In this document: positions 1 through 64,000 of the stretch, in pieces
Numbering within the stretch: position 1 is the stretch's first letter
How the letters are laid out: the number at the start of each line of letters is the position of its first letter
DNA from: Candidatus Omnitrophota bacterium
GTDB lineage: Bacteria; Omnitrophota; Gorgyraeia; B26-G9
Length of the DNA: 64,000 nucleotides
Direction: 5' to 3'
Assembly (NCBI GenBank): GCA_043805415.1
Contig: JAZDHZ010000034.1
Location: forward strand, 101,478 to 165,477
Translations under genes and position numbers: made by a program
The notes under the pieces: model-generated
What the model was told of the DNA's origin: nothing
Seen by the model: the letters and a program-made list of their open reading frames with translations, nothing else
Database searches by the model: none

Positions 1-614
1 AGCAGGCGGGAGTTAATAGAATTAATAAAATATTTTTTAAGAAAAAAGCGGATAATTTCATTAAAAGTGTTTACAGAGAATATGATTTGCTAACTGATGA
101 TTATTTTAAAGAGGCAATCCAATGCGCTAAAAAAAATGAGCTGACATTATTAGAAAACAGAAAGTTGCAGGAGGAGGAATTTAGAAAACCATTTAATATC
201 CTTAAGCTGGGCCTAAAAAAATTTATAGTTGAAAGAAAAAGCATTATGCGGATAAAAGCTGAAATCATTGCCGATATTTTAGCAGCTATAGCTCAACCGG
301 ATATTTCTAATATTATTACGTATTATCATATTTTCTATAATAAATTAAATCTATGCAGGACTGTTTTAGCTGTAAAATTATATAAATCAGCTAAAGGAAG
401 CTTGCCGGATAGTTTAGCCTTGCTTGTGCCGGAGTATTTAGAAGAAATTCCCATGGATACCTATAATGACTTCAAGCCATTATCATATATTAAAACAGAA
501 AATACAGCTAAAATATACAGTATTGGACCGGACAGAAAAGATGATTCAGGAGCAATCGAGTTTAAAGAGGAGGATCTCTCTAAGGGAGGAGATATCCTGA
601 TTTCTGTTGAATGA
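1..614 (+). CDS. hypothetical protein, 5'-partial. The C-terminal segment (KIYSIGPDRKDDSGAIEF) loosely resembles the C-terminal region of type II secretion pseudopilins, but no N-terminal pilin helix is present.
   Basis: The frame of the listed ORF (TTG at 87) stays open with no stop back to nt 3, so the gene most likely starts upstream of the window. The motif resemblance is by eye only. Confidence 0.35.
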   Translation, partial: QAGVNRINKIFFKKKADNFIKSVYREYDLLTDDYFKEAIQCAKKNELTLLENRKLQEEEFRKPFNILKLGLKKFIVERKSIMRIKAEIIADILAAIAQPDISNIITYYHIFYNKLNLCRTVLAVKLYKSAKGSLPDSLALLVPEYLEEIPMDTYNDFKPLSYIKTENTAKIYSIGPDRKDDSGAIEFKEEDLSKGGDILISVE

Positions 615-727
615 AAATAAAGAGAAACATTTCTGTAAAATTTTTAAATCAGGAAAACATGATCTTAAAAAACAGCCGGAGCAGTATTTACTTGTAGTTT
701 GATTAAGGAAAATAAATAGGAGAAAGC

Positions 728-1858
728 ATGAAAAATTGTCCAAAGTGCGCGAAAAAGTATGATGATTCATGCGAGGTGTGTCTTAATTGCAATGTGAAAT
801 TAGTCGATGTCAATGTCAGGCTTGCTCAGCTTGAAGCACAGGCCGATGCCCTGCGCCAAGAGGATCAAGGCATTGCTCGGGTGTCAGCAGTTGACCGCAA
901 CTCGTACCTTATCAGGAATGAGCTCAGAGAGATTCCAGCTGAGCTTGCCGGGAAGTTCTATTTCCAGGTTGAATCCCCGGTTGATCTGCCATGTGTCGGC
1001 GATTGGGTAACTGTGCGATATCACAGTAATGACACTGCGGCAATTATCCACGATGTGTTTCCGAGAAAGACCTTTCTCCGCCGTAAATCCGCTGGTGAAA
1101 AGGTGGATTTCCAGATGATTGGAGCCAACATTGATATTGCTTTCATTGTCCAGTCGTGCCATTTTGATTTTAACATGCAGAGAATGGATCGGTACCTGGT
1201 GATGGCAGCAGACGGGGGTGTTGAACCGATTGTTGTTCTTACTAAGACGGATTTGATTAGTTCCGAAGAACTGGAACACAAGCTTGTTGCCATTAAATCA
1301 AGCACCAGTACAGCCAGAGTCCTTGCTCTCAGCAATATCACGGGCAATGGTTTTGACGAATTTCAGCAGGTATTAGTTCCGGGAAAAACATATTGTCTTC
1401 TCGGTTCATCAGGAGTCGGCAAGACTACTCTGATCAACCGCTTGATTGGGCAGGACGCCTTTGACACAAAGGCAGTGAGTGGAACAGGAGAAGGTACGCA
1501 TACAACTGCGCGCCGCCAGCTTATTGTGCTTAAGCAAGGCTCCATGCTTATTGACACCCCAGGAATGCGGGAGCTGGGCCTTCTCGGTGCAGGCGCAGGG
1601 GTCAATCAAGGTTTTCAAGAAATCTTCCGGCTTTCGCTGGATTGTCGTTATCTGAATTGCGGCCATACCCATGAACCCGGTTGCGCGGTTCGAGCCGCGG
1701 TATCAAACGGGGGATTGAATGAAGAGCGCTATTCCAGCTTTATGAAGCTCAAGAAAGAGTCGGAGTTTCACGACATGTCTTACCTGGACAAACGGAAAAA
1801 GGACAGGGCATTCGGACGCTTTGTTAAGACCGCAAAAAAGAATATGAAAAATAAATGA
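728..1858 (+). CDS. rsgA: ribosome small-subunit-dependent GTPase A (RsgA/YjeQ) with an extra N-terminal zinc ribbon
   Basis: Circularly permuted GTPase motifs in order G4 (LTKTDL), G1 (GSSGVGKTT), G3 (IDTPG). C-terminal zinc knuckle CRYLNCGHTHEPGC is typical of RsgA. N-terminal CPKC...CEVCLNC. Confidence 0.85.
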   Translation: MKNCPKCAKKYDDSCEVCLNCNVKLVDVNVRLAQLEAQADALRQEDQGIARVSAVDRNSYLIRNELREIPAELAGKFYFQVESPVDLPCVGDWVTVRYHSNDTAAIIHDVFPRKTFLRRKSAGEKVDFQMIGANIDIAFIVQSCHFDFNMQRMDRYLVMAADGGVEPIVVLTKTDLISSEELEHKLVAIKSSTSTARVLALSNITGNGFDEFQQVLVPGKTYCLLGSSGVGKTTLINRLIGQDAFDTKAVSGTGEGTHTTARRQLIVLKQGSMLIDTPGMRELGLLGAGAGVNQGFQEIFRLSLDCRYLNCGHTHEPGCAVRAAVSNGGLNEERYSSFMKLKKESEFHDMSYLDKRKKDRAFGRFVKTAKKNMKNK

Positions 1859-1925
1859 CGTGTGTCGAACAATCAGCTCCAGCGGACGCGCGCGGCTGAC
1901 CCATGTTTCTTAAACGAGAAAATAA

Positions 1926-2903
1926 ATGATGAAAACAAAAACAATTACAGTATTAGTAATGGCTTTTATCTTTGTTTCTGCAGGATTAGTTTTTCCTGAT
2001 TCTACCCAGGTAAAAGGAAAACCGCTTCCAGGTAAAATATTACTGATTGTGGGCCAGGACAACAAAACAATAGATGCGTATATTGAATCAACGGGAATAG
2101 TGCCCGGGGGATTCATGGGATATACTTCTATTCAGAAAATGGAAGGGCTCAATAGTCCTTCACCAGACTATGGGTCAGGTATTTTTTACGCGGATGAACT
2201 TATTCAAAAATACCCCAATACGGTTTTGCAGATCGGCTTATATATGGTAGATGGCCTGGAATCAACGTACCAGGGAGTATATGACGATAATATTAAAATA
2301 TTGGCAGATTGGTTGAAAAAAATAAATATCCCGGTATTCTTACGTATTGGCTATGAATGTGAAGGAATGCATAACCATTATGATCCCGAAAACTATAAGA
2401 AAGCTTACTGTTACTTGGTAGATAAATTGAAAGCTGCCGGCATTGGTAACGCGGTGTATGTATGGCATTTGCACGCGCACAGGACAGATACCAACCTTGA
2501 TCTTTGGTACCCGGGAAAAGATTATGTTGATTGGGTAGGTATTTCTTACTTCGCGCAAGACCCTAAAGCAATGGAACATGTAGTTAACTTCGCGAGAAAA
2601 GAGAATAAACCTGTGATGATTGCTGAATCTACCCCCTTAGGAGTAGGAACTATATGGGGAGAAATGTCCTGGAAAAGATGGTTTGAACGTTTTTTCCAGC
2701 TTATCGACGAATATGACATTAAAGCAGTCAGCTATATTAACAGCAATTGGGAAGAACAATCTATGTGGAAAGATCAAGGCTGGGGTGACGCGCGGATTCA
2801 AGCTAATTCCTATATAAAAGAACAGTGGCTCAAAGAAATCAGCAAAGATAAATATCTTAAATCATCCAAAGATTTATTTAGAAACCTGGGATTTGCTAAT
2901 TAA
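1926..2903 (+). CDS. secreted clan GH-A glycoside hydrolase, GH26-like (putative beta-mannanase family)
   Basis: N-terminal signal peptide. LRIGYECEG resembles the GH26 acid/base region (RFGHEMNG). MIAESTP resembles a nucleophile ITE-type motif. Family assignment is tentative. Confidence 0.5.
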   Translation: MMKTKTITVLVMAFIFVSAGLVFPDSTQVKGKPLPGKILLIVGQDNKTIDAYIESTGIVPGGFMGYTSIQKMEGLNSPSPDYGSGIFYADELIQKYPNTVLQIGLYMVDGLESTYQGVYDDNIKILADWLKKINIPVFLRIGYECEGMHNHYDPENYKKAYCYLVDKLKAAGIGNAVYVWHLHAHRTDTNLDLWYPGKDYVDWVGISYFAQDPKAMEHVVNFARKENKPVMIAESTPLGVGTIWGEMSWKRWFERFFQLIDEYDIKAVSYINSNWEEQSMWKDQGWGDARIQANSYIKEQWLKEISKDKYLKSSKDLFRNLGFAN

Positions 2904-3026
2904 ATATCGAACAATTTTATCCGCCTGACTTTTTCCGCGTTTTCTTTGCTCCAAAAACAGAGAAGACTTGCTAACCCTAATCATTGGCATAAATTAGAGA
3001 AATAGTGTATAGTTAGGCAATATGTT

Positions 3027-3809
3027 TTGCGGATTACTTTAGAAAAAGCGGGAATCATGGTTATGAAAAATATTGTTATAGGCTTTATTTTGCTGATTAG
3101 TGTGTGTGTTGGCAACTGCTTTGCCCTGGATGCTCTGTCTCCGCGTTTGAGTCTGGATAAAACTACTTTTCAGGGATACTTGCTTAAACCTCAATTGGAG
3201 CTGCTAAAAACCGCTCAGGAATTTACCGCGGAATCTCCGAGTCCGGCGGATAAACTGGGTAAAGTTATTTTTCGAGTAAATCTTAATGGAGAAAAACTAA
3301 TTGTCCGCAAGCGCGTAGAAGATTACGGCGATGAGGTGGAAGTTCATCATGCCTTGACCCGGGTAGAGGCCAAGGGCAGGGAAAAATACTTAGGACAATG
3401 CTGGTACACTATTGATGATGTTCAGGCTGTGTTGCAGGAATCCTATGATATGACTCCTGCTGTGCGGATTGAAGACAAAGACAAAGGCAAAGGATATGGC
3501 AGCGTGCTTTTTGCCGCGGTTATTGAAAACGCTGGGCAAAATGGAATTAATCGCTTTCTTATTTACCAGCCGACAACTTCTTTGTACGAAAAATTCGGAT
3601 TTGAGGAAATTGGTGATTATGGCCTGTCTTATAAAAACCTCAAGCCAGATGATCCATCCGCGTTTAGCATAGCGCGGGATTTGGCTGGGCAGCGCGGCAA
3701 ATTACTTAGTGTTGAAGGCATGTTTTTATTTGCCTTAAAAACCGCGCGGCAGCCGATAGCTAAGTTGCAGTTTGAGATAGTAAATGATGTTCTCGATGGT
3801 TCAGTCTGA
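3027..3809 (+). CDS. GNAT-family N-acetyltransferase domain protein with N-terminal signal peptide/TM anchor
   Basis: GNAT acetyl-CoA binding motif region (GYGSVLFAAVIENAGQNGINRFLIY...YEKFGFEE) preceded by a hydrophobic N-terminus (IVIGFILLISVCVGNCFA). Confidence 0.55.
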   Translation: MRITLEKAGIMVMKNIVIGFILLISVCVGNCFALDALSPRLSLDKTTFQGYLLKPQLELLKTAQEFTAESPSPADKLGKVIFRVNLNGEKLIVRKRVEDYGDEVEVHHALTRVEAKGREKYLGQCWYTIDDVQAVLQESYDMTPAVRIEDKDKGKGYGSVLFAAVIENAGQNGINRFLIYQPTTSLYEKFGFEEIGDYGLSYKNLKPDDPSAFSIARDLAGQRGKLLSVEGMFLFALKTARQPIAKLQFEIVNDVLDGSV

Positions 3810-3959
3810 TCCACGCCTTGTGCTGGTTCAAGCAGTAAGATATAATCAAAGTTTTCCTTCCGCGATGATTTTCCAAAGCAAAACAAGCCAGTTTCCTTTT
3901 ATCGGTTTTTAAGGTAAAATAAGATTAACCAGCGGAGAAGTCGGACGGGTCAAAAAAAT

Positions 3960-4424
3960 ATGCTGATGAACCTATACATTGACGGCGATGCTTTTCCCAA
4001 TAGTCTGAAGCAAATTTTATTTCGGGCGATTGAACGCTTTGCTTTGCCGACATTTGTAATCTCAAACAAGCGGATCAATATTGGAAATTCAAAGCACATA
4101 AATTATATTATTGTTGACGCTGGACCTGATGAAGCTGACCAGCGGATTGTGGAAATGGCTGAAGAAGGGGATCTGATCATTACCGCGGATATTCCTTTAG
4201 CTGACAAAGTGATAACAAAAAAAGCTTATGCCTTAGACCACCGCGGAAAGTTTTTCAGCGAGGATAATATCAAATACTATTTATCCATGCGTAATCTGAT
4301 GCAAGAGATCCGGGATAATGGGATGATGACTAAAGGCCCGGCGGCTTTTAGCCAAAAAGACGCGCATGAATTTGCTAATCAATTGAACCAATTTTTAATA
4401 GAGCAAAAACAGCTTAGGGGATAG
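3960..4424 (+). CDS. YaiI/YqxD family protein (UPF0178, DUF188)
   Basis: About 150 aa. The N-terminus LYIDGDAFPNSLKQILFRAIERF...VISNKRI matches the conserved YaiI N-terminal pattern (IWVDADACP...V.VAN). Confidence 0.65.
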   Translation: MLMNLYIDGDAFPNSLKQILFRAIERFALPTFVISNKRINIGNSKHINYIIVDAGPDEADQRIVEMAEEGDLIITADIPLADKVITKKAYALDHRGKFFSEDNIKYYLSMRNLMQEIRDNGMMTKGPAAFSQKDAHEFANQLNQFLIEQKQLRG

Positions 4425-4469
4425 AAGCTGGAAGAATAGAAATGTGCTAAGCATTGAATGTAATAATAA

Positions 4470-5399
4470 TTGAAAGGGACAAAAATGTCAGCAGAATGCG
4501 TGTATCCTCTGGACAATGAGACGCTTGAGTTATTTGCGGGAACACAGAATCCACAGGGTTTTAATCCTAATGCAGTTAAGATAAGACGGATTATGCAGAT
4601 TACCCGCGACTTGGCAAAAAAGCCTTTTGATCAGCTAAAGATTCTGGACTTAGCCTGCGGCCAGGGTGTTTATGCTATTGAAGCAGCATTGCGAGGCGCA
4701 AAGGTATTAGCCATTGATGCCAGAACTGAGCGGATGAACCAAGGAATAAAAATCGCGGAAAGTCTTAAACTTAAGAATCTTAAGTTTGAGCAGGTTGATG
4801 TCCGCGAGGTTAATCTTGCCTTAAAGGGAAGTTTTGATGTTGTGTTTTTCCTGGGGATTTTGTATCATCTTGATAAAAGCGATATATTTACTGTTTTAAA
4901 GAATATTTATGATATCTGCCAAGAGTTTATGATTATTGATACGCATATCTCCTTAAACGGAGAGCAGACAGTTGAGTATAAGGGACAGATATACTATGGT
5001 AAACAGGTGCGTGAGCATGATAATCGGGATTCAGCTGATATCCGGAGAAACAGATTATTATCTTCATTGGATAATGAAATGAGTTTCTGGTTTACCAAAC
5101 AGTCTTTATTTAAACTGCTTAATGATCTTGGGTTCACTAGTGTCTGTGAGTGCATGGTGCCGCTGGAACCGCTTAAGCCGCAAGATAGGATTTCGCTTAT
5201 TGCTTTTAAGGGAGAACCAGTAAAAATTTCCGCATATCCCTGGATCAATGGAAAAAGCGAGGATGAAATAAAGCGGATTCTCGCTGATGCGGAGGACATG
5301 TCTCGCGGGAAAAATAAAAAAACCGGGGTCAAAGGATTTATTAAATCCTTAATCAATGGGATATTGAATTGGTTTGGACTGGAGATTAGGCGGCTGTAA
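4470..5399 (+). CDS. class I SAM-dependent methyltransferase
   Basis: Motif I ILDLACGQGVYAIEAALRGAKVLAIDA plus an acidic post-motif (FDVVFFLG). Confidence 0.7.
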   Translation: MKGTKMSAECVYPLDNETLELFAGTQNPQGFNPNAVKIRRIMQITRDLAKKPFDQLKILDLACGQGVYAIEAALRGAKVLAIDARTERMNQGIKIAESLKLKNLKFEQVDVREVNLALKGSFDVVFFLGILYHLDKSDIFTVLKNIYDICQEFMIIDTHISLNGEQTVEYKGQIYYGKQVREHDNRDSADIRRNRLLSSLDNEMSFWFTKQSLFKLLNDLGFTSVCECMVPLEPLKPQDRISLIAFKGEPVKISAYPWINGKSEDEIKRILADAEDMSRGKNKKTGVKGFIKSLINGILNWFGLEIRRL

Positions 5400-5455
5400 G
5401 ATTGAATGGATCGCAACCCGCTGCAAAATAGCGTTGATCAAATATTATCTGAGCG

Positions 5456-5926
5456 GTGAGACCTTTGAGCTTGTCGGCATTTCAGAACCTTGCTCAGAAA
5501 ATCGGAATTAAAACCACGCGGCTGTGGATTAAAAAAATCAGCTATGGCAATCAGGATATATCCGCGGGAATCGACTGTTTCTGGCTTGCAGCCAAAGCTA
5601 GGAAGACGATTCTTATTTCGCCAATGGAACAGGCGCAGTTAATGTCTAGGCTTATTTCCGGGAACACGGCTTTTTCCGCTAAATCAATCGCTGTACTCAA
5701 GGAAATGATGCGAACTAAACAGACAGAACAGGGAACTGTTTATGGAAAAACCGGTTCTGGTGTAAATGAAACCGGCAGCTATGATTTGGGATGGTATGTT
5801 GGTTTTGTGGAAAACAAACAAAAAACATATGCCTTTGCTTGTCTGGTCAAAGGGGATAATCTTATGGGAAAAGACGCCAAAGAGATTGTGGAAACAGTTT
5901 TTTTCAACAAGGCTGATTATAAATAA
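5456..5926 (+). pseudogene. 5'-truncated class D (OXA-type) beta-lactamase / BlaR1-sensor-like penicillin-binding domain remnant. It keeps the C-terminal ~60% and lacks the active-site STFK and SxV motifs.
   Basis: Retains class D signature motifs YGN (KISYGNQDIS), KTG (VYGKTGSG) and WxxG (GWYVGFVE). Strong by-eye similarity to the OXA-10 C-terminal half. GTG start is immediately preceded by an in-frame stop, with only 57 nt after the upstream methyltransferase gene. Confidence 0.75.
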
Positions 5927-6156
5927 TCGCGGAAAATATTGTTTCGCTGATTTTTAATATCTGCAAATATGGAAAAAAGATGTATTTTGATTAATAATTG
6001 TTTTATTATCCTTGCCTGAAAATACCCTGGAGTTAATAAAAACAGCAAAGAACAATAAACCCAGCCATGTTTTACTCTTATAATAAACCTAATACCTTAG
6101 TCATAACTAACTAAAAATAAAAGAGTAGTGTTTATTATAAAAAGCTCGCTAGTCCA

Positions 6157-6185
6157 TTGAAAAACATTGTTTTATGTGGTATACT
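6157..6185 (+). promoter_or_regulatory. sigma70-type promoter TTGAAA-17nt-TGG-TATACT (extended -10) upstream of the glucan-enzyme operon
   Basis: Near-consensus hexamers with exact 17-nt spacer, about 70 nt upstream of the AAGGAG RBS and ATG at 6256. Confidence 0.6.
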
Positions 6186-6255
6186 TTCACGGTTTTTATA
6201 ATTTTTTATAACTCTAAATATGTCGGCTTGTTAGGTTAAGGTCAAAGGAGTAAAA

Positions 6256-9200
6256 ATGTTTTTTAGAAAAAGAAATAGTTATCGCGTTAAAATCACAACT
6301 TTTATTATTTTACAGTGTTTTATAATTATAAATAGTCAAAGTATTTTTGCCCAGGAACAGCGGATTGTTTTAAGCCGCCAGCAAACAAGTACTCTTTCTC
6401 CGCACTTAAGCATCGGAATGAACTTGATTCAAGCAATTTTTTCCGAAAAAAGTCAACAGCCGATTGCCGCATCCAATCTTCCCGGAACACTGATATCATT
6501 GCGTGATACCGGAAGTATCAAAGAATTATTAAGCGGCAAAGACGTATTTTTGAATGACCTTTGGGCTAGAAAAACCTTAGGAGTACCCACGGCAATCAGT
6601 AGCCTGCGCAGTGAAGATAATAATTTTGATTTATGGGATTGGGGAAAAGGGGACATGGGTGAATCCAGCCGCCAGCATATTTTATGGTTAGCCAAGAATG
6701 GCTTTTCCCGCTGGATGCGCTTACCTAACCGGAAAACCCGGGCTTTATTCGGAGACCCCAGCCCCTATGCTTCACGCAGCGCGTTTGCCGGGGAAGATTC
6801 GGATATTGCTGTGCCGGAAGTGGAGGAATTTATTAATTCAAAACAAGCGCAGGCTTGGTATGAGCAAAATAAAAACCGGATTAAGGATTTACATAATGCG
6901 AATAGAGTAAATGGAATGGAAGTAGCGAGATTGAAAAATGAGGCTTTGTGGCTGGCAATGGAGTATTTTAAAGAAAATCATTTAAATAAAAATACTTCGC
7001 GCGGTAAAGCTTTTGATAGTTTTTTAAATGATAAAGATAATGACTGGGTAAGTGAATACGCGGAATATATGGCCATAAGCGAATATTACTGGGATACAAA
7101 AAAAGCTGTTTTTTTTGAGATAAATGAAGATATCTGGTCAAACATCGACCAAAAATTAAAAGGCCTGGTGCATGACCTGAACGTGGCCATAAGCACTGAT
7201 AAAATTAAAGATGTCGGGCGTTTATATGAAATGATTGATGATTTTTTCGCGCAGTATTACCAGAATAGTATTGTGGCAAACGAAACCGATATCTTTAGAT
7301 TGAATATTTATCAGTCATTGCTGGACAAAATAAAACAGGGAATTTTAAAAGACCTTGTGCGGGGCAATATTAAATCGCTTGTTGAGGCAGATGAACCGGA
7401 ATGCGCGAAAATACTTTTGGATGGTTATGAGCGTTCCAAACAAGCGTTTCGCTATGATATCAAAGACGCGATTGGCCAGGAATGTATGGCTGACTGGAGA
7501 AATTGGGACAATGCCGGATTGGTGGAGCGCGATCCTATTGTTTTAGCCCAATTCCGGGAAAAACTGGAAGATAAAATATTGTTTCATAAGTACGCGCAGT
7601 TTATTTTTAATGAGCAGGAAAAAAACATGAAAGAATTTGCCAACAGCAATGGCATTGCCATAGAAGGAGATATTCCTTTTTATGTGTCAACCATAAGCTG
7701 TGAAACCTGGGTGTATAAAGATAAGATATTCCGGCTTGATCCGAAAAACCGCTATCAGCAGATGGCTGACAGCGGAGCGCCGCCAGACCAGTATGACCGC
7801 GAATACGGACAAAACTGGGGCGGGACTCCTTATTATATAAATGCGGCGTTTAAGCAATTTTTCTATAAACGCACAAAACATGAATTAAAGAACGCGGATG
7901 GTATCAGGATTGATCACTTCCGGGCGCTTAATGATTTCTGGGTAATTCCTCATGGCAAGCTTGGCCGGGACGGTAAGTTTGAAGATGGGCCAAAAGATGA
8001 ATTATTGCAGCCTTTGCTTAATCTGGCATTGGGACAGTTTAAACGTTTTTTTGCCGAAGATCTGGGCTCATATCTGGAAGGAGTCTGGGATCTGATGCGG
8101 GATAATGAAGTTAAGGGCTTTCGGGTAGCGATATTCGGCCATGGTGATGATGATGACATAGTTCATCGGCAATATTCCGGGCAGATTGCTTTTTCCGGCA
8201 CGCATGATACTCAGACCTGGTTTGGCGCTTGGAATCAATGGGATAGTGTTAAACGGAGAATATTCCTGGACAGGTTTACGCATGATGATATTCCGGAGAT
8301 TTGGCAGCGCTTAACATCTGAACAGAGAAAAGGGTTTTTAAAATACCTTAATTATTTAGTAAAGCAGTTAAAAGCAGATACAGCAAACATAAACAAACAT
8401 AGCGAGTTTCAATCTGAAAGCAAAGATTTTTTCACAGAGAATAATTTTAAAACGCAGTTGAAAAAAGTCCGCGTTATTACAAGGAGTTTGGTTGATCTTG
8501 AAGAATTGCCATTTGGCGTGCAAACCGCTGTTTTCGGAATCCTGGCTTTTTCCGAAGCAGATACAGTATTTCTGCCGATGCAGGATATATTCCGGCAGGG
8601 TGAAGAGTTTCGGATAAATGTTCCGGGCAGGCCCGGAGATTGGGGCTACCGCCATCCTTATACCGGACAGGAATTGAATAAAGCAATAAATGAAGAAATA
8701 AAAAAAGCTGATGAATTAATGCGGCTGCTGGCGCAAACTTCCGGCCGGGATGTTAGCGTGCCTTTGTACAAAAAAGGCCAAGGCGTGCATATTCTGGGTG
8801 TTTCTCCGGGTGTTAATGCCAAGAAGATGTGCAAACCAGGCGAGGAGTTTATTATCTGGGCGGCAGTACAGGGTGATAAACCAGCTAAGGTTAATCTGCT
8901 GACAAATATGCCTGAGCATAATGGCGCGTATCCTAAAGAACAGGCAGTGGCCATGGAATTAGTAAAAGAATTAAAGAGCGGAACCTATCTTTATGGAGTA
9001 AGAATAAGAGCAACACAGCCAGGCAAATGGGGAGTCGCGGTTGAGGCGGATAATGTAAGAGCCGGAGAGGTTAAGGAGAATACCAGTCTGGTTGTAAGCG
9101 CTTTGGATAAAATAGCGCCTTTGGCTAAAGAACAAGAAGCTGTGCTGCGGATCGCGGCCGGGATTTCCAAGGAAAAACTGCAAAGGATTTTAAATGAGTT

Positions 9201-11184
9201 GAATCCTGATTTGGCGCAGGCCCTGCGGCAGGCATTAAAAAATTATCAGGTAGAATATGCCGGTAATGATGAGGAAAAAATCATTAATCCCAGCGGACTG
9301 GATAAAGATTTATTATATGCGAATGTGAATTTAATCCGCGAAAAATTACTTAACCTTGATTACCAACAGTTAATCAAGGAAAATTATCCTGCTTTGAATA
9401 ATAAACTTATTGCTGAGTATATGAACAGGTCGGGATGGTATTCCGCGGCAGTGCCAAATAAAATAGCGCAGACTTTGCTTAATATCGCGGTTTTACCTGG
9501 AAATCCAGAGTCTGTTATGGAAAGTCTTACCACTATTCTTGGCCACGACAACACTATTAGCGGGGAAAAGCGGGTATTATTAGATCAGGCGTTTGCCAAT
9601 GCCGCCGCGATTGCTCATGACTCGGTATTTAGAAAAGGAGATTTGTTTGTCTTAAACAAGTTTAATGATCCTGAAGCTAATCAGAAGGTGCTGTCTTTTG
9701 CCCGGTATATGGGAAATGGCAGAAAGGCGATGGTAATCAGTAATTTCAATGACTCGCGCATTAACGGAACCCTTTTGCTCAATCAGCATAATTTTGACAA
9801 AATATTTAATATCTCCAGCACTCCAGGCAGTTATTATGCTTTGATTGACAGGGTAAGCGGAGAAATATACCTGCGTGAAGGAAAAGATTTGATCGCGCAT
9901 GGTTTGTATTTTGATCTTCCGGCTCAGTCCACGCATGTTTTTATGGTTCAGAGTTTACAGGATAATACAGCCAATGTTTTGCGGTCTAAATGTAATTATT
10001 ATAATGGCAAATCTCTGCCGCTGGAAGAAATTCTTTCGCTATTAAATAATTTTGGGCTGACTTTGGATTTTCCCTGTGTGGGAAAAACAGCGCGGGCTTT
10101 TGTTCTCCAGGGTCTTTTAAACAATGTTCCGGCAAATCAATTGATCCAGGCTTTTAAAAACAATCCGGAAATCAAGATAATCGAATTTGGGTTAAACCCG
10201 GCGGAAATCGCCGCTGAGATTAGCAAATTAGCGCAAGAGTATCAAGCTGATAAGCAAGTTCAGGCTTTATGCCAGGGCCTGCGGTTTTTAAATCAAAGAG
10301 GAGCATTAAATGAAATAAATCTTGTCCTGGTTTTAAATCAGGACAAAACATCAGTTGAGGCTGTTCAGTATTTTGATCATGGTTCAAAAAGCAGGAAAAG
10401 TTATTTGTATGTTAATTTGTCGCGGCTGAATCTGGATTCAAATAATAATTCTGAAACTAAACTTTCCGCCGCGTTAATAATCGGCGCGCGGATATCACGC
10501 CAAGGGTCGATCGCGGATTATGAATTAAGCCGAACCCTTAAAGCATTTTTAGCGCTTTGGGCGCGAGACGACGCGACTTTGCCAGGGTTAATCGACAGTG
10601 AACACAAAAGGATAAAAGGCATGTTGGAATATCTTGAAACAAATCTTAATTCAGTAATAGATGAATGGAAGCTGCCGTTTCATTATAACCTGGGACATGA
10701 TACGCTGTTAAGCCACTCTTTAAGGCGCGTAGTCATGGATTTGTTTTTAAAACAAAATACTGATAATCAAGTCAGTTTAGCCACTGTGCATAATTTTGCT
10801 TATTTCTTGGCGTATTATTTGGCTGATTCCGGACAGGCAGATAAGCTTCGCGATATTTTGCTTCAAGGATTTTCTGGAAAAAAAGCATCTTTTTATGAAC
10901 AATATTTTCTTACCAGCTTTATCTCCGGAGCACTGGTTTTAAGGGACAGCAGCATAGACGCGATTTTTATTGATTTACTGGAAAATCCTTTGCCGCAAAC
11001 GGATCTTGCCTTGCGGGAAAAAATTATAAAAACAATGTGCGGTCTAAACCGTTTTGATTTAAAATTAAACAAAATCTCAGTCAAAGAGTTGGGGGCGGTT
11101 CTCCAATCCGGCAAAGCTATTGAATCACTTCCTGAGGCAACAGTCGCGATCAGGCAGTATCAGGCGATTGGACAGGCGATTTAA
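6256..11184 (+). CDS. giant secreted protein (1642 aa): an N-terminal GH77 4-alpha-glucanotransferase (amylomaltase-type) catalytic domain fused to a C-terminal region of about 900 aa with unknown function
   Basis: Signal peptide. GH77 signatures: GDIPFYV, GAPPDQYDREYGQNWGGTPY, GIRIDHFRAL, AEDLGS and GTHDTQT. The C-terminal two-thirds has no recognisable motif. The C-terminus ends in the conserved IGQAI. Confidence 0.8.
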   Translation: MFFRKRNSYRVKITTFIILQCFIIINSQSIFAQEQRIVLSRQQTSTLSPHLSIGMNLIQAIFSEKSQQPIAASNLPGTLISLRDTGSIKELLSGKDVFLNDLWARKTLGVPTAISSLRSEDNNFDLWDWGKGDMGESSRQHILWLAKNGFSRWMRLPNRKTRALFGDPSPYASRSAFAGEDSDIAVPEVEEFINSKQAQAWYEQNKNRIKDLHNANRVNGMEVARLKNEALWLAMEYFKENHLNKNTSRGKAFDSFLNDKDNDWVSEYAEYMAISEYYWDTKKAVFFEINEDIWSNIDQKLKGLVHDLNVAISTDKIKDVGRLYEMIDDFFAQYYQNSIVANETDIFRLNIYQSLLDKIKQGILKDLVRGNIKSLVEADEPECAKILLDGYERSKQAFRYDIKDAIGQECMADWRNWDNAGLVERDPIVLAQFREKLEDKILFHKYAQFIFNEQEKNMKEFANSNGIAIEGDIPFYVSTISCETWVYKDKIFRLDPKNRYQQMADSGAPPDQYDREYGQNWGGTPYYINAAFKQFFYKRTKHELKNADGIRIDHFRALNDFWVIPHGKLGRDGKFEDGPKDELLQPLLNLALGQFKRFFAEDLGSYLEGVWDLMRDNEVKGFRVAIFGHGDDDDIVHRQYSGQIAFSGTHDTQTWFGAWNQWDSVKRRIFLDRFTHDDIPEIWQRLTSEQRKGFLKYLNYLVKQLKADTANINKHSEFQSESKDFFTENNFKTQLKKVRVITRSLVDLEELPFGVQTAVFGILAFSEADTVFLPMQDIFRQGEEFRINVPGRPGDWGYRHPYTGQELNKAINEEIKKADELMRLLAQTSGRDVSVPLYKKGQGVHILGVSPGVNAKKMCKPGEEFIIWAAVQGDKPAKVNLLTNMPEHNGAYPKEQAVAMELVKELKSGTYLYGVRIRATQPGKWGVAVEADNVRAGEVKENTSLVVSALDKIAPLAKEQEAVLRIAAGISKEKLQRILNELNPDLAQALRQALKNYQVEYAGNDEEKIINPSGLDKDLLYANVNLIREKLLNLDYQQLIKENYPALNNKLIAEYMNRSGWYSAAVPNKIAQTLLNIAVLPGNPESVMESLTTILGHDNTISGEKRVLLDQAFANAAAIAHDSVFRKGDLFVLNKFNDPEANQKVLSFARYMGNGRKAMVISNFNDSRINGTLLLNQHNFDKIFNISSTPGSYYALIDRVSGEIYLREGKDLIAHGLYFDLPAQSTHVFMVQSLQDNTANVLRSKCNYYNGKSLPLEEILSLLNNFGLTLDFPCVGKTARAFVLQGLLNNVPANQLIQAFKNNPEIKIIEFGLNPAEIAAEISKLAQEYQADKQVQALCQGLRFLNQRGALNEINLVLVLNQDKTSVEAVQYFDHGSKSRKSYLYVNLSRLNLDSNNNSETKLSAALIIGARISRQGSIADYELSRTLKAFLALWARDDATLPGLIDSEHKRIKGMLEYLETNLNSVIDEWKLPFHYNLGHDTLLSHSLRRVVMDLFLKQNTDNQVSLATVHNFAYFLAYYLADSGQADKLRDILLQGFSGKKASFYEQYFLTSFISGALVLRDSSIDAIFIDLLENPLPQTDLALREKIIKTMCGLNRFDLKLNKISVKELGAVLQSGKAIESLPEATVAIRQYQAIGQAI

Positions 11185-11185
11185 T

Positions 11186-14100
11186 ATGTCAGGAATTTTT
11201 AAAACTAAAATTTTAAATAGATTTCTCTGTCTGGTTATTTTGCAGATATTTCTTGTTTCCAATTTTTCCTGGGCCGCGGATGATTTGCGCGCGAATGATT
11301 TAGTTTATTCCAGCGCAACGCTTTCTCCTTCGCTTCAAATCAGCGCTGATGCGCTAAAACAATATTTTGCCCAATCCTTTGATTTAAAAACCGCGGCAAA
11401 TATAGATCCGGTTATAAAAGATATTTGCTTAGAGCTGTATAAGGCCAAGGATAAAACCACAAAAATAGAAGTTCTGGCCCTTGAGCAAGGCTATAGAGTA
11501 AAGATCAGGACTCAGAGCAATACGCCGCTTGTTTTACATTGGGGGTTTAATAATTGGCAAAAGCCTTTTAAGGAAATCTGGCCCCAGGCAGAGAATATCC
11601 GCACTTATTTTGATGAGCAGACCAAAGCAATGCGGACCATAGTCGAGGCTTCAGCTGAGGGAGATTATGTTTTTAATATTGATATCCCCTGGGAATTAGT
11701 TTCAGGAATAAACAATATTGATTTCACCTTCTTTTGCCCAGAAACCAAAGAATATAAGAAAGCAATTGAAAATAAGGATTATGTTGTGCCGGTTTCTAAT
11801 GTCTTGAACCTGGCCTTGGCGCGCTTGGCTGAAAATGCCGGGGCAGATGATCCTGAAAAAAAGCACGATCTGCTTAATTTGATAAACAAAAGGCTGGCTG
11901 CGGCCAAAGATTCAGCGGAAATAGATGAAAACAATATTCCTTTGTTTTATGACGCGCATGAAAATATTATTACCCAGATTGTGAAAAACAAAGCAGGAAT
12001 CAGAATTGATTTCTGGGTTGTAAGTAATGAGCCGCTGGTTTTACATTGGGGAATAAATGATTGGCAGTTGCCGCCAAAAAGCATTTGGCCGGACCGGACA
12101 TTATATAAAACCCGGGCTTATGAAAAAAAAGCAGTGCAAACTCAGATGCATTTGGCTTCTAAAGACGGTTTGTACCAGACCTCGATTTACATCCCTAACC
12201 AGAATTTAAAAGAAGTTAAAAACATCAAGTACAATGTACATTATCCAAATAATGGGTATTGGGATAATAATAATGAAGAGGATTATAGTTTATCGCTGCA
12301 AGCCCAGGATCTTATAGCCGCTTTGCTGCCTTACGCGACAGGCAGATTCGCTGCCCACATAAACGCCAAACAAGCTCGCGGCTTGTTAAAGAACATGGCG
12401 TTTTTCTACGCTGAGAATATGAATTACACTGATTTGTTAAAGCTTTTTCAGGGGATGGAAGGCATTGCCCCTGGGGATGATCTTGAAAAAAAAGATGTTT
12501 TGGGATTAATCCTTATTGCCAAATTAATGAACGAAGGCGCGGTTTGGGATAGTGACAAAGCTAAGATTATTATCAGTAAACAAAAGATCAGCGCCGCGAT
12601 AGCGGAGTTGATTGATAAACTTGACCCCTTAAGTGTGCAGTGGGCATTATATATATTCGGACTGCTTGACCCTTCCTGGGTCTCAATCCTTACGCATCAG
12701 CTTGATTATAAGCAGATATACCAGGATGTGCAAAACAGCAAGATCAAAGACCTGCCGAAATTTATCCAAGGGATAATCAACAGTTATGATGATTTGGAAG
12801 GAGCGCCGCAGGTTCTTTCCGCTGAGAGTATTGATGAAACCTGCCTGATCATAAAATTGAAATTCAATGATCAGATCATCAGTACAAAATGGGGCTATCC
12901 GACAAAACAGCAAAAGTATTATTATCAAAATGGGATTTTTGAACTAAGAGATTTCGGGGGAAATGAATTTTCGCCGGTAGGCCGTAAGCTTTCGCGTTAT
13001 GTGGATAAAGAAGTGATAAAAACCCAGATCTCCAGGCTGCGTGGCAAAGGCAAAAAGGCGATTGTTGACGGAATTTCCTGGCAGTCTCCGGAAGCGCTTA
13101 ATTCGGATAATTATATGTATTATCATCATAGTCTGCTGGAAAAAGACGCGGATGTCAGGAATTTATTGCTTTCCCGTGGTTCTTCCACGATCTTAGAACT
13201 TCCGGACGGGAAAAAAGCCTGGGTATTTCATCGGCCTGATTCATCAGATCAGCTTTCGCCTAATCTTAAATTCGGAACAAAGGCAGCGGAATACTGGAGA
13301 AATTATTGGCTGGAGTATTATAAATATTTTATCAATGAATTTGACGTGGATGGATTCAGGGTGGATTTACCCGGAGAGTTGAATCATCATGGAGATTATT
13401 CGGTATTTAAGAGTGTTTGTTTTGATATAGTGCGGTACGCGGCGGCAAAAGGCAAAAAAATATATTTTATTTTAGAAACATATCATGGGTACGCGAATAT
13501 CTGGGGCTGGGATGAGTTTTCCGCGTTAAATCATGATCCGCAGATAGCGCAATACGGCTATAAACCTTTCCGCTGTTATTATAAGCCGGTAATGACCAGT
13601 ATTTACCGCGGCAGCGCGTTTGATCTAAGAGCTGCTTTTGAACGCATAGCCGGCAGTGTTCAGGAATTGGTTATTTCAATTACTAATTTTGACGAGAAAA
13701 AAGCCGAGGATATTATTCCTGAAAAACAAAGGCTTAAGCGTTATATGGAGCTTTTGTATAATTTTGCCCGCGCGGGATTTGATGTAATGATTTATTTACG
13801 GGATTTAGGTCTGGGCGATATTTTGCCGATGTGCGGCGGAGATCGGGTTCTCTGGGGCGGAAAGCTGAGGGTTGTGGCGCATAAGCCGGCTACTCCGCGT
13901 CAGTTTCGGCAGAGATTGGAGCAAAGCACAGGCGATTTGCTTGAACAATCTCCTTTATATCAGGCGTTTAAAAAATCGCCGCAAAGCCCCTTATCGCGGC
14001 TGTTCTTCCGCGGCAATAAGTTAGTTTTTTATCAGCCGGGAAAAACTCCGGAAGTGTTTGATCTGGATAAGATGGCTAAGCCTGCTCCACCGGTAAAAGT

Positions 14101-15142
14101 TATGGACAGTGAGGAGGATATAAATATTTGGCTGCAGCAGCAGGTTTATTCATTAACAAATAATGAGCCGCAAACCCAAGCCTTAAGAGAAATTGAAAAT
14201 ACTTTAAAACGATTTAAGCATAGTGCAAGTGCAATGGCGGGAAAAGCTGTTTTGGCTCTGGTCTGTTCTGAGACTAAGAATTTCGCGGTTTGGGATCAGG
14301 CAAAAGGCCAAACTCAATGCCTGCGCATGCCGGTAAATAAAGTATTGGCCATAAAAAATGACCATGCTTTTGTTGTGGATATTAAACAAGCTGGCAAAAG
14401 CGAATCCCGCAGAATCCCGGCGCTGCAAATCAAGCAAAGCGGCAAATATTTGGCAATGGTTTTTGGCTTGGCTCCGGGTAAATACAGGTTTAATTTTTTG
14501 TGGCAGGAAAAACATGAAAACCAGGGCTGGGAAGAAGGCAATGGCTATGAGCTTGAAGTCAGTTCTCCGAAGACCGGGCAACCAGAGCTGGCGGTCTATA
14601 TCCCGCGTTTATCCGCTGAATATTTAAGGGATTGGGATGAAATGTTTTATCAGGCAAAAGATGCTGGCCGCAATCTGCTGACCGGAGATATGCTTACAAA
14701 GGGAATGCTTGAAAATATAGAATCCTCGATTGATTTTACCCTGCGTTATGAGTATGGCCGGGAGATTTTAGAACAAATTAAAGACAAAAAGAAAAAGCAG
14801 GTTTTCAATATTTTATATAATCAAATTTCGCAAAACCCGCGAGGCCGATACAGTTTACTGCATCATCACCATGAAAAAGATTTTTTTAAATTAGCGGAAA
14901 CTGTGCTTGAGAGTATCCCGGGTTTAGCAAGACCAGAGGCAGCCCCAATATGGCAATATTTGGACGCGCTCAAACAAGCGGATAATCCTGACCAAGGAGA
15001 ACAAAGCCAAATAGCCGTAAATATAAAACTGCTTGGTTTTATGTCTGGTTTGTTCGCGCAGATCGAAGCCCTGTCCGCGGCTAAACCCCTTGAGCTTTGG
15101 CTTAATATTGAAGCGGAGTTTTTGATTGGACAGGCAATATAG
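11186..15142 (+). CDS. giant secreted protein (about 1318 aa) with two tandem starch-binding-like repeats (LHWG(F/I)N(N/D)WQ motif, CBM45/CBM25-like) and a GH13-like region (DVDGFRVDLPGE, ILETYHGY); putative alpha-glucan-active enzyme
   Basis: The start is the ATG at 11186, 2 nt after the stop of the previous gene. The listed ORF start at 11120 overlaps that gene and has no RBS. Motifs were recognised by eye. The C-terminus ends in LIGQAI. Confidence 0.5.
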   Translation: MSGIFKTKILNRFLCLVILQIFLVSNFSWAADDLRANDLVYSSATLSPSLQISADALKQYFAQSFDLKTAANIDPVIKDICLELYKAKDKTTKIEVLALEQGYRVKIRTQSNTPLVLHWGFNNWQKPFKEIWPQAENIRTYFDEQTKAMRTIVEASAEGDYVFNIDIPWELVSGINNIDFTFFCPETKEYKKAIENKDYVVPVSNVLNLALARLAENAGADDPEKKHDLLNLINKRLAAAKDSAEIDENNIPLFYDAHENIITQIVKNKAGIRIDFWVVSNEPLVLHWGINDWQLPPKSIWPDRTLYKTRAYEKKAVQTQMHLASKDGLYQTSIYIPNQNLKEVKNIKYNVHYPNNGYWDNNNEEDYSLSLQAQDLIAALLPYATGRFAAHINAKQARGLLKNMAFFYAENMNYTDLLKLFQGMEGIAPGDDLEKKDVLGLILIAKLMNEGAVWDSDKAKIIISKQKISAAIAELIDKLDPLSVQWALYIFGLLDPSWVSILTHQLDYKQIYQDVQNSKIKDLPKFIQGIINSYDDLEGAPQVLSAESIDETCLIIKLKFNDQIISTKWGYPTKQQKYYYQNGIFELRDFGGNEFSPVGRKLSRYVDKEVIKTQISRLRGKGKKAIVDGISWQSPEALNSDNYMYYHHSLLEKDADVRNLLLSRGSSTILELPDGKKAWVFHRPDSSDQLSPNLKFGTKAAEYWRNYWLEYYKYFINEFDVDGFRVDLPGELNHHGDYSVFKSVCFDIVRYAAAKGKKIYFILETYHGYANIWGWDEFSALNHDPQIAQYGYKPFRCYYKPVMTSIYRGSAFDLRAAFERIAGSVQELVISITNFDEKKAEDIIPEKQRLKRYMELLYNFARAGFDVMIYLRDLGLGDILPMCGGDRVLWGGKLRVVAHKPATPRQFRQRLEQSTGDLLEQSPLYQAFKKSPQSPLSRLFFRGNKLVFYQPGKTPEVFDLDKMAKPAPPVKVMDSEEDINIWLQQQVYSLTNNEPQTQALREIENTLKRFKHSASAMAGKAVLALVCSETKNFAVWDQAKGQTQCLRMPVNKVLAIKNDHAFVVDIKQAGKSESRRIPALQIKQSGKYLAMVFGLAPGKYRFNFLWQEKHENQGWEEGNGYELEVSSPKTGQPELAVYIPRLSAEYLRDWDEMFYQAKDAGRNLLTGDMLTKGMLENIESSIDFTLRYEYGREILEQIKDKKKKQVFNILYNQISQNPRGRYSLLHHHHEKDFFKLAETVLESIPGLARPEAAPIWQYLDALKQADNPDQGEQSQIAVNIKLLGFMSGLFAQIEALSAAKPLELWLNIEAEFLIGQAI

Positions 15143-15160
15143 ACTTAGGTTTGTTTTTGT

Positions 15161-15937
15161 TTGCATTCCGCGCTAGAACTATTTATAATAGTAAACATGT
15201 CAAATTCTTCTGAGAAAAAACTGATTCCTTTTCCGATTTTAATCATCTCGATTTCCGTCGGGGTGCTGGGCGTGCTCCTGGCTTTTGATCTGCCGCCGGT
15301 GAGCGCTTATGAGCGGCAGCTGCTAAAAGACTTGATCCTGATCCTGCTATTTATAATCTTTTCCTATTTTATTCTGCGCGCACCAATTAAAAAAATCAGA
15401 GAAAAAATTTTTACAATCGTAAATAATAAGCTTTTTGATTCAAAGAAAATCACGGCCTTAATTCCCGAGGATTTTGCTCAGGAGATAGTCAAAGAAAAAG
15501 GATTCGCGTTTTGCTATCCAAAGACTTGGTTTCTTACCGCTGCCTGCGAACCTGGTTTGTATAAAGAAGCCAGAGAACAGCTGCTTGAGCCGGGGATCAG
15601 CGGAACAAGAAATTTTAATATTTCTTATCATGATATCCGGCTTGCTCCGGACCTGGAGAAAATGTTTAAAGCGATTATTAATGCCGTGCTCGAGGTTTTA
15701 AAATCCTCGAAGCTTGAGTTTAAGCAGAGCTTTAAGAATGATCAATTTCTCGGCATGCGCTATAAAGTAGTTTATCGAAATGCGCAAGGATTAGACTTGG
15801 CTTGCTACCAAGTGGTGCTTACAAACCAGCATAAGCGGAATATGCTGATCTTTACCTTTACTTCCCAGACAAATGATTTTGATAAATCAAAGCCTTTATT
15901 TGATAAAATCGCCGGTCTGGCAAAAATCTTCGATTAA
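15161..15937 (+). CDS. hypothetical membrane protein. The true start is possibly the ATG at 15197 (MSNSSEKK).
   Basis: Two predicted TM helices after the N-terminus; no recognisable domain. Probably co-transcribed with the upstream giant genes. Confidence 0.4.
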   Translation: MHSALELFIIVNMSNSSEKKLIPFPILIISISVGVLGVLLAFDLPPVSAYERQLLKDLILILLFIIFSYFILRAPIKKIREKIFTIVNNKLFDSKKITALIPEDFAQEIVKEKGFAFCYPKTWFLTAACEPGLYKEAREQLLEPGISGTRNFNISYHDIRLAPDLEKMFKAIINAVLEVLKSSKLEFKQSFKNDQFLGMRYKVVYRNAQGLDLACYQVVLTNQHKRNMLIFTFTSQTNDFDKSKPLFDKIAGLAKIFD

Positions 15938-16038
15938 ATTTAAATCCGCGGGAACTTTTTGTTTAAAAATTTGTCTAACTATATACAGAGGAAATGAGCC
16001 GGATTAAGGTCAGAGTTTAAGAATTAAAGGAGGCAAAG

Positions 16039-17487
16039 ATGAAGAAAATTCTGGTTTTATTAAGCTTTTGTTTATTGGTTAATCTGAACGCGAATGCGAT
16101 TGCTTTGGCTGGCGAAGAGACAAGCACGGCTTTAGATCAAAAACAAGTGGCGATTACGATTTACAATAATAACCTGGGCTTAGTTAAAGATGTGCGGGAG
16201 ATTAAATTAAGTTCCGGCGTGCATGATCTGAAATTCATGGATGTGGCCAGTCAAATCAGGCCGGTGACAGTGAATATAAAATCATTATCCGCGCCGGATA
16301 AACTCTCTGTGCTTGAGCAGAATTATGAATATGATCTATTGAACGCGCAAAAACTTTTGGATAAATATGTGGGCAAACAGGTAAAACTATTGGATAAAAA
16401 TTATTATACCGGTAAAGAAGAAATAGTAACCGCCGAGCTTTTAAGTAATAATGGTTCGCCAATATACAAAATTAATAATGAGATCCAGGTTAATCCTTTG
16501 GGCCGGATAATTCTCCCGGAGATTCCGGATAACTTAATTGCCAAGCCCACGCTGATCTGGATGTTGAAAAACAGCAATCCCAAGCAGCAGGATATTGAAG
16601 CCTCGTATTTGACTAATGGGATTAACTGGAAGGCTGACTATATCGCGGTGATTAATCAGGATAATACAATCGCGGATTTAAGCGGCTGGGTTACGATTGA
16701 GAATAATAGCGGAGCAACATATAAAAATGCTCAGATAAAACTGGTTGCCGGAGATGTAAACCGGGTGCAGGAAGATCGGGGTTATGCTGGCCGGGCAAAG
16801 GCAAGCAGGATGATGGAACAAGACGCGGTGAAAAGCTTTGCCGAAGAAGCGTTTTTCGAATATCATTTATATACATTGCAAAGACAATCGACAATTAAAG
16901 ATAATCAAACCAAGCAGCTCGAATTATTAAAAGCAATGGATATTCCGATCAATGAAAAATTGATTTATTATGGAGCGGATTATTATTTCCGCAACCAGTA
17001 TACCGGACAGGCGCAGTCAAAGGAAAAAATCGGGGTGTTTTTGGAAATTGAAAATAAGCAGAAAAATAATTTAGGCATGCCGCTTCCGGCCGGAGTTATC
17101 CGCGCTTATAAAAAAGATAAAGAAGGCAGTCTGCAATTTATCGGAGAAGATAAAATCGATCATACTCCTAAAGATGAGAAAATCACAATTAAAATGGGCG
17201 ATGCTTTTGATGTAGTTGGAGAAAGAAAACAGCTGGAGTATCGGATTCTTTCAAAAAACGCCGCGCAGCGTTTTGATACAGAGCAGCAATGGCAGATCAA
17301 GCTGCGCAATCACAAGGAAAAACCAGTGGAAGTGGAAGTTGTTGAGCCGATTCCCGGAGACTGGCAAATAGTTAATGCTTCGGAAAAATATATTAAAACC
17401 GAAGCCAATACCATTAAATTTGTGGTAAAATTAAATAAAGATGAAGAAAAAACAATTGATTATCAAGTAAAAATCAGATACTGGTAA
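16039..17487 (+). CDS. secreted DUF4139/DUF4140-family protein (TIGR02231-like)
   Basis: AAGGAGG RBS and signal peptide. The N-terminal block VAITIYNNNLGLVKDVREIKLSSGVHDLKF resembles the DUF4140 N-terminal signature. Confidence 0.45.
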   Translation: MKKILVLLSFCLLVNLNANAIALAGEETSTALDQKQVAITIYNNNLGLVKDVREIKLSSGVHDLKFMDVASQIRPVTVNIKSLSAPDKLSVLEQNYEYDLLNAQKLLDKYVGKQVKLLDKNYYTGKEEIVTAELLSNNGSPIYKINNEIQVNPLGRIILPEIPDNLIAKPTLIWMLKNSNPKQQDIEASYLTNGINWKADYIAVINQDNTIADLSGWVTIENNSGATYKNAQIKLVAGDVNRVQEDRGYAGRAKASRMMEQDAVKSFAEEAFFEYHLYTLQRQSTIKDNQTKQLELLKAMDIPINEKLIYYGADYYFRNQYTGQAQSKEKIGVFLEIENKQKNNLGMPLPAGVIRAYKKDKEGSLQFIGEDKIDHTPKDEKITIKMGDAFDVVGERKQLEYRILSKNAAQRFDTEQQWQIKLRNHKEKPVEVEVVEPIPGDWQIVNASEKYIKTEANTIKFVVKLNKDEEKTIDYQVKIRYW

Positions 17488-17508
17488 GAAAACGTAGGGC
17501 CACGGCGT

Positions 17509-17531
17509 GACGTGGCCGTATCATTAACCAT
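17509..17531 (+). terminator. terminator-like hairpin GGCCACG-gcgtga-CGTGGCC after the DUF4139 gene, with no clean U-tract
   Basis: Perfect 7-bp GC-rich inverted repeat 22 nt after the stop codon. Confidence 0.4.
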
Positions 17532-17590
17532 AATTATTATATCCGTACCCACCATATATTGTGTTTAAAAAGTTTTTTTTAGCAAATATG

Positions 17591-17619
17591 TTGCATATAT
17601 TGCGTTAATCTGATATAAT
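17591..17619 (+). promoter_or_regulatory. sigma70-type promoter TTGCAT-17nt-TATAAT upstream of smc
   Basis: Near-consensus hexamers with 17-nt spacer, 50 nt upstream of the smc start. Confidence 0.6.
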
Positions 17620-17668
17620 TTTTCCATGCAAGGGATTGCCCCTGCTTAAGATAATATAGGGATATAAA

Positions 17669-20600
17669 ATGTATTTTAAAAAGCTCGAACTCTTTGGATT
17701 TAAATCTTTCGTTGATAAAACAACTCTTATTTTTGAACCAGGCGTAACCGCGATTGTTGGCCCCAATGGTACAGGAAAAAGTAATATTTCTGACGCGATT
17801 AAATGGGTATTGGGAGAACAAAGTGCCAAGTCTATGCGTGGGGCAAAGATGGAAGATGTTATTTTTAATGGCACAGAAACCCGCCCTCCGGTAAATATGT
17901 CAGAAGTTTCGCTGACGCTTTCTAATGAAGAAAGAGTTTTGGCGATTGATTATGATGAAGTAACTGTAACCAGAAGGCTTTATCGCTCAGGAGAAAGTGA
18001 GTATCTTCTTAATAAAACCCCGGTTAGGTTAAGAGATATAAATGAACTATTAATGGGCACTGGCATAGGCACGGAATCGTATTCTTTGCTCGAGCAGGGC
18101 CGGATTGACGCGATTATTAGTTCCAAGCCGGAAGAACGCAGAGTGGTGTTTGAAGAAGCCAGCGGCATTACCAGATATAAGAAACAAAAAAATGAGGCAA
18201 TGCGCAAGCTGCAGGCAACAGAAGAAAACCTTTTACGGGTTAATGATATAATTGTAGAGGTTAATCGTCAGTTAAATTCCATAGCGCGTCAGGTAAGTAA
18301 AGCGCGCCGCTTTCAGGAAAATTTTGATGAACTTAAAACATTAGATACGCAGTATACATACCTTCAATATAAACAGCTTAAGGAAAAAAATGATTTACTT
18401 GCCAGTGAAGAGACTGCTTTTCATGCTGAGCAGGCGGGATTAGAAAAAGAGCTTGCTGTTTTTTCTGAAGAGTTTGACGCCTTAAAAGTAACCCTTTCTG
18501 AAGTGGAACATAATTACAGTCACTTGAACAATCAATTTGTCAGGACTACTTCGCAGATTGAGCAGAATGTTCACGCTGTGTCCATTAATAATGAACGCAT
18601 CCAGGAATTCAGCCAAAGAGTGCGGGATTATAACCGCGATCTGGAAAACTCCCAAAAGAAAATCAAAGAACTGCAGGAGCAGATAAACCAACTGCAAATC
18701 CGGATTTCCGCTTTTTCCGACGAGAAAAGCGCGAAAGAACTTAATTTAAATTTACGCCAGACAACAATCGCGGAAATTGAAAACCAAATAAAACTCGCGC
18801 AAAAATCCGGAGAAGAAAACCGGATCGTGGCGGTAAAATTACTCAGTGAACACGCGCAGATTAAAAATGAACTGGCCAAGCTTTCGGCGAATATCAGCAA
18901 TGCTAACGCGCGCTTATTGCGGCTTAATCAGGAAAAAGCGAAAACTAATCAGGAACGCGAGAAGATTGACGCGGAATTAAAAAGCAAAATAGCGGAAGTT
19001 GAAAATTTAAGAGGTAAGGTTAATAAAGAAGAAGGCGACGCTCAGAATCTTAAAAATAATTATGAAGAGCTTAATACTCAGATAAAAGAGCTGGAAGTAA
19101 ATATCCAAGACAGCAAGCAAGCTTTAGTCGGCTGTAAATCCCAGCTGGAAATGCTGGAAAGATTGAGCAAGGAATACGAATGGTTTTCCAGCTCAGTGAA
19201 ATCATTTATGCTCCAAAAAGAAAACTATCCCGAAGCTTTTGCCGGAGTCCATGATGTACTGGTAAATCTTATGGAGGTAAAGCCGGGATATGAAGTTTGC
19301 GTGGAAACCGCGCTAGCCGAATACTTGCAGGCCGTTGTTGTTGATAGCCGACAAGTGGCTTTAAGGCTGAGAGAATTTCTTAATCAGCATAATATCGGCA
19401 GAATTCGGTTTATTACTCTGGATTCAATTCCGCAAATAGCTAATCAGCAGTCTCAGATTGAAAATACAAAGAATTTTTTAGAAGTAATTACCTGCGATGA
19501 TAAATACGCGAAAGTTTTAGCGTTTCTGGTTAAGAACACTTTTATTTTACAAGAAAATATTTTTGACAATCCGTCAAATCCTTTGACTAATATCAAAGAT
19601 ACGCTGAGTGCTGAGCCAGATGCTTCTGGCTTGCTTGAAGCTGAGCTTTTGTTTTCTTTTAAAACAAACGCGGCCAATAGCGTTAAAATAGTCGGCGATT
19701 TTAATCGATGGAATGCTTCTTTTGACAGTGATCTGGAACGCAAAGACACGGAGCTTTGGCAAAAGGTTCTAAAGCTCGCGCCAGGACGCTATACTTATAA
19801 GCTGGTGGTTGATGGCCAATGGATCATTGACCCGAACAATCCGCTTAAAGAAATAGATGTAAACGGACATGAAAACTCAGTTATCGAAGTGCTGGCAAAA
19901 TCCCAGGATGCTTTGGTTGCTGAGGCTGATAAGCCGGCGGCATTTGATTTTAATTTTCTGGAAACGCTGGTGAGTATGAGCGGCGAGCTGCATTCAACCG
20001 CGGGATTAATCAGCCGGCCGGTTGCTGACCAGACAACAGGCCTGTTTTATCAAAAAGCAAAAATAAGGCAGCTTAAGCAGGAAAGTGTCGGCCTGGAACA
20101 AGCCGTAGTTAAATATAAACAAGAAATCGACACTAAAATCCAGCAGCTTAAGTTTGTGGAAACAGAATTTACTCAATTAAATGATGCTTTGCACGAAGAA
20201 AAGATTAGTCTGGCGAATCGGGACTCGGAAAAATCCAGTATTGAAATAAACCGGAAAAAACTTGTGGATGAGCTTTTAGTCATTGATCTGGAAATTGATG
20301 AAACAACTCTTGATGTTCAGGAGTTTGAAGAAAAAGAAGCGGCTAAGAGAGCTAGGCTGAGCATTGTGGATCAGGAAATAGTCGGCAATGAACAGACAAT
20401 GGCAAGTAATCATCAATTGATCGGGATAAAAAACAAGGAGCGGGAAGAGCTTTTAGTTATTATCGCGGAAATGAAAACAGAATTTTCTTTGCTCAATGAA
20501 CAGGAAGAATCTTTAAATCAGAGTTTTTCAATGCTGTATAATACGCTCAAAGAATTAACCCTGAACTCGGAAGAATTTGTCCGGTATAAGGATGAGAGTA

Positions 20601-21625
20601 TAAAGCGGATCGAGGCGCTGACGATTCAGGTAAGTGAACTGAATAAATCCACGCTTGTCCTTGAGCAGGAAAAAGAAGAAATCGGCATGTCTTTAGAAGA
20701 ATTTAAAGAAAAACGCGGTCAATTATTAAGTAAATTTGAAGATATCCAGAATAAAATAAAAGAAAAAGAAAACCGATTAAATTATACCAAGAATCGGATT
20801 CGCGATATTGATGTTAAAAAAGTCGAGATGAATTTTAAAACCGAGTCATTGGTAAATTCAGCGAGGCAGGCTTATAAAATCGAACTGGAAACCCTGGAAC
20901 TTGAATTGCCGGAAGATATAGACTGGCAGGCGCGGAAAGAACAGATCGATGGTTTAAAAAATAAGATTGACCGGATTGGGGCAGTTAATCTGGCGGCAGT
21001 AGAAGAAGAGGAAGAATTAAGACAGCGCGCTGACTTTCTTAATAGTCAAAGCGAGGATTTGTTCGCGGCTAAGCAGACATTAATGCAGGCAATCCAAAAA
21101 ATCAACCGCACAACTAAAGCGCTTTTTCTCGAGACTTTTGAGAAATCAAAAATCGCTTTTAAAGAGTATTTCAAGCTTTTATTCAGCGGCGGCGACGCGC
21201 AGCTTCTGCTTACCGAGGGAAAAGATGTTTTAGAATGCGGGGTGGAAATCGTGGTGCGGCCTCCAGGCAAAAGACTGCAAAGCATAACCCTGCTTTCCGG
21301 AGGCGAGAAAACGCTTACGGCAATTGCCTTATTGTTCGCGATTTTTAAGATTAAGCCAACACCGTTTTGCGTATTAGATGAAATGGATGCCCCCTTAGAC
21401 GAATCGAATATTGATCGGTTCACCCGGGTTTTACAGGAATTTTTGAAAAGCTCACAATTCATAATTATTACCCATAATAAAAAGACTATTTCCATGGCGG
21501 ATGTTATGTATGGGGTAACAATGGAGCAGCCGGGTATTTCTCGGCTGGTGAGTGTGAAATTCAGCGAATTTAAAGACTCGGATAAATTAAAACAAGAGCT
21601 TATTCCTGAAGAAGCTATAATCTAG
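17669..21625 (+). CDS. smc: chromosome segregation protein SMC carrying an inserted AMPK-beta-type glycogen-binding (CBM48-like) module in the hinge region
   Basis: N-terminal Walker A FKSF...IVGPNGTGKSNI, long coiled coils, hinge (GVHDVLVNL...GRIRFITLDS), C-terminal LSGGEKTLTAIALLFAI...VLDEMDAPLD signature. Confidence 0.9.
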   Translation: MYFKKLELFGFKSFVDKTTLIFEPGVTAIVGPNGTGKSNISDAIKWVLGEQSAKSMRGAKMEDVIFNGTETRPPVNMSEVSLTLSNEERVLAIDYDEVTVTRRLYRSGESEYLLNKTPVRLRDINELLMGTGIGTESYSLLEQGRIDAIISSKPEERRVVFEEASGITRYKKQKNEAMRKLQATEENLLRVNDIIVEVNRQLNSIARQVSKARRFQENFDELKTLDTQYTYLQYKQLKEKNDLLASEETAFHAEQAGLEKELAVFSEEFDALKVTLSEVEHNYSHLNNQFVRTTSQIEQNVHAVSINNERIQEFSQRVRDYNRDLENSQKKIKELQEQINQLQIRISAFSDEKSAKELNLNLRQTTIAEIENQIKLAQKSGEENRIVAVKLLSEHAQIKNELAKLSANISNANARLLRLNQEKAKTNQEREKIDAELKSKIAEVENLRGKVNKEEGDAQNLKNNYEELNTQIKELEVNIQDSKQALVGCKSQLEMLERLSKEYEWFSSSVKSFMLQKENYPEAFAGVHDVLVNLMEVKPGYEVCVETALAEYLQAVVVDSRQVALRLREFLNQHNIGRIRFITLDSIPQIANQQSQIENTKNFLEVITCDDKYAKVLAFLVKNTFILQENIFDNPSNPLTNIKDTLSAEPDASGLLEAELLFSFKTNAANSVKIVGDFNRWNASFDSDLERKDTELWQKVLKLAPGRYTYKLVVDGQWIIDPNNPLKEIDVNGHENSVIEVLAKSQDALVAEADKPAAFDFNFLETLVSMSGELHSTAGLISRPVADQTTGLFYQKAKIRQLKQESVGLEQAVVKYKQEIDTKIQQLKFVETEFTQLNDALHEEKISLANRDSEKSSIEINRKKLVDELLVIDLEIDETTLDVQEFEEKEAAKRARLSIVDQEIVGNEQTMASNHQLIGIKNKEREELLVIIAEMKTEFSLLNEQEESLNQSFSMLYNTLKELTLNSEEFVRYKDESIKRIEALTIQVSELNKSTLVLEQEKEEIGMSLEEFKEKRGQLLSKFEDIQNKIKEKENRLNYTKNRIRDIDVKKVEMNFKTESLVNSARQAYKIELETLELELPEDIDWQARKEQIDGLKNKIDRIGAVNLAAVEEEEELRQRADFLNSQSEDLFAAKQTLMQAIQKINRTTKALFLETFEKSKIAFKEYFKLLFSGGDAQLLLTEGKDVLECGVEIVVRPPGKRLQSITLLSGGEKTLTAIALLFAIFKIKPTPFCVLDEMDAPLDESNIDRFTRVLQEFLKSSQFIIITHNKKTISMADVMYGVTMEQPGISRLVSVKFSEFKDSDKLKQELIPEEAII

Positions 21626-21657
21626 CCGATTATTTGATTATCCCCGCGAACCGCGAA

Positions 21658-22851
21658 TCAGATAAATTCTGTGCTGAACATGCACACCCGATTTCTTCCG
21701 GTTTCTTTAGCTACATACAGAGCCTTATCAGCAAAAGCAATTAAATCATCTTTGTTCGAGGCATCCTGGGGAAAACTGGCGACTCCGATACTGATCGTGA
21801 TTCTTTTGGAAGGTTGTCCCTCTTTATAATGGCAAGGGTGAGCGGCAGTTAATTTTCTTATTCGCTCAGCAGAGGAATAAGCTTTTTCTTTAAATGTTTC
21901 CGGCAGAATAATCGCGAATTCCTCTCCGCCATAGCGGGCGACCAGATCAACTTCCCGGCAGGTGGACTGGAGAATTTCCGAGATTTCCTGCAATAATTTA
22001 TCTCCGGCCAAATGCCCCAGGCTATCATTAAATTTCTTAAAATGATCGATATCGATCATTAATAAGCTGACATGGCGGTTAAACCGGTTTGCTCTTTTAA
22101 CTTCTTCCGCTAATTGGTGCTGAAAATATCCATAGTTCCAAAGACTTGTCAGGCGGTCGGTGTTGGATAAGATAAGGGTTTTTTCAAATTCCTGAGAGTT
22201 GCCGATTGCCAGTCCGGCATTATTGGCAAACATAGTCAGTTTCCAGATATCATCTTTGGTAAGATCTCTTTTGGAATAGAAATTATCAACCAGCATTACT
22301 CCGAGAACCCGGTTTTTTGCCATTAAAGGAATCGTCAGACCGTATTCCATATTAAATAAGGAGATGATCGGGTCGTTTTTTTAAATTTGTTTTTTATACG
22401 TAGGGGTTATTATCTCAAACTGTTTTTTCTGAAGCACTGTTTGGGCTAAAATTCCCGAACTTGGATTAATCGGCAGCTTGATATTTTTAACATTATTATT
22501 AAAATGCGAATCCTGTTTGCGGCCGAATTCTTTATAATCTTTTAACAGCTCCTCAAGAGTTTTATGCGTGTTTTCAATAAACTCCCAAATATTTTTCGCG
22601 TCAGCTTCTGAATCAGGGCCAATACCCATCCGGCCTTCCAGGATATTTTCTTTCTCATTAACCAGAAAAACCATAGCCCGGTTAAACCCCAGGCCTTCGC
22701 CGGAAGTAACACTGGTAAGAATAATGTATAAAATTTCATCCAGCCTGAGAGTCGAGCTCATGGCCATGCTGATTTCATAAAGCATCAGCAGTTCGGCGTG
22801 ATATTTATCTTGTAGGTTTTTCGGTGTTTCTTCGATTGACATAGCCTTCAT
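21658..22851 (-). pseudogene. GAF-GGDEF diguanylate cyclase gene interrupted by a single in-frame TAA (complement of 22381-22383). GAF is split across the stop; the GGDEF domain has an intact GGEEF motif.
   Basis: The two minus-strand ORFs (22851->22381 and 22350->21658) are in the same frame and separated only by one TAA. The GAF domain continues across it (..KKQI*KNDPIISLFNMEYGLTIPLMAKNRVLGVMLVDN). GGDEF motifs: RYGGEEFAIIL and DHFKKFNDSLGHLAGD. Confidence 0.6.
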
Positions 22852-23060
22852 TGTATAATTAGTGTCTTTAGTTTGTCAATCTCTTAGTTAGAAAATCGAT
22901 TAACTGAAATTAAGCTTTAAACTATTAAAAAAGAATAATTTAAATTTTCGCTTAAACTGTGTAAAATGTAAGCAGGTCAAGGCAGTTTATGCCCGGGCTG
23001 ATAAAGGAATCAATCTTAAGATCATAAGCTGGTTTAACTTTGTTTTGATTGGGGGAATGA

Positions 23061-24440
23061 GTGGTTAAGAAAAAAATAAATTCAGCAGGCATAATATGCG
23101 TGGTTTTTGTATTTCTCGCTTTACTTTTTGCTGCTTCTGGTTTTTGTGAGACTGAAGCGGAGTTTAAAGCTTTGATAAAAGAGTATGAGCAGAAATACGC
23201 TTATGATCCTTATGATGAAAATATTAAAAAACAATTAAGCGTTTTATATCATAATTACGCGATGGAGCTGGCTAATGAGGGTTTATGGGATGAAGCGATA
23301 GAACATGAAAAAAGAGCATTGGATATTGAGCCGGAGATCGCGAGCATAAAGAATGCTCTGGCGTATATGTACAATTGCCGGGGTTTGGAGCGGAAAGACG
23401 AAGGCTTGTATGATAAAGCGATTAGCGATTTAAAATCAGCGATAGAGTATAGCCCAGAAGAGCTGGTGCTTAAAAAAAATATCGCGGCAATTTATTTGGG
23501 CTGGGCTTATCAGTTTTTTGAAAACAATGAATATTCCAATGCTGAACGGATGCTGCTTCAGGTGCAGCATTATGATGATCAGAATCCATATCTCTATGTT
23601 GTCAGGGGAGACATTGCTTATACCCGGGATAGCTATTTTGCTACGCGTGATAATTGGCAGAAAGCTTTAAAGTTAAATCCCAGCCTTTATCAGGTTAGGA
23701 TGAAGCTGGAAAAACTGGAAAAGGAACAGGATGTGGAGAGAAATTTTAGTGTTCGGGAATTTGAGAACTTTAAATTAAAATTTGAAGGCATTGCCAGTGA
23801 GGGCTTAGCGGATAAAGCGGCGGAAATATTAAGAAATGCTTATAAGCAAGTGGGTAAAGACTTTGATCTTTATCCTCGGGCAACTGTTCCGGTTATTATT
23901 TATCCTTTTGTTAAGCTGAAAAAACTCGATTATTTTCCAGATTGGGCAGCTGGTACCTATGACGGGAAAATCAGGTTTGGCGAAGATTTAGGCAAAGACC
24001 CATTGCTGATGCAGGGAGTTTTATATCATGAATATACGCATGTTATTGTCAGGATGCTGGGCGGGGATAATGTTCCGCTCTGGTTAAATGAAGGCTTAGC
24101 GGAATATGAGGCAAAACAATTTAAAACCGCGCTTGTCAATAAATCAAGAAAAGAATTAATATCCAAGGCCATTGAAAAAGGAACAATCTTCCCTTTAGAT
24201 AAATTAGGAACAATGGATTTAAGTAAATTATCCTATCTTGCTCCGCACAGGATCGAGCTGGTTTATGCCCAGTCCGAGGCTTTTGTCCAGTATATTATTA
24301 ATCGCTCATCGCTTTATGACATAAAAAAGCTTTTGCAGGAGCTGGGCAAAGGCACGAATATTTATAAAGCGGTTAAAGATGTGCTGTATGTTGAAGTAGA
24401 GGTTTTGGAAAGAGACTGGAAAAATGAATATCAAAAATAA
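23061..24440 (+). CDS. TPR-repeat protein with a C-terminal Peptidase_MA-like (gluzincin HExxH...E) domain; N-terminal signal/TM. GTG start.
   Basis: TPR-like repeats in the N-terminal half. HEYTHVIV...LWLNEGLAEYEA matches the Peptidase_MA_2 pattern (HExxH ... NEGxAxY). Confidence 0.5.
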   Translation: MVKKKINSAGIICVVFVFLALLFAASGFCETEAEFKALIKEYEQKYAYDPYDENIKKQLSVLYHNYAMELANEGLWDEAIEHEKRALDIEPEIASIKNALAYMYNCRGLERKDEGLYDKAISDLKSAIEYSPEELVLKKNIAAIYLGWAYQFFENNEYSNAERMLLQVQHYDDQNPYLYVVRGDIAYTRDSYFATRDNWQKALKLNPSLYQVRMKLEKLEKEQDVERNFSVREFENFKLKFEGIASEGLADKAAEILRNAYKQVGKDFDLYPRATVPVIIYPFVKLKKLDYFPDWAAGTYDGKIRFGEDLGKDPLLMQGVLYHEYTHVIVRMLGGDNVPLWLNEGLAEYEAKQFKTALVNKSRKELISKAIEKGTIFPLDKLGTMDLSKLSYLAPHRIELVYAQSEAFVQYIINRSSLYDIKKLLQELGKGTNIYKAVKDVLYVEVEVLERDWKNEYQK

Positions 24441-24466
24441 AATGAAATAAGTTTAAAGGATTTTTT

Positions 24467-25600
24467 ATGCAGCCTATTGGTATCTATGTCCACATTCCCT
24501 TTTGTGTTAAAAAATGCGGTTATTGCGGCTTTAATTCTCTGGTTGCCAACAGCGCCGGGCAAATAAAAGCATATCTTAAGGCTTTATTCCTGGATATTCA
24601 ATTATCCGCTAAAAACCGGCAAGCCTTTGCGGTGGAAAGTATTTATATCGGAGGCGGGACGCCTTCTATATTAGAGGCAAAAGACATTGCTCATATCATA
24701 GCTGAAATTAAACAGTGTTTTCCGGTAGCAAGAGAATCAGAGATTACAATTGAGGTAAATCCGGCCAGTGTATCCAGGCAAAAGCTTCTCGAGTATAAAA
24801 AATCCGGGATTAATCGGATCAGCATGGGAGTCCAATCGTTTAAACCTAAGAATTTAAAATTTCTCGGCAGAGCGCACAGCGCTTTGGATGTGTTCAAGGC
24901 GCTTAAAATGCTTAAAAACCTGGAATTTAATAATATCAGTATTGACCTGATTTATGGCTTACCGGATCAGTCTTTAAAAGACTGGGAGGATGATTTAAAT
25001 CAATTCATTGATTGCGAGCTGAGTCATTTATCGCTGTATGATTTAACCATTGAAAAGGGAACGCCTTTTTATGAAATTAAAAATACGCTGTTGATCGCGG
25101 ATAATGATTTGCAGGCTTTAATGTATAAGAAAGCAGATGGTTTATTAAAAAAAAACCAGTTTAACCATTATGAGATTTCCAGTTTCGCTAAAAAAGGCAG
25201 GCAGTCAAAACACAATCTGATATATTGGAATAACTTAGATTATATTGGCTTGGGAGCAGGCGCTTATTCATATATTAATCGCCAGAGGTTTAGCAAAGCA
25301 AATGATCTTTATCTTTATGAACAGCAGGCAAAAAAAAACAAGTTTGAGCATTATGATTCAGAAAAGCTTAGTTTGGTAAAGCTGATGCAAGAAACATTAA
25401 TCCTCAGGCTAAGGCTGTTAAAAGGCTTTAGGCTTAAGGATATAGAGAATAAGCTGAATCATAAGATCAGGCAGGATAGTATGAACATTTTAAATGAATT
25501 TGTTAGGCAGGGCTTTATTTTGCTTCATAATAATCACTATAAACTGAGCAAAAAAGGTTTATTGCAATATGATACTATTGCCAGTGAACTATTATCATAG
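24467..25600 (+). CDS. hemW: radical SAM heme chaperone HemW / oxygen-independent coproporphyrinogen-III oxidase-like protein
   Basis: N-terminus IYVHIPFCVKKCGYCGFNS (CxxxCxxC radical SAM motif in HemN/HemW context); length 377 aa. Confidence 0.8.
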   Translation: MQPIGIYVHIPFCVKKCGYCGFNSLVANSAGQIKAYLKALFLDIQLSAKNRQAFAVESIYIGGGTPSILEAKDIAHIIAEIKQCFPVARESEITIEVNPASVSRQKLLEYKKSGINRISMGVQSFKPKNLKFLGRAHSALDVFKALKMLKNLEFNNISIDLIYGLPDQSLKDWEDDLNQFIDCELSHLSLYDLTIEKGTPFYEIKNTLLIADNDLQALMYKKADGLLKKNQFNHYEISSFAKKGRQSKHNLIYWNNLDYIGLGAGAYSYINRQRFSKANDLYLYEQQAKKNKFEHYDSEKLSLVKLMQETLILRLRLLKGFRLKDIENKLNHKIRQDSMNILNEFVRQGFILLHNNHYKLSKKGLLQYDTIASELLS

Positions 25601-25853
25601 AGCAAATAAATTCCAAATGACAAATGTCAAATGACAAAAATTGAAAGCAGAGAACAGAAACCGAGGGATGATCCTCCTTTGCCAAGGCTATGGAGGACAG
25701 ATGGACGATTGATGTGTTAGGATGAAGGACGAAAGAGCAGAAACAGAGAGTAGAAATTTGTTATTGTCCTTGTGTCTTGTGACTTTGTGTCTTGAGTCTA
25801 AATTGCTTGATATTTTTTTTGGTTCATGGTATAAATAGAACACTCAATATTTT

Positions 25854-25939
25854 GCGGGGATGGTGGAATGGCAGACACGCTAGCTTGAGGGGCTAGTGGG
25901 AGCAATCTCGTGAGGGTTCAAATCCCTCTCTCCGCACCA
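25854..25939 (+). tRNA. tRNA-Leu (anticodon GAG) with long variable arm, CCA encoded
   Basis: Acceptor stem GCGGGGA/TCTCCGC. Anticodon stem CTAGC/GCTAG with loop TTGAGGG. Long variable arm. T-arm GGTTCAAATCC. Terminal CCA. Confidence 0.85.
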
Positions 25940-25968
25940 AAAAACTCCTGAAATGGAGTTTTTTTGCT
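25940..25968 (+). terminator. Rho-independent terminator after tRNA-Leu (AAAAACTCC-tgaaat-GGAGTTTTTTT)
   Basis: 6-9 bp stem followed by a 7-T run. Confidence 0.7.
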
Positions 25969-26023
25969 ATTTATGATGATTTTTTCCTCGAAGCAAGTTT
26001 TTTTAAAAAATTCTTTGCCAGCC

Positions 26024-26052
26024 TTGTAATTTAAAAAAACCTATGGTATACT
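26024..26052 (+). promoter_or_regulatory. sigma70-type promoter TTGTAA-17nt-TGG-TATACT
   Basis: Near-consensus hexamers with 17-nt spacer and extended -10. About 55 nt upstream of the leader element at 26110. Confidence 0.55.
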
Positions 26053-26109
26053 TGCACTCCGTTGTAGCTGAATCTCAATATGTAACTATTAGTTAAAATG
26101 AAATATTAA

Positions 26110-26193
26110 GGGAATGCGAAGTTGAAACGTTCTTATTTATTAAGGCGTTTACGAAGACCCCTACTTCCCCCGTTCTTCGCATTCCTTTTTTTT
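26110..26193 (+). ncRNA. structured 5'-leader element copy A: long hairpin (GGAATGCGAAG...CTTCGCATTCC) with an inner CGAAGA/TCTTCG stem, conserved CCCCTACTTCCCC loop segment and a terminal U8 tract; putative attenuator/riboswitch-like leader
   Basis: Perfect 11-nt inverted repeat flanking about 53 nt, followed by TTTTTTTT. Lies between the promoter at 26024-26052 and the ATG at 26245. A second copy is at 27178. Confidence 0.5.
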
Positions 26194-26244
26194 ATTTGTT
26201 TGAGATCTAACACATTTAAACCAAAGTATTTATCCAGATAAGCT

Positions 26245-27012
26245 ATGAAAAATCCGCTGCATAACAAAATAATCTGTATGGTTTGCTTATTTATTGCAAT
26301 CAGCAATACTGCTTTACCGGTTTTTGCTTTGAATAATCCGGAATCAAGCCGAAAATATTGCCTTTCCCCGTTTTTACGTATAATCAATTCTGATTTTCAA
26401 TCCAGATTTGAGAGTCTAAACTCTGACTTATTAGACAATAATTTAAACATGCCAGGGGATCTGAAAAGCCGCGCGCTGGTAGTTGGCAGGACAAGCATAA
26501 TTTTTAATAACAAAGAAATGAGCTTTTTTGAATTAACAAAAAGCCTAAACCTTTTACTTGCCAATGATCGATTTACTTACTTTGCCAGAATTGAAAAAGA
26601 TATGGTTAAATATGCGGCATTAAGCACTGTAGAGCAGCTTTTACTTGCTTTAAAGCAGTCAGAATTATCAGAATATGCTGAGCAAATTGATATTATTCTG
26701 GCAATTTTGCATCTTTCCGCTGAAGACGCGGCAATTATCCTTAGCGGCATTGAACCTTTGCAGCAAAAATCAATTACTAATCTTACTGATAAGGCCTGGA
26801 CGAATAAATTCAGAATGAAACGATTCAGCTTAACCATGGGCTATGAGCTTGATATTGCTAAAGCTTGGTATGTTAAAACATTGGAAACAGAGGCTGAGGA
26901 AAGACAGTGGTGGCATGCTATGTGCCGCAATTCAATGCCTATGAATATGTTTAAGGGTTTGAATGCTGATTTGCAGAAAAAAAATCATGGCTTAATTGAT
27001 GCTTCAATTTAA
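26245..27012 (+). CDS. hypothetical secreted protein (C-terminus ...DASI)
   Basis: Signal peptide; no recognisable domain. Confidence 0.45.
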   Translation: MKNPLHNKIICMVCLFIAISNTALPVFALNNPESSRKYCLSPFLRIINSDFQSRFESLNSDLLDNNLNMPGDLKSRALVVGRTSIIFNNKEMSFFELTKSLNLLLANDRFTYFARIEKDMVKYAALSTVEQLLLALKQSELSEYAEQIDIILAILHLSAEDAAIILSGIEPLQQKSITNLTDKAWTNKFRMKRFSLTMGYELDIAKAWYVKTLETEAEERQWWHAMCRNSMPMNMFKGLNADLQKKNHGLIDASI

Positions 27013-27045
27013 TTCTATTCATGGCTTAAAAAAATCCTCTGAACA

Positions 27046-27074
27046 TTGAAATTCCTGGAATAATATGGTATAAT
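27046..27074 (+). promoter_or_regulatory. sigma70-type promoter TTGAAA-17nt-TGG-TATAAT
   Basis: Consensus hexamers with 17-nt spacer and extended -10. Confidence 0.6.
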
Positions 27075-27177
27075 TCTAATGAAGTAAGGAAGTTATGGAA
27101 AAACGGGGGTTTTGGGGCTTTTTTATCGTCTAAAATTAAACAATTTTAAAAAGTAATTTAAAACTATATGTAAAATA

Positions 27178-27257
27178 GGGATACGAAGACCAGAATCGCC
27201 TTATCCCCTAAGGTGATTATTGGCCCCTACTTCCCCTGTCTTCGTATCCCTATTTTT
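27178..27257 (+). ncRNA. structured 5'-leader element copy B: hairpin GGGATACGAAGAC...GTCTTCGTATCCC with an inner CCTTA/TAAGG stem, the same CCCCTACTTCCCC segment, and a terminal U-tract
   Basis: Perfect 13-nt inverted repeat, followed by TATTTTTT. Lies between the promoter at 27046-27074 and the RBS/ATG at 27275. Confidence 0.5.
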
Positions 27258-27274
27258 TAAAAAGGAAGGTTTAA

Positions 27275-28969
27275 ATGCATTGTATTTTTTTAAAAAACTT
27301 AGCAAGAGGATTGTTAGTTAATACTGGTTTGCTTGGTTTGCTGGTATTAGCGCAGCTGGTATTACCAGCAAGTTATTTGCACGCGCAGCAAAGCACTAGT
27401 TTTCTCAGCACCAAGATAGAAACATTGGAAGGCCCGAAGCTAAAGAAAACCGCCAAAGTAGAGCAAGTACTGAGGAACCTGGATATTCCCGCGGAATTAG
27501 GGTTTATTAAAGAAATCCACGTGCCCAAGACTCCGACAGAAAAAATGATCATCAATATCCAGGATCTGCATTGTAATTATAAAGCCCAGAAAAACATAGC
27601 CGGCATACTTGAATATTTAACCCAGACCTATGGCTTAAAACTAATCAGCGTAGAAGGCGGATCCGGGAAAATTGATACCAGTTTTTATCAGGATTTACCG
27701 GATGAAAAAATCAAAGAACAAGTCGCGGATTATTTTTTACGCGAAGCCAGAATAAACGGCACAGAATACTTTGCCATTACCACTGATCGGTTGATCCGCT
27801 TATATGGAGCGGAAGATGAAAAATACTATGATAAAAACCTGGACGCGTTTATGCGGGCCCTGCCGGCAAGGGAAATTATTCTGGAGACAATCGCTGTATT
27901 AGAAAATGATCTGAACATTCTAAAAAACAAAAGCTATAATAAAAAGCTCAGAGAACTTGATGATCATATCGTGGCCTATGACAATGGAGAAATGGGATTT
28001 GAAGACTATATCCAATACATATCCAGATTATCCGCGGAACAAAACGTAAAGCAGGAATTTGACCAGGTAAACCAGCTGGTAGAAAGCATTAAATTCAAAG
28101 ACTCGATAAGCATAGAAAAAGCCGAAGCCCAGAGAAAAGAACTGATTGATCATCTGACCAGTAATTTGTCTCGATACGAGATGGAAGAATTTTTAAAAGC
28201 AACCGTAGAATATAAAGCAAAAACCATGGACAATCTGACCTATCACAGCACCTTGCAGAAACTATACAATCAAATGGATAAAAAGAGCCTGACTTTAGAT
28301 CGGAAATGGCCGGATTTAAATGGATACATTGAATACTTAAAAAGACATGAGACCTTGGATAAATTCGCTTTATTTACCCAGATCGACAAACTAGTGGAAC
28401 GGATAAAAAACAGTTTATATACCAGCTATACGCAAAAGACATTAGATTATAATTTAAAGATCGTCAGACTAGCCAGAAGCTTATTTTCCACCAAGCTGCT
28501 GAATAAAGATCTAACTTTAGTCAGCAAATACCACACAGACTTTAATGCTAAAAAGATGAAGACATATATTCAAAAAGAAGCCAAGCGGTTAAAGCTTGAT
28601 TTAGCTATACCGGATGATGAGCGGTTAAAGCAAATGGAAGAGACTTTACCGGCAGTAGAAGATTTTTATCGCTATGCTTCGAAGCGCAATGATATCCTGG
28701 CCAATAATACTTTGGACGGCATGGCTAAAGAAAACGAAGACATCGGAATCCTGATCACCGGAGGATTTCATACTGATGGTATAACCGATTACTTAAAAGA
28801 CAAAAGAATAACTTATATTGTAATCGTGCCCAAGATCGAAGAGCTGGAAACAGATGATACCCGCTATATTAATGCTTTGCAGGGCAAGAAAACGCCGTTT
28901 GAGGAAATGATTGAAAAAGAAGATAAATCAGCAGTAACTCCAGAAACTGCTGATTCAGCAACCCCTTGA
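27275..28969 (+). CDS. hypothetical secreted/anchored protein, 564 aa
   Basis: N-terminal hydrophobic signal anchor; RBS AAGGAAGG; no recognisable domain. Confidence 0.45.
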   Translation: MHCIFLKNLARGLLVNTGLLGLLVLAQLVLPASYLHAQQSTSFLSTKIETLEGPKLKKTAKVEQVLRNLDIPAELGFIKEIHVPKTPTEKMIINIQDLHCNYKAQKNIAGILEYLTQTYGLKLISVEGGSGKIDTSFYQDLPDEKIKEQVADYFLREARINGTEYFAITTDRLIRLYGAEDEKYYDKNLDAFMRALPAREIILETIAVLENDLNILKNKSYNKKLRELDDHIVAYDNGEMGFEDYIQYISRLSAEQNVKQEFDQVNQLVESIKFKDSISIEKAEAQRKELIDHLTSNLSRYEMEEFLKATVEYKAKTMDNLTYHSTLQKLYNQMDKKSLTLDRKWPDLNGYIEYLKRHETLDKFALFTQIDKLVERIKNSLYTSYTQKTLDYNLKIVRLARSLFSTKLLNKDLTLVSKYHTDFNAKKMKTYIQKEAKRLKLDLAIPDDERLKQMEETLPAVEDFYRYASKRNDILANNTLDGMAKENEDIGILITGGFHTDGITDYLKDKRITYIVIVPKIEELETDDTRYINALQGKKTPFEEMIEKEDKSAVTPETADSATP

Positions 28970-29061
28970 TTTATTTTTTAAGGCTTATGAATATATCTTT
29001 ATATTTAGCAGTAAGTTAAGCGTTTTAAGCTAAAGAGTAAATACTGGCGGGAAATTTAATA

Positions 29062-29073
29062 ATGTGGTATAAT
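29062..29073 (+). promoter_or_regulatory. extended -10 promoter TGTGGTATAAT (weak -35)
   Basis: TGnTATAAT-type extended -10 element about 185 nt upstream of the 29258 start. Confidence 0.4.
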
Positions 29074-29257
29074 TTACCAGCTTTTTTACGGTTTTATAAT
29101 AGTGCAAGTAATTGAATATTAAAAATTAACAGCATTTTATTGCTGAAATAGTGATTATTTTATATTGCTACTTGTAGTGATTCTAAAAAAAAATAGAATG
29201 ACGAAAAGGTAGTGATTTATTCATTTTTATTTATTTACTTACCAAAAGCAAGGGAAA

Positions 29258-32200
29258 ATGAATTATAAACAGAAATCAAAATTCAGGCTGATATTTAGAG
29301 TCATTGCCAGCGTGCTTTTACAGGCATTTTTATTTACAAATTTTGCCTGGTGCGGTGCTGATCAGTTTATTCAAGGCAATACTGTTTGCGCGCCGGCAAT
29401 TAGCAGTACAACTATTTCTCCCGCGATCCAAGTCACTGAAGCTTCAATTCAAACTCTTTTTGTTCAATCCGCCGCGTTCCAAATGGGCAAAAGAGCAGAG
29501 TTTAAAGGCCTTGATTCTTTAAAGCAGGCAGAAGTGGAAAATGCTTTAGGCGATAAATTTAGTTTAAGCCTGAATCTAAAAGGAAAGCTAAACACCGCGT
29601 CAGTTATTCAAAATATCGAAAAAAGAACAGATATCAAAGCGGATTATAAGAAGATCCTAAACGCGATGATCCTTGAATTCGGCAAACTGGATGTTAAGTT
29701 CTATTCATATGAGACATTAGTTGAGGACTTGTTCGGGTTTGCTTCTGCTGGCAATAAGATGATCGCGATTCATTCCTCGGTATTCAGTAATCCGATTGCT
29801 CAGACGCATGAAATCGGGGAATTCTTAGCGCAAGCAGGAATGCTGAATTTTTCGCTTGGCCAGGATGACCAGCTATTGATCAGCTTAAATGGCAGTTTAA
29901 TCGGCAGGATAAAATTATCGGAAGATGCTTTGGCAATCGCGAAGAAAGATCCGTCCAGTAACCATTATTTGCTGCGGGCTTTTCAACGGGAGGTTTTTCA
30001 GGATAAGGATCGGGCTTTAACCGCTGGGATTAAAAACAAGCAGGGGGATTTATCTTCCGCGATGAAAATTTTTCTTAAAACCATAAATGCTGAGACTGGA
30101 AACAAAGTTGAAGCAAGTATGTCTTTGTCTAAACTTAATGACCCGATGTTCGAGGCGCTGTTTAAAGATATTGAGTTTAATCGGTTTTCCGAAAACGATG
30201 CGGCAAAATTAAAGATAGCGATACTATTGCAGAATAACATTGCTATTGAGCCTATTGCTGAACCCTTGCTTCAAGAGTGCGGGATGCTGAATAAGGAATC
30301 CGCTGATCTTTATGAAACCATATTCCCGGCTGCGGGAACTCCTGGTTTTAGCCCAAAAAAATTATTCGCGAAAGAAAATGTTAATCCGGATAATCTGCAT
30401 CTTATCTTTGAATTAGCTAAGCGCTATAGTCCGATTAAAGCGTTTAGCGATAAGTTAGACAGAATCTACCGCGAGCTTGCCTTATACACATTGCCGGTAA
30501 GTCCGGGAGCAAGATATCATATATCTTTGCTTAAAGATCTAAACAGTATTTTATTGTCCGGAGGACGGATTAAAGAATCAAAGCACTCGCTTAGCGGTCA
30601 GGGTGTTTATTTCTTTGAAATGGGAAATTCCGGCTTAGTCAATGCGCAGACACGCTTAGCTGAGTTTTTCCCTTTTATCTCCAGCTCGCCGCATGATCTG
30701 GCAGATGCGGATTATGTGGTTAAGGCGTTCAGGCAAAAGATTGCCCGAGACGCGAAAGATAATGCCCGGATATTCCCGGTTGTAATCCAGGTTGCTGAGG
30801 ATATCCCGGCTGAAGCTGCGATGGGCTGGGCTTTTCGTGAGGATTATAAAAAGGCGGGAAAGCTTATCCGCGATGAACTTAATGCCCAAGAGTATGAATT
30901 TTTAATCAACCTGAATTATTTATATCTTAGCGAGAACCAAGCGGTTAAAAACCATTTGCTCGCGAAAAATATTATTAGAGAAGAAAACGGGATAATCAGG
31001 CTGGTTGATGCTTCGCGGGCGATTCAGGATGAAAACAAAAAGAATACGGGTTGGGCCAGAATGAGATTTGCTGACTTGCGTTATGAAGTGATCAATCTTT
31101 CCTACACAAAGCTGGATAGTGATATCCAGAAGCTTAGCGCCAAGATGGCTCAATTACTCCAGAATCTTCTCGCTGATAAAATGAGCGTATCTTCGGTTGT
31201 GGATACAGGCTCATCAAATCGCGGGCTTACTGTGGAAAATCCGGATTTTGATTTTCTGATTAAAATTAATTCCCCAGAGGATTTTACGGCAATTGTTAAG
31301 CTGCTGCTTGATGAAAAAATATTAGAAAATTTTCTCAAGGAGCATAAAGCTGCTTTTGAAGCGATCTATGGCGATAAGTCCGTGAGTATTGTCACCGAAC
31401 AGCCGCATGCCGTAGGCAAAGGCAATTTATATTTGTTTCCGTTTAAATTTGTCGCGGCTAACCGGATTGTCGGCGGGGTTGATTTTAATTTTTCCAAGCT
31501 TTCAGCGGGAAAAGCCGAGACTTTGAGCTATCACGAGACAGCGCGGCAGCAGCTGCAAGCCATACTGGATAAAGTTCCCGAAGCAGAACAAAAACAGCTT
31601 TCCCGCTATCTTGCCGGAGAAATTAAAACCCTTAAAAAATTAATTATAAATCAGGGTTTATATAAAGATAAGGATACAAAACGAAATAGATTTATCGGCG
31701 TGGCAGTAGAACAAATGATCTACAATCTCAGCGATTATCTGTCTATGCCAAGCAATATTTCCACTGCTGAAATTAAGAGCATATTTTCAATAAAAACCGC
31801 GCTTTATTTAATCAGCCGGATGGAAAGCGAAAGATTAAATGGTCTGTCATTTTCTCTGTATCAAAGAGCAAATGGAAGCGGGTTTTCTAATCAATCGGTA
31901 AAATACGATTTAAGGGATAATGAAAAATCAGTTATCCCTAAAGTTGGGACGGCTTTTGCCGGTTTTAAAGAGTTTTCAGAAGCGGAAAATGCCGGAGTGA
32001 AAAATAAAATTAAAGGATTAATAACTGATTTTATTAGCCGGCCGGGGAATAAGGTAAAAATTATTGAGTTTTTTGCCAGGTACAATAATGAAGTTGACGC
32101 GGCGATTGCTTTAGGTCAGGCGAAACCTTTTAGTAACTGGGAATTTTTTGAAAGATGGGAATTCACGCACCGGTTTTTTACTCTGCATAAAACAGAGATT

Positions 32201-32560
32201 GATATATTCGCGATAGATAAGACTGATATGTCTCAGGACGCGAAGCTGAAAATAGCGGAAATGATCAACGGATTAAAAGCCGGGATAACTGAGTCAATGG
32301 GTGTGAGTGAAGATAAAATTACCGGTCGGGAAATCACGCGGTGGTTTAAAACTCCTTCTTCGCGGAATAAGCAGCTGAGAGATTTTTATTTTCAATATGG
32401 GGCAATAACAGCAGAACCTATATCCATCCTGGGTTTTGCTGGGTTTTTAATGAATATTCCGGCATTGCGTTCGGCAGCTGATGCTGAGCGAAAAGCGGCG
32501 CCTTTAAGCGGTATTATAAACCGCAAGCCGCTCGAACAATTAGTCGGACAGTCAATATGA
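29258..32560 (+). CDS. giant secreted protein (1100 aa) containing a Pol-beta-superfamily nucleotidyltransferase motif. The N-terminal leader is paralogous to the next gene.
   Basis: Leader MNYKQKSKFRLIFRVIASVLLQAFLFTNFAWC. NTase signature VDTGSSNRGLTVENPDFDFLI (GS-x-G...DxD). The C-terminus ends in LVGQSI. Confidence 0.5.
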   Translation: MNYKQKSKFRLIFRVIASVLLQAFLFTNFAWCGADQFIQGNTVCAPAISSTTISPAIQVTEASIQTLFVQSAAFQMGKRAEFKGLDSLKQAEVENALGDKFSLSLNLKGKLNTASVIQNIEKRTDIKADYKKILNAMILEFGKLDVKFYSYETLVEDLFGFASAGNKMIAIHSSVFSNPIAQTHEIGEFLAQAGMLNFSLGQDDQLLISLNGSLIGRIKLSEDALAIAKKDPSSNHYLLRAFQREVFQDKDRALTAGIKNKQGDLSSAMKIFLKTINAETGNKVEASMSLSKLNDPMFEALFKDIEFNRFSENDAAKLKIAILLQNNIAIEPIAEPLLQECGMLNKESADLYETIFPAAGTPGFSPKKLFAKENVNPDNLHLIFELAKRYSPIKAFSDKLDRIYRELALYTLPVSPGARYHISLLKDLNSILLSGGRIKESKHSLSGQGVYFFEMGNSGLVNAQTRLAEFFPFISSSPHDLADADYVVKAFRQKIARDAKDNARIFPVVIQVAEDIPAEAAMGWAFREDYKKAGKLIRDELNAQEYEFLINLNYLYLSENQAVKNHLLAKNIIREENGIIRLVDASRAIQDENKKNTGWARMRFADLRYEVINLSYTKLDSDIQKLSAKMAQLLQNLLADKMSVSSVVDTGSSNRGLTVENPDFDFLIKINSPEDFTAIVKLLLDEKILENFLKEHKAAFEAIYGDKSVSIVTEQPHAVGKGNLYLFPFKFVAANRIVGGVDFNFSKLSAGKAETLSYHETARQQLQAILDKVPEAEQKQLSRYLAGEIKTLKKLIINQGLYKDKDTKRNRFIGVAVEQMIYNLSDYLSMPSNISTAEIKSIFSIKTALYLISRMESERLNGLSFSLYQRANGSGFSNQSVKYDLRDNEKSVIPKVGTAFAGFKEFSEAENAGVKNKIKGLITDFISRPGNKVKIIEFFARYNNEVDAAIALGQAKPFSNWEFFERWEFTHRFFTLHKTEIDIFAIDKTDMSQDAKLKIAEMINGLKAGITESMGVSEDKITGREITRWFKTPSSRNKQLRDFYFQYGAITAEPISILGFAGFLMNIPALRSAADAERKAAPLSGIINRKPLEQLVGQSI

Positions 32561-32602
32561 ATATTCTCTAGGGCAATATGATTGGGTAAATGGAACAAGA
32601 TA

Positions 32603-35600
32603 ATGAATTATAAAAAATCAAAATTCAGGCTAATCTTTAGAATAATCTCATTAGTGCTTATCCAGGCATTTCTGGTGCTTGATTTTGCCTGGGCAATAGG
32701 CGGAGAATTTCCTATTGCTGATAAAATTTCTCAGGCTGCTACGCTTGCCCCGAAAATTAGTTTAAACACTCAGGAAGTCTGGGATGCTTATGTTTACAGT
32801 TCGCAAAATTCAGCTAAGATCAATGAACTTTCCTTACCTTCTGATCAGCCGATGGTTAATATTCCCAACCAATCTCCCCTGATCAGCCGGAGAGCGTTTT
32901 TCAAAACTGTTGGGCAAAAGGTTATTGGGGCTGCCGCGGTATTAACCGGAGCGGATCTGATATTGTCGGCGCCGGCAGAAGCCAGAGACTTAACCGTGGC
33001 TTTAAGCGATTTAGTGATCAATTTTGATAAAGGGGTTGCTGAAGCGGAGTTAAATAAATATATCGCGATTATTGAAGCTCAGGGTTTTAAAGAGTTATAC
33101 AGTTTAGAAAAAAAACAAGCGCAGACATTAATCAGAATTAAGGGGTTATTCCCGCTGAACGCGGAAAAATTATCTTACGCGCTTAATGCTCAGGCTAAAG
33201 CCAGAGGTCTGGCCAAAGGGTTTGTGGTCACAGCTAGTGACGCGAGCTGGAAGCAATCGCTTACTTATCGGAGCATGCAGGCTTTTGCGAATAAAGTAGC
33301 GCGTCTTTCAGCCAGCCTGGGATTCGGGGAGATCGATTCTCCGCAGCTTATTGGGCTTTATGAGGGGATTACCTGGGTTGAGAGTAAATTTAACCAATGG
33401 GAAACCGATGCCCAGGGCAGAATCAGACCAGTAAGGTCATATACCAATGCTATCGGAGTTACCCAGGTTATAGAATCTCAGGCTGTTAAGCAGATTGCCA
33501 GGTGGATAGTAACGCATAAGGGTGGAATATCCCGCTACGCGGAAATCATGAATGAGCTGGAAAGAATGATTTCCTCTGATAGTGAAAAGCTAAAGAAATC
33601 ACTCAAGGCGAATAAGAAATTCGGGGAAGAAGCCGAAGCCCTGAAACAGTTTAATGTCTATGCTGATTTCGCGGCTTATAAAAATGCCGGATCAGATATT
33701 GAAAAACAAAAACAGATAATTCAACGAATTCACAGAAAGATCAATAGTAATCCTAAGCTTATCGGCGTGAATTTATATTACGCGCTTGCTGTTTGGCAGT
33801 ATTTACAAAACAGGAATAATCTGCGAGCGGGAGTTACCGCTGAGCTTGCCGAATCAATGGGGCAAACCGGACAAGGGCTGACCAGAAAAAATCTTCCGCT
33901 TATTGAATCCGGTTCCGGGGCATATCAGCCAATGGATCTGGAAAAAGCCGGCTTGCAGTTTGAGAGTGATTATTTCCGCTTAAATCTGCTTTATCAAATG
34001 ATTAATCCCGAGAAGATTGCTGAGCTTTTGCAAGGCGCGGAAAGTAAAATATTAGTCAACACCATGGAATACTTATCGCGGCAGATGATGACAAAAATAG
34101 GCAACCAAAAGCTTGGCTATACTTATCTTACGCTGAACTGGGATCGATACCGCCGCCTGGAACTAAGGAAAAATAAAAATAATCAATATGAGTTTACCGA
34201 AAGGCCTTTAAGTTATTTTCAAAATAAGCCTAATGGTTTTTCCGTGAGTCTTGCCGCGGCAGCTTCATATAATTCCGGGACTGGCAGTGTGGACGATGCT
34301 TTGCTGAATTTTGGTAATGCCGTAGACGCGAATAATCTTCCCTTATGGATTAAAAATATGATCGGAGCCAATCCCCAAAATATTCGGGAGCCGATAAATT
34401 ATTTAAGGGTTTTTCTGGAAGATAAGTTTAATAATACCGGAGATCTCTCGGCCCAAGAGCAAAAAATTAAAAACGAGCTTATTGCCGAACGCTATAAACG
34501 CGTTTATAAAATCCAAGACCGATTGCTGGAAAAAAGAGCTTTAATCCACAAAAACAAGGTTCGGATATACGCGGCTTATCGGCGCGATGATGGTTTTGAT
34601 TATAAGCTGGCTGCCTGGGTTGCCCAGATCGCGGGCAGTGATTATGTGGATAGTTTTTTAAGAACCCATGGATTGGATAAAAAATGGCAAGAGGAAATTC
34701 TTAAATCTTCCCAGACACTTGATATTTTAGCACCGGCTTTGGCAGATGTGAATTCGCCGGGATATGCTGCCGCGGTAAATATCCGGCGGTATTTAGATTC
34801 AAAACAGCTGGCTTCTTTGGCTAAGCGGCAAGAAGCCTTTAAGTCTAAAGAACAGGCCCGGATCGCGAGAATTGAACTGGCTAAACAAATATCTAAGGAA
34901 AAACAATGGCAGAAAACCCTGGAGGGAATGACCAGCTGGGCAATGCGTTCCACGGTCGGGGTTGCTTCGCTTGGCGCGGCCGGCGCGATTGCCTGGATTA
35001 TAAACCGCAGGGTCAAGCTGGGTAAAAAACCAGTGCCTTCGCTTATCTATCGGCTGCCATTGCAGGGTTTTTGGATTCTGGGATTTGTTACTGTCCGGCT
35101 GTTCGCGATAGTTGGAAAAATTCTGTTTGGAACCGGTAAATATGTATTCAGCTTTTTTGCTAAAGCAAAACCGCGGATAAATAAACCAAGAAGCGCGCTT
35201 CTTGCCGATCAAAAGGTAGTTAGAAATAACCGGGTTAAACAAGCGGAAAACAGATATAAAAATAAGAACCGCTTTTTTTCAATAGCTAATTTAAAAAAAC
35301 TGATTCTGGGATCAATCTTACTGGCAATAATTGCCTGGCCTTTTGCTTCCCCGGCTTTTTCTCACGCGTCGCAAAAGCAGGCACAAGCTCCTCCGGCAAT
35401 TAGTTTAAGCCAAGAATTTAAAAAAGGCTTAATTGAAATCAGTAAGAAAAGTGACCATAAGCAGCTGAATGCTCAGGGCGAGCTTACCACAATAAAAGCT
35501 AATTTAAAAAAGAATCTTGAATTCAGCAATAGCAAAGCCCGGGAAAGGGTAGAGCAGATCAATCAGTTAGCGGAAAGAAATTGGCAAAAAGCGTATGTTA

Positions 35601-38600
35601 ATGGCGAATTAGATGAATACATAACAAAAAGAGGGCAGTCAGAAGATGCTCTTGCGATTGGCAAGGCGCTGTTTATTTTGCAAAGCGCTGCTCCGGAAAT
35701 TTATCAAGGTTTAAAAAAATATAATGCTTCTATATATCTGGCAGAGATCCCCTTCTATGGTTACGCGCGCGGTTCACGAGTATTTGGGCTTGGCGGCAAA
35801 CCAATGGTATTTGTAAATAAAGATTTTCTGAATAATCCTTTCAAAATCGCGCTTGTTTTATCTCACGAAGGTCATCACGCGATTCTTTTGCCCAAAGATT
35901 TACTGGAATCCGCGCTGCGGTATAATTTTTTTACTTTTATCAGGGATGTATTGTACAGTATTCCCCAGGGGGAAAAAGAAGCTTTCGAGATCCAGGCGGG
36001 AGTGGCCAGAGTTTTTTATATTGAGCCGATAAAAGGAAATATGTCTTATGACCCGCTTGATGTGGAAATTGCTTATGGTAGTCAGAAATGGCAAATAGTT
36101 GGGTTGGATATTTTAGGTACCGGCTTGTTCAATGTTATTCCTTTGATTGCCGGATGGTTAATCCTAAAGTTTTTTATGAATAGCAGCCGCGCTGGAAAAA
36201 GCCGAGATTATCAAAGATCAGGCAGCGGGGGATTGTCTAATCTGATAAACAGCAATTCAAGAAATAACAAGCGTCTGATTAGAAAAGGACGCGGTAAACG
36301 CAAAGGGAATTTCTTTTGGTCAATTATTTTAATCCCTTTGCTTGCTTTTCAATTCAGCAGTTTTCTTAGTCCCGCGATTACTCAAGCAAGTGATGTTTTT
36401 ATCCAGCCTCAGGAGAAAACAGAAATAACCGAGTATAAAAATGAACAGATTATAAATCCGATCCTTGGCACTGATCTTAAAGTAAACTCCCATTTTGGCC
36501 CACAGGAAGGAAAGCATAATAACGCGTTAGCTGATTGGTCCGAGGCGGTGATCAGAGGAGTTATTCAGCCCAACGCGGATATAATCCATGTTGATTTTCA
36601 TGCTGATGATTCCGGCGCGGTAATGGACGCGGATATGCTGGCCTTGAACGAAGTTAAGAATTTAAAAACTTCTCAGGAAAAAATCCAGGCAGTGCGGGAT
36701 ATCGCGGCTCATCTGAGAATAGATTCGTTTTATTACCCGGCTTATTTAACCGGACCAACCGGTCAATCAATATTGGGCACAACCTTTTGGGTTCGTCCGG
36801 AAGCAGAATGGCAGGGCGCGGCGAAAGAGCAATATATTGTCAGTGCTCCCTATGGAACGTTCCCCACGGATCATCCTGAGAAATATCCAAATGACAAGAG
36901 GATCAAAAGGTATGAGCTTAATGCCGATGATTTATCTTTAGTCGGGAAAAATGCTCAGTTAAAAAATGGGTTTATTCTGGACATTGATCTGGATTATTTT
37001 ACTTTGCATCGGGAAGATATGAATTGGGTTTATATGCGGGAGCTGCTTGAAAGAAAAGATGAAGCTTCTCAGAAATTAGCAAAGTCGATTCTTAAGACAG
37101 TCCACTATCAGCCGACCAGGCAGCAGCTGCAAAAAAATATTGATTTGTTTATTGACCAGCTCGCGAAGCTGCATGAACGCGGTATAGACCCGGGAATCAT
37201 TTCTGTTTTTGAATCACCGAATTTTACAGCTTATGCTGATGCTAAATGGGTAAATGACCAGTTAGTAAAGGGGTTCAAAGCTATTTACGGCAAAGGCTCT
37301 GCTTTAGCCGCGAAAGACCAGAAACCAAAGAGCGCGGCAAGCTCTGGCTGGAAAAAAATCTCAATCATGGGATTGGTGTCTGTAATCTCCGCGTCTTTTG
37401 CTAATTTGTTTTCCGTGGCTAATCTCTGGGCCATGGAAAATGGAGCGGATAAGGCTTTTGCTTCCTCTGATTTTAAATCAATAGTAACCTACCTTATCAC
37501 AATCGCCTTAATTGGCTTTTTAGTTAAATCGGGATTAAAAGCGCTTAGTTTAGCTAAACAAAAAAACGCGGAACAGCAGGCCGCGGTGATTGTTCCCAGC
37601 CAGGCGGCTTTGGATAAATTAAAAAAATTAGACACTGACATCAGCGCTTTATTTGCTCAAGGGAAAACTCAGGTTATTATCGCCTTTGACGGTCCCTCCG
37701 GCGCGGGCAAGACAACATTGGCTAATTATATTAAGGCAGTTGGTATTGCCGGAATACAGCCATCTGAAATACAGGTATTGTCGCGTGATGATTACGCGGT
37801 TGGCGGTGATTATAATGAGGCGAATATCGTGATTTTAGAAAAAATCTGGCATCGCGGAAAATTAGTTATTGTTGAGGGCAATGGAATCCAGTGGGCCAGT
37901 GCGGTATTAGCAGCAGATGCCGCGTATGCTAATCCGGATATATTTGTTAAAATAACCGCTGCTGAACAGCTGCGCAAACAAAGGCTATTAGAAAAAGGCT
38001 TGTCAGAGTCAGCGGCAAGTGAGCGGATTAGAACAGCATCTGGTCCTGATTCCGGTTTGTTTGATATTATTATTCAAGATCCTTATATCGAGGTTAACAG
38101 CTTGCGCAAGTCCGCGGAATATATAAAGGCTGAGAGCATATTGCGTTCATATCCTAATGACTCCGGCCTTGCTTTAATTCGTGAATTTGTCTTAGATCAA
38201 ATGCTTAGTTCTGATCGGCGCGGTATTATTGTTTATCATAATGAGCGCCATCTTAATGAGTTGTTTGAGTTTTTTGATGCAATATCAAAGCATTTACCGT
38301 TTAAAAATAAAGCCAGCGCCGAGCGTTTGATCCGCATGGCGATTTATCTGCATGATCTGGGCTACTTTTATTCAGAAGATGGATTGCTTATTCCTGGGCA
38401 TGAACAAAGAAGTAAAGATGAGGTTCTTGAATTTGTTAAGAAAAATCCCGGAATATTGTCCGCGGTTGAAGTCCAGTCGATTATGTATCTGATTGATAAA
38501 ACGCAGCTTAAAACCGGTGACGCGATTAAAAATGAAATCAGCGATGATAATAAAACCTATGACTTGCTGGATCGAATTAATAACGCGCAAGAATCAGGTT

Positions 38601-41542
38601 TAACTGCTGAGGATCAACAGTTTTTAGCAAGTTTTATGGAAAAAAACTTTCCGGACGCGAATCCGCGGAATCCGCGAGACCGGCAGCTGGTGCTGGATAC
38701 TATTTTGGGTGGCAAAGCCTTGGCTTTAGCGGATATCTGGGGCCAGGACCAGACATATCTTTATCAGGTTGCTTTATTAAGTCAGGAATTCCGTTATGAT
38801 AAACAGATAATGCTGAATAATAATGATCCTAACGCAGCCAAAAGCCCGGCAGCTATGAGCAATCTGGAACAGGTCGGGGGAAGCAGCGGATTCCAAAGCT
38901 TTGCTCAAGACATGAGGTTTGTTTTCTTTTTAAATAGCGCGGATTATCCGATGCTGGGCATGCAGCAGTATCTTGACGCGGAACAAAAGGAAAAACAAGC
39001 AAAAGGGGAAAAAGAAAAAGCGCTTATTGACCGCAGAACAGCGATGATTGAAAAGAGCAATCAGGTTCAATCTTTAACCAATGTTTTGACCAGCGGAGTT
39101 GATGAAAACCTTAATATCATCGGCCTGGCTAAAGACACTGATCAGCTTCCTCAGGTTATAGCTTTAAAAGAATTTATCGATGAAGGCCTTGGATTAGGCA
39201 TATACGATGACGCGCAAAAAGCGCAGTTAATCTCGGAAATAAACAGCAGAAACGGACTGATTTTCCGGGGAATAGACAATCAGTTTGATCTAGCGGTAGA
39301 CGCTGCTTACATCGCGGAGCTTGCTCCGACTGTTGATGATATATTAATCAGTTCAAAATTTGCTGAAATTTTAAGTGAGCAGGAATTAGCGGAATTGACT
39401 TCTTCCTGGGAGATTAAGAAGTTTTCTCCTGGTCAAGCGATTGTCCAACAGGATATTCCTGATGCGCAAGGGGTTTTTCTGATCCTATCCGGAAATCTGG
39501 ATGTTTTTGTCAATGGATATCATGTGGGGGAAATTCCTCAGGGTGAGCTGTTTGGGGAAATGTCAGTGCTTGATAGTGCTTTGCGCAGCGCCACTGTAAG
39601 AGTTTCTCAGCTTGCCAGCCAGCAGGCGGTAATCGCGGAAATACCAGCGCCTGTATTCACTAAATTATTCGGGGCAAACCGACAGCTGAAACAAAAGATT
39701 AAAGCCCTGATTCAGACAAGAAAAGAAAATTCGCGAAAGGTTTTGGACGCGGAAGAAGAAAAAGATGATGAAGTAAAATTAAAACATAAATTTGAAAGCG
39801 GCCAGCTGGATACAGTGGTTTTTGTTGATGTTGATCTGATGCGTTTAACCAATCAGTATGTTGCCAAGAAAAATGTGAATGTTTTGCTTGATGTTCTGGA
39901 AACAGAATTTGAAAAAGTGATAAAAGCTCTGGGCGCTGAAAATGCCGTAAGCCTGCGCCGCGGAGGAGATGAATTTATTCTGGCAATTAATTCCCGCGAA
40001 AATAAGCAGCAAGCGATTGATATTGCCGCAAAACTTAAAAATAATGTTCAGAGCGCGAAATTTTCGCTTGCTTCAATCGGAACTGACAGGCTTTCTCAGG
40101 AAAGAATCGCGGAAATCGAAAGTTTTGGATGCGGCATAGACACGATCGGTAAGCATAATATTATAATTGTTGGGCAGAAAACAGGCGGTAAAACAGGCCG
40201 GGCTTGTGTGCAGGAATTTCTCGATACAGTCAATGCCATTAGCAGCTTAAAAAATCCGGAAAACCCGGAAGCGGAAGTTTTAAGCATTCAAAGCTCTTGG
40301 CTGGACCAGCCGGCTGTTAACAATGAAGTTAGTTTTACCTTGTCAATCGGCTTGGCAAATGTATCTGAAATTGACAATGTGCCTGGATCTAATCTTTATG
40401 AAAAAGCGCGCAACTTCGCGGCGCAAAGAAAAGATAAATCAAAAGAAATATTTAAAAAACTCGGAGATGGACATATTGAAGCTGTTTCCAGTTTCGCGCC
40501 CTTGGGCGTGGCTGGGGAGAGTATTCTTTTGACTGAGCAAGCAATTGCTGAGCACGCAGATTTCGAACAGCTGCAGGCTGAAGCTAATCGCCTGGAAGCT
40601 GAGCAAATGGAAGCTGAGCAAATCCCGACAGGCATCAGGCATAAGTTTGCCGAAGGTGAGGAGGTATTGTATTTTTCTTCAGAAAATGCCGCGCGGAGTC
40701 ATCTTAACGCGATGCGAGACAATCAGGAACTTAATGCGGCGATTGCTTTTTCGCTGCAAGGATTGGGTTATTATGATCAGGAAGGAAAGATTGATCAATA
40801 TAAAGCGGAATACTACACTTCCCCTGGGGCAGTTAAAGATAATCGGATAGATATCCGTGATTTTAAAGTGGTTAATGAAGCGCATGGCTATGTGGCGGGT
40901 GATGAAATTATCGCGCGCCTGCGCATCGGCGCGATGCGCTTTGCCAGGTTATTTGAGAACTTTGATCTGGTATTTGCCCGCGGCCCTCCGGCAGGACCAA
41001 ATGGATTTCTTATTCCAAAAACAAAACAAGCCGCTGAAATGAACCCAACAGAAGTGCAGGTAATGTTTGTTGAATATATGCGGCAAATAAGAGATTATTT
41101 TAATAAACCGAATGAATCGGCTGTAAAAGTCGGGCAGTTAAGAGTTGTTTGGGATCGAGTTAGCCAAGAGGATAAAAATATCGGAAATGTGATCGAGCGG
41201 ATTAGTCAGACACGCGCGGTTTATGAACAAAAAACTAAACCGAAAAAAGGCAGAAACATGGTTTTAAGATATGATCCTAGTATCCCGGATAAGTGGAGCT
41301 CATTAGCGGAACTTAATGCCCCGGATGCTGTCGCGCAGCTTGAGAATCTTAAAATTATATGGCAGCAAAATAAGCAGCAGTTAGATGCTTTTGCTAATTC
41401 CCGGAAAGTTAGCGGAACCCTGAGACTTGGCACAAAGATTGATTCCATAGATCCTGGATTGCGCGGACCTGCGTTTTCTCTGCAAGGTGATAATCTTAAT
41501 CAGCAATCAAAAAATATCTCTCTTCTGGAACAAGCGATTTAA
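32603..41542 (+). CDS. mega-protein (about 2980 aa): conserved leader, internal twin-arginine-like motif, lytic-transglycosylase-like segment, at least 6 TM helices, HExxH motif, arginase/deacetylase-like motif pair, P-loop nucleoside-kinase-like domain, HD domain, cNMP-binding domain, GGDEF domain (RRGGDEF) and a degenerate GGDEF domain
   Basis: ATG at 32603 (MNYKKSKFRL...); the listed ORF uses a TTG at 32582. Motifs: ITWVESKF..SYTNAIGVTQV; LVLSHEGHHAIL; IIHVDFHADD and FILDIDLDYF; IIAFDGPSGAGKTTL; IYLHDLGYF; GELFGEMSVLD..RSATVRV; VSLRRGGDEFILAI; IDIRDFKVVNEAHGYVAGDEII...FARGPPAG. The C-terminus ends in LLEQAI. Confidence 0.6.
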   Translation: MNYKKSKFRLIFRIISLVLIQAFLVLDFAWAIGGEFPIADKISQAATLAPKISLNTQEVWDAYVYSSQNSAKINELSLPSDQPMVNIPNQSPLISRRAFFKTVGQKVIGAAAVLTGADLILSAPAEARDLTVALSDLVINFDKGVAEAELNKYIAIIEAQGFKELYSLEKKQAQTLIRIKGLFPLNAEKLSYALNAQAKARGLAKGFVVTASDASWKQSLTYRSMQAFANKVARLSASLGFGEIDSPQLIGLYEGITWVESKFNQWETDAQGRIRPVRSYTNAIGVTQVIESQAVKQIARWIVTHKGGISRYAEIMNELERMISSDSEKLKKSLKANKKFGEEAEALKQFNVYADFAAYKNAGSDIEKQKQIIQRIHRKINSNPKLIGVNLYYALAVWQYLQNRNNLRAGVTAELAESMGQTGQGLTRKNLPLIESGSGAYQPMDLEKAGLQFESDYFRLNLLYQMINPEKIAELLQGAESKILVNTMEYLSRQMMTKIGNQKLGYTYLTLNWDRYRRLELRKNKNNQYEFTERPLSYFQNKPNGFSVSLAAAASYNSGTGSVDDALLNFGNAVDANNLPLWIKNMIGANPQNIREPINYLRVFLEDKFNNTGDLSAQEQKIKNELIAERYKRVYKIQDRLLEKRALIHKNKVRIYAAYRRDDGFDYKLAAWVAQIAGSDYVDSFLRTHGLDKKWQEEILKSSQTLDILAPALADVNSPGYAAAVNIRRYLDSKQLASLAKRQEAFKSKEQARIARIELAKQISKEKQWQKTLEGMTSWAMRSTVGVASLGAAGAIAWIINRRVKLGKKPVPSLIYRLPLQGFWILGFVTVRLFAIVGKILFGTGKYVFSFFAKAKPRINKPRSALLADQKVVRNNRVKQAENRYKNKNRFFSIANLKKLILGSILLAIIAWPFASPAFSHASQKQAQAPPAISLSQEFKKGLIEISKKSDHKQLNAQGELTTIKANLKKNLEFSNSKARERVEQINQLAERNWQKAYVNGELDEYITKRGQSEDALAIGKALFILQSAAPEIYQGLKKYNASIYLAEIPFYGYARGSRVFGLGGKPMVFVNKDFLNNPFKIALVLSHEGHHAILLPKDLLESALRYNFFTFIRDVLYSIPQGEKEAFEIQAGVARVFYIEPIKGNMSYDPLDVEIAYGSQKWQIVGLDILGTGLFNVIPLIAGWLILKFFMNSSRAGKSRDYQRSGSGGLSNLINSNSRNNKRLIRKGRGKRKGNFFWSIILIPLLAFQFSSFLSPAITQASDVFIQPQEKTEITEYKNEQIINPILGTDLKVNSHFGPQEGKHNNALADWSEAVIRGVIQPNADIIHVDFHADDSGAVMDADMLALNEVKNLKTSQEKIQAVRDIAAHLRIDSFYYPAYLTGPTGQSILGTTFWVRPEAEWQGAAKEQYIVSAPYGTFPTDHPEKYPNDKRIKRYELNADDLSLVGKNAQLKNGFILDIDLDYFTLHREDMNWVYMRELLERKDEASQKLAKSILKTVHYQPTRQQLQKNIDLFIDQLAKLHERGIDPGIISVFESPNFTAYADAKWVNDQLVKGFKAIYGKGSALAAKDQKPKSAASSGWKKISIMGLVSVISASFANLFSVANLWAMENGADKAFASSDFKSIVTYLITIALIGFLVKSGLKALSLAKQKNAEQQAAVIVPSQAALDKLKKLDTDISALFAQGKTQVIIAFDGPSGAGKTTLANYIKAVGIAGIQPSEIQVLSRDDYAVGGDYNEANIVILEKIWHRGKLVIVEGNGIQWASAVLAADAAYANPDIFVKITAAEQLRKQRLLEKGLSESAASERIRTASGPDSGLFDIIIQDPYIEVNSLRKSAEYIKAESILRSYPNDSGLALIREFVLDQMLSSDRRGIIVYHNERHLNELFEFFDAISKHLPFKNKASAERLIRMAIYLHDLGYFYSEDGLLIPGHEQRSKDEVLEFVKKNPGILSAVEVQSIMYLIDKTQLKTGDAIKNEISDDNKTYDLLDRINNAQESGLTAEDQQFLASFMEKNFPDANPRNPRDRQLVLDTILGGKALALADIWGQDQTYLYQVALLSQEFRYDKQIMLNNNDPNAAKSPAAMSNLEQVGGSSGFQSFAQDMRFVFFLNSADYPMLGMQQYLDAEQKEKQAKGEKEKALIDRRTAMIEKSNQVQSLTNVLTSGVDENLNIIGLAKDTDQLPQVIALKEFIDEGLGLGIYDDAQKAQLISEINSRNGLIFRGIDNQFDLAVDAAYIAELAPTVDDILISSKFAEILSEQELAELTSSWEIKKFSPGQAIVQQDIPDAQGVFLILSGNLDVFVNGYHVGEIPQGELFGEMSVLDSALRSATVRVSQLASQQAVIAEIPAPVFTKLFGANRQLKQKIKALIQTRKENSRKVLDAEEEKDDEVKLKHKFESGQLDTVVFVDVDLMRLTNQYVAKKNVNVLLDVLETEFEKVIKALGAENAVSLRRGGDEFILAINSRENKQQAIDIAAKLKNNVQSAKFSLASIGTDRLSQERIAEIESFGCGIDTIGKHNIIIVGQKTGGKTGRACVQEFLDTVNAISSLKNPENPEAEVLSIQSSWLDQPAVNNEVSFTLSIGLANVSEIDNVPGSNLYEKARNFAAQRKDKSKEIFKKLGDGHIEAVSSFAPLGVAGESILLTEQAIAEHADFEQLQAEANRLEAEQMEAEQIPTGIRHKFAEGEEVLYFSSENAARSHLNAMRDNQELNAAIAFSLQGLGYYDQEGKIDQYKAEYYTSPGAVKDNRIDIRDFKVVNEAHGYVAGDEIIARLRIGAMRFARLFENFDLVFARGPPAGPNGFLIPKTKQAAEMNPTEVQVMFVEYMRQIRDYFNKPNESAVKVGQLRVVWDRVSQEDKNIGNVIERISQTRAVYEQKTKPKKGRNMVLRYDPSIPDKWSSLAELNAPDAVAQLENLKIIWQQNKQQLDAFANSRKVSGTLRLGTKIDSIDPGLRGPAFSLQGDNLNQQSKNISLLEQAI

Positions 41543-41630
41543 ATTATTCCTAATTTATAAGTAATTACTTGCCAAGCACTTACAATCCTGGAAAACCCTG
41601 CGCCAAAACCCCTGATTTGCTTGTAAAACC

Positions 41631-41649
41631 ATAAGCTTTATGGTATACT
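41631..41649 (+). promoter_or_regulatory. sigma70-type promoter TTGTAA-17nt-TGG-TATACT
   Basis: Near-consensus hexamers with 17-nt spacer, about 75 nt upstream of the 41723 gene. Confidence 0.55.
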
Positions 41650-41722
41650 TAAAACCTTTTTAAATTAATACAAAAGTGTGTAACATCTTTATTTACTATT
41701 AGTTAATGTTTAATGCGAGGAG

Positions 41723-43429
41723 TTGATTTTGAACTTAAAATTTCTTAAATGCGCAATGATTTTATTTATGGTTTTTCTCCTGAATACAAAAAATTGCTTT
41801 GCTGATTTGCTTTCTGAATCTTTTCTTAGCCCGGTATCAAATATTGATCTGGGATCATTGCAAAAAACATTTACCTATTTAGTAAATGAGCAAACTTATT
41901 CAGAATATAAAGCAATCTTTGAAATCAATGATCAGGATAAACCGCGGCGCGATCTTAAAGCGCGGGATTTAGAAGATTTTTTACAAGTCATAACCGATAT
42001 TCGCTTGATCCTGGAAATGTTTTCCCAGGGAAATGCGTTTAAAGGAATTATGAACCAGGCAGATAAAGAAACAATAGATGATTTCCTGAGCAATCATCCG
42101 GATGAGATTGAGCTGCTGAAAGATTCAGGAATTAAACCTGTTCTTAGCGCTATCCTTGAGCGCGCTTTGGCGCAGCTGGCTGCAAGGCAAAGAGCGGTCC
42201 CGTCTTTGGCTGAAACCATGTATAAGGAATTAATTTTTAGATTAAAAACAAAGCTGGAAACAGCCGCGGGAATGCTTAAGACAGGCATGCCGATTAAATC
42301 AATCAATTTTAATCAGGAAATACTTTCCTATCTAAAACCAGAAACCCTTAACCGGATAATCGAAAACATTAACTGGCAAAATCAAGACCCTGATGATTAT
42401 AGCGGGCAAAGAAAGATTATTTTAAACCTGGATAAACCAATTGTTTTGGAAAACGGTAAAATAATCAACTCAATTGAAATCAAAGGAGTTGTTTACCGAA
42501 AAGATGAGGTTGCGGTTACTCCTTTACAGGAGAGGTTTAACACAATAAAAGTTCCAAGATTAGACAAAAACAATCTAACTGCTTTGAAAAAAAGAGTACA
42601 TTTAAAAGGCGGAATGCCTTTTGCCGCGGCTAAAAGAGAATATATGATTTTAGAAAAACTTTACGCGCAAGGTAATTACCAGTATGATTATCCCATCGGA
42701 TACGGCAGGTATAAGAATTATACGTTCCAGGGCAAACAATTTGGATTTATCATCACAGGTGTGGAAAATTCAAGGCGAACAAGAATGGGCGACTGGTTTT
42801 TTGATAACTATCAGGAGATTTTTGATTTACTCACGATTGATAAAGTCAGATTCGCTAATTTAGCAGTAGAACTCTTTGAGGTTCATGAAACTTTTCTCAG
42901 GCATTATGGCCGGGAGTTGCGGAGGTTTCATGACAGCGGATTTTATCATGGTTATCCGCATACTTTAAATGTAAGCTGGGATAAAGAATTTAAAAATATC
43001 GTGCTTAATGATTTTGAAGCCAGCAAGCTGATTTCCCATTTGCCTGTTGAAAAAAGAGTTGGCTACCGATTGATAGATCTAAGCTCGGCTTATGCCCATT
43101 TTATTTACTTTCTTACCAATGATCGGGATTTAATGGAACTAGCGGCGTTTTCCGAAGGCATGAATCATCTGAATAATCCTTTTCGCTATTTTCTTCAGGG
43201 GTATTTTGGCAATGATTTGCCAAATTTTAATTTTGATGGTTTTATGAGTGAAGCTATTTATCCGGCGGTTGTGTCCGGGGTAGATGTGATTAATGACCTG
43301 GATCAGGATATTGTGAGTAAACTTTTGAATATTGAAGGCGCGGATTATAAGCGAGTTAAGTATATTGATCAAATTGTTTTTGATGCGCAGGGCTTTGTAA
43401 ATGAACTTGCCTGTCAAGAAGCGATCTAG
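41723..43429 (+). CDS. hypothetical secreted protein, 568 aa (TTG start; the alternative TTG at 41729 is better spaced from the GAGGAG RBS). A faint kinase-like pattern (HGYPHTLNV...LNDFEAS) is not convincing.
   Basis: Signal peptide; the C-terminus ends in CQEAI. Confidence 0.4.
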   Translation: MILNLKFLKCAMILFMVFLLNTKNCFADLLSESFLSPVSNIDLGSLQKTFTYLVNEQTYSEYKAIFEINDQDKPRRDLKARDLEDFLQVITDIRLILEMFSQGNAFKGIMNQADKETIDDFLSNHPDEIELLKDSGIKPVLSAILERALAQLAARQRAVPSLAETMYKELIFRLKTKLETAAGMLKTGMPIKSINFNQEILSYLKPETLNRIIENINWQNQDPDDYSGQRKIILNLDKPIVLENGKIINSIEIKGVVYRKDEVAVTPLQERFNTIKVPRLDKNNLTALKKRVHLKGGMPFAAAKREYMILEKLYAQGNYQYDYPIGYGRYKNYTFQGKQFGFIITGVENSRRTRMGDWFFDNYQEIFDLLTIDKVRFANLAVELFEVHETFLRHYGRELRRFHDSGFYHGYPHTLNVSWDKEFKNIVLNDFEASKLISHLPVEKRVGYRLIDLSSAYAHFIYFLTNDRDLMELAAFSEGMNHLNNPFRYFLQGYFGNDLPNFNFDGFMSEAIYPAVVSGVDVINDLDQDIVSKLLNIEGADYKRVKYIDQIVFDAQGFVNELACQEAI

Positions 43430-43625
43430 GCTCAAATATTAAAATTTTTAAAAAAATTGTAATCTTTATACTTATTCAAAAGAGGTTGTTTTTTTTAGTG
43501 GCTGTTCTGCCGCGGGTAGTGAGCTTATTGAGTTTTTTGTGGCTCAATCAATATAGTCGAAGTATTTATCTTGCCTTGTTGTTTCTCCCTTGCTAAAATG
43601 ATATTTATCAAGGAGGACACTAAAA

Positions 43626-45791
43626 ATGCCTTTATATAATTCCCAGCAAAAAGTACAATCCGGAATGCCTTTGGGCGGTATCGGCGCCGGCAAATTCGAA
43701 ATCACGCCTTATGGGACCATTGATTATATAACCTATCAAAATAACTGGAGCCGGCCGATAGCCAATCAAAGTAATAAAGCCCAAGGTAAGGCTCTGGGAA
43801 TTACGGGTTTTCACTTTGCCTTATATGTTAATACGCAGGCAGCGGCGATCTGCAAGCTTCTGCAAACCGAACCCATCAGCGCTTATAATACAATTCAAGC
43901 CATAGATTTCTTTGGAAAGTTTCCCTTGGCGCGGCTGGTATATAAAGACGATAATCTGCCGGTGGACATATCGCTGACTGTTTATTCCCATCTTATTCCC
44001 GGGGATATTAAAAACTCCAGCTTGCCAGGGGCGGTGTTTGAATTTGATCTTAGCAATAAACTGGATAAAAATATTGAAGTGGCAATAATGTTTATCGGCC
44101 GAAATCTTGTTTCAAGAAATTCCGTGGGCAGAATTAATAATTTTAAGCAGGAACATGATTTGGCTGGTCTGGAGTTTACCCACACAAAACCTTTAAGCCA
44201 TGATGAACAAGCTGGAGATACTTTTATCTGTTTGCCCAAAGACATTGGTAAAATCAGTTTTTTAAGCGGCTGGAACATGCAAAAGGAAAACTTTATTTTT
44301 GAGCCAAAAGTCGGGCTGGATGCTTTGGATTATTTTAGCAGTCATGGCAGATTGCCGAATATTAAAATGAAAGAACCGACCCAAAGCCAGAGCATTGAAT
44401 TAGGCGGGGCATTAGCAGTTAGTTTTAATTTAGCGGCGCGGCAGAATAAAAAAGTTCCGTTTATTTATTCTTGGCATTTCCCCCAGCATTTTCAAGGCCA
44501 TGTTTATGAAAAGTATTTTAAAAAAAGCCGCGATGTCGCGGTATATATTAATCGCAACAAAGATGAGCTTTTTAAAAAAACCGCTTGCCTGCCGAATATA
44601 TTGGAGCGCATGGGCTTAGAAGACTGGCTGTCTGACGCCTTATTAAATAATCTATATACCTTGTTTTCTTCGAGCTGGCTTACCCGCAAAGCTGACTTTA
44701 CCATGTATGAGGCCCCGATAATCTGTCCTTTAATGGGTACGCTGGATGTTTATTTTTACGCTTCAACGGCAATTGGTTTATTGTTTCCTTCATTAGATAA
44801 AAAAGCATTGAGTTTATTTAAACAGCATATTCGTAAATCAGGATATGTGCCGCATGATATTGGTTTAGAGCGGATTGATCTTCCTTCTAATGGGACTACG
44901 ATGGTATTGTGGAAAGATTTAAATCCCAAGTTTATTCTTTCCTGTTACCGCGCTTTCTGCGAGACAAAGGACCTTAAGTTTTTAAAAGAAGTTTATCCGG
45001 TTATGAAAAAAGCCTTTGAATATAGTTTAAAACTGGATAAAGACGGAGATGGTTTGCCGGATAATGAAGGTTTTGACACCACCTTTGATACTTGGGGATT
45101 TAAAGGCGCCAGTGCTTATAATGGCGGAGTGTTTCTGGTCAGCCTTTTGGCTTTAAGACGCGTGGCTGAGCAGTTTAATGATAAAAAACTGGCGAAAAGA
45201 TGCATTGATCTATTTAGCAAAGGAAGAAAGAGTTTTGAGCAAAAACTCTGGAACGGCAAATATTATATTACTGCCAAAAGCGCGGAGCAAAGTTATGAAT
45301 CCTGCATTCTTGGCCAGCTGACGGGCCAATGGTACGCTTATTTACTCGGCCTGGGCAGAATTTTCCCTGAAGAAAATATTAAAAGCGCGATAAAGTGGAT
45401 TTTAAAATTAAATGAAAAAGATTCAAAATACGGCGCGACCAATTCAGTATTTATGGATAAAAAAAGAGATCTGGAATCTTATCACTCCCAGAATATCTGG
45501 CCTGGAGTGTGTTATTCTTTTGCTGCTTTAGCCATATATGAGGGATTTGTTAAAGAAGGTTTGAAATTAACTAAAAAAGTCTGGAATACAATATCAGTAA
45601 AAAATAAAAATCCCTGGAACCAGTCGGATGTGATTATTGCTAAAGACGGCAGTTATGGTTTTGGCGATTATTATATGCGCAATTCAGTTATTTGGGCTGT
45701 GCTGATTGCTTTGGCTGAGAATAATCCCGCAGTTGCCAGCGGAATAGCTGAGATCCGGAAAATGGTTCAGTCTTCAGAGCCAAAAGGATAG
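43626..45791 (+). CDS. glycoside hydrolase family 116 protein (GBA2-type beta-glucosidase/glucosylceramidase-like)
   Basis: AAGGAGG RBS. The N-terminus QSGMPLGGIGAGKFEITPYGTIDYITYQNNW matches the GH116 N-terminal domain signature. Large C-terminal (alpha/alpha)6-like region. Confidence 0.7.
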   Translation: MPLYNSQQKVQSGMPLGGIGAGKFEITPYGTIDYITYQNNWSRPIANQSNKAQGKALGITGFHFALYVNTQAAAICKLLQTEPISAYNTIQAIDFFGKFPLARLVYKDDNLPVDISLTVYSHLIPGDIKNSSLPGAVFEFDLSNKLDKNIEVAIMFIGRNLVSRNSVGRINNFKQEHDLAGLEFTHTKPLSHDEQAGDTFICLPKDIGKISFLSGWNMQKENFIFEPKVGLDALDYFSSHGRLPNIKMKEPTQSQSIELGGALAVSFNLAARQNKKVPFIYSWHFPQHFQGHVYEKYFKKSRDVAVYINRNKDELFKKTACLPNILERMGLEDWLSDALLNNLYTLFSSSWLTRKADFTMYEAPIICPLMGTLDVYFYASTAIGLLFPSLDKKALSLFKQHIRKSGYVPHDIGLERIDLPSNGTTMVLWKDLNPKFILSCYRAFCETKDLKFLKEVYPVMKKAFEYSLKLDKDGDGLPDNEGFDTTFDTWGFKGASAYNGGVFLVSLLALRRVAEQFNDKKLAKRCIDLFSKGRKSFEQKLWNGKYYITAKSAEQSYESCILGQLTGQWYAYLLGLGRIFPEENIKSAIKWILKLNEKDSKYGATNSVFMDKKRDLESYHSQNIWPGVCYSFAALAIYEGFVKEGLKLTKKVWNTISVKNKNPWNQSDVIIAKDGSYGFGDYYMRNSVIWAVLIALAENNPAVASGIAEIRKMVQSSEPKG

Positions 45792-45798
45792 AAAACTT

Positions 45799-46215
45799 AT
45801 GCGCCGGTTCAGAGTTCCCGATAGCTTATCAATGCTTACGGTTTTTATTTATAAATATCCGCTGTTTTGTTTGTTTGTGTTTTTAAGCGTGGTTTTAATG
45901 CTCATAACCATGGCCTTATCTTTTGGCGCGATAAATTATAAATGGGAAAAACGCTGCGCCAGAATGCTGATTTTTTGCATGATTCCGGTTTGCAGCTGGA
46001 TGGCGTATTTTCTTCAGCCGGTTTTCTCTCCTTGGTTAATTACTGCGCTGCTCTGGCTGATTTTTCCTTTGAGTTTTCTTAAAAACAAAATCAAAGCCAA
46101 AATAGAAAAAAATATTCAGGTTTCTAAAATAAAAGGCTGGGTATGCAAGCAGTGTAAAACTGTTAATGAAGATCTGTTTCTGGTTTGCAAAAAATGTAAA
46201 GTTCCTAAGCAATAA
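45799..46215 (+). CDS. hypothetical membrane protein with C-terminal zinc-ribbon (CKQCKTV...CKKCK)
   Basis: Three hydrophobic helices followed by a CxxC...CxxC motif. Confidence 0.4.
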   Translation: MRRFRVPDSLSMLTVFIYKYPLFCLFVFLSVVLMLITMALSFGAINYKWEKRCARMLIFCMIPVCSWMAYFLQPVFSPWLITALLWLIFPLSFLKNKIKAKIEKNIQVSKIKGWVCKQCKTVNEDLFLVCKKCKVPKQ

Positions 46216-46238
46216 CTTGTTTGTCAGCAGTGAAGTAA

Positions 46239-46267
46239 TTGCAAACATATCGCTACTGTGGTATAAT
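46239..46267 (+). promoter_or_regulatory. sigma70-type promoter TTGCAA-17nt-TGG-TATAAT upstream of smpB
   Basis: Near-consensus hexamers with 17-nt spacer and extended -10. Confidence 0.6.
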
Positions 46268-46275
46268 CCTCGTCT

Positions 46276-46731
46276 ATGGAAAAAAAAATCATTGCGTCTA
46301 ATAAGCGGGCAGCGCATCGCTATGAGATTATTGAAAAAATCGAAGCTGGCATTGAATTGCAAGGCACAGAGGTTAAATCACTCAGAGCCAATCAGGTTGA
46401 CTTAAAAGACAGCTTTGCCAGAATTGACGGCGGACAGATTTTTTTGCATAGTTTATACTTAAGTCCCTATGAAAAAGCAAGTTATAATAATGCTGATCCC
46501 AAAAGAGTCAGAAAGCTTTTACTGCATAAAAAGCAGATTACCAAGCTGTTTGCGAAAATGCGGGAAAAAGGCTATACTTTAATAGCTTTGAATATTTACT
46601 TTAATGATAAAGGCCGGGCAAAAGTCGAACTGGCTTTGGCCAAAGGCCGCAAATTGTACGATCAGCGGGAAAAGATTAAAGATAAAGAAACTGAACAGCG
46701 TTTGCGCAAGATAAGCAGCATTCGGAAATAA
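46276..46731 (+). CDS. smpB: SsrA-binding protein SmpB
   Basis: NKRAAHRYEIIEKIEAGIELQGTEVKSLRA...; about 150 aa with a basic C-terminal tail. Confidence 0.9.
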   Translation: MEKKIIASNKRAAHRYEIIEKIEAGIELQGTEVKSLRANQVDLKDSFARIDGGQIFLHSLYLSPYEKASYNNADPKRVRKLLLHKKQITKLFAKMREKGYTLIALNIYFNDKGRAKVELALAKGRKLYDQREKIKDKETEQRLRKISSIRK

Positions 46732-46748
46732 ATGGCTAATGGTCAATG

Positions 46749-46813
46749 GTCGATAGTCAATAGTTTTTACTTTAAACTATAAGCCATAAGCTATTAGCTA
46801 TCGACTTTTTTTT
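46749..46813 (+). terminator. imperfect long hairpin (GTCGATAGTCAATAG...CTATTAGCTATCGAC) followed by T8, between smpB and the tmRNA 5' end
   Basis: Inverted repeat with two central mismatches and a U-tract ending 6 nt before the tmRNA 5' end. Confidence 0.4.
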
Positions 46814-46819
46814 AGATTG

Positions 46820-47251
46820 GGGGGTGAAGGGTTTCGACTTATGTGGATGTTATAAGGGCAGCATGTCGAGGTGGTCGGGAGGCCTCGTTAAACACCTGGC
46901 AAAATAATAAATGCTGAAACTAAAGTTCCAGTAAGTGTAGATGCACTTCTTGAGAGAATTGGATCGGGCATTGCTCATCCGACTTTCACAGGATTTGTAC
47001 CTGCAGCAGTGTTACTTTAATAAAATAAAGTAACCCGTTTTTTGGCCTTTTGTCTGGGGGGTCAGAGAACGTCATTTACAGGCTCGCTTTACCTGGTTGG
47101 TTTTTGACAGGTAAGGTTAAACACTCAAAAGCTGCCTGTTTAAGTACCTCGCCTATTGGGGATTTAAACAGAAAGATAAACAATAGGCTAAACATGTAGA
47201 TACTCTTATTTGTCGCTTAAGGACGCGAGTTCGATTCTCGCCACCTCCACC
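46820..47251 (+). ncRNA. ssrA: tmRNA (SsrA)
   Basis: 5' GGGGGTGAAGGGTTTCGAC pairs with the 3' end GGACGCGAGTTCGATTCTCGCCACCTCCACCA (tRNA-Ala-like acceptor/T-arm). GCAUGUCGAGG..GGCCUCGUUAAA resembles the E. coli pseudoknot-1 region. The internal tag reading frame ends in tandem TAA TAA (47018-47023) and is located immediately after smpB. Confidence 0.85.
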
Positions 47252-47261
47252 AAATAAACAA

Positions 47262-47297
47262 AAACCTCTGTTCTGAGAAATCAGGGCAGGGGTTTTT
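47262..47297 (+). terminator. conserved intrinsic terminator copy 1 (AACCTCTG ... CTGA-GAAA-TCAG ... CAGGGGTT + U-tract)
   Basis: 8-bp outer stem (one G-U), inner stem with GNRA tetraloop, then TTTTTT. Sits directly after the tmRNA. Confidence 0.65.
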
Positions 47298-47469
47298 TGT
47301 GTGCGGAGATCAGGGAGATTTCTCCTGTTTTAAGAGAATAAATTTGGTTTTTAATCAGCAGAGATTAATCGTTTTAACGGTTTTTTTATTTAGCTTTTTT
47401 AAATAAAAAGAGTATAATTATAATGTGGAAAATTTAATTTAAACTTAAACAGTCAAAAAGGGGGGGGGT

Positions 47470-47886
47470 ATGAACAAAATTAAGGCAAAGCTTATTCTGG
47501 GTATTTGTGTTTGTTTTCTTCTGTTTGCGGCCTCAGTGGTTAAAGCCGAAGAGGGATCAACAATTGTTAATCAGCTGAGCAATGAACTGCAGCATGAAGG
47601 TAAGATTACGTCTGATGAGGCAAAGGCGCTAGAGCCTTCGATTCAAGAGATGATTGAAAAAGGGGAAAGTAAGCAAGAAATAAAAACTTTTATTGCTCAG
47701 GCAGTAGCCCAGGCTCATGCCCAAGGACTTAAAGGCAAAGATTTGGCAGCTAAAGTTCATGTTGCAATTCAGGAGCGCAAAATGCAGAGGACTGAAGCTA
47801 AAACAGCGGCTAAAGATAAAAGTAGTAAAACGGACGGAGCAACTAAAGGAAAAAGCAGCAAAAAGAATAGTAAAGGAAAAAAATAG
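47470..47886 (+). CDS. small secreted protein with lysine-rich C-terminus; preceded by a G9 homopolymer
   Basis: Signal peptide; KGKSSKKNSKGKK tail; no recognisable domain. Confidence 0.4.
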   Translation: MNKIKAKLILGICVCFLLFAASVVKAEEGSTIVNQLSNELQHEGKITSDEAKALEPSIQEMIEKGESKQEIKTFIAQAVAQAHAQGLKGKDLAAKVHVAIQERKMQRTEAKTAAKDKSSKTDGATKGKSSKKNSKGKK

Positions 47887-47936
47887 TTTAAATAGTTAGA
47901 GATTGTTCTGGAAACGCTTATGCTTGCGGAGGAATT

Positions 47937-48470
47937 GTGAAGTATTTACTAGTTTGTGTTTTTTTTGTTTGCTTTGTCTGCGGCTGCGCCGGAGCAATAC
48001 AACCGTATATACTTTATTCCGATGCCGGGGTATCGCCGGAAGACATTGTGGTATTAACATCAAAAAACAATGCTGAGGTTAAAGAATTAGTTTGCCAAAA
48101 AATAGGATCATCTGCTGGGCAGCTAATCTCTATGGCGGTTGTTAAATCTGTCGATGGAGAGACCGGAGATTCTACGTTGCCGTATATGGGGCAGGTTTTT
48201 AACAGTGGGTTTAATTGTCAGTTTGAAATTCAATTAATGCCTGGGAAGCATCAATTAGTAGTATTGCCGAATTGTTATCTGGCAAGCGGAAGAGATTCCG
48301 TGCCTATGACTATCAATGCCCTTGCCGGTCATCACTATTTTATCGGGAATATTCTCGAGATTCTTCAAGTTCCGAGCCTGGGTGTACGCGGAAAATACCG
48401 CTGGCGGCCGTTTATTGTTGATATGACAACAAATGAAATGGTCAGTCTTTATCCATTTATATCTCACTAA
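47937..48470 (+). CDS. hypothetical lipoprotein (GTG start; lipobox-like FVCGCAG)
   Basis: GGAGG RBS; cysteine-containing signal peptide. Confidence 0.4.
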   Translation: MKYLLVCVFFVCFVCGCAGAIQPYILYSDAGVSPEDIVVLTSKNNAEVKELVCQKIGSSAGQLISMAVVKSVDGETGDSTLPYMGQVFNSGFNCQFEIQLMPGKHQLVVLPNCYLASGRDSVPMTINALAGHHYFIGNILEILQVPSLGVRGKYRWRPFIVDMTTNEMVSLYPFISH

Positions 48471-48526
48471 TCAGTGGGGTATAAGGCAGCACAATACTTA
48501 ATTAACCGATTATGCTTTTTAAACTA

Positions 48527-48567
48527 AACCTTTGTTCTGATAATTTATCAGGGCAGGGGTTTTTTTG
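48527..48567 (+). terminator. conserved intrinsic terminator copy 2 (AACCTTTG ... CTGATAA-tt-TTATCAG ... CAGGGGTT + U7)
   Basis: Same architecture as copy 1, with compensatory changes preserving both stems. Confidence 0.65.
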
Positions 48568-48814
48568 TTTTGGGCGGGGATTATCGCAAAAATAATAGCA
48601 GTATTTCGAGACCTTTTTAGGGAGCCAATTAAAAATCCAAACTTTTTATGCTTACTTTCTGTAATATGATGTGGGTATAATGTATCTTAAGTGGACTATG
48701 GAAATAGTTCGGATATTAGAGGCAATTGAGGTAGTTAATTAGAATTAATGTCCCAATACCTGATCTTACCCTGTTAAGTAATTAAGTATTGTGTCCCCTT
48801 ATATGATGTTAACG

Positions 48815-48843
48815 TTGTAAATTATTGAATTATATGGTATATT
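48815..48843 (+). promoter_or_regulatory. sigma70-type promoter TTGTAA-17nt-TGG-TATATT
   Basis: Near-consensus with 17-nt spacer, about 150 nt upstream of the 48991 gene. Confidence 0.5.
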
Positions 48844-48990
48844 TTACAGTCCAAGTTGAGGCTAATTAATAAAGTTATTATAAATATAAGAACAGGTTAT
48901 AGCATTTAATTGCTGGTTTGGACTTTAAAGATATAAGTTGTTTTCTCAAAACTTATTAGACGAAATTAATTTTTTCTGGAATAGGCAGGT

Positions 48991-51357
48991 ATGAGAAAGT
49001 TTAAAAATATTTTCATAAAGGTACTTATAGCAGCGTTTCTGTTGCAGACGCCATCTGCTTTTGCGTTGAAAAGTGCCCAAGACAGTGTATGTGCCAACGC
49101 GGGTACAGTTTTTCTGGCGCCTTATCTGACCATTGATGCCACATCAATTCAAACGAGTGCCTCCAAACTATATGATTTTTCCCAACAGGCTGCTTTACAA
49201 CCTGTTCTCGAAACTCTTACAGATAATTTCGGATGGCCGGAAGAGATTGCTGTTTCTGTTAGCCAGCGAGTGGCGTTTACACTCAGTCAAACAGAGACAT
49301 CAGTAGATTATCGGCCGGATATTGCCATTATTGCTACCGCGACTACGTCAGATCAACAGTATATCCGTTATGTTTTTCCGTTAAACCAGGAAAATTCTAT
49401 TAGCGTGGTTGATCAAGACATGAGGATAATCCGTTTTGTCTGGAATGGAAACGAGTTATCAATCGCGGAAATTGGAACAGGGGATCGAGGAACTGTGCGC
49501 TATGCGGATCAACAGATGCTTTTATCGCTTAAGGATCACATTAAAGATAGAATGGAAGAACTGCTTAAAAGAGATTCTGTAACATTAGAAGACTTGCAAG
49601 AATTATTGTGGATGGACCCCCTAACTTTTTTAAAAGACCAAGACTATGAGCCGCGACCCTTAGAAAACGACGAAATATTTTTTCTCATGAAGCGTTTAAA
49701 CGATTTATTCTTTGAATTGAAGGTTGATGATCCATGGGTTCTTCCCAAGATTAACGATCCTAATGCTTTGGCGGCAGATGATCCGTATCACCTGTTAACC
49801 TCCAGACGACGTGTCCAGATTGATGAGCGTGTTGTTGATCATGGAATTTTGTTTGAAGCAATGAAGTTAGAAGCTGATGAGTTTGCTCTGTTTCTCGCTC
49901 GGGATGCGATGAGCGCGCATGAATTTATCACCCATCTGCAAACCTTACAAGGCAACTCACAAGCCCTGTCAGGATTAGTTTATCAGCCAGGGCTTCGCAG
50001 CGCGTTTCAAACTGATTTTGACAAGAAACATAAGCGGACAGCATATGTGGATGAGGAAAGTTTAGAACATACCATGAGAAGAATAACCCAGGCTTTTCAG
50101 GGCACTTTGCAAAAATTGGGAAAGCCTGTTCAGAGAATAACCCGAGGCGAGGCTGATAATAAAGAATTTAACGCTGATGAATACAATGAGTTTTATTCGC
50201 TTTTTAAGCAGAAAATAATCGAGCTGATTAATTCCGAAGAGCATGTTCGCAAAGAATCGGAACTTATATTGAACCAGATAAAAAGAGCGATTCATGGAGA
50301 TTTTAAGAAGATCCGGGTTATTGATTTGGATGCGACAGGGAAAACAGCGCTTTATGTAAGAGCGGTTATTGAGTATTATGCTGAGAAGGGAGAGCTTGAT
50401 GTGGAGAGCGCTGAAGTATTTATCGGCAACGGACGTGGAAGCTCGGTAAATGTTCCCAAGGTGCGTCAAGGCGCGACAGACCCTCAGGTGAGTTTTGTTG
50501 ATTTGAACTGGCCATTTATTGCTGAGCAAAGAGATGCTGCTACGGGAATGGTTAACTTTAGAGTTACTAAGTCTCGCTATCGCTTCCTTGAGCTTACGTA
50601 TCAGAGTTTGCGTTTGTACAATGAAGCAATCAGTTTTTTTGAAAACGGGCAGAAAGGCTCAGTGTCCAGGCTTTCAAAGAAAGAGAATGCGAAGGCGTCC
50701 AAAGCTAAACCAAATAATATACTGGATATGACAAAGTATGAATTTTTAAACCAGTATCAGAGAAACGGGTTTTTCCGTCCAGGGTTTTATGGAAGCAAAC
50801 GATTGGCAATTGAAGCGCGGCTCAATGAGTGGTTTGGAAAAGGTAATTGGCAGGAGCGTTATGCGATCAATGGGAATCTTAGTACTAAGGATGAGATGCT
50901 TGTGTTTTATGAAGATGCCTATGTCGCGTATTTACGGGATAATAGTCCTCTAGCCACTTGGTTGGAAGAAACAGCAATCGACGTATTTGATAATAGTACA
51001 TCTAATCTGGATAGCAGGATGGATTATTCCATTCAGGAAACGACAAGCAACCATTACCAGGATATTGCTATACGCAGAGCATTTGATCGTTTAGGCAAAA
51101 GTTTTGGAGGTTCTGAACTGATTCAAGTTCGCGGAAAGGATTCGAAAGGGGCTAAATTAAGTCCAGGGGTGGTACCTTTTAATAAGCCGTATCTGCTTTT
51201 CAATCCTCCGCTCAAAGGTTGGTGGAACAAAGGTTCTATCGAAGAATTTTTGCAAAGCTCAAAAGTTATTGTTATCCTGCCGGCTACCTTTAATATTGAA
51301 ATAAAAAGTGCTGTTCAATACAGCAGAGAGCAGTTTGTTATCGAGCATTCGATATAA
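48991..51357 (+). CDS. hypothetical secreted protein, 788 aa (C-terminus ...IEHSI)
   Basis: Signal peptide MRKFKNIFIKVLIAAFLLQTPSAFA; no recognisable domain. Confidence 0.45.
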   Translation: MRKFKNIFIKVLIAAFLLQTPSAFALKSAQDSVCANAGTVFLAPYLTIDATSIQTSASKLYDFSQQAALQPVLETLTDNFGWPEEIAVSVSQRVAFTLSQTETSVDYRPDIAIIATATTSDQQYIRYVFPLNQENSISVVDQDMRIIRFVWNGNELSIAEIGTGDRGTVRYADQQMLLSLKDHIKDRMEELLKRDSVTLEDLQELLWMDPLTFLKDQDYEPRPLENDEIFFLMKRLNDLFFELKVDDPWVLPKINDPNALAADDPYHLLTSRRRVQIDERVVDHGILFEAMKLEADEFALFLARDAMSAHEFITHLQTLQGNSQALSGLVYQPGLRSAFQTDFDKKHKRTAYVDEESLEHTMRRITQAFQGTLQKLGKPVQRITRGEADNKEFNADEYNEFYSLFKQKIIELINSEEHVRKESELILNQIKRAIHGDFKKIRVIDLDATGKTALYVRAVIEYYAEKGELDVESAEVFIGNGRGSSVNVPKVRQGATDPQVSFVDLNWPFIAEQRDAATGMVNFRVTKSRYRFLELTYQSLRLYNEAISFFENGQKGSVSRLSKKENAKASKAKPNNILDMTKYEFLNQYQRNGFFRPGFYGSKRLAIEARLNEWFGKGNWQERYAINGNLSTKDEMLVFYEDAYVAYLRDNSPLATWLEETAIDVFDNSTSNLDSRMDYSIQETTSNHYQDIAIRRAFDRLGKSFGGSELIQVRGKDSKGAKLSPGVVPFNKPYLLFNPPLKGWWNKGSIEEFLQSSKVIVILPATFNIEIKSAVQYSREQFVIEHSI

Positions 51358-51455
51358 CAAGCCATGACTGAGCCTGGATGCAGTTGCTTGAGACTATTTT
51401 GTTTATGTGTAATCCCCTTTTTGCTTAAGTAATAATCGCTAACTTTCTTTGGATA

Positions 51456-51495
51456 TAGCCCCAGTTACCTATCGTAGCTGGGGATTTTTATTTGT
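51456..51495 (+). terminator. terminator-like hairpin CCCCAG-(13nt loop)-CTGGGG followed by a T-rich tract
   Basis: Inverted repeat about 100 nt after the stop of the 48991 gene. Confidence 0.4.
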
Positions 51496-51737
51496 TTAAT
51501 AATTAAAGTATAATGAGTTATAATATATTTATTATAGATTGAAAAATTTTGGATATTTGGGTCACTTGAGAAAGGAATCGAAAATTAAAACTTCCTGAAT
51601 AAGGAAATGCGCTAAAGCATTTTTTGAGTAAATATGCCTATTTAACGTTGGATATGAGAATTGAAAATATAGGCGGATTTTGACTCGTGCGGTTTTAGTG
51701 TTTGTGATGTATTCGGGAATATTATTGGGAAATAAAT

Positions 51738-52823
51738 ATGATTAAATTAAAAATAAAATTTAGCATATTGCTTTTAGCTTTATGCCTTGTGTTTATCATC
51801 GGCTCTAAGGTTAACGCGGCGGATAACACTCCTTTTGGTGTCGGCACATTCCTTTCTTGGAACCATGAGTGGAATAATTATATGTACAATAATGAAGAGG
51901 AAGTAGATAAGGCTGTAGCGATCCTAAAAAAGCTCGGAGTTTCCATTATTAGAAATGAATTCTCTTGGAATGAAATAGAATCAAATCAAGGGGTTTTTAA
52001 CTTTGAGCGATATGATTATATTGTAAAGGTCTGCCAGGAGAAGGACATTGAAATATTAGCTATATTAGGATTTTCAGCTCCATGGACAGGAAAACAGTGG
52101 AATGATGCTCCGACCGATGAAACAGCATTCCTGAATTATGTGAAGGTTGTTGTGCGACGCTATAAAAATTCAATAAAATATTGGGAATTTTGGAATGAGC
52201 CGGATACAAACCTATACTGGAATCCGCAGGACAAAATGAAAACATATACACAAATGCTAAAGAAAGTGTATAAAACTATTAAAGAAATTGATCCCTCCGC
52301 CGTAGTTGTTTTAGGTGGATTAGCAAACAGTCCCTATTTTTCCTTAAAGAATGTATTGAAAAATGACGGGGCTGACTACTTTGACATTGTTAATATCCAT
52401 CCCTATGTAAGCCCGAATAATGGCGAGGGGATAAAGCAGGTGAGATCTTTACTGAATAGTATAGATAAGGAACTAGTTAAACGTAATCTTAATAAAAAGA
52501 TCTGGATAACCGAAATAGCATGTCCTGGCATAGACCAATCCAGCGCAAGCAAATGGTGGCTTGGTGAATCTCAAAATGAGCAGCAACAAGCTCAATTTTT
52601 AAATGAAGTCTATTCTTTAATAGATACGCATAAAAATGTAGAAAAAATATTTTGGTCAATGTTTCGGGATACAGATCATTTTAAGGATGGGGTTGATTAT
52701 TTTGGATTGCTGTCTTGGGATTATGGCCCCAAGACAGCATATTTTGCCTATAAGCAGCTGATTGATGATGCTTATAAAAAAAGTGAAACAGGTCTTACCC
52801 CGAATAATAAAATATATAAATAG
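51738..52823 (+). CDS. secreted clan GH-A glycoside hydrolase, GH5-like
   Basis: Signal peptide. IRNEFSWNEIE (substrate-binding R..W..E). Acid/base FWNEPD. Nucleophile IWITEIA. Family within GH-A not resolved. Confidence 0.65.
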   Translation: MIKLKIKFSILLLALCLVFIIGSKVNAADNTPFGVGTFLSWNHEWNNYMYNNEEEVDKAVAILKKLGVSIIRNEFSWNEIESNQGVFNFERYDYIVKVCQEKDIEILAILGFSAPWTGKQWNDAPTDETAFLNYVKVVVRRYKNSIKYWEFWNEPDTNLYWNPQDKMKTYTQMLKKVYKTIKEIDPSAVVVLGGLANSPYFSLKNVLKNDGADYFDIVNIHPYVSPNNGEGIKQVRSLLNSIDKELVKRNLNKKIWITEIACPGIDQSSASKWWLGESQNEQQQAQFLNEVYSLIDTHKNVEKIFWSMFRDTDHFKDGVDYFGLLSWDYGPKTAYFAYKQLIDDAYKKSETGLTPNNKIYK

Positions 52824-52914
52824 TCAAATCCTCTTGCCTGGATATACGGGGGCACAATTGAAAATGCATGGATGCAATCCTTAATTATCCAATCATGTTT
52901 TTTTAACAAACTAA

Positions 52915-52951
52915 AACCTCTGTTCTGAGAATTTATCAGGGCAGGGGTTTT
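52915..52951 (+). terminator. conserved intrinsic terminator copy 3 (AACCTCTG ... CTGAGAA-ttt-atCAG ... CAGGGGTT + interrupted U-tract)
   Basis: Same element as at 47262 and 48527; follows the GH5-like gene. Confidence 0.6.
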
Positions 52952-53146
52952 CTGGTTTTAGGCTTCAGAAAGTTAATTAGCCGGATTATTTGCTTTTTTA
53001 GCTGAATTCAGGTATATTTTTGGTAGTTTTTGTTAGGCTGATTTTGCTGTTTATCGTTAATTTTCAAATGGTTGCGTTCCTGGCAGCTGTTTATACGCTA
53101 ATTTTCAGACATATCCGCCTTATTCATAATTAAGAAAGCAAAAAAA

Positions 53147-55489
53147 ATGATTTATCAAATAAGAAAATTTATTTTATTGCTCCGATTTATATGCCTAATC
53201 CTGGGACAGTTATTGCTGATTAATGGCTTTGCCTGGGCAGGGCAGATGAATACTTTGTCTCCGGTAGCAGTTGTAAGCAATGCTAATTTTAAAAAAGCTT
53301 TTGATGATAATTTAGACGAGATATACGCGCTTAATAATAAAATTAAAAGCATCAAACAGGTTTATAGCATGATCACGGAATTAGATGCTTATCCGGGTTT
53401 TACCCGAATGCTTGATTCAGATGATGGATACAGAGATATCGGCATTTTTCTGGTTTCTGATCTTGATGAGGTAAATAAAATTATAAACATATTGCCAGTA
53501 GATAAACATTCTGAGGTTTGTGAGCTGGGCAGCGGCATTGGTAATGTCAGTGCTTTATTTGCCGCCAGAGGGGCAAATGTAATTGGTTATGAAATTGACC
53601 AAAAGCTGGTATGGTTAAGTAATAATATAGCGCAAATTGATTTAAAAGATATTCTTGCTCCGGAAAGAATAAAGTTTGAGCGCGCGAATTTTTTAAGCAA
53701 GGATCTTTCTAAATTTGACATTATATTCTATTACTGGAACAGCATGGTTTCTGAATATAAAGATGAGCTGCAGAATAAAATTTTAAAAGAACTTAAGCCC
53801 GGTGCTTTATTGGTATTGTTCGGGGTGAGCAAGGATAAAGCATATTTCTCGGGATTAAAAGAGATGACTGGCTTACCGGGCTATGAATCAATAAGCGCGT
53901 ATGCCAAGGTATATGCGCAGCCGGATAAACCTATTGCCCAAACCAATGAACAATCAAAGCTGCAATCATTTCGCGATGATTTAGATTCGCCGGATACAGA
54001 GGCGCGTTTGCAGGCAGCGCTTGCTTTAGCGCAAAGCAAGCATGCTGATGATAAAGCATACGCGATTATTAAGGAATCAGCAATTAATAAAAACTTAACG
54101 CTGAATGAAAGAATAAGAGCGGCGAGATTCTTAAGCGATTCAGACCGGATGGAATATGCCGGGCAGCTTATAAGCGATGAACAACAGTTTGCCAGAATAG
54201 AACGCGACGATAAAAAAGACTTTGACAGTTTGGAGCTATCAGCGGCAAGTCTAGAGCAAGTTCAAGGGCAAATAAAAATGATATCAGGCATAGATAAGCA
54301 AGTTGCTGATGAACTTATGCTCAAGGCGGGTAAACTTGCTTTTTTAAGTGAGGAGCTTTCCCGGCTTAGTAACGCGATAAGATATTTTGAGGGAAATTGG
54401 CATGCGCTTTTAGAGGAAAAACTGGATAGCGAATATGGCTATGCCAAAGAAGTAAATGAGGCAATGATCGCGGACGATATGCTAGGGGTTGAGCTTTTTA
54501 ATGCCGTAGATTATGTAAAAGCTTATTTGGTTTGCCAAAAGTTAATATCCCGGCTTAGAGATAAAGGGATAATAGTTATGGGCGGAGATAGAGAATGGTT
54601 TTTGCTTGAGGCTTTTCAGTATATTTTTAAGAGAAATTATACAATGGAACAAGCAGAAAAGATGCTGGAAAATAAATGGGAAGTATCAACAGCGGCAATA
54701 AGAGCAAAAGAAATATTTAAAGATTTAATAACAATTGGCCTTAGCCCGAGTGGGTTTATGTCAGAAGTGAAAATAGGATTTTTCGCTAATACGGCGCAGC
54801 AGTTCATCTATCGGGGTTATGACGACGCGAATCATCTTGAATACGCGCCCGGCCCGAATTATGATGCCAGAAATATTTCCATTGGAGTGGAGAACAATAT
54901 TGGTTCAGTAAATGCCATGCACATTAATCTTGGGGTGCCCTGGGCCTCAAAATATATCTGGGCATCATATTTGGCATTGCATAATTTTATTGATTCAAAT
55001 ACTATGGCCAAAGGTTATTATGATTATTTTTATGATCAGCAAATCAAAGACAGCAGTCAATTATTCCCCGGCCAGCGCAGGGTTTCTTATATCGGGGTTT
55101 GGACCGAAGACCTTGATGATCTGGATTCAATAATCGAGACTTTTGTGCCCTTGAGCATTGGTTTAAATAATTATATGTCAAAAGAAAATCCGGAAATAGC
55201 GGAAATCTGGAAAACTTTTAGAATCGAATTTGAAGAGATTATAAATTCGCAAAATGATCAACAGTTAAAAACGGAATTTTTTGAACAAGCCAGGATGGTA
55301 AGATTCGTGGAATTGATATCGGAAAAAAATCGCGGCAATATTTTTTACCAGCAAGTTGAAAATCTTATTCAAAAAACAATCAAACAAATTAATCATAATC
55401 TCGCGAATCAAAACAAGAATCAGGCTTTAATCAAACATTCCCCGGAATTTCTTCAATTTCCAGAAACCGCGGTACTTAATTCAATTTAG
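53147..55489 (+). CDS. secreted protein (780 aa) with class I SAM-methyltransferase domain and HEAT/PBS-lyase-like repeat. The leader is paralogous to the giant proteins.
   Basis: Leader MIYQIRKFILLLRFICLILGQLLLINGFAWA. MTase motif I VCELGSGIGNVSALFAARGANVIGYE. The C-terminus ends in VLNSI. Confidence 0.5.
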   Translation: MIYQIRKFILLLRFICLILGQLLLINGFAWAGQMNTLSPVAVVSNANFKKAFDDNLDEIYALNNKIKSIKQVYSMITELDAYPGFTRMLDSDDGYRDIGIFLVSDLDEVNKIINILPVDKHSEVCELGSGIGNVSALFAARGANVIGYEIDQKLVWLSNNIAQIDLKDILAPERIKFERANFLSKDLSKFDIIFYYWNSMVSEYKDELQNKILKELKPGALLVLFGVSKDKAYFSGLKEMTGLPGYESISAYAKVYAQPDKPIAQTNEQSKLQSFRDDLDSPDTEARLQAALALAQSKHADDKAYAIIKESAINKNLTLNERIRAARFLSDSDRMEYAGQLISDEQQFARIERDDKKDFDSLELSAASLEQVQGQIKMISGIDKQVADELMLKAGKLAFLSEELSRLSNAIRYFEGNWHALLEEKLDSEYGYAKEVNEAMIADDMLGVELFNAVDYVKAYLVCQKLISRLRDKGIIVMGGDREWFLLEAFQYIFKRNYTMEQAEKMLENKWEVSTAAIRAKEIFKDLITIGLSPSGFMSEVKIGFFANTAQQFIYRGYDDANHLEYAPGPNYDARNISIGVENNIGSVNAMHINLGVPWASKYIWASYLALHNFIDSNTMAKGYYDYFYDQQIKDSSQLFPGQRRVSYIGVWTEDLDDLDSIIETFVPLSIGLNNYMSKENPEIAEIWKTFRIEFEEIINSQNDQQLKTEFFEQARMVRFVELISEKNRGNIFYQQVENLIQKTIKQINHNLANQNKNQALIKHSPEFLQFPETAVLNSI

Positions 55490-55737
55490 CAGAAAGATTA
55501 TAAAGGATAATAACCGCGAGCTTGTTGTTAACCTAAATGGATATATTTTTTTTAGTGTAAATATCGCCTATTTTAAACAGGGAATATGGTGAGCAAAGAG
55601 TAAATTAAGTGCGGGAAATAAGGGGAAATCCCGGTTTATTTGCGCGATGTTTGTTTTCTACTGGAGAATAATAAGTTTGCATGATATAATACATTTTACA
55701 TAATAAAACTATGACAGATAATTAGTGAGCAGGATTT

Positions 55738-56805
55738 ATGCTTTTTAAGAAGAAAATAGAGATAATATTATTAGTAGTGCTTTTTTGTGTTTTATCAGGA
55801 TGTGCTGGTTCTCAAAAGGGGCTAAGGTTAAACAAGGACAAATATCGATCTATTGCTCAGGTTTGTGCTGATATTAATTTAACCTGGGATTGGGACGGTT
55901 TTTCCAATATTATCACTGTTAAAAATCTTAAAGTCAGCGCTAAGTTGTATCCGGGCAGCAGCTTAGTTCTCTATGATAATCAAGTATGTGATTTAAAAAG
56001 CCCGGTAATAATAGACCAGGGTATAATCAAGGTGCCAGCGTCTTTTGCTAGGTTGTTTGCTGGAAAAGTAGTGCCTTATAGAGAAACAAAAGCAAAGCCA
56101 AGCAATTTCAGTATTCGGAAAATTGTAATTGATCCTGGCCATGGATCCCAAGACCCCGGAGCGATTGGGACCAAAGGAATTCAGGAAAAAGATATTGTCC
56201 TGGATATTGCCCTGCGTTTAAAAAAAGAACTGGTTGCTGATGGAATGGAAGTTGTCTTAACCCGGCAAACAGATGTTTTTCATGCTTTGGAAAAAAGGGC
56301 GGAAATCGCTAATCAGGCAAAAGCGGATTTTTTTATCAGCATCCATGCTAATGCCGCGGAAGCAAAATCCGCCAATGGCTTTGAGGCCTACTTTTTATCA
56401 ACAGCTTATGATGATTTTAGCAAAGCCGTGCAGATCAGGGAAAACGCGGTTATTAAATATGAAGAAAACGCGGATTATAATAAAGCCGATGACTTAAATG
56501 CCACGCTTTGGGATATGATCTTGTCGGAAAATAGAATCGAGTCAATTGAAATGGCAAACTCGATTGCCGAAGAATTAAGAAAAAGCTTAAAGTTAAGAAC
56601 CCGCTTTGTAAAAGGCGCGAAGTTTTTAGTGTTAAAAGGAACGCGGATGCCGGCGGTATTACTGGAAGCCGGGTATTTGAGTAATCCGGAAGAAGGGGCG
56701 AAATTAAATAACCCTTATTATCGTCAGATGCTTGCTGAGTCAATTGCTCAGGGAATTATAAGTTATAAAAAAATGTTTGAACTAAGTGATGGGTTTAGCA
56801 GATGA
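55738..56805 (+). CDS. N-acetylmuramoyl-L-alanine amidase (Amidase_3 family), lipoprotein
   Basis: Lipobox LSGCAGS. The catalytic domain IVIDPGHGSQDPGAIG...FFISIHANA is typical of AmiA/AmiC-type amidases. Confidence 0.8.
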   Translation: MLFKKKIEIILLVVLFCVLSGCAGSQKGLRLNKDKYRSIAQVCADINLTWDWDGFSNIITVKNLKVSAKLYPGSSLVLYDNQVCDLKSPVIIDQGIIKVPASFARLFAGKVVPYRETKAKPSNFSIRKIVIDPGHGSQDPGAIGTKGIQEKDIVLDIALRLKKELVADGMEVVLTRQTDVFHALEKRAEIANQAKADFFISIHANAAEAKSANGFEAYFLSTAYDDFSKAVQIRENAVIKYEENADYNKADDLNATLWDMILSENRIESIEMANSIAEELRKSLKLRTRFVKGAKFLVLKGTRMPAVLLEAGYLSNPEEGAKLNNPYYRQMLAESIAQGIISYKKMFELSDGFSR

Positions 56806-57611
56806 ATGATCCAAGGCCAATTGGAATTTTTGATTCAGGAATGGGCGGGTTGACTGTGGTTAAAGAAGTCATGCGCAATCTTCCCAATGAAAAGATTGTT
56901 TATTTCGGCGATACAGCGCGGGTGCCTTATGGTCCGAAATCCAAAGAAACAGTTATCCGCTTTTCGATTGAAAATATTTTATTTTTGCTGAAAAATAATG
57001 TAAAACTGATTATTGTCGCCTGTAATACCGCCTCGAGCGTAGCTTTATCGGCTATAGAGAAAAACTTTAAAGTGCCGATAATGGGAGTAATCGAGCCCGG
57101 GGTCAGTGAAGCAATCCGGATAACGAAAAATAAACGCATTGGGATCATCGGCACAAAAACCACGGTTAATAGTCTGGCTTATGAAAAACAAATAAAAAAA
57201 ATTGACCCCAGGATCAAAGTTTATAGCAGCGCCTGTCCTTTATTTGTGCCTTTGGTTGAAGAAGGCTGGCTTAAGACAAAGATCACCAAAGAGATTGTGG
57301 CTAAGTACTTATTGCCGCTTAAAAACAAAAATATTGATACAATTGTTCTGGGATGCACGCATTATCCCTTGCTTAAACCAGTGATAAAAGATGTTTTAGG
57401 GCCAAACGTTAAGCTGATTGACTCAGCAAGACAAGTAGCTTATCAAGCAAAATACATTCTTGAAACCCAGGGTTTATTAACAACTAAAAAAAATACTAAG
57501 CAACCCAATGTTTATTTTTATGTCAGTGATGAACCTGACAATTTTGCCCATCAGGGTCAAAAATTCCTTGGTTTTGCCTTGAAAAATGTAAGGAAGGTAG
57601 CTAATGTTTGA
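56802..57611 (+). CDS. murI: glutamate racemase
   Basis: IGIFDSGMGGLTVVKEV...VYFGDTARVPYG and ..VACNTAS.. motifs. The start overlaps the upstream stop (ATGA). Confidence 0.85.
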   Translation: MNDPRPIGIFDSGMGGLTVVKEVMRNLPNEKIVYFGDTARVPYGPKSKETVIRFSIENILFLLKNNVKLIIVACNTASSVALSAIEKNFKVPIMGVIEPGVSEAIRITKNKRIGIIGTKTTVNSLAYEKQIKKIDPRIKVYSSACPLFVPLVEEGWLKTKITKEIVAKYLLPLKNKNIDTIVLGCTHYPLLKPVIKDVLGPNVKLIDSARQVAYQAKYILETQGLLTTKKNTKQPNVYFYVSDEPDNFAHQGQKFLGFALKNVRKVANV

Positions 57612-57972
57612 AATCAGCGTGATTATGGATTTTAGCGCGGCGCATAATTTAAGAGATTATAAAGGCAAGTGTGAGAATCTGCATGGACATAACTGGCAGG
57701 TAGAAGCGGTTTTTGCCGCAGAACAGCTGGCTAAAGGCGATATGGTAATGGATTTTAATGCGGCAAAGAAAATGCTGAAAAAGCTGCTGCAGTATTTTGA
57801 CCATGGCTATATTAATGAAACTGAATATTTTAAAAAATATAACCCGACTTCGGAAAACATTGCCAAATTTATTTTTCAAACTCTGGTTAAAAAAGTAAAA
57901 AAATATAAATGTATTGTTAAGCAAGTTAGCGTTTGGGAAAGCCCGCGGAGTAAAGCAACATACTACGAGTAA
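57604..57972 (+). CDS. queD: 6-carboxy-5,6,7,8-tetrahydropterin synthase
   Basis: MFEISVIMDFSAAHNLRDYKGKCENLHGHNW; 122 aa; 8-nt overlap with murI. Confidence 0.85.
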   Translation: MFEISVIMDFSAAHNLRDYKGKCENLHGHNWQVEAVFAAEQLAKGDMVMDFNAAKKMLKKLLQYFDHGYINETEYFKKYNPTSENIAKFIFQTLVKKVKKYKCIVKQVSVWESPRSKATYYE

Positions 57973-58002
57973 TGGGGATTACTCGTAAATGACAAATTAC
58001 AA

Positions 58003-58692
58003 ATGACAAATTACAAATTCAAAAAAAACAGAAAAAAGAAGGCTGTTGTTCTATTGTCCGGAGGATTGGATTCTTCGGTCAGCTTGTATTATGCCTTAAG
58101 TAAAGGTTATGAGGCGCATTGCCTGACTTTTGATTATGGCCAAAGGCATAAAAAAGAGATTGAGTTAGCGCGGCAAATCGCCAAAAAAGCGAAAAGTAAA
58201 TGGCAGCTGGTAAAAATCGCGTTGCCCTGGAAAGGCTCATCTTTACTGGATCGAAAACAAAAGATTCCCCAGCAGAGAAAAATTGACGCGGCAGTGCCAT
58301 CGACTTATGTTCCGGCAAGAAATATTATTTTCTTAAGTTTTGCCGCCTCTTTTGCTGAGAGCGTAAATGCCCAGGCGATTTTTATCGGCGCAAATGAAAT
58401 TGATTATTCCGGTTATCCTGATTGCCGGGAGGAATTTTTAAATGCTTTTTCCCTGGCTTTGGAAAAAGGCACAAAATGCGGAATACAGGGATTTAAGACG
58501 AGAATTCGCGCTCCCCTGGTTAAAAAGAATAAACAGCAGATTGTGAAATTAGCTGTGCGTTTAGGAGTGCCGCTGGAATTAACCTGGTCTTGTTATCTGG
58601 GCGGTAAAAAACCCTGCGGCGTGTGTGACAGTTGCCGTTTGCGGCAAAAGGGTTTTGCCCAAGCAAAAACGAAAGACCCGGCAGGATGTTAA
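58003..58692 (+). CDS. queC: 7-cyano-7-deazaguanine synthase
   Basis: AVVLLSGGLDSSV...FDYGQRH PP-loop; C-terminal Zn motif CGVCDSCRLR. Confidence 0.9.
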   Translation: MTNYKFKKNRKKKAVVLLSGGLDSSVSLYYALSKGYEAHCLTFDYGQRHKKEIELARQIAKKAKSKWQLVKIALPWKGSSLLDRKQKIPQQRKIDAAVPSTYVPARNIIFLSFAASFAESVNAQAIFIGANEIDYSGYPDCREEFLNAFSLALEKGTKCGIQGFKTRIRAPLVKKNKQQIVKLAVRLGVPLELTWSCYLGGKKPCGVCDSCRLRQKGFAQAKTKDPAGC

Positions 58693-59366
58693 AAGCTAAA
58701 ATATCGGAAATATTTTTTAGTCTTCAGGGCGAAGGGATTTACGCCGGCACGGCGCATGTTTTTATCCGGTTTTTCGGCTGTAATATTAAGTGTCGATATT
58801 GCGACACAAATAAAAACAGTTTTAAAGAATATAGTGTTGCCCAACTGATTGCCCGGGTCCGGAAACTAGTAAAAGAGCATAAGGCAAAGTATATTACCCT
58901 AACCGGCGGCGAACCGCTTTTACAAGCTGATTTCATTAATCGGTTTTTAATTAAATCGCAATCAAATAAAACTCGGATTTATCTGGAAACAAATGGGCTG
59001 CTGTGTTCTGAGTTTTTAAAAATAAAAAATCAGGTTGATCTTGTGGCAATGGATTTTAAGCTGCCTGGGGCAACCGGGCTGAGTGATTTTTGGGCTGAGC
59101 ATGAGCGGTTTTTAAAATTATGCAAACCAAAGTCGGTATTTATTAAAGCAGTTATCAGTCTGAAAACAAAAGCAGCGGAAATAAAAAAAGCAGCGGAATT
59201 AATCAGCCAGGTAAATAAGGATATAGTTTTGGTATTACAGCCAAATCATGATGAATTATCTCCTGAGCTGATAAAAAAAGCCATGCTTTGGCAAACAAAT
59301 AGCCAGCAGTATTTAACTGATGTCAGAGTAATTCCGCAGATGCATAAACTTATAGGAGTCCGTTAA
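58686..59366 (+). CDS. queE: 7-carboxy-7-deazaguanine synthase (radical SAM)
   Basis: The ATG at 58686 overlaps the queC stop. IFFSLQGEGIYAGTAHVFIRFFGCNIKCRYCDT. Confidence 0.85.
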   Translation: MLKAKISEIFFSLQGEGIYAGTAHVFIRFFGCNIKCRYCDTNKNSFKEYSVAQLIARVRKLVKEHKAKYITLTGGEPLLQADFINRFLIKSQSNKTRIYLETNGLLCSEFLKIKNQVDLVAMDFKLPGATGLSDFWAEHERFLKLCKPKSVFIKAVISLKTKAAEIKKAAELISQVNKDIVLVLQPNHDELSPELIKKAMLWQTNSQQYLTDVRVIPQMHKLIGVR

Positions 59367-59779
59367 TGAAAAAGCAAACACAAAAGAAAAGCTTGTATGA
59401 GAATCTGCAAAAAGACATTCGCGACTTAAAACTGCCGGATATTGAAGTTTGGCAGAATATGTACGCGGATAAAGATTATTTGATTCAAATGGATGTGCCG
59501 GAATTTACCTGTATCTGTCCCAAAACCGGATTGCCGGATTTTGCTAAGATCACGATCGCGTACACTCCGGATAAATCCTGTCTTGAGTTAAAATCATTCA
59601 AGCTGTATATTAATGCCTATCGTGATGTCGGGATTTTTCATGAACATGTGGTTAACAAGATCTTAGATGATTTAGTCATAGCTTGTAAACCCCGTTCAAT
59701 CAGCGTTAAGGGTGAATTTAATCTCCGCGGGGGAATTAAAACCAGTGTCTCGGCTGAGTATAAAACAAGGAAAAAATAA
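59366..59779 (+). CDS. queF: NADPH-dependent 7-cyano-7-deazaguanine reductase (type I QueF)
   Basis: QMDVPEFTCICPKTGLPDFA...ELKSFKLY; TAATG overlap with queE. Confidence 0.85.
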   Translation: MKKQTQKKSLYENLQKDIRDLKLPDIEVWQNMYADKDYLIQMDVPEFTCICPKTGLPDFAKITIAYTPDKSCLELKSFKLYINAYRDVGIFHEHVVNKILDDLVIACKPRSISVKGEFNLRGGIKTSVSAEYKTRKK

Positions 59780-59783
59780 TAGG

Positions 59784-60623
59784 ATGAGAAAAATATCATC
59801 TGAATTAATTAAAAATAAAGTGACAAAACTGGCTATTGAGGCAAATACCAAATTGCGTTCAGACGTATTGGTATTGCTTAAAAAAGCATTATTAAAAGAA
59901 GACCGGGCTTTATCCAAAAAAGCGATTGCCGCGATTATTGAAAATGCCAGGATTGCTTTAAGCCGGAAATTGGCGATTTGCCAGGATACCGGCATGCCGG
60001 TAGTATTTGTCGAAATGGGAAGCAATGTTTATATTAAAGATAATATTAATCAGCTTATCACTCAAGGCATAAGCCTGGGCTATAAGCAGGGCGGCTTAAG
60101 GGCATCGATTCAAAAAGATCCGATATTCAGACAAAGTAAATTAGCTTATGACCCGATTATTACGCATATTGATATTGTAAAAGGGGATAAACTTAAAATA
60201 ACTGTTTTGCCTAAAGGATTTGGCAGCGAAAATAAAGCGCAGGTTAAAATGCTCAATCCCACTGCTTCTATCGCGGAGATTGAGGATTTTATTGTTCAGG
60301 CTGTGAAAGTTGCCGGAGCTGGAGCTTGTCCGCCTTATATTATCGGCGTGGGCATTGGCGGCACTCAGGATTATGCTTGTTTGCTGGCAAAAAAAGCATT
60401 ATTAAAACCAATTACAGCTAGAAACAGGAATAAAGAATTAGCGGGATTAGAGCAAAGCTTACTTGAAAAAATCAATAAACTTGATATCGGGCCATTTGGC
60501 TTTGGGGGTAAGGCAACCGCGCTTAAAGTAAATATTTTAACTTATCCCACGCATATAGCAGGATTGCCGGTCAGCGTTAATATCAGCTGTCATGCTTTGC
60601 GCAGCGCGAGTATTATTATTTAA
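59784..60623 (+). CDS. Fe-S hydro-lyase alpha subunit (class I fumarate hydratase FumA-N / L(+)-tartrate dehydratase TtdA type)
   Basis: ICQDTGMPVVFVEMG signature. The start is taken at the ATG at 59784 (RBS AAGGAAAAA) rather than the longer listed ORF that overlaps queF. Confidence 0.75.
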   Translation: MRKISSELIKNKVTKLAIEANTKLRSDVLVLLKKALLKEDRALSKKAIAAIIENARIALSRKLAICQDTGMPVVFVEMGSNVYIKDNINQLITQGISLGYKQGGLRASIQKDPIFRQSKLAYDPIITHIDIVKGDKLKITVLPKGFGSENKAQVKMLNPTASIAEIEDFIVQAVKVAGAGACPPYIIGVGIGGTQDYACLLAKKALLKPITARNRNKELAGLEQSLLEKINKLDIGPFGFGGKATALKVNILTYPTHIAGLPVSVNISCHALRSASIII

Positions 60624-60647
60624 ATTAAAAAACTGATATAGGATAAA

Positions 60648-61178
60648 ATGAATAAATTAAATGTAAGTTTAACCAAAGAAAGCATAAAAGACCTGGTTGT
60701 CGGTCAGGAAATTCTGTACACTGGAGTTTTATATACAGCCCGCGATCAGGCGCATAAGCGTTTGATTGAGCTGATTGATACAGGTAAAAAACTCCCTTTT
60801 GATATTCAGGATAAAATAATTTATTACTGCGGTCCGACTCTTGGCCTGAAAGGCCAGATAGTGGGTTCCTGCGGGCCGACAACTTCCAGCCGCATGGATA
60901 TGTTTACTCCCAGGCTTTTGGAAAACGGATTATTAGCCACTGTGGGCAAAGGAGAGCGGTCGCTTGAGGTTATTAACGCGATCAAAAAAAACAAGTCAGT
61001 TTATTTTTCCACTTATGCCGGCTGCGGCGCGCTTTTAGCTCAATATGTGATAAAAAAACAGCTGGTTTGTTTTAAAGACTTAGGCGCGGAAGCTGTTTTC
61101 GCGTTTACGGTCAAAGATTTTCCATTAATTGTGGCCATTGATTCCAAGGGGGGTAATATTTATGCCAAGAACAGCTAA
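60648..61178 (+). CDS. Fe-S hydro-lyase beta subunit (FumA-C/TtdB type)
   Basis: [12 protein letters not shown]...GPTTSSRMD motifs; about 176 aa. Confidence 0.75.
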
Positions 61179-61896
61179 AAAAAAGCCGGATGCTTTGCGC
61201 AAGGTTTGCATTACCCGAAATTATATGAAATATGCCGAGGGTTCCTGTTTGATTGAAGTCGGCAATACAAAAGTTATCTGCACTGCTTCGGTTGAAGATA
61301 AAGTGCCGGCTTTTTTGCGGGATAAAGGTACCGGCTGGATAACTGCCGAGTACTCAATGCTGCCCAGATCCTGTCTTACCCGCAGTCCGCGGGAATCAAG
61401 CAAAGGCAAGGTCGGCGGCCGGACGCATGAAATTCAGCGCTTGATCGGCAGATCGCTGCGCACAGTAGTTGATTTAAAAAAATTAGGAGAACGCACGATT
61501 TGGATTGATTGTGATGTTATTCAAGCAGACGGCGGCACACGCACAGCCAGTATTACCGGCAGTTTTGTCGCGCTGGTAGATGCTTTATACGCTTTGCAGA
61601 AAGCAGGCAAAATACAGTTATTTCCAGTAAAGAAATATGTCGCGGCAACTAGTGTCGGGATTGTTGCCGGAACGCCGACATTAGACCTTGATTATGAGCA
61701 GGATTCTAACGCTGATGTGGATATGAATGTTGTCATGACCTCATCCGGAGAATTCATCGAACTGCAGGGAACAGCAGAGCGCGTGCCGTTTAATCAAAAG
61801 CAGCTTATCCAATTAACCAAACTGGCGAAAAAAGGCATTGATAAACTGATCAAGCTGCAGAAAAAAGCCTTGGATGATTTACCATTTAACATATAG
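61162..61896 (+). CDS. rph: ribonuclease PH
   Basis: The ATG at 61162 ([44 protein letters not shown]) matches the RNase PH N-terminus. It overlaps the upstream stop. Confidence 0.85.
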
Positions 61897-62083
61897 AATA
61901 ATTATTAATGACAAGTTATGAATTATGAGTTTAAAAATAAAGAAGGTAAAAGTATTCAGCATATATAAAAAATTAAAAAACGCGCAAACACGATAACTCT
62001 AAAACTTTTTGTTATCAATTTGACTATAGACTATTAGCTATTAACTGTGATCTGGCAACCGGTGAACTGGAGAACTCTTAGAA

Positions 62084-62713
62084 ATGGAAGTTATCGTATC
62101 AACGAGAAATAAAAATAAGTTTCAGGAAATAAGCAAGATCTTATCTGATGCCAAGATCAAAGCGCTTAACTTGCAAGGATTTCCGCTTGCGCCTAAAAGA
62201 ATAAAAGAAGACGGCGATACTTTTAGCGCTAATGCTTGTATCAAAGCTTTAAAAATTGCCCGCAGTACCAAGCGGTTAACCGTGGCAGATGATTCGGGTT
62301 TGGAAGTAAAATCCTTAGCCGGCGCTCCCGGGGTTTATTCCGCGAGATTTTCCGGACAAGGGGCTACCTATCAATCAAATAATACTAAATTGCTGAAACT
62401 TTTAAACCATTTGCCGAATAAAAAGGACCGCAAGGCCAGGTTTGTCTGCGCTGTGGCGATTGCCGATGCTAAGGGGATTATTGCTGTAGTCGAAGGAATT
62501 TGCCCTGGCTATATCGCTCTGGAAGAAAAAGGGACAAAAGGATTTGGCTATGATCCATTGTTTGAAGTCAGCCGATATAAAAAAACATTCGCTCAATTGA
62601 GTCCTAAGCTTAAAAACCAAATAAGCCATCGGGCAAAAGCGTTTGCCAAAGCAAAAAAAGTTGTTCTGAGATATATCAATAAAGCTCAAAGAACAAATAA
62701 AATTTTTACTTAG
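62084..62713 (+). CDS. rdgB: non-canonical purine NTP pyrophosphatase (RdgB/HAM1 family)
   Basis: VSTRNKNKFQE, DDSGLEV, GAPGVYSARF, GFGYDPLF, SHRAKA motifs. Confidence 0.8.
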   Translation: MEVIVSTRNKNKFQEISKILSDAKIKALNLQGFPLAPKRIKEDGDTFSANACIKALKIARSTKRLTVADDSGLEVKSLAGAPGVYSARFSGQGATYQSNNTKLLKLLNHLPNKKDRKARFVCAVAIADAKGIIAVVEGICPGYIALEEKGTKGFGYDPLFEVSRYKKTFAQLSPKLKNQISHRAKAFAKAKKVVLRYINKAQRTNKIFT

Positions 62714-62730
62714 TCTGGAAAGGTGATTTC

Positions 62731-64000
62731 ATGAAACTGTATTACCGCTTATTAAAAAACTTTATTGGGCCGCACTTATTCACATTGGGGCTTTCGGTGC
62801 TGTTTATGTTTTTATCAGCTATTTTTGACAGCGCGTCCTTAACTATGCTCGTTCCTTTAAGTGATAAAGTTCTTGGACAAAATAAGATTGTTTTTGATAA
62901 GCCGCTGCCGGAGTTTTTGGCAAAAATTGTTGAACAGATAAATGAAACTCCTCCTTTAGAAATGCTGAATATAATTGTAGTTATAATTCTAGTGGTATTT
63001 ATCTTAAAGGGAATATTTTCTTTTGGCCGGACATATTTAGTAACTAAATTAAGTCAATTGGTTATTCGGGATATTAGAGATACGATTTACCGAAAAATAC
63101 AGAATTTTTCTCTGGATTATTTTACCCAAAGCGTTACCGGGCATTTGGTTTCCCGGATTACTTATGATGTTGATATTTTAAAAGGCACAATATCCGTTGG
63201 CTTGACAATGATCTACAATTGCCTGACCATGGTTTTTTTGGCAGCGATTGTATTTTATATAAATTGGAAATGGGCGCTGATGTCCGTGGCGCTTGTGCCT
63301 TTAGTTGCTTGGCCAATTGTTAGCATCGGACGGATGATAAAGAAAATCAGTACGCAAGCGCAGGAAAAAATGGGAGATTTAAATCGGAAATTATTTGAAA
63401 CAATTTCCGGAGTGAGAATTGTAAAAGCTTTTTCCATGGAAGATAAGGAAATTATTAAAGTCGGTAATCATAATCTTTCTTTTTATAAAATAATGATGAG
63501 ACTGGAAAAAAGGTCTCAAATCCTTGGGCCGTTTACTGAATTTATCGGTGCCTGTGGCGGTCTGGCTTTTCTTTATTATGGAGGCAGGAGTGTTATTAAC
63601 GGCAATATGTCTTTTGGAATTTTTGTGCTTTTTCTTACTGCTTTATTGTCATTAATTAAGCCGTTTAGGCGATTAAGTGAAATCCACAGCATAAATCAAC
63701 AGGGCTTGGCAGCGGCAAAAAGGGTTTTTGATGTTTTAGATTCGCCGATAAAAGTAGCGGAAGCTAAAAACGCGATCAAATTGCCGGGGTTTAAAAAGGA
63801 TTTGGTGTTTACCAACGTGAGTTTTGGTTATGACGAAACAATGATTTTAAATCAGATTAATTTAACCGTAAGCAAAGGTGATATTATTGGCTTGGTGGGA
63901 GCCAGCGGTGTGGGAAAAACTACTTTAGTTAATTTAATCCCCAGATTCTATGACCCGACTCAAGGTTCAATAAAGCTGGATGGAATAGACATAAAGGATG
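62731..64000 (+). CDS. ABC transporter permease/ATP-binding protein, MsbA-like exporter, 3'-partial (runs off the window)
   Basis: Six-TM domain followed by Walker A GASGVGKTTLVNLI. Open frame from the ATG at 62731 to the window end. Not in the ORF track because there is no stop. Confidence 0.8.
   Translation, partial: MKLYYRLLKNFIGPHLFTLGLSVLFMFLSAIFDSASLTMLVPLSDKVLGQNKIVFDKPLPEFLAKIVEQINETPPLEMLNIIVVIILVVFILKGIFSFGRTYLVTKLSQLVIRDIRDTIYRKIQNFSLDYFTQSVTGHLVSRITYDVDILKGTISVGLTMIYNCLTMVFLAAIVFYINWKWALMSVALVPLVAWPIVSIGRMIKKISTQAQEKMGDLNRKLFETISGVRIVKAFSMEDKEIIKVGNHNLSFYKIMMRLEKRSQILGPFTEFIGACGGLAFLYYGGRSVINGNMSFGIFVLFLTALLSLIKPFRRLSEIHSINQQGLAAAKRVFDVLDSPIKVAEAKNAIKLPGFKKDLVFTNVSFGYDETMILNQINLTVSKGDIIGLVGASGVGKTTLVNLIPRFYDPTQGSIKLDGIDIKD

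Follow-up and report, generated by a model that had tools for sequence, protein, structure and literature searches.

The window, a 64,000-nucleotide stretch of Candidatus Omnitrophota DNA, contains six forward-strand genes whose products open with a full two-part module, in which a conserved leader is followed, after a short linker, by a second conserved block. All bit scores refer to a family HMM built on a 108-sequence alignment that included the window's own copies. In the gene at 6256..11184 (1,642 aa), the module (6256..6441; 45.3 bits, HMM positions 1-68) comprises a leader at residues 1-32 (6256..6351), a 13-aa linker and the block TLSPHLSIGMNLIQAIF (6391..6441), and the body is a GH77 4-alpha-glucanotransferase (Pfam GH77, E=4e-77). 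The gene at 11186..15142 (1,318 aa, the same protein being on record as P0005) has its module at 11186..11368 (54.7 bits), with a leader at residues 1-30 (11186..11275), a 14-aa linker and TLSPSLQISADALKQYF (11318..11368), and its body contains a glucan-water-dikinase-type Ig domain (Ig_N_CWD1, E=1e-16). The module at 29258..29461 (61.2 bits; leader residues 1-32, 29258..29353; 19-aa linker; TISPAIQVTEASIQTLF, 29411..29461) heads a 1,100-aa protein (29258..32560) in whose body no known domain was found; an identical protein is annotated as hypothetical in a Candidatus Omnitrophota MAG, and of its only two distant homologues, P0002 (37% identity) retains the module. The highest score in the window, 76.2 bits, belongs to the module at 32603..32791 (leader residues 1-31, 32603..32695; 15-aa linker; TLAPKISLNTQEVWDAY, 32741..32791), in a gene (32603..41542, 2,979 aa) encoding about seven further TM-like segments followed by UPF0489, cNMP-binding and GGDEF domains (Pfam); the module is retained in the orthologues of L001/L082 and P0006. 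A divergent full module lies at 48991..49161 (27.7 bits, E=3e-8, HMM positions 6-70), with a leader at residues 1-25 (48991..49065), a 15-aa linker and FLAPYLTIDATSIQTSA (49111..49161), in a 788-aa protein (48991..51357) whose body again yielded no known domain. Finally, the gene at 53147..55489 (780 aa) carries a module at 53147..53302 (32.6 bits; leader residues 1-31, 53147..53239; 4-aa linker; TLSPVAVVSNANFKKAF, 53252..53302) and a SAM-methyltransferase domain at residues ~103-238.

Three further forward-strand genes carry the second block only. The gene at 3063..3809 (248 aa), a GNAT acetyltransferase whose start codon was adopted from database protein P0120, has an ordinary signal peptide (residues 1-21, 3063..3125), a 2-aa linker and ALSPRLSLDKTTFQGYL (3132..3182) within 3063..3182; its match (11.7 bits) is confined to the block part of the HMM, and its L002 orthologue retains NTLSPRLNLDRTAFQTYL. 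The two others have bodies of unknown type. At 26245..26409, in the gene 26245..27012 (255 aa), an ordinary signal peptide (residues 1-28) and a 10-aa linker precede CLSPFLRIINSDFQSRF (26359..26409; 12.7 bits, HMM positions 35-67), while at 41723..41872, in the gene 41723..43429 (568 aa, TTG start), a signal peptide (residues 1-27) and a 6-aa linker precede FLSPVSNIDLGSLQKTF (41822..41872; 12.5 bits, HMM positions 25-69). The second block is found in nine window genes, 2-19 aa past the predicted cleavage site, and a pattern derived post hoc from it matches at 9 of 1,925 N-terminal positions vs 1 of 16,544 body positions in the window. Seven of the nine genes outrank every other six-frame ORF in a leave-one-out test; the weakest member, 26245, failed it (rank 38).

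The first-pass annotation had described five giant secreted proteins sharing a leader. Their gene starts (6256, 11186, 29258, 32603 and 53147) and N-termini were given correctly, and all five carry the full module, but the set has to be enlarged by 48991 and the three block-only genes, and the carriers are not all giants, as the window proteins range from 248 to 2,979 aa. The proposed ~70% identity of two adjacent giants is borne out by 29258 and 32603 (23/33 over the leader). The proposed common leader ending is present in 11186 (NFSWA) and 53147 (GFAWA), but the divergent leader of 6256 terminates in ...IIINSQSIFA (SIFA, not FAWA), even though its module scores well against the family. The second block, (T)L(S/A)PxLxI...hQxxF, was absent from that description.

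Inside the window, the leaders are only moderately more similar to each other than ordinary signal peptides are, the best ungapped 16-aa matches averaging 6.4 vs 4.9 (Mann-Whitney P~9e-4, for pairs that are not independent). At the sequence level, the decisive support for a leader family comes from matches outside the window. When 1.84 billion proteins were searched with a profile built on the nine window copies, 131 cluster representatives matched at E<=1e-3, at residues ~1-65 and nearly always at the extreme N-terminus. The window copies diverge from the family consensus, and the consensus of the retrieved representatives is far sharper. These representatives measure 55 to 3,711 aa, and the module also heads giants of 6,383 and 7,410 aa. 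Representatives of clusters at 50% identity, drawn from many metagenomes and MAGs, retain it, and module genes are arranged in arrays of up to six. The named cluster members all belong to Candidatus Omnitrophota, except for one mis-binned 2.4-kb fragment; SMC shares 62-88% identity with Omnitrophota MAGs. Every leader is one copy of a two-part N-terminal module that, among named members, is restricted to Omnitrophota; it behaves as the dedicated element suspected earlier, lineage-specific and common to unrelated proteins. It matches no Pfam or NCBIfam model and no solved structure, nor does any searchable paper treat it; this tag, a highly conserved signal peptide with a short 'TLSP' motif ~16 residues further on, is apparently undescribed so far.

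The first part is of Sec/SPase-I type, with the family consensus FKIIAhhLIQAFLhhDhAWA|GG. A basic n-region (net charge +3.5, positive in 100% of members) leads into a 13-residue hydrophobic core (mean hydropathy 2.67) with a near-invariant Gln ('LIQAFL'), after which come Asp/Asn, 'h-A-W-A' and Gly-Gly; the predicted cleavage site has A/S/V at -3 and A/C/S at -1. Over the 20 residues past the core the mean charge is -1.4 (<=0 in 93% of members). The linker is ~14-17 aa in the family. The second part, 'TL(S/A)PxhxI(N/D)xxxhQxxF', is an extended 'TL(S/A)P-x-h-x-(I/L)' stretch whose terminal Asn/Asp caps an amphipathic helix ('xxxhQxxF'), and its distance from the first part is narrowly distributed (Gln-to-Leu spacing: median 26, 10-90% range 23-28). 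Together with this spacing, the conservation of Gln (96%), Phe at +2 (91%) and Asp/Asn at +6 (88%), computed on members selected with regex anchors, supports the earlier claim of extra conservation, the leader being far more conserved than generic Sec signals. AlphaFold2 (108-sequence MSA) places the leader helix at residues 2-25 (pLDDT ~90) and a second helix at 52-68 (pLDDT ~85), with the TLSPxhxh stretch as coil between them; the pTM of 0.34 means that no fixed packing is predicted. The block-only forms show that the second part is separable. Some members have an apparent vestigial second Sec or Tat signal downstream of the module.

The bodies behind the module are dozens of unrelated proteins, from 55 to >7,400 aa, including SecA-domain giants and a SecY-SecA fusion. 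Could the leader be the best-preserved part of a common ancestor, in a paralogous family of giant exoproteins that expanded recently, as the first-pass annotation also proposed? The block genes are clustered on one strand in the window, several are very long, and one body cluster of 20 representatives exists. Nevertheless, all-against-all BLASTP of the nine window proteins finds similarity only within residues ~1-72, and their Pfam content is entirely different (GH77, GWD-type Ig, methyltransferase, GNAT, cNMP/GGDEF, or none), which refutes this reading for the window. The 106 bodies compared in the family form 68 unrelated clusters, 57 of them singletons; with bodies unrelated, this is not a paralogous family, and the chance that the idea is right is next to negligible. 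Alternatively, an ordinary Sec signal peptide without special function could look conserved only because it has been spread through these genomes by concerted evolution (gene conversion or duplication of 5' ends). The only window leaders with DNA similarity are those of the adjacent pair 29258/32603, where a 43-nt stretch that starts one base ahead of the ATG and extends over the first ~14 codons is 88% identical; P0067 and P0084, neighbors in L091, coincide over their first ~37 residues. Synonymous divergence of the leader is unusually low in the 32603 orthologue pair (pS 0.24 vs 0.55-0.86 elsewhere), and the seeming vestigial signals look as if the module had been grafted before an older one. 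In contrast, most window copies lack DNA similarity, and unrelated window genes keep the leader's protein sequence at a pS of 0.54-0.71. Conservation also persists among the 50%-identity representatives. Furthermore, the second block is not part of the signal peptide, is also found after unrelated ones, and in the same orthologue pair is under strong purifying selection (pN/pS = 0.23 at a saturated pS = 0.83) beside a weakly constrained, freely varying linker (pN = 0.51). Housekeeping exported proteins of the same genomes have ordinary signal peptides. Recombination accounts for movement of the module, not for retention of specific residues, and we consider an origin by mere spread highly unlikely.

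The location of the bodies is the more difficult question. Their domains are mostly of cytoplasmic type (methyltransferases, GGDEF, GT1/trehalose synthase, AAA+, HTH, kinase, PGK, PGM, PGI, UDPGP, glutamate dehydrogenase, GH77 and PEP-utilizing enzymes), so their status as secreted proteins is uncertain; needing ATP, GTP, SAM, NAD(P) or nucleotide sugars, they are hard to reconcile with a periplasmic or extracellular site unless they act inside another cell. In one alternative, the hydrophobic segment stays uncleaved and holds long multi-enzyme proteins to the inner membrane, with the TL(S/A)P block as a juxtamembrane contact site, e.g., for oligomerization or docking to a membrane complex; the bodies would then be active either in a periplasm of unusual activity or, given an unconventional topology, at the cytoplasmic face. 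Such a tether would suit the cytoplasmic-type domains, including central-metabolism fusions (PGM+PGK+UDPGP; a PGK-containing 1,323-aa protein), and the many polytopic members, among them the SecY-SecA fusion, necessarily membrane-embedded. In a published DeepTMHMM survey, 46% of the long proteins of Omnitrophota were classed as 'TM-only', their bodies being cytoplasmic, and implausible outside localizations were remarked upon in both preprints on these proteins (bioRxiv 10.1101/2023.11.21.568195, 10.64898/2026.06.07.730766). However, a core of just 13 residues between conserved K/R and D/N is too short for a stable anchor, and after it come a canonical small-x-small site (A-W-A) and Gly-Gly. 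The flanking charges are strongly N-in/C-out, so even an uncleaved anchor would leave single-segment bodies outside, and 58 of 129 members have no further TM-like segment. A second hydrophobic segment, 45-130 aa past the Gln in ~40 of 119 members, has charges of +1.5 before and +0.5 after it, and these upstream positive charges are at odds with reading the first segment simply as N-in/C-out. On balance, the tether is rather unlikely.

Instead, we modestly favor the reading that the module is a signal dedicated to exporting and sorting the long-protein class of Omnitrophota, as the best explanation of the sequence evidence. The first part would bring the nascent chain, oriented N-in/C-out, to the inner membrane, probably co-translationally given the very hydrophobic core and the cargo size, and possibly to a dedicated SecY/SecA-type translocase encoded within module-bearing proteins of these genomes. 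Signal peptidase I would then cut after AWA, leaving the second part ~16 residues from the new N-terminus as a linear sorting tag to be read by a second component, which would decide whether the protein, once past the inner membrane, is retained at the surface, released through the T2SS/Tad-like system adjoining giant genes, or delivered to prey. For polytopic proteins such as 32603, the leader may merely begin membrane insertion, later TM segments bringing the C-terminal signaling domains back to the cytoplasm. One member, P0068, consists of the module, SecY and SecA; a module-bearing SecA-domain giant adjoins four module genes, and a secretin locus lies upstream of P0131. Nevertheless, the link with SecY/SecA-type domains and secretins is anecdotal, not a phyletic correlation, and no recurrent candidate receptor or peptidase was found beside module genes in ~250 kb sampled.

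The accessory Sec system (SecA2/SecY2) of Gram-positive cocci exports serine-rich-repeat glycoproteins, e.g., GspB, with a KxYKxGKxW-type extended signal peptide and an AST domain. It resembles the Omnitrophota case in its specialized, sequence-conserved signal peptide, its very large cargo, a short conserved segment opening the mature region (there required for the dedicated route) and paralogous SecY/SecA-type components, comparable to the module-bearing SecY-SecA fusion and SecA-domain giants; a tie of the leader to such domains is putative. In contrast, there is no sequence similarity or match to the KxYKxGKxW model, the host is a diderm PVC-group phylum instead of Firmicutes, and the cargo is dozens of unrelated enzyme-bearing proteins rather than one glycosylated adhesin. 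The Plasmodium PEXEL (RxLxE/Q/D) and oomycete RxLR motifs lie ~15-40 residues past a signal peptide and have the same grammar: signal peptide, variable spacer, linear motif, diverse bodies and gene arrays. The module's organism is, moreover, a predicted predator or parasite, and bodies such as a kinase, patatin, glycosyltransferases and methyltransferases would be sensible inside another cell; by pure inference, module proteins might be delivered into prey. However, those motifs are unrelated in sequence and operate from the eukaryotic ER, not bacterial Sec, and we know of no plasmepsin V-equivalent protease for the module. Motif-bearing bacterial signal peptides (YSIRK-G/S, the ESPR of autotransporters, the Bacteroidota lipoprotein export signal) likewise show lineage-restricted sequence conservation, located within a Sec signal peptide or directly behind it, with extra sorting information past the inner membrane. 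Their motifs differ and none of their models matches; they mark adhesins, autotransporters or lipoproteins, whereas the module has two separable blocks at narrowly distributed spacing and marks cytoplasmic-type enzymes and giants.

In the two preprints, predictor calls of signal peptides and TM helices are reported for the N-termini of Omnitrophota long and giant proteins, along with T2SS/T4P-like loci and pilZ genes beside giant genes (bioRxiv 10.1101/2023.11.21.568195, 10.64898/2026.06.07.730766). Their proteins are of the same class as ours, with the same neighborhoods (pilZ genes, secretin/T2SS-like loci, SecA-domain giants) and shared methyltransferase, GNAT, GGDEF and sugar-metabolism modules. 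The searched text of either describes no conserved leader sequence or post-signal motif (with 0 occurrences of 'motif' for the 2026 preprint and 0 of 'leader' for the 2023 one). The module is absent from the window's GH26, DUF4139, peptidase-MA/TPR, GH-family hydrolase (51738) and AmiC proteins, and elsewhere from SurA, secretin, Wza-like exporter and TPR proteins. Since housekeeping periplasmic and outer-membrane proteins in the same genomes carry ordinary signal peptides, the module marks a distinct class, and it offers a direct handle on where the puzzling long and giant proteins of Omnitrophota go.

All five genes singled out by the first-pass annotation, at 6256, 11186, 29258, 32603 and 53147 (window genes are named here by their start position), begin where it placed them, their N-termini agree with its quotation in the window sequence, and the 70% identity that it gave for the leaders of 29258 and 32603 corresponds to 23 of 33 residues. 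The common ending that it described, (N/D/G)F(A/S)WA, holds for 11186 and 53147, as (N/G)F(S/A)WA, but not for 6256, which is divergent and ends in ...IIINSQSIFA. Nearly all of the 36 window ORFs that reach 150 aa lie on the + strand, and aligning the N-termini with a hydrophobic segment revealed a second block missing from the earlier description, (T/F)L(S/A)PxLxI....(F/I)(Q/K)xx(F/Y), located 2-19 residues past the predicted cleavage site in nine genes (3063, 6256, 11186, 26245, 29258, 32603, 41723, 48991 and 53147). We refer to the leader (part 1), the linker and this TL(S/A)P block (part 2) together as the module, to the rest of each protein as the body, and to all module-bearing proteins as the family.

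A simple, post hoc pattern for the block matches 9 of 1,925 N-terminal positions vs 1 of 16,544 body positions; every one of the nine N-terminal matches comes after a hydrophobic segment, and they represent 9 of the 17 window proteins with such a segment. In a leave-one-out analysis, seven of the nine members outranked all other six-frame ORFs, while 26245 and 32603 failed. The family HMM, built from a 108-sequence alignment that includes seven of the window's own modules, sorts the window genes into two tiers: those with the full module, 32603 (76 bits), 29258 (61), 11186 (55), 6256 (45), 53147 (33) and 48991 (28), and those combining an ordinary signal peptide with the block only, 26245, 41723 and 3063 (~12 bits each). 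The block is likewise found behind an unrelated signal peptide in a 641-aa protein of L088, one of the other Omnitrophota loci (L-numbers below). An ORF fragment at 43432..43520, in the 196 nt that separate 41723 from the following glycosidase gene of family GH116, encodes the leader-like KIFKKIVIFILIQ; it lacks the second block and scores 11 bits, and was set aside as a chance match or a decayed leader remnant. A promoter and terminator scan of the window at ~25.6-43.7 kb was uninformative, with promoter-like sites at chance level.

An exhaustive search of 1.84 billion representative proteins used a profile built from the nine window modules. It yielded 131 matches at E<=1e-3, a lower bound given the weakness of a nine-sequence profile, of which 8 reached <=1e-10, in targets of 55-3,711 aa; nearly all align profile positions ~1-65 to target residues ~1-65. 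About seven of the 131 are the window's own proteins, and three, which contain internal repeats, are clearly false positives. A metagenome scan with three close leaders retrieved one locus, L082. Regarding taxonomy, the SMC protein of the window (17669..21625) is 62-88% identical to those of four Candidatus Omnitrophota MAGs, with the next best at ~33%, and a record of protein 29258, annotated as hypothetical, exists for an Omnitrophota MAG. In the 20 clusters on which the taxonomic claim is based, about half of them with names, the named members are all Candidatus Omnitrophica/Omnitrophota, the single exception being a partial contig of 2.4 kb that was binned as 'Pacebacteria'.

Taken across the family, the consensus is far better defined than in the window's own copies. 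Taking the Gln of LIQAFL as position zero, and with percentages that are somewhat inflated because they come only from the 114 members matching both regex anchors, the leader shows K/R at -8 (97%), Gln (96%), Phe+2 (91%), Leu+3 (85%) and Asp/Asn+6 (88%), followed by A-W-A and G-G. The block reads T (64%), L (98%), S (58%) or A (41%), P, x, h, x, I/L (89%), N/D/S, xxx, h, Q/K (74%), xx and F/Y (90%), and the distance from Gln to the block Leu has a median of 26 residues (10-90% range, 23-28). In ~14% of members, a Cys replaces the usual Thr just before this Leu ('DCLSP', 'ECLSP', 'TCLSP'), as in the family proteins P0022, P0051 and P0053-P0057 (P-numbers denote proteins from the profile search), in window gene 26245 and in L082 17419. 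No Pfam-A or NCBIfam model covers the module among the matches listed, even for consensus-like members; its profile retrieved only spurious designed proteins from the PDB, and a word-indexed homology search with the module alignment (9 or 108 sequences) gave no match, as such an index does not suit so short a module. Neither LIQAFL nor IQAFLV occurs as a string in the searchable literature. The Omnitrophota studies consulted give signal-peptide and TM predictions (including bioRxiv 10.1101/2023.11.21.568195 and 10.64898/2026.06.07.730766), and their searched text describes neither a conserved leader nor a post-signal motif.

In the 119 members considered, the n-region has a net charge of +3.5 before the core and is positive in 100%, while the 20 residues after the core have a mean charge of -1.4 and are at or below zero in 93%. 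The hydrophobic core spans 13 residues between the conserved K/R (-8) and D/N (+6), with a mean Kyte-Doolittle hydropathy of 2.67. Around the cleavage site predicted after A-W-A, position -3 is A (57%), S (15%) or V (7%), position -1 is A (72%), C (14%) or S (5%), and position +1 is G (53%) or A (22%). Cleavable N-in/C-out Sec signal peptides are recognized by the positive-inside rule and the -3/-1 rule, with a positive n-region, a neutral or acidic stretch past the core, small uncharged residues at -3 and -1 and an h-region of ~7-15 residues, shorter than a TM anchor. Judging from the sequences, the charge, core length and -3/-1 residues of the leader are those of a textbook signal peptide of this kind, with cleavage predicted.

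Structural modelling, suggested by the first-pass annotation, was run with AlphaFold2 on the 108-sequence alignment (mean pLDDT 75) and returned a leader helix (2-25), a coil comprising the linker and TLSPxhxh, and a second helix (52-68) that begins directly after the conserved Asp/Asn; with a pTM of 0.34, the model offers no confident packing of one helix on the other. The block was rejected as the first element of a shared folded domain, as similarity stops at about residue 72 and the model gives a coil and one helix without confident packing. Between 32603 and its orthologue, no segment is under stronger constraint than the block (pN/pS 0.23 at pS 0.83), and the linker ranks with those under the weakest (pN 0.51). 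Between 32603 and P0006, the module is 74% identical and the neighbouring body 58-62%, so that the module is conserved at least equally.

The first-pass annotation had also considered a recently expanded paralogous family of giant exoproteins. This idea can hardly be entertained: in an all-against-all BLASTP of the nine proteins, similarity is confined to residues ~1-72, and the bodies behind them are a GH77 4-alpha-glucanotransferase (6256), a glucan-water-dikinase-type Ig domain (11186), a SAM methyltransferase (53147), a GNAT domain (3063) and a UPF0489, cNMP-binding and GGDEF combination (32603). No known domain was detected in the bodies of 29258, 48991, 41723 and 26245; in the PDB, no solved relative exists for those of 29258 and 48991, and that of 11186 has only marginal amylase-family matches. 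Across the family, the 106 bodies of at least 250 aa fall into 68 unrelated clusters, 57 of them singletons. The existence, the extent and the modularity of the module are established. Another reading is an ordinary signal peptide homogenised by recombination at the 5' ends of genes, which we consider improbable. DNA similarity among window leaders is restricted to the adjacent pair 29258/32603, with 88% over 43 nt from the base before the ATG to the first ~14 codons (29258..29300 vs 32603..32642), and between unrelated window genes the leaders keep their protein sequence while synonymous sites have diverged (pS 0.54-0.71). Near-identical leaders are also seen in adjacent genes of L091 (10001.. 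and 18364..), where the first ~37 residues of P0067 and P0084 are equal, and the leader of the 32603 orthologue pair has an unusually low synonymous divergence (pS 0.24 vs 0.55-0.86); together, these adjacent leaders and the low pS suggest local gene conversion of 5' ends or a constraint at the nucleotide level. As a separate observation, a 156-aa ORF at 5456..5926 in the window matches only the C-terminal part of the penicillin-binding-protein transpeptidase domain (profile 106-296 of 299) and is perhaps a gene fragment, or else its start may have been called wrongly.

Domains that depend on cytoplasmic cofactors predominate among the family bodies: SAM methyltransferases, GGDEF, cNMP-binding, GT1/trehalose synthase, AAA+, HTH, protein kinase, patatin and HD domains, as well as glutamate dehydrogenase, PGI, PGM, PGK, UDPGP, GH77 and PEP-utilising enzymes. 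Published topology predictions place ATP-, SAM- and NAD-dependent Omnitrophota enzymes outside the cell (bioRxiv 10.1101/2023.11.21.568195, 10.64898/2026.06.07.730766). The leader could instead remain uncleaved and act as a membrane tether, a possible explanation that we regard as unlikely. The topology of polytopic members is coherent, as in 32603, where seven further predicted segments would return UPF0489 and the cNMP/GGDEF domains to the cytoplasm; no additional TM-like segment is present in 58 of 129 members. A second hydrophobic segment occurs 45-130 residues past the Gln in ~40 of 119 members, with positive charge upstream. One subfamily related to the 32603 body cluster (P0008, P0009, P0012, P0019, P0036 and P0045) carries at aa ~85-125, ~35 residues past the TLSP block, a second Sec-signal-like element composed of a basic stretch, a hydrophobic run and ASPALxxAS...QAPPAIT; a simple two-TM hairpin conflicts with the positive charge upstream of it, and the segment looks like a vestigial Sec signal. 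In 32603 itself, aa 95-127 (32885..32983), ~40 residues downstream of the module, comprise a Tat-like SRRAFFK, a weakly hydrophobic stretch and SAPAEA, and similar RRxFF plus hydrophobic segments are present in P0006, P0031, P0072 and P0091. This Tat-like element may be a vestigial signal predating the graft of the module, and the second Sec- and Tat-like segments in general would fit a module grafted before older signals.

The module belongs to none of the following leader classes. Lipoprotein signals end their h-region with the lipobox [LVI][ASTVI][GAS]C; in the module, a Cys occupies the cleavage position in just 14% and the preceding Trp (A-W-C) is disallowed, and the true lipoproteins of the window (47937 and 55738) are devoid of the module. 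Tat signals combine an S/T-R-R-x-F-L-K motif in the n-region with a weakly hydrophobic h-region, and the leader has single K/R positions, no RR consensus and a strongly hydrophobic core. Type IV prepilins (class III) have a short basic leader cut after Gly, then F/M-T-L-x-E and a hydrophobic helix retained in the mature protein; the consensus shows no G|FxxxE, and no N-methylation-site family appeared among the Pfam/NCBIfam matches listed. The motifs of YSIRK, KxYKxGKxW and ESPR signal peptides, which have curated profile models, are not in the consensus, and no such family was among the matches listed for 9 window proteins and 99 + 10 family members. Double-glycine leaders are amphipathic rather than hydrophobic, end in GG and accompany an ABC transporter with a C39 domain; here a strongly hydrophobic leader is seen, with Gly-Gly after AWA in just 37-53% of members, and neither C39 nor an ABC exporter is encoded in the window. 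C39 domains have been reported on some Omnitrophota giants in the giant-protein preprint literature, so that a link is conceivable.

By analogy, and without being a member of either family, the module would work most like the accessory-Sec signals of Gram-positive serine-rich glycoproteins and, in its grammar, like PEXEL/RxLR. In accessory Sec (SecA2/SecY2), a conserved AST segment at the start of the mature region is required for a dedicated route served by paralogous SecA/SecY; in the module, an analogous block with a possible part in export is conserved ~16 residues past the predicted cleavage site, under purifying selection. P0068 (1,527 aa, probably partial) carries the module, a full-length SecY (382-704, E=4e-36) and SecA DEAD/preprotein-binding domains (1006-1524), and on its domain matches is a fused SecY-SecA-type translocase; this fusion and a SecA-domain giant beside module genes form an anecdotal parallel to the paralogous SecA/SecY. 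A module-bearing 445-aa neighbour of P0067, labelled 'Peptidase_A8 (weak)', was dropped as a candidate processing enzyme because a direct Pfam scan did not reproduce the label. PEXEL/RxLR signals consist of a signal peptide and, within ~15-40 residues, a short conserved motif on diverse effectors, and the module resembles them in its Gln-to-Leu median of 26, its 68 unrelated body clusters and its genes in arrays. In contrast, the motif of the module is TL(S/A)PxhxI(N/D) and its owner is a bacterium, whereas theirs is RxLxE/Q/D or RxLR in a eukaryotic pathway of host-cell export.

Module genes occur in arrays, although the frequency of these is biased upward because module genes served as the seeds for fetching the loci. 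There are six consecutive module genes in L091, which shares synteny with the window (long genes, GH116, smpB, amiC, murI), five consecutive in L090, four consecutive in L082, and five adjacent in L083, among which are those for a GT1 glycosyltransferase of 830 aa and a PEP-utilising enzyme of 1,108 aa. In L084, five of nine genes bear the module, among them a PGK-containing protein of 1,323 aa, a HEAT protein, a protein combining PGM and methyltransferase, and the beginning of a SecA-domain giant of 6,383 aa, and in L092 the module is found on a 7,410-aa AAA giant. The long arrays of the window, L090 and L091 stop at a conserved GH116 glycosidase gene, which is followed by smpB in the window and L091, and these two loci have the order GH116, smpB, amiC, murI in common. 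In the window, GH116 lies at 43626..45791, smpB at 46276..46731 and, after it, the tmRNA gene at 46820..47252, with the tag ALLERIGSGIAHPTFTGFVPAAVLL.

Recurrent neighbours of module genes, as an anecdotal link, are small pilZ genes and, in one case, a secretin locus. PilZ-domain genes flank module-bearing long genes in L084 (4184..4600 and 7492..7851), L088 (15971..16384 and 20107..20475) and L081 (6880..7284), and the same pilZ and secretin neighbourhoods have been published for giant genes (bioRxiv 10.1101/2023.11.21.568195, 10.64898/2026.06.07.730766). No pilZ gene is present among the scanned window ORFs; a stand-alone GGDEF gene (21658..22350, - strand) lies beside a 156-aa ORF (22381..22851) without a Pfam match. 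The housekeeping exported proteins of the window, GH26, DUF4139, peptidase-MA/TPR, a GH-family hydrolase (51738) and AmiC, have plain signal peptides and no module, and the same is true elsewhere of SurA, secretin, a Wza-like exporter and TPR proteins. Another N-terminal signature after a plain signal peptide, IP..(Y/W)G.I.(E/D)...(I)I.IQD(A/L)HC(N/D), is found in the window (27275..28969) and in other long Omnitrophota proteins beside module or pilZ genes, namely P0003 (L081 7659..13190) and those of L088 at 320..5359 and 5620..7254. The region may represent a second N-terminal signature family.

We lean, if only slightly, towards the module being a dedicated export signal and sorting tag for the long-protein class of Omnitrophota, perhaps working through module-bearing SecY/SecA-type translocases, with a second step read from the TL(S/A)P block. 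Part 1 would be the membrane-targeting and export signal, and part 2 a linear tag, separable from it and exposed close to the N-terminus of the mature protein; the SecY/SecA-type translocases encoded in module-bearing proteins offer a possible route, and the second step could lead to the surface, to T2SS/Tad-like release or to prey. Cleavage, route, receptor and destination are what we infer for these proteins.

The Omnitrophota, a widespread phylum of ultra-small bacteria that are uncultivated and probably live as predators or parasites, encode the longest known bacterial proteins. A bolder and rather doubtful version of the export reading is a dedicated delivery route, in which the leader would engage a specialised SecY/SecA-type translocase and the TL(S/A)P tag would send hundreds of cytoplasmic-type enzymes, giants included, past the envelope into prey or host. 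If true, bacteria would have in the module an equivalent of PEXEL/RxLR host targeting, and the kinases, patatin, methyltransferases, glycosyltransferases and glycogen/sugar-phosphate enzymes behind a signal peptide would be explained. The module would provide annotation pipelines with a model for a feature that now lies outside Pfam and NCBIfam and, being searchable genome-wide, allows the cargo set to be defined and compared with candidate machinery. Since it marks the long-protein class and not the housekeeping exported proteins, it opens the location and role of the giants to experiment.

Follow-up and report, generated by a model that had tools for sequence, protein, structure and literature searches.

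A C-terminal hexapeptide coupled to a conserved N-terminal leader on otherwise unrelated proteins of Candidatus Omnitrophota: a possible two-ended targeting signature

The C-terminal sorting signals known from bacteria are long. In type IX secretion (CTD), sortase (LPXTG), PEP-CTERM/exosortase and GlyGly-CTERM/rhombosortase systems, a Sec leader is combined with a family-wide C-terminal element of 25-100 residues that includes either a transmembrane helix ending in basic residues or a domain folded as a beta-sandwich, and these systems are lineage-restricted with many substrates per genome. Here we describe a protein family of Candidatus Omnitrophota that resembles them in all of these respects except the C-terminal element itself, which comprises six residues and has neither architecture. 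A sortase substrate was rejected because the 98 tagged proteins have no LPXTG and no basic tail in the last 12 residues, with no hydrophobic segment listed in the last 40. PEP-CTERM, GlyGly-CTERM, exosortase and rhombosortase signals were rejected because NCBIfam gave no match, with full-length members or with isolated tails, at E-values up to 10. Type IX substrates were likewise rejected, since no CTD model matched in the 34 members scanned with Pfam, the tail is predicted to be unstructured and only six residues are conserved.

The window analysed is a stretch of 64,000 nucleotides (GenBank assembly GCA_043805415.1, contig JAZDHZ010000034.1, positions 101,478 to 165,477). A first-pass annotation had quoted eight protein endings from it; all eight are present at the genes named and finish in Ala-Ile or Ser-Ile, and a ninth member had been missed. 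The nine tagged genes, all on the forward strand, make up 46% of the window's bases, and their products are alike only over approximately the first 70 residues. The ninth, 3057..3809 (P0200), which an N-terminal profile recovers too, encodes the leader, an ALSPRLSL box and a GNAT-type body (FR47/GNAT, 22.8 bits), and ends in VLDGSV, an Ile-to-Val variant (tag codons 3789-3806). The gene at 6256..11184 (P0092) encodes 1642 aa with a GH77 4-alpha-glucanotransferase body and ends in AIGQAI (11164-11181). Its neighbour at 11186..15142 (P0089), whose ATG lies two bases past the preceding stop codon, encodes 1318 aa with the Ig-like N-terminal domain of alpha-glucan water dikinase and ends in LIGQAI (15122-15139); a homologue with 44% identity (P0204) ends in LVEQAV. 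Products without a known domain are encoded at 26245..27012 (255 aa, LIDASI at 26992-27009), 29258..32560 (P0090; 1100 aa, LVGQSI at 32540-32557) and 48991..51357 (P0129; 788 aa, VIEHSI at 51337-51354), and one without a significant domain at 41723..43429 (568 aa, ACQEAI at 43409-43426). The largest product, from 32603..41542 (P0001), is a modular protein of 2979 aa, in which UPF0489, cNMP-binding and GGDEF-like domains are combined with six or seven hydrophobic segments in the interior, and it ends in LLEQAI (41522-41539). Finally, 53147..55489 (P0095) encodes 780 aa with a class I SAM-methyltransferase domain and ends in AVLNSI (55469-55486). Searches for exact matches to the products of ORFs 53147, 62084 and 728, made so as to lengthen the window, gave no record.

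The statement that housekeeping and other secreted proteins of the window lack this ending was borne out: none of the other 26 ORFs of at least 150 aa ends in [AS][IV], including seven with ordinary signal peptides (starts 1926, 16039, 23061, 27275, 47937, 51738 and 55738). A high chance frequency had been named as one of two results that would undo the observation. Against a background of 10 such endings in 673 ORFs from 70 unrelated loci (1.5%), the 9 of 35 in the window have a binomial p of 2e-9.

The conserved unit, proposed earlier to be a tetrapeptide, proved to be the hexapeptide Φ-[IV]-[EG]-Q-[AS]-I-COOH (L-I/V-E/G-Q-A/S-I). Among 98 tagged proteins, the last position is Ile in 90 and Val in 8, and the position before it is Ala in 56 and Ser in 42. 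Further upstream, position -2 is Gln in 61 and Ser in 8, -3 is Glu in 46 and Gly in 21, -4 is Ile in 46 and Val in 36, and -5 is Leu in 51, Phe in 13 and Ile in 11; no conservation was seen in these proteins upstream of the hexapeptide. By its distribution in the predicted proteins the hexapeptide is strictly terminal, the pattern occurring 98 times at C-termini and only twice elsewhere in the family proteins (128,853 residues), compared with 2.95 internal occurrences expected from shuffling. No internal copies above chance were found at module junctions.

The codons of the tag vary among the window members (Ala GCG/GCA/GCT; Ser TCA/TCG/AGT; Ile ATT/ATA/ATC), all three stop codons are used and the 3' DNA is unrelated. 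Therefore the constraint acts at the level of the protein and is not a DNA element, and a DNA-level origin of the ending was rejected. The pattern of conservation shows purifying selection on the last six residues. In a pair of orthologous giants with 52% identity, the alignment stops approximately 45 aa before the end and the two proteins differ by indels, yet both keep [AS]I, the endings being LLEQAI and LLERDIAVKSNQSI. The preceding stretch, non-conserved in sequence, appears to be flexible: in an AlphaFold2 (AF2) model of residues 2385-2979 of the window giant, the last 46 residues have a pLDDT of 30-36, whereas the domains before them are modelled confidently. The tails are a little more polar in amino-acid composition than the bodies, a marginal sign of disorder, and the drop in AF2 confidence is the better, though indirect, evidence.

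The tag is always accompanied by a leader with the consensus K-x-F-K-I-I-A-L-V-L-I-Q-A-F-L-x-x-D-x-A-W-A-G-G and, 17-42 residues past the Gln of the leader, by a box with the consensus T-L-[SA]-P-x-Φ-x-Φ-[ND]-x3-Φ-[QK]-x2-[FY] (residue counts from 140 proteins). In the window giant this N-terminal half spans 32603..32800 on the forward strand, with leader MNYKKSKFRLIFRIISLVLIQAFLVLDFAWAIGG, a spacer and box TLAPKISLNTQEVWDAY (alignments A2 and A5). The equivalent stretches lie at 3057-3191, 6256-6450, 11186-11377, 26245-26418, 29258-29470, 41732-41881, 48991-49170 and 53147-53311. Judged from its sequence, the leader is an unusually conserved Sec-type signal with a basic N-region (flank net charges of +3.3 on the N-terminal and -0.75 on the C-terminal side), a hydrophobic stretch and A-W-A(-G-G), in which A-W-A at -3 to -1 is a predicted cleavage-type site. 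The conserved Gln and Asp could instead indicate a retained transmembrane helix that contacts a partner. A conserved domain behind the box was considered and rejected, as conservation stops 18 residues into the box. Isolated leaders and tails had no match among known-family models, and neither did alignment A2 in a word-indexed protein search, whose index is unsuited to short queries.

To see how tightly the two ends are coupled, the N-termini alone were made into a profile (A5), which was searched exhaustively against 1.84 billion (1.84e9) proteins with a cut-off of E at most 1e-3. This gave 151 matches, 147 of them genuine, and 98 of the 147 end in [AS][IV] (p about 1e-140 against the 1.5% background), so the proposed tie between the ending and a shared leader on otherwise unrelated proteins holds. 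For matches of at least 600 aa the fraction is 75/83, and two long exceptions that were checked both run off contig ends. Coupling of tag and leader is thus near-obligate. In the related loci L069, L071-L073, L075, L079 and L083, leader and box are present in each ORF that ends in [AS]I, and none of the other ORFs has this ending. Tagged genes occur in runs of up to five. The tag is restricted to Omnitrophota, to which all named matches belong. It is not specific to giant proteins, as had been supposed: the lengths of tagged members lie between 139 and 2,979 aa, and one truncated fragment with the leader is longer than 3,700 aa. Neither the leader end nor the tag end is covered by a Pfam or NCBIfam model, and a literature search on sorting signals in Omnitrophota and on the peptide strings themselves found no description of either, so that within the models and literature searched the signature is undescribed at both ends.

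The bodies between the two ends are unrelated and modular, and most are cofactor-dependent enzymes. They include PGM, UDPGP (UDP-glucose pyrophosphorylase), NAD-epimerase, TAL-PGI (transaldolase-PGI), ROK kinase, GT4, GH77, PEP-utilising enzyme, SAM-methyltransferases, GNAT and GGDEF. Shorter proteins that carry a leader and tag of their own contain modules also present in the window giant, and the tagged enzyme set reshuffles fast between genomes. Bodies that need ATP, UTP, NAD, SAM or acetyl-CoA would sit awkwardly with export, which the charge and hydrophobicity pattern of the leader suggests; export would make sense only if the destination supplies these cofactors, for example the cytoplasm of a host or prey cell. 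That a second transmembrane helix brings the body back into the cytoplasm was considered as a way out, but did not hold as a general answer: in 8 of the 9 window members the leader is the sole hydrophobic segment. About half of the members have additional segments of transmembrane length, and across 98 proteins the number of internal hydrophobic segments is neither consistently odd nor consistently even. The C-terminus may not always lie on the same side of the membrane.

From these features we infer, tentatively and with slightly less than even confidence, that the hexapeptide supplies the C-terminal half of a lineage-specific targeting signature with two ends in one Candidatus Omnitrophota clade, a signature that reports both destination and completeness. 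The very hydrophobic leader would bring the chain to the Sec translocon, and the last six residues would be exposed on the non-conserved, seemingly flexible tail. Once the full chain had emerged, a dedicated receptor would read the hexapeptide via the free carboxylate of the terminal Ile, and only complete molecules would be accepted for the next step, whether retention, onward secretion or delivery to a further destination.

Neither a receptor nor a gene dedicated to secretion was detected in the window and approximately 200 kb of related loci, and the same sequence encodes no PDZ protease, Ctp or sortase, for which the first-pass annotation had suggested looking nearby. Two neighbouring genes are candidates for reading or processing the tag. 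Inside the cluster, 27275..28969 on the forward strand is conserved and untagged and encodes a secreted protein of the TIKI/TraB/ChaN/erythromycin-esterase fold with a signal peptide, a degenerate box (SFLSTKIE) and the ending DSATP. It has the alpha/beta TIKI fold with the parallel beta-sheet core of the superfamily, and D97-x-H99, E127 and H499 are invariant in 69 homologues, the first acid being Asp and not Glu. The catalytic set of the superfamily is 2His/2Glu, in the order E-x-H ... E ... H. The residues of the cluster protein agree in order with E3900-x-H3902, E3930 and H4030 of RRSP (PMC6254334) and share its His-to-Glu spacing of 28, a likeness judged by order and spacing and not by superposition. 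This product may be a processing or recognition component. The second gene, 23061..24440 on the forward strand, encodes a secreted protein with TPR and gluzincin domains (Peptidase_MA_2, HExxH); its synteny with a HemN-like gene immediately upstream of the cluster is conserved in L069 and L072, and its product is a weak candidate for a reader of C-termini.

An unlikely alternative is that box and hexapeptide act as docking handles, which join separate enzyme modules to one another or to a common membrane hub in a non-covalent or enzymatically ligated assembly, the split counterpart of the giants of sister Omnitrophota. Both ends are short motifs amid non-conserved sequence, the recurrence of giant modules as separately tagged proteins fits, and so do the large share of the window given to tagged genes and their arrangement in runs. 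The same types of module (sugar metabolism, methyltransferase, GGDEF) are, according to the literature, fused in giant membrane-anchored proteins of other Omnitrophota, and multi-enzyme giants of 10,000-150,000 aa are described from sister lineages. The leader helix is relevant here too. Polar residues in transmembrane helices favour helix-helix association, and the conserved Gln and Asp would fit such contacts. However, box and tag positions showed no covariation in 95 proteins, which leaves a cognate pair unsupported and pairing of the two in cis rejected, though a universal hub would still be compatible, and no hub protein was found. We consider quite unlikely the further possibility that these are universal joining handles by which dozens of modules are strung together, or on a membrane hub, into a membrane-tethered mega-assembly. 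Joining could be non-covalent or could be the work of an enzyme resembling a transpeptidase, for which the TIKI-fold hydrolase of the cluster would be one example. To our knowledge, such a modular 'split giant protein' system has no known counterpart. Nearly as novel, and likewise unlikely, would be a new class of bacterial secretion signal, in which a hexapeptide at the C-terminus acts with a Sec leader to export entire pathways of sugar metabolism into a host or prey cell.

It is also improbable that the ending is a degron or protease ligand, read by a tail-specific or AAA+ protease (Prc/Ctp, DegP-PDZ or ClpX type) that sets enzyme levels or clears export failures. A terminal-specific motif with a small-then-hydrophobic end on a low-confidence tail is what such a protease might recognise, with precedents in ClpX (...LAA, MuA ...KKAI) and Tsp/Prc (small apolar C-termini), and the secreted TPR-gluzincin and TIKI-fold genes adjoin the cluster. 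Against this, the organism's own tmRNA (46820-47252) encodes a tag ending in ...GFVPAAVLL and not in ...Q[AS]I, which also argues against mimicry of an ssrA-like ClpX degron, and no PDZ or Clp gene lies nearby. A degron would be costly on nearly all members of a family that uses about half of the local coding capacity, and conservation back to -4/-5, together with the preference for Gln at -2, is more in keeping with a motif that is bound specifically than with any apolar tail. That the ending has no function, being either a passively inherited remnant of a common 3' gene end or a side effect of a DNA element such as a terminator or recombination site, is very improbable: clear homology of the leaders would allow for a common origin of the gene ends too, and modules are shuffled between genes, but synonymous codons, stops and 3' flanks all differ, the last six residues are kept where the 40-50 before them have diverged beyond alignment (representatives below 50% identity), and one orthologue has apparently lost its old end and gained a new ...QSI end.

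The signature provides a simple sequence rule by which a large part of the proteome that would otherwise escape annotation can be recognised in an uncultivated and probably host-dependent lineage, and the rule tells complete proteins apart from gene calls that are truncated. In Omnitrophota, cofactor-dependent enzymes of cytoplasmic type stand behind predicted export signals, and in sister lineages such modules are fused into giant proteins; the signature makes both questions testable.

Several known systems share one property or another with this signature. Acidic-plus-hydrophobic last four residues form the type I secretion motif of Erwinia and Serratia metalloproteases and of HasA, and there, as in the tag, the last residues are hydrophobic and must be terminal. 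Type I substrates, however, are made without a Sec leader and mostly contain RTX repeats, whereas essentially all members here have the hydrophobic leader and Pfam scans found no RTX or hemolysin-type repeats. An outer-membrane beta-signal does not fit, as the terminal residue is Ile or Val and never aromatic, and the bodies are enzyme domains. Protease ligands (ssrA ...LAA, MuA ...KKAI, Prc/Tsp substrates and PDZ ligands such as OMP Y-x-F for DegS) share the small-then-hydrophobic end and the recognition, proposed for the tag, through the last two or three residues and the carboxylate; the tag differs in extending to -5 and in having Gln at -2, not Ser/Thr or a hydrophobic residue. Position 0 would suit a canonical PDZ ligand, but a -2 position that is mostly Gln (61/98, with Ser in 8/98) fits neither class I (x-S/T-x-Φ) nor class II (x-Φ-x-Φ), and the window contains no PDZ gene. 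Cargo peptides of encapsulins or microcompartments were rejected because all members have a Sec-type leader and no shell protein occurs among the window ORFs scanned.

At the N-terminal end, PEXEL of Plasmodium and RxLR of oomycetes are, like the T-L-[SA]-P box, short boxes a few to about 25 residues past a signal-peptide cleavage site that mark a large, fast-diversifying repertoire; they differ in sequence and belong to eukaryotic pathogens, and PEXEL is cleaved by plasmepsin V. As to cargo, Chlamydiae, which belong to the same PVC superphylum as Omnitrophota, secrete glycogen-metabolism enzymes. GlgA/B/P/X, MalQ and PGM reach the inclusion and, like the tagged set, are normally cytoplasmic sugar and alpha-glucan enzymes with export signals, but these are type III N-terminal signals without a Sec leader or C-terminal tag. 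The logic of the tag would be closest to that of eukaryotic KDEL/HDEL-COOH (ER retention/retrieval) and peroxisomal PTS1 SKL-COOH, which are also very short motifs at the extreme C-terminus, on exposed tails of many unrelated enzymes; KDEL is moreover paired with an N-terminal signal peptide, as the tag is with its leader. Both need a free carboxylate, which for the tag is our proposal, and both differ in being eukaryotic, in their sequences and in having known receptors (ERD2 and the Pex5 TPR domain). A six-residue, carboxylate-dependent signal with an obligatory leader would be new for bacteria.

Translation of the ORFs recovered all eight of the C-terminal endings on which the first-pass annotation had based its proposal of a shared [AS]-I sorting or quality-control tag, together with a ninth, VLDGSV, on a GNAT-type protein (3057-3809) that has the N-terminal features of the family. 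The nine family genes (the others at 6256-11184, 11186-15142, 26245-27012, 29258-32560, 32603-41542, 41723-43429, 48991-51357 and 53147-55489) cover 29.2 kb, or 46% of the window. As had been claimed, other window proteins lack such an ending: none of the 26 remaining ORFs of at least 150 aa ends in [AS][IV], seven signal-peptide ORFs included. The background frequency of these endings in 70 unrelated loci is 1.5% (10/673 ORFs), and 9 in 35 lies well outside what chance would give (p = 2e-9). We also considered and rejected a constraint at the DNA level. Among 22 members, drawn from the window and from related loci, the Ala, Ser and Ile codons each vary, all three stop codons are used and the 3' flanks are unrelated; the constraint therefore acts on the protein.

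All nine window proteins have their common sequence confined to approximately the first 70 residues (N-terminal alignments A2 and A5), where a basic N-terminus leads into a hydrophobic helix that carries a Gln at its centre; an A-x-A-type site comes next, and then a [TF]-L-[SA]-P-x-Φ-x-Φ box. Across 140 sequences, the leader consensus is K-K-x-[IL]-F-K-I-I-[AS]-L-[IV]-L-I-Q-A-F-L-[VL]-[ML]-D-[IF]-A-W-A-G-G and the box, 17-42 residues past the leader Gln, is [SD]-T-L-[SA]-P-x-[LIV]-x-[IL]-[ND]-x3-[FLI]-[QK]-x2-[FY], with no family-wide conservation beyond it. Net charge is +3.3 ahead of the leader helix and -0.75 behind it, from which the positive-inside and -3/-1 rules predict that the helix is oriented N-in, C-out and that A-W-A is a site of signal-peptidase type.

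From each of the nine proteins and two homologues we took the first 45-71 residues and built a profile of 64 positions, with zero C-terminal information in it, for a search of 1.84 billion representative proteins (cut-off E<=1e-3). The search gave 151 matches; excluding 3 internal-repeat matches from the 150 listed left 147, and 98 of these end in [AS][IV] against the 1.5% background (p ~1e-140), which bears out the proposed coupling of ending and leader. The tagged share among the matches listed climbs with length, from 1/18 below 150 aa to 28/32 at 600-1000 aa, 39/42 at 1000-2000 aa and 8/9 above 2000 aa, the pattern expected if the short matches are fragments, and the two long untagged matches that could be checked (P0109 and P0131) are both cut by contig ends. 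Two further leader-bearing matches, P0120 (200 aa) and P0233 (1458 aa), have the same untagged ending, …LHYLEWDEID, which points to a truncation or insertion event common to both and not to a true C-terminus. Wherever a source is named among the matches listed, it is Candidatus Omnitrophota or Omnitrophica.

Residue counts over the 98 proteins ending in [AS][IV] give I 90 and V 8 at the last position (0), preceded by A 56 and S 42 (-1), Q 61, S 8 and R 8 (-2), E 46, G 21 and N 9 (-3), I 46 and V 36 (-4), and L 51, F 13 and I 11 (-5), with no conservation at -6 or further from the C-terminus. Inside the proteins the hexapeptide pattern shows no enrichment (2 matches vs 2.95 expected), and ...ARAL, ...ARSL and ...QQGI are possible rare variants among the profile matches.

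The association extends to related loci. L069, the syntenic locus of a different species, encodes an orthologue 52% identical to the 2979-aa window giant (32603-41542) and six proteins with leader and box, ending LVQSAI, FIQESI, SNQSI, LIIQAI, ILETAI and FIEQAI; its tagged bodies (Trypsin_2, nucleotidyltransferase, unknown) are unlike those of the window. Further members were located in L001, L002, L071-L073, L075, L079 and L083, the last with a run of five consecutive tagged genes, and across L069 and these loci leaderless ORFs are never tagged. Small PilZ or PilZ-like genes lie between tagged genes at L073 9629-10036 and L079 16866-17252, in agreement with published reports of PilZ genes beside giants in Omnitrophota.

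The giant and its 52%-identical orthologue can be aligned to about residue 2932 of 2979, past which the tails differ in length and sequence, both still ending in [AS]I (...ISLLEQAI vs ...LLERDIAVKSNQSI). Modules of the giant are reused in shorter proteins, which likewise cease to align 30-55 residues before their ends and keep the tag. An AF2 model of residues 2385-2979 (six-sequence alignment) has confident domains and a pLDDT of 30-36 over the last 46 residues, and tail composition has only a slight polar bias. With the tails diverged, their pLDDT low and the tag kept, the tag has the behaviour of a short linear motif that closes a non-conserved and probably flexible tail. The giant itself (+ strand) is a mosaic, with segments ~1-930, 864-1260 and 2385-2930 recurring in various combinations in shorter leader and tag proteins of other genomes, and it has three internal pairs of hydrophobic segments (~822-920, 1169-1260 and 1586-1645).

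The family bodies are unrelated and modular. Window members carry GH77 4-alpha-glucanotransferase, glucan-water-dikinase N-terminal, SAM-methyltransferase and GNAT domains, and a cNMP-binding, GGDEF-like and UPF0489 combination; other members carry GT1/GT4/TreT, HEAT repeats, ATP-grasp, PEP-utilising enzyme and CBM48, as well as fusions of NAD-epimerase, UDP-glucose pyrophosphorylase and HAD, of phosphoglucomutase and methyltransferase, and of transaldolase and PGI. ROK family, DUF5050 and AAA_5 domains also occur, and GGDEF-like domains are present in many tagged proteins. Since most bodies need ATP, UTP, NAD, SAM, acetyl-CoA or GTP, a periplasmic location is hard to square with them. Extra hydrophobic segments of transmembrane length are found in about half of the 98, in numbers neither consistently odd nor even, and are absent from 8/9 window members. 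In published Omnitrophota giants, domains of these types follow signal peptides or transmembrane helices, and PilZ genes as well as type II/Tad-like secretion loci have been described beside giants; leader, box and tag are not mentioned in that work.

Two neighbouring genes stand out as candidates. The first, 27275-28969 (+), encodes a protein with a signal peptide, a degenerate box (SFLSTKIE) and no tag. Between the window and L069 its identity is 84%, against 52% for the adjacent giant. Its family, secreted TIKI/TraB/ChaN-fold proteins that are so far uncharacterised, has a large helical insertion and an invariant D-x-H...E...GGFH and is nearly confined to Omnitrophota: the named sources of its 84 homologues are all Omnitrophota or PVC group except one Deltaproteobacteria- and one archaeon-labelled entry. 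A single locus can hold up to three paralogues (L079 1670-5899, 6098-7687 and 10001-11692, one of 1409 aa). The invariant D97-x-H99, E127 and H499 match the 2His/2Glu set of RRSP (PMC6254334) in order and in the spacing from His to Glu, so the product is probably a secreted hydrolase; that it processes the tagged family would be a guess. Homologues are present in L080 and L081, where no tagged proteins were seen, and the two families are thus not strictly co-distributed. The second candidate, 23061-24440, encodes a secreted TPR and HExxH gluzincin; in L069 and L072 it keeps its synteny with a HemN-like gene that lies upstream of the cluster.

Box-like N-termini also exist without the tag, both in the 27275 family and in a conserved secreted family of 600-650 aa (L073 3347-5197, L076 1034-2845, L079 7895-9844; N-terminus SFSPVDNMALQSFL / VDNMALQSL), whose untagged members end …RTKA, …LRKA and …LIQA. 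The regions L079 21160-21692 onward and 1-1605 and L080 1-5738 contain, first, a 10,644-aa gene that opens with an H-L-S-P-T-T-K-I box and lacks a typical leader at its called start and, second, Peptidase_C39-bearing giants of 7,815 and 7,803 aa that adjoin TIKI-fold paralogues and have untagged ends (…FSFSN, …IDGSL). In L081, from a distant Omnitrophota complete genome (CP070655.1), the gene following the TIKI-fold homologue (11669-14176) lacks leader and box and ends …KIVLEAV; the likeness to the tag may reflect a remote variant or arise by chance.

The window belongs to a Candidatus Omnitrophota genome, and its 2979-aa giant is identical to an NCBI entry from an Omnitrophota MAG (169,549-bp contig). 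It has a GC content of ~0.40 and positive GC skew throughout, and its ORFs of at least 150 aa are all on the + strand except two. These form a pair (156 aa and 230 aa) at 21658-22851 (-) resembling a split GAF-GGDEF protein; because the syntenic L069 gene has GAF and GGDEF within one 396-aa product, the pair may be a split gene or frameshift. At 5456-5926 (+), a 156-aa ORF has a match to a penicillin-binding-protein transpeptidase domain that is limited to the C-terminal part of the domain; a gene fragment or a mis-called start is the probable cause.

The two-ended signature is real and statistically overwhelming, apparently new to description, and confined to one Omnitrophota clade, on more than 100 non-redundant proteins. 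Its best-supported reading, though we hold it tentatively at somewhat under even odds, is as a targeting signature. Leader and box would work at the chain start, the hexapeptide, dependent on its free carboxylate, would be legible only after chain completion, and both ends jointly would provide sorting or retention with a completeness check on large, error-prone gene products. It is unlikely, although worth weighing, that the two ends are docking handles by which separate modules assemble into a membrane-associated complex; the absence of box-tag covariation counts against specific cis or cognate pairing. We consider a protease ligand or degron slightly less probable again. The PDZ protease, Ctp or sortase suggested earlier is not encoded in the window or in ~200 kb of related loci, and the organism's tmRNA tag ends ...AAVLL, which counts against ssrA mimicry. 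The tmRNA gene (46820-47252, +) adjoins smpB, whose product is 95% and 93% identical to those of the Omnitrophota MAG loci L001 and L002, and its tag, read from the Rfam-aligned resume codon, is unusually long at ~35 residues (AETKVPVSVDALLERIGSGIAHPTFTGFVPAAVLL) and ends VLL, not LAA. That the signature has no function at all is very improbable. Its description brings the family's function within reach of concrete experiments.

The logic of a two-ended targeting signature is like that of a signal peptide with KDEL, and of PTS1. Among bacteria it is like that of a Sec leader paired with a type IX C-terminal domain, LPXTG or PEP-CTERM; the defining features of each bacterial sorting family tested are missing, the tag coming without a transmembrane helix, basic tail, folded C-terminal domain or model match. 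Two further comparisons may be drawn: the box, placed as it is behind the leader, is reminiscent of PEXEL or RxLR boxes, and the putatively export-tagged alpha-glucan enzymes recall the chlamydial secretion of glycogen enzymes.

Follow-up and report, generated by a model that had tools for sequence, protein, structure and literature searches.

The smc gene and its neighborhood

The window (the whole stretch of 64,000 nucleotides analyzed here) harbors an open reading frame of 1318 aa at 17669..21625 on the + strand, which we assign to smc on the basis of SMC profiles. Its product matches Pfam SMC_N over aa 3-1291 (240.7 bits), Pfam SMC_hinge (PF06470; 84.3 bits) and TIGR02168 SMC_prok_B (960.2 bits, cutoff 567.35), and these family profiles cover both ABC-type head halves, the N-terminal one (Walker A) and the C-terminal one (signature and Walker B), above the curated cutoff. 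The protein is 100% identical to NCBI MFH1062768.1 from a Candidatus Omnitrophota MAG, and its translation contains all three peptide strings that had been quoted in the original prediction of a glycogen-binding module within smc.

A block consisting of genes for a 258-aa protein and a DUF4139 protein, smc, and a GAF-GGDEF gene is common to the window, to P0002 and P0008, and to P0018, whose SMC lacks the insert described below. The extended order fab-ETF-258aa-DUF4139-smc-GGDEF is identical in insert-bearing P0008 and insert-less P0018, and P0017 shares no more with these loci than the upstream fab/ETF genes and the downstream GAF-GGDEF gene. We considered whether the insert-bearing gene might be an SMC paralog and rejected this, as it sits in the same syntenic slot as the insert-less P0018 gene. 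The smc gene of the window is a canonical SMC, single-copy and syntenic in the Omnitrophota clade. It shares with the SMC of canonical SMC-ScpAB (TIGR02168; hinges 1GXL of T. maritima and 5H69 of G. stearothermophilus) a predicted head/coiled-coil/hinge/coiled-coil/head order, an equivalog-level score, the hinge fold and a gene in the syntenic slot of insert-less orthologs. It differs in having a 135-aa insertion in place of the short helix and loop that precede the terminal hinge hairpin. Besides, SMCs usually have a GG pair in the C-terminal hinge motif, whereas the wider Omnitrophota clade, with or without the insert, reads GLISRP.

The suggested alpha-glucan theme of the window was borne out in part. 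GH77 fusion genes do lie upstream of smc, yet among the compared loci this adjacency is restricted to the window and P0002 (a 79% identical relative), which makes the theme weaker than implied; in P0008, P0017 and insert-less P0018, a fab/ETF cluster takes the upstream position. A functional link between GH77 and smc was rejected, since outside the window and P0002 the two do not lie side by side in the loci compared.

Architecture of the hinge insertion and its predicted glucan site

The N-terminal portion of the hinge spans aa 525-630 (19241..19558, +) and ends with the strand NTFILQEN (aa 623-630). Pfam SMC_hinge, on aa 525-627, covers profile positions 2-106 of 116, and the portion aligns with residues 13-124 of the T. 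maritima hinge 1gxl (phmmer, E=1.4e-14). In the AF2 model, which comprises hinge, insertion and flanking helices and has an overall pLDDT of 87.5, the hinge exceeds pLDDT 90, and Foldseek on the hinge-insert model retrieved the SMC hinges 5h69 (E=2.6e-11) and 1gxl (E=2e-10). The C-terminal portion, aa 766-790 (19964..20038, +), comprises the strand TLVSMSGEL and a hairpin followed by the returning coiled-coil helix; it aligns with 1gxl residues 166-210 and is modeled as a strand at model residues 279-282 and a helix at 305-327. Between NTFILQEN and the terminal strand TLVSMSGEL, the Pfam, 1gxl and ortholog alignments delimit an insertion of 135 aa (aa 631-765; 19559..19963, +). Whereas the original prediction located the insertion directly behind the hinge's first half, ~90% of the hinge profile (up to position 106/116) in fact precedes it.

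Both ends of the insertion are predicted to be flexible. The N-terminal linker (aa 631-657; 19559..19639, +) is acidic (D+E = 5, K+R = 1), with a mean pairwise identity of 0.06 and pLDDT <50 at model residues 152-165, and the C-terminal linker (aa 742-765; 19892..19963, +) is similarly unconserved (mean pairwise identity 0.11), with pLDDT <50 at model residues 260-269. The segment that they enclose, aa 658-741 (19640..19891, +), is a CBM48/AMPK-beta-type beta-sandwich module modeled with pLDDT >90, and the originally predicted span of 19630-19890 is essentially exact relative to this folded core. Pfam AMPK1_CBM (PF16561) hits the full protein at aa 667-744 with E=3.4e-13 and 50.0 bits (gathering score 26.8), far above chance; with the excised segment as query, it reaches 54.6 bits (E=1.3e-14), and Pfam CBM_48 25.5 bits (gathering score 22.4). 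When the module was searched against PDB sequences, AMPK beta1/beta2 CBM chains were retrieved at E ~2e-6, with SEX4 and LSF1 also among the matches. Foldseek superposed it on 1z0m_C with a TM(target) of 0.89 (rmsd 1.5 A, 84 columns, 31% identity) and on 4yef_B with a TM of 0.84. Profile, PDB-sequence and fold searches hence all recover AMPK1_CBM/CBM48, as had been proposed, and the SMC hinge is predicted to hold a CBM48/AMPK-beta-type beta-sandwich that folds on its own and is attached at either end through a flexible, unconserved linker of ~25 residues. When every six-frame ORF of the window was scanned with an HMM, the module turned up in SMC and in no other protein.

The closest described counterpart is the beta-subunit CBM of AMPK/SNF1/SnRK1 (CBM48; PF16561; PDB 1Z0M/1Z0N, 2F15), with which the SMC module shares the beta-sandwich fold at ~30% identity and the motif pattern GxFNxW ... 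YKFxVDGxW ... GxxN. Counting along the 1z0m sequence alignment, we assigned five predicted sugar-contact residues (all +): W681 (19709-19711), K711 (19799-19801), W718 (19820-19822), G733 (19865-19867) and N736 (19874-19876), equivalent to W100, K126, W133, G147 and N150 of AMPK beta1, respectively. N150 is a residue that we take to be a glucan contact of AMPK beta1 in the 1Z0M/1Z0N structure. The W100, K126, G147 and N150 equivalents are invariant in 23/23 SMC inserts and the W133 equivalent is present in 22/23, having been lost in P0016; in total, ten columns are invariant across the 23 inserts, ligand residues included. In AMPK beta, glycogen binding is lost in the mutants W100G and K126Q and lowered in W133L and G147R (PMC6274970). 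At the level of sequence, the SMC module has thus kept the glycogen-binding residues of AMPK beta. The two contexts differ: the AMPK beta CBM sits in the regulatory core of a kinase scaffold, whereas the SMC module, known here from sequence and model, is an internal insert on two flexible linkers in a bacterial SMC ATPase, and its L146 equivalent is variable. Likewise, laforin, Stbd1 and the SEX4/LSF1 phosphatases use a CBM20/48-type module to bring a non-carbohydrate-active function to a glucan particle, but these proteins work on the glucan itself, in metabolism or autophagy, whereas the SMC-CBM host is a chromosome-organizing ATPase.

Two alternatives to a module that tethers glycogen were weighed. 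The module might act as an energy-state sensor, in which occupancy by glycogen or its branch ends is passed to the hinge dimer interface, the glucan being a regulatory ligand rather than tethered cargo; hinge opening, DNA entrapment or loop extrusion would then be modulated, and compaction or segregation would follow the status of the carbon store. Fold and residues are as in the AMPK beta CBM, through which glycogen inhibits AMPK allosterically (PMC2642990, PMC6274970), and the insertion directly precedes the terminal hinge hairpin, the site of the dimerization glycine motif in canonical SMCs. However, two ~25-residue, unconserved linkers of low pLDDT make for a poor geometry for allosteric coupling, and we consider such sensing unlikely; it is not mutually exclusive with tethering, and both can hold.

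Alternatively, the module may have been exapted, no longer binding storage glucan and instead recruiting a protein partner (ParA-CBM, introduced below, a loader or a membrane factor) or binding another polymer (glycan or nucleic acid). The AMPK beta CBM also makes protein-protein contacts, and its binding of GDE reportedly does not require the glycogen-binding residues (PMC6274970), so that conserved surface residues could serve another partner. Moreover, L146 is not conserved among the 23 SMC inserts, and the N150 equivalent is a D in some copies of the ParA-fused module. Against this stands the pattern of residues that were kept, namely the exposed aromatic platform (W100 and W133 equivalents, the latter in 22/23) together with the K126, G147 and N150 equivalents, which is a signature of retained sugar binding. 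Taken together, we judge exaptation to be unlikely, if a little less so than sensing.

Gain, loss and conservation of the insertion

Ortholog alignment, which had been named as a check on the prediction, identified the segment as a clade-specific insertion: the intervening hinge length is 102-138 aa in 23 insert-bearing SMCs vs 10-23 aa in 17 insert-less SMCs, and the AMPK1_CBM annotation is absent from the remaining SMCs among the homolog matches listed. Insert-less P0018 is nested inside the insert-bearing clade in 200/200 bootstraps, and so is the insert-less P0020 group in 190/200. These sequence relationships indicate that the insertion was gained once, in one Omnitrophota clade, and lost at least twice. 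We rejected a recent horizontal origin of the insert, as well as its derivation from a mobile element or intein, in view of its host-like composition (GC of 0.425 vs 0.404), the CBM as its sole domain and its clade-wide presence. Of note, P0085 carries an intein in the Walker A loop, which is unrelated to the hinge insert.

Loss in at least two lineages implies that the insert is dispensable, and it might accordingly be viewed as a tolerated passenger, i.e. a domain that settled neutrally in a tolerant surface loop of the hinge and does nothing in SMC that selection would maintain. That the smc gene stayed while the insert was lost at least twice is in line with this, as is the site itself, a variable loop and short helix of 10-23 aa among insert-less SMCs. 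Yet the insert was kept across a clade whose SMCs have diverged down to 48% identity, and the module (mean pairwise identity 0.47) is conserved like the hinge (0.51) and the coiled coils (0.54), in marked contrast to the linkers (0.06-0.11). The ten invariant columns with their ligand residues, and the finding of neither frameshift nor decay of the module in 23/23 copies, weigh further against neutrality, which we regard as very improbable. Judged from these sequence comparisons, the module is under purifying selection.

Modules of the AMPK1_CBM family occur in diverse architectures, including kinase and beta-lactamase-fold fusions and tandem arrays. A representative search with the module profile yielded 17,711 matches at E<=1e-3, a spread over very diverse architectures that could favor exaptation; the best 150 of the 17,711 were all multi-repeat CBM proteins. 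A genome scan with the module profile listed at least 80 loci, which represent a sample, and the 3 SMCs among them all came from the Omnitrophota clade. Our literature search found no publication on a glycogen-binding module in an SMC hinge. Few parts of the chromosome-folding machinery are as conserved, or have been studied as intensively, as the SMC hinge, and a selected, folded, ligand-binding insert at this position is unexpected.

ParA relatives and a possible coupling of glycogen to the nucleoid

Beyond what had been predicted, the closest relative of the SMC module turned out to be co-encoded with SMC-CBM and to lie near a gene for a GH57 branching enzyme. It is the C-terminal module of Soj-type ParA ATPases, fusions of ~370 aa that we refer to as ParA-CBM. 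With the SMC-insert HMM, ParA modules score 115-121 bits, most SMC inserts 107-132 and other carriers 79-105, and within a genome the SMC and ParA modules are 46-51% identical. Both domains are present in 119 of the best 120 clusters of ParA-CBM homologs. The ATPase half has the deviant Walker A motif NQKGGCGKTT, and its nearest structures are ParA/Soj (8ray, 3e-57; 1wcv, 3e-41), with MinD at 4e-13. The SMC module probably originated from the lineage's own ParA-fused CBM, a copy of which was placed in the hinge loop.

As to co-occurrence, SMC-CBM P0017 and ParA-CBM P0297 are found in one assembly (GCA_024231215.1), and P0002 and P0279 stem from the same ENA sample. In six SMC-CBM/ParA-CBM pairs, the window's own P0001/P0278 included, the GenBank accession numbers lie 215-1502 apart, the co-occurrence of five pairs resting on this accession adjacency. 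By the adjacency of P0001 and P0278, the genome from which the window derives very likely also encodes a ParA-CBM, the gene for which lies outside the window. In L085, L005, L010 and L086/L087, the ParA-CBM gene is located 3-4 genes from a GH57+BE_C branching enzyme gene, a linkage that argues against exaptation of the module. The ParA-CBM gene is followed by a divergent second ParA-like gene, and a ParB gene was not found beside it in L005 or L057; ParA-CBM may therefore not be the chromosomal Soj whose gene adjoins parB. ParA-CBM resembles McdA-McdB of carboxysomes and Soj/ParA-ParB of chromosomes in its Soj-type deviant Walker A ATPase; however, those systems use a ParB- or McdB-type adaptor, whereas ParA-CBM has a C-terminal CBM48 fused directly for cargo recognition.

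Two nucleoid-associated ATPases with sister glucan-binding modules suggest, as the best reading, that SMC-CBM and ParA-CBM couple glycogen stores to the nucleoid, and we hold granule positioning or inheritance, with roughly even confidence, to be the best explanation of their role. The co-encoded ParA-CBM fusion also fits positioning better than sensing and, with its nearby GH57 branching enzyme gene, lends independent support to the originally suggested tethering or sensing of glycogen by the hinge module. In such a scheme, an SMC dimer would display two modules at the apex of its hinge, with the ATPase heads some 50 nm away, and these could bind alpha-1,4/1,6-glucan (glycogen particles) multivalently, whereby chromosome-loaded SMC-ScpAB would link glycogen granules physically to the nucleoid. 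Together, SMC-CBM and ParA-CBM might spread granules over the length of the chromosome so that both daughters inherit them, rather than letting the granules clump or be displaced to the poles. Glycogen synthesis has been inferred for most Omnitrophota MAGs (PMC8542988); that these uncultivated cells form granules, and that their SMC is loaded and binds glucan, are predictions.

Nucleoid tethering of storage granules has precedent (PMC3556143, PMC13052382). PhaM of C. necator, PhaF of P. putida and PhaH of C. crescentus for PHB, and AlgP of P. aeruginosa for polyphosphate, are bifunctional granule- and nucleoid-binding proteins (PMC3556143, PMC13052382). The logic that SMC-CBM and ParA-CBM would share with these proteins and with McdAB is to have one end on the cargo and the other on the nucleoid; by homology, a granule-binding part (CBM48) and a nucleoid part (SMC) are both present in one protein. 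The proposed likeness extends to granules being distributed over the chromosome and their inheritance being secured, the SMC-CBM case being known from sequence. The four proteins have no sequence homology to SMC-CBM and use histone-like or helix-hairpin-helix DNA-binding tails, whereas the nucleoid-binding part of SMC-CBM would be the SMC complex itself, and the cargo glycogen.

One might also think of the reverse polarity, with the glycogen granule as an organizing hub for the chromosome in very small cells, an idea that we consider quite improbable. The SMC hinge apex and the Soj-type ParA would then both dock on the polysaccharide particle, and the granule would fix or orient the arms of the chromosome and assist in segregation. 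It would be a "centrosome-like" landmark made neither of protein nor of membrane, and its size would reflect carbon status.

As regards the coupling of glycogen stores to the nucleoid, no carbon store is more widespread among bacteria than glycogen and, to our knowledge, no system for its positioning or inheritance has been described. A 2025 review on how bacteria position their organelles deals with PHB, polyphosphate, carboxysomes and magnetosomes, with 0 mentions of glycogen. In E. coli, how the two daughters share the glycogen has an effect on replicative lifespan (PMC4836754). SMC-CBM represents a natural handle on possible uses of the hinge apex. Moreover, the pairing of SMC-CBM48 with a Soj-type ParA-CBM48 makes bacterial glycogen partitioning directly testable despite the uncultivated hosts, and because ParA-CBM48 proteins also occur outside Omnitrophota, the principle could be a general one.

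Position and predicted fold of the hinge module

The smc ORF translated from the window (17669..21625, + strand; 1318 aa) contains all the peptide strings quoted in the original prediction and is, by every profile test, an SMC: Pfam SMC_N spans aa 3-1291 (240.7 bits), SMC_hinge matches aa 525-627 (84.3 bits), and the NCBIfam equivalog TIGR02168 (SMC_prok_B) reaches 960 bits, its cutoff being 567. In GenBank, MFH1062768.1 of a Candidatus Omnitrophota MAG has the identical sequence (100%). The AMPK-beta/CBM48-type module proposed to lie within it was recovered by Pfam AMPK1_CBM (PF16561) at aa 667-744 (E=3.4e-13, 50 bits vs a gathering score of 26.8), and CBM_48 rose above its Pfam cutoff when the excised segment was searched alone.

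An alignment of 40 SMCs from the homologue search (23 insert-bearing, 17 insert-less) confirmed that the segment is a true insertion: 102-138 residues separate the hinge strands NTFILQEN (aa 623-630 in the window) and TLVSMSGEL (from aa 766) in 23 of the 40, as against 10-23 in the other 17. The T. maritima hinge (1GXL) likewise matches the query in two separate stretches, query positions 7-122 and 281-325, between which lie 159 query residues vs 42 in the crystal construct. Since the SMC_hinge match ends at profile position 106 of 116, the insertion lies near the hinge end, before the terminal hairpin, and not right after the first hinge half as had been claimed; the element it replaces is a short helix plus loop ahead of that hairpin. 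It comprises an N-terminal linker (aa 631-657; 19559..19639), a folded core (aa 658-741; 19640..19891) and a C-terminal linker (aa 742-765; 19892..19963). The C-terminal hinge motif GLISRP (aa 779-784; 20003..20020) is missing its usual GG pair. The pair is kept in more distant Omnitrophota SMCs and is missing from insert-bearing SMCs and insert-less close relatives alike (e.g. ELISRP, ELISKP), so this lineage already had an unusual hinge interface.

An AlphaFold2 model of aa 488-815, built from a 29-sequence alignment, reached a mean pLDDT of 87.5; hinge and inserted beta-sandwich each exceed 90, and the two segments that join them stay below 50. The pTM (0.61) fits a pair of rigid bodies whose mutual orientation is not fixed. 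As the original prediction would have it, Foldseek against the PDB matched this one model both to SMC hinges (5h69 at 2.6e-11, 1gxl at 2e-10) and to the AMPK beta1 glycogen-binding domain (1z0m_C with TM 0.89, rmsd 1.5 A and 31% identity; 4yef_B at TM 0.84). An AMPK-like sensor acting on the SMC hinge would share this fold and location, and would have to act through the low-confidence connecting segments; we consider it rather improbable.

Counting residue equivalences along the HMMER alignment to 1z0m (chain index i = residue 67+i) pairs W681, K711, W718, V731, G733 and N736 of the window SMC with W100, K126, W133, L146, G147 and N150 of AMPK beta1. The last of these, N150, reportedly has a role in the ligand site, according to the 1Z0M/1Z0N structure paper. 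The equivalents of W100, K126, G147 and N150 are invariant in 23/23 aligned inserts and that of W133 occurs in 22 (Ala in P0016), while the L146 position varies. In AMPK beta1, glycogen binding is abolished by W100G and K126Q and weakened by W133L and G147R (PMC6274970). Exaptation of the module for binding a protein partner or another ligand could accommodate the variable position, but the invariant ones speak against it and we consider it unlikely. It is almost certain, by contrast, that the SMC hinge displays a conserved and apparently sugar-binding-competent CBM48 module on flexible tethers.

Constraint and history of the insertion

Over the full-length insert-bearing SMCs, mean pairwise identity is 0.87-0.90 in the heads, 0.54 in the coiled coils, 0.51 in the hinge and 0.47 in the module, so constraint on the module comes close to that on the hinge. 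The two linkers, at 0.06 and 0.11, are thus constrained in their presence only. Besides, insert GC and GC3 are those of the host smc gene. A neutral passenger domain might be expected to be lost now and then, as this one seems to have been, but with such constraint on its core we regard that reading as very improbable.

A neighbour-joining tree computed with the insert columns removed (200 bootstrap replicates) placed every insert-bearing SMC in one clade, into which outgroup sequences never intruded (200/200). Two insert-less groups are nested inside, namely P0018, sister to the insert-bearing P0008 group (200/200), and the P0020/21/23/24 group (190/200). P0018 and P0008 share their gene order (fab cluster, acyl-CoA dehydrogenase, ETF, 258-aa ORF, DUF4139, smc and, on the opposite strand, GAF-GGDEF), and their smc genes are orthologues differing by an indel. 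One gain followed by at least two losses is the most parsimonious history. Another Omnitrophota SMC, P0085 (1756 aa), carries an intein with LAGLIDADG and intein-splicing domains in its Walker A P-loop (GPNGCGK|C...), which has nothing to do with the hinge insertion.

ParA ATPases with a sister module

Scanning species-representative genomes with the module profile returned at least 80 loci. Among the matches listed, the module sits inside SMC in three loci, all of this clade, and the closest non-SMC modules come at the C-terminal end of ATPases of the ParA/MinD family (~365-390 aa), encoded in Omnitrophota, Glassbacteria and Latescibacterota; such ParA-CBM proteins also occur in Schekmanbacteria. 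Their genes lie outside the window (L005:9137-10246, L010:6527-7621, L012:3212-4342, L057:9080-10249, L085:6001-7083, L086:921-2027). They retain the deviant Walker A (NQKGGCGKTT) and other ParA motifs, and both domain types recur in 119 of the best 120 homologue clusters. Among solved structures, P0278, the ParA-CBM putatively assigned to the window's genome, comes closest to a ParA family protein (8ray, 3e-57), followed by Thermus Soj (1wcv, 3e-41) and H. pylori Soj (6iub, 5e-41), with MinD far behind (4e-13). ParA-CBM is a large family of Soj-type ParA ATPases that appears to be undescribed; GenBank labels its members and the SMC-CBMs just 'AAA family ATPase' or 'chromosome segregation protein SMC'. 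Two further carriers of the module type are a Verrucomicrobiae Ser/Thr protein kinase that combines a PKD domain with two copies of AMPK1_CBM (L024:8741-10624), reminiscent of AMPK logic, and a Pyrinomonadaceae beta-lactamase-fold protein with a C-terminal CBM (L016:8465-10276).

Both fusions were verified in one assembly, GCA_024231215.1 (P0017 and P0297). Six further SMC-CBM/ParA-CBM pairs have GenBank protein accessions 215-1502 apart, including P0002/P0279, which share an ENA sample, and the window's own P0001 (MFH1062768) and P0278 (MFH1062553). We infer co-occurrence in at least seven genomes, five of the pairs by accession adjacency alone. Scored with the SMC-insert HMM, ParA-fused modules from SMC-CBM genomes reach 115-121 bits, most SMC inserts 107-132 (outlier P0022 at 87) and other module carriers 79-105; SMC and ParA modules are 46-51% identical within a genome and so no more distant from each other than SMC inserts of different subclades (42%). 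These values fit a hinge insert copied from the ParA-fused module, or co-evolution of both on one ligand, the 85-aa module tree being too short to prove the direction of transfer.

A conserved block runs from a pilin-like (N_methyl) ORF through ParA-CBM, a divergent ParA-like protein (305-307 aa), a 219-233-aa ORF, Cu-oxidase_4 and DUF4912 to a GH57+BE_C branching enzyme (L085:5444-12415; L005:8581-16168; L010:6045-13068; L086:180-8262, in L086/L087), with ManC ahead of it in L085, L005 and L010. The Soj-type ATPase with the sister module is thus found in the same genomes as SMC-CBM and is gene-linked to glycogen branching. The ORF that directly follows ParA-CBM recurs in several phyla with 23-24% identity (L085:7107-8030; L022:10270-11112; L011:5053-5778); it has sub-threshold matches only (CbiA, AAA_31, ParA), and may be a degenerate second ParA-like partner replacing ParB or McdB.

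Neighbourhood of smc and a proposed mechanism of glycogen positioning

Two giant proteins are encoded upstream of smc, a 1642-aa GH77 4-alpha-glucanotransferase fusion (6256..11184) and one of 1340 aa (11120..15142) that includes the Ig-like N-terminal domain known from alpha-glucan water dikinase; in both, the Pfam match covers a minor part of the length only. Both are shared only with the locus of the 79%-identical relative P0002, which has two GH77 genes, and GH77 genes are absent upstream of smc in P0008, P0017 and P0018. The alpha-glucan theme claimed for the window thus reflects the organism, with no conserved linkage to smc. Directly upstream of smc lie a 258-aa ORF without a Pfam match (15161..15937) and a DUF4139 gene (16039..17487), a trio conserved in the window, P0002, P0008 and insert-less P0018. 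The downstream GAF-GGDEF gene, a single 394-397-aa ORF in relatives, is split in the window by one in-frame TAA (22381..22383, - strand; ...TYKKQI*KNDPII...) between ORFs 22381..22851 and 21658..22350, which either a nonsense mutation that makes a pseudogene or a fault in the assembly could explain. An insert-derived HMM run against all six-frame ORFs found no second module copy in the window. A 2986-aa ORF (32582..41542) has a cNMP-binding domain (aa 2279-2363) as its sole Pfam match; Omnitrophota are known for giant proteins.

In the mechanism we propose, SMC-CBM and ParA-CBM would each bind glycogen particles and the nucleoid simultaneously, which would distribute granules along the chromosome and pass them on to daughter cells together with it. 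We give such a tether and partition mechanism about an even chance of being correct. Nucleoid-coupled cargo has precedents in PhaM, PhaF and PhaH (PHB granules), AlgP (polyphosphate granules) and McdAB (carboxysomes) (PMC3556143, PMC13052382), and glycogen synthesis has been inferred for most Omnitrophota MAGs (PMC8542988). In the full-text literature we found no relevant paper on an SMC hinge with CBM or glycogen, on AMPK1_CBM with SMC, or on ParA-like proteins with glycogen and CBM48, and a 2025 organelle-positioning review mentions neither glycogen nor SMC. What is new here is a putatively functional hinge insertion in SMC, with a plausible role in a hitherto undescribed glycogen-positioning system.

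Follow-up and report, generated by a model that had tools for sequence, protein, structure and literature searches.

A single-base premature stop codon in an otherwise constrained GAF-GGDEF diguanylate cyclase gene of Candidatus Omnitrophota

The window, that is the whole 64-kb stretch of DNA analysed here, contains a gene for a GAF-GGDEF sensor diguanylate cyclase that is interrupted by one in-frame stop codon. According to the ORF listing and the translation, two ORFs of 156 and 230 aa lie on the minus strand in one shared frame, as an earlier sequence-only reading had stated, and straight translation of 21655-22851 on that strand meets a single internal stop (...TPTYKKQI-stop-KNDPIISLFNMEYGLTIPL...). 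The stop is a TAA at 22383-22381 in minus-strand order, within ACAAATTTAAAAAAACGACC, and is codon 157 counted from the ATG at 22851; the coding strand around it reads ...AAA CAA ATT TAA AAA AAC GAC CCG.... The same reading had placed an A7 run behind the stop. The run is present, but rather than following the TAA it opens with the final two A's of the stop codon itself (22382-22376) and reaches 5 nt beyond it. The features of the locus are as follows.

21658..22851, minus strand: whole ancestral coding sequence of the GAF-GGDEF diguanylate cyclase, 397 codons with a terminal TGA at 21658-21660, as indicated by translation, Pfam and colinear orthologues of 394-397 aa
22850..22879, minus strand: promoter-like site TTGACA-18-TACAAT with 11 of 12 matches, from a consensus scan, overlapping the first ATG (22851)
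22381..22851, minus strand: upstream ORF, 156 aa, spanning the N-terminal helices and the beginning of the GAF fold
22204..22743, minus strand: GAF sensor domain (PF01590, residues 37-216), interrupted at codon 157
22381..22383, minus strand: premature in-frame TAA, codon 157; the plus strand reads TTA, and the changed base would be the plus-strand A at 22383, probably an ancestral C
22376..22382, minus strand: A7 homopolymer, ancestral, also present in the closest orthologue
22351..22380, minus strand: ten in-frame sense codons from the stop to the next ATG (KNDPIISLFN), conserved at the protein level (KNDPVISLFN in the orthologue P0001)
21658..22350, minus strand: downstream ORF, 230 aa, comprising the two final GAF strands, the signalling helix and the entire GGDEF domain
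21688..22164, minus strand: GGDEF catalytic domain (PF00990, residues 230-388)
21946-21957, minus strand: RxxD inhibitory-site motif (REVD), intact, residues 299-302
21916-21930, minus strand: GGEEF active-site motif, intact, residues 308-312

With the stop masked, the joined protein matches the Pfam GAF family over residues 37-216 (27.3 bits against a cut-off of 22.4, profile positions 2-133 of 133) and the GGDEF family over residues 230-388 (174.9 bits against a cut-off of 23.8, E 1.4e-51, profile positions 2-161 of 161). Codon 157 therefore lies inside the GAF domain, where the first reading of the letters had put it. The GAF match needs the joined sequence: the 156-aa half, scanned alone against Pfam, matched no family, and the 230-aa half alone matches, below threshold, just the final ~45 positions of the profile. 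The catalytic signature R299-E-V-D302 LVARY G308-G-E-E-F312 is invariant among 24 to 70 orthologues, with the RxxD motif five residues upstream of GGEEF; in the orthologue alignment R306, Y307, G308, G309, E310, E311 and F312 are invariant, and R299 and D302 are conserved. Because a profile of the family matches solved diguanylate cyclases, for example WspR and PleD, with E-values of ~1e-48 to 1e-44, the ancestral function predicted from the sequence, a diguanylate cyclase that synthesises c-di-GMP, is not in doubt. In an AlphaFold2 model of the intact orthologue P0001 (70-sequence alignment, mean pLDDT 82), residue 157 belongs to a loop with a short helix on either side (150-154 and 161-165). 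Downstream of this site the model has the GAF strands 171-178 and 181-189, the signalling helix 199-230 and the GGDEF domain.

The -10 box of the promoter-like site, which resembles a near-consensus sigma-70 promoter, overlaps the ATG at 22851, and most orthologues are 394 aa long; the real start codon is therefore probably the ATG at 22842, which would give a protein of 394 aa translated from an mRNA with a very short leader, or nearly leaderless. The ATG at 22350 that opens the downstream ORF corresponds in the orthologue alignment to Met168, the conserved internal methionine of the family, and did not evolve as a start codon.

The GAF-GGDEF gene is the sole sizeable minus-strand gene among the ~38 genes of the window. 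It converges on a gene for the chromosome-condensation protein SMC (17669-21625, plus strand), the two stop codons being 32 nt apart, and this orientation is kept in every orthologous locus that shows it. The SMC protein has a domain of its own to offer, an AMPK1_CBM/CBM48-type glycogen-binding domain (PF16561, E 3.4e-13) at residues 667-744, just past the hinge (525-627). Orthologous SMC genes lie at 4248-8195 of L165 and 4244-8191 of L166. PF16561 is also recorded for the SMC orthologue of a further Omnitrophota genome, and the domain is accordingly conserved; a carbohydrate-binding module within an SMC protein is unusual. Two adjacent plus-strand genes elsewhere in the window encode further proteins connected with alpha-glucans, one of 1,642 aa with a GH77 4-alpha-glucanotransferase core (6256-11184) and one of 1,340 aa with two alpha-glucan water dikinase Ig-like N-domains (11120-15142), and they share the C-terminal peptide ...IGQAI. 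Together with the SMC module this pair hints at a glycogen-centred theme in the region. An apparently ORF-free stretch at 11.2-14.2 kb was considered as a possible broken gene or RNA gene and rejected, since the intact 1,340-aa ORF fills it. Two consecutive giant ORFs follow further on, of 1,100 aa (29258-32560, plus strand), for which no Pfam match was found at E <= 1e-4, and of 2,986 aa (32582-41542, plus strand). The G+C content of the window is 39.7%, and its RNA genes are one tRNA-Leu(GAG) and one tmRNA (46820-47252, plus strand; Rfam RF00023, 176 bits). The tag peptide that ARAGORN assigns to the tmRNA is long and atypical (ALLERIGSGIAHPTFTGFVPAAVLL) and lacks the usual ...ALAA-type ending; the resume codon may have been mis-called, or the tag may really be unusual.

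The joined protein matches thousands of relatives, and the top ~35 are proteins of 394-397 aa from Omnitrophota MAGs that are 65-90% identical over their full length; more than 100 intact orthologues of this length exist in Omnitrophota. The two halves are no chance juxtaposition, since single intact proteins align colinearly with both of them (best E 2.7e-239, 90% identity, 100% coverage). In a 24-sequence alignment the stop falls in a variable column with no gap on either side, occupied by K in eight sequences, by A, G and S in two each, and otherwise by E, D, H, P, R and I, while the flanking residues are conserved (KKQI_KNDP.ISLFNM). The closest orthologue, encoded at locus L002 and corresponding to P0001, is 90% identical to the window gene in amino acids and 85.6% in nucleotides. 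At the site it reads AAA CAA ATT GAA AAA AAC GAC CCG, so that the only local difference is a G for the T of the window, and it shares the A7 run (ATTGAAAAAAAC), which makes the run ancestral. The comparison of orthologues that had been proposed as a check on the stop finds a sense codon at all 11 orthologous loci (GAA, GCC, GGA twice, GAC, AGA, AAA four times and TCA), with GAA and identical flanks in the closest and no internal stop in any of them. An uninterrupted frame for the sensor-plus-catalytic polypeptide, unbroken at all 11, is lacking in the window gene. Since the first base of the site codon is G in all five loci nearest to the window gene and L002 has GAA between identical flanks, the most parsimonious history of the site would be a single G to T transversion that turned GAA (Glu) into TAA, equivalent to C to A at 22383 on the plus strand.

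The gene order, namely a HemN-like radical SAM gene, a TPR/peptidase_MA gene and the GAF-GGDEF gene on the opposite strand converging on SMC, is kept wherever the flanking sequence suffices to show it. On this conservation the window gene is judged to be a true single-copy syntenic orthologue and no decaying paralogue, and it bears, relative to intact orthologues at the syntenic locus, the kind of disabling lesion (GAA to TAA) by which pseudogenes are recognised. Exact-product look-ups of both halves and of two neighbouring genes in an index of 153 billion genes returned no match. A scan of metagenome contigs for the site pattern with the codon left free gave no match either, in a collection that evidently does not hold the sample of L002, which itself fits the pattern; when genome and metagenome collections were scanned under guidance of the protein, generic GGDEF patterns saturated the results and no relative closer than 85-90% appeared. 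One apparent second case of a split gene, the 230-aa protein P0036, which has the same length as the downstream half, was rejected as a gene-calling artefact, its frame being open through the site (GAC). It derives from L001 (Logan SRR7067536_23), a chimeric public contig whose SMC fragment runs, at position ~1940-1955 and without a change of orientation, into codon ~59 of GAF-GGDEF. The chimera yields a spurious gene call of 718 aa in addition to the spurious 'GGDEF-only' protein of 230 aa, and could mislead searches for split genes.

No indels separate the window gene from L002 and L003, so that the three can be compared codon by codon with L003 as the outgroup. Between the window gene and L002 dN/dS is 0.067 (0.106 upstream of the stop and 0.051 downstream), which compares with 0.070 between L002 and L003, both intact (0.123 and 0.044 for the two parts). 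For the ten codons that separate the stop from the ATG the values are 0.02-0.09 against L002 and L003 (0.02 against L002). The changes unique to the window branch comprise 47 synonymous and 7 nonsynonymous substitutions (omega ~0.04), where the intact branches have omega values of 0.083 and 0.090 and where neutral drift would be expected to leave ~172 nonsynonymous changes; any unconstrained period would, by a rough Poisson bound, have occupied at most about 4-8% of the terminal branch. Against the consensus at >=85% the window protein deviates in one of 220 conserved columns (I197L), the fewest among the 24 sequences. Neither dN/dS nor the consensus columns nor the motifs revealed a second lesion or relaxed selection in the gene. 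With full purifying selection otherwise and no further lesion, the stop is, judging from these comparisons, the sole lesion, and either very recent or not real.

The explanation that we favour, with a confidence somewhat above even, is that the TAA is a genuine and very recent nonsense substitution and the gene a young null allele, a nascent pseudogene or else a loss-of-function variant that segregates within the population sampled. Proteins of this family have an N-terminal GAF sensor and, behind the long signalling helix, a GGDEF domain for the synthesis of c-di-GMP in which GGEEF and RxxD are present. A coding-strand G to T change would have converted codon 157, which falls in a variable loop on the surface of the GAF domain, from GAA to TAA. 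Ribosomes would then terminate at the TAA and release a fragment of 153-156 aa, without the final two beta-strands of GAF, without the signalling helix and with nothing of the catalytic domain. Provided that the base call is correct and the ancestral base was G, as we infer, this product would presumably be inactive and the allele null. Against this stands the strength of the purifying selection and the clade-wide conservation of the position, which make a fixed null somewhat unexpected.

Recent nonsense mutation and sequencing error had both been put forward when the stop was first noticed, and the single-base GAA to TAA difference in an otherwise constrained gene lends support to the two jointly. 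If the base arose as a sequencing, consensus or assembly error, the codon would in truth specify an amino acid, most likely as GAA, and the gene would be a normal, uninterrupted one for a GAF-GGDEF diguanylate cyclase; we regard this as a tangible possibility, though one well short of even. The complete lack of secondary decay fits an intact gene with one wrong base no less well than a young null allele, and an intact gene would also suit its conservation and synteny throughout the clade. The difference moreover amounts to one base at the junction of a T run and an A run (ATT-G-AAAAAAA to ATT-T-AAAAAAA), and errors of polymerases and base callers are commoner beside such runs. The remainder of the window speaks for the sequence as it stands. 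The assembly looks clean and its genome uses the standard code: ~38 long ORFs of up to 2,986 aa and 85 A/T homopolymers of at least 7 nt show no frameshift, stop or other interrupted gene in 64 kb, the consensus quality appears high, and a random consensus error at this one base is accordingly less likely. Substitution errors that reach the consensus are rare, and just ~4.6% of random substitutions in the coding sequence would produce a stop. Since the 64 kb are without signs of error, surviving substitution errors are rare and nonsense alleles, newly fixed or still segregating, are normal in bacterial populations, a real and recent nonsense allele is the reading preferred here.

Were the mutation real, the downstream half might still be expressed. 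In one sub-case, which we consider unlikely, translation would restart at Met168 (ATG 22350), 30 nt past the TAA, and yield an active, deregulated cyclase of 230 aa that lacks the sensor. The in-frame ATG ten codons past the stop and the downstream ORF with its complete GGDEF domain, GGEEF and RxxD would permit this, and bacterial restarts after nonsense codons are known (reviewed in PMC10666635). In native gene pairs of E. coli and Haloferax, however, a spacing of +14 nt already cuts termination-reinitiation by 40-80%, and at ~+20 to +38 nt hardly any is left (PMC10666635); the gap found here is 30 nt. The ATG is an ancestral internal methionine rather than a new start, and no Shine-Dalgarno-like motif precedes it (cccgatcatctccttatttaat ATG), such motifs being found at 14 of 35 gene starts in the window and at 14% of internal ATGs. 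Within the gene no promoter-like site lies upstream of this ATG on the minus strand, the internal matches (~22152-22123) being located downstream of it, and a fragment missing most of the GAF domain may, going by the structure model, fail to fold or dimerise. A related scenario, to which we give only a slender chance, is that of a natural 'split' cyclase: if the TAA were both genuine and dominant, low-level restart at Met168 or background readthrough of UAA-A could supply a little GGDEF enzyme, sensor-less or full-length, and the nonsense codon would then work as an expression dimmer on c-di-GMP synthesis instead of a full knockout.

Programmed readthrough, or another form of recoding that would make a regulated full-length protein from the TAA-containing mRNA, had been a further suggestion, and it did not hold up. 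In its favour are the frame, which is preserved on both sides of the stop, the full conservation of the sequence downstream, and the base at +4, which is A and not U, the base with the strongest termination (PMC5289835). The youth of the lesion, however, fully explains the conservation, and UAA is of the three stop codons the one at which bacterial readthrough is lowest (PMC5289835). No stop stands at this position in the 11 orthologous loci or in over 100 orthologous proteins. The 111 nt of RNA folded at and after the stop have no stable structure (MFE -14.2 kcal/mol, with shuffled sequences averaging -16.9, z = +0.91), no Rfam element lies near the site and no suppressor tRNA within the 64-kb window, and no account of recoding in Omnitrophota emerged from a literature search. 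TAA is besides the commonest ordinary terminator in the window. Readthrough is on these grounds very improbable, and lists of recoding candidates should leave the site out. The notion of a code in which TAA is a sense codon has the in-frame TAA itself in its favour and nothing else, and its probability is negligible: of 37 long non-overlapping ORFs 19 end in TAA, 10 in TAG and 8 in TGA, large ORFs, 1,318 to 2,986 aa in length, are unbroken, no other gene in the 64 kb has an in-frame stop, and the orthologues were called under the standard code. The hint that the A7 run matters was not borne out, for the lesion is a substitution and no change in homopolymer length, and between ORFs of one frame slippage is neither needed nor helpful. 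Homopolymer slippage or frameshifting was rejected, given the shared frame, the alignment without indels and the ancestral run; translational bypass (hopping) was rejected because the ten codons past the stop are conserved as protein.

The two ORFs should in consequence be annotated as one GAF-GGDEF gene flagged 'internal stop' and never as two separate genes. Should the stop be real, as we favour, an Omnitrophota population would have just lost, or be polymorphic for, one conserved c-di-GMP synthase, a matter of routine turnover among signalling genes; should the base be an error, the gene is to be annotated as an intact sensor diguanylate cyclase. Beyond annotation the importance of the case is small.

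Among known systems the gene belongs with the GAF-GGDEF sensor diguanylate cyclases (PF01590/PF13185 plus PF00990), with which it shares the domain order, the length of 394-397 aa, the GGEEF and RxxD motifs and the long linker helix. The Candidatus Omnitrophota proteins named 'sensor domain-containing diguanylate cyclase' at NCBI are up to 90% identical to it and are encoded in the same neighbourhood. In contrast to these intact orthologues, the window copy alone has an in-frame TAA at codon 157 and cannot, as written, encode the full-length enzyme. An in-frame stop followed by conserved coding sequence in the same frame is also what programmed readthrough and recoding systems display. The known cases, such as the A1 protein of Q-beta at UGA, selenocysteine at UGA with a SECIS element and pyrrolysine at UAG, use UGA or UAG, are conserved among relatives and depend on cis elements or dedicated tRNAs; the stop of the window gene, by comparison, is UAA, is unique to one genome and comes without downstream structure or recoding element. 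The closer parallel is with young unitary pseudogenes of bacteria that arise through a single nonsense change, which like the window gene have one disabling point lesion and retain their position and synteny. Older pseudogenes normally carry several lesions, whereas the window gene has none further and is unrelaxed, which places it at the youngest end of this class, unless the stop is not real. What the sequence shows is an ordinary premature stop, due to one base, within a gene of a well-known type.
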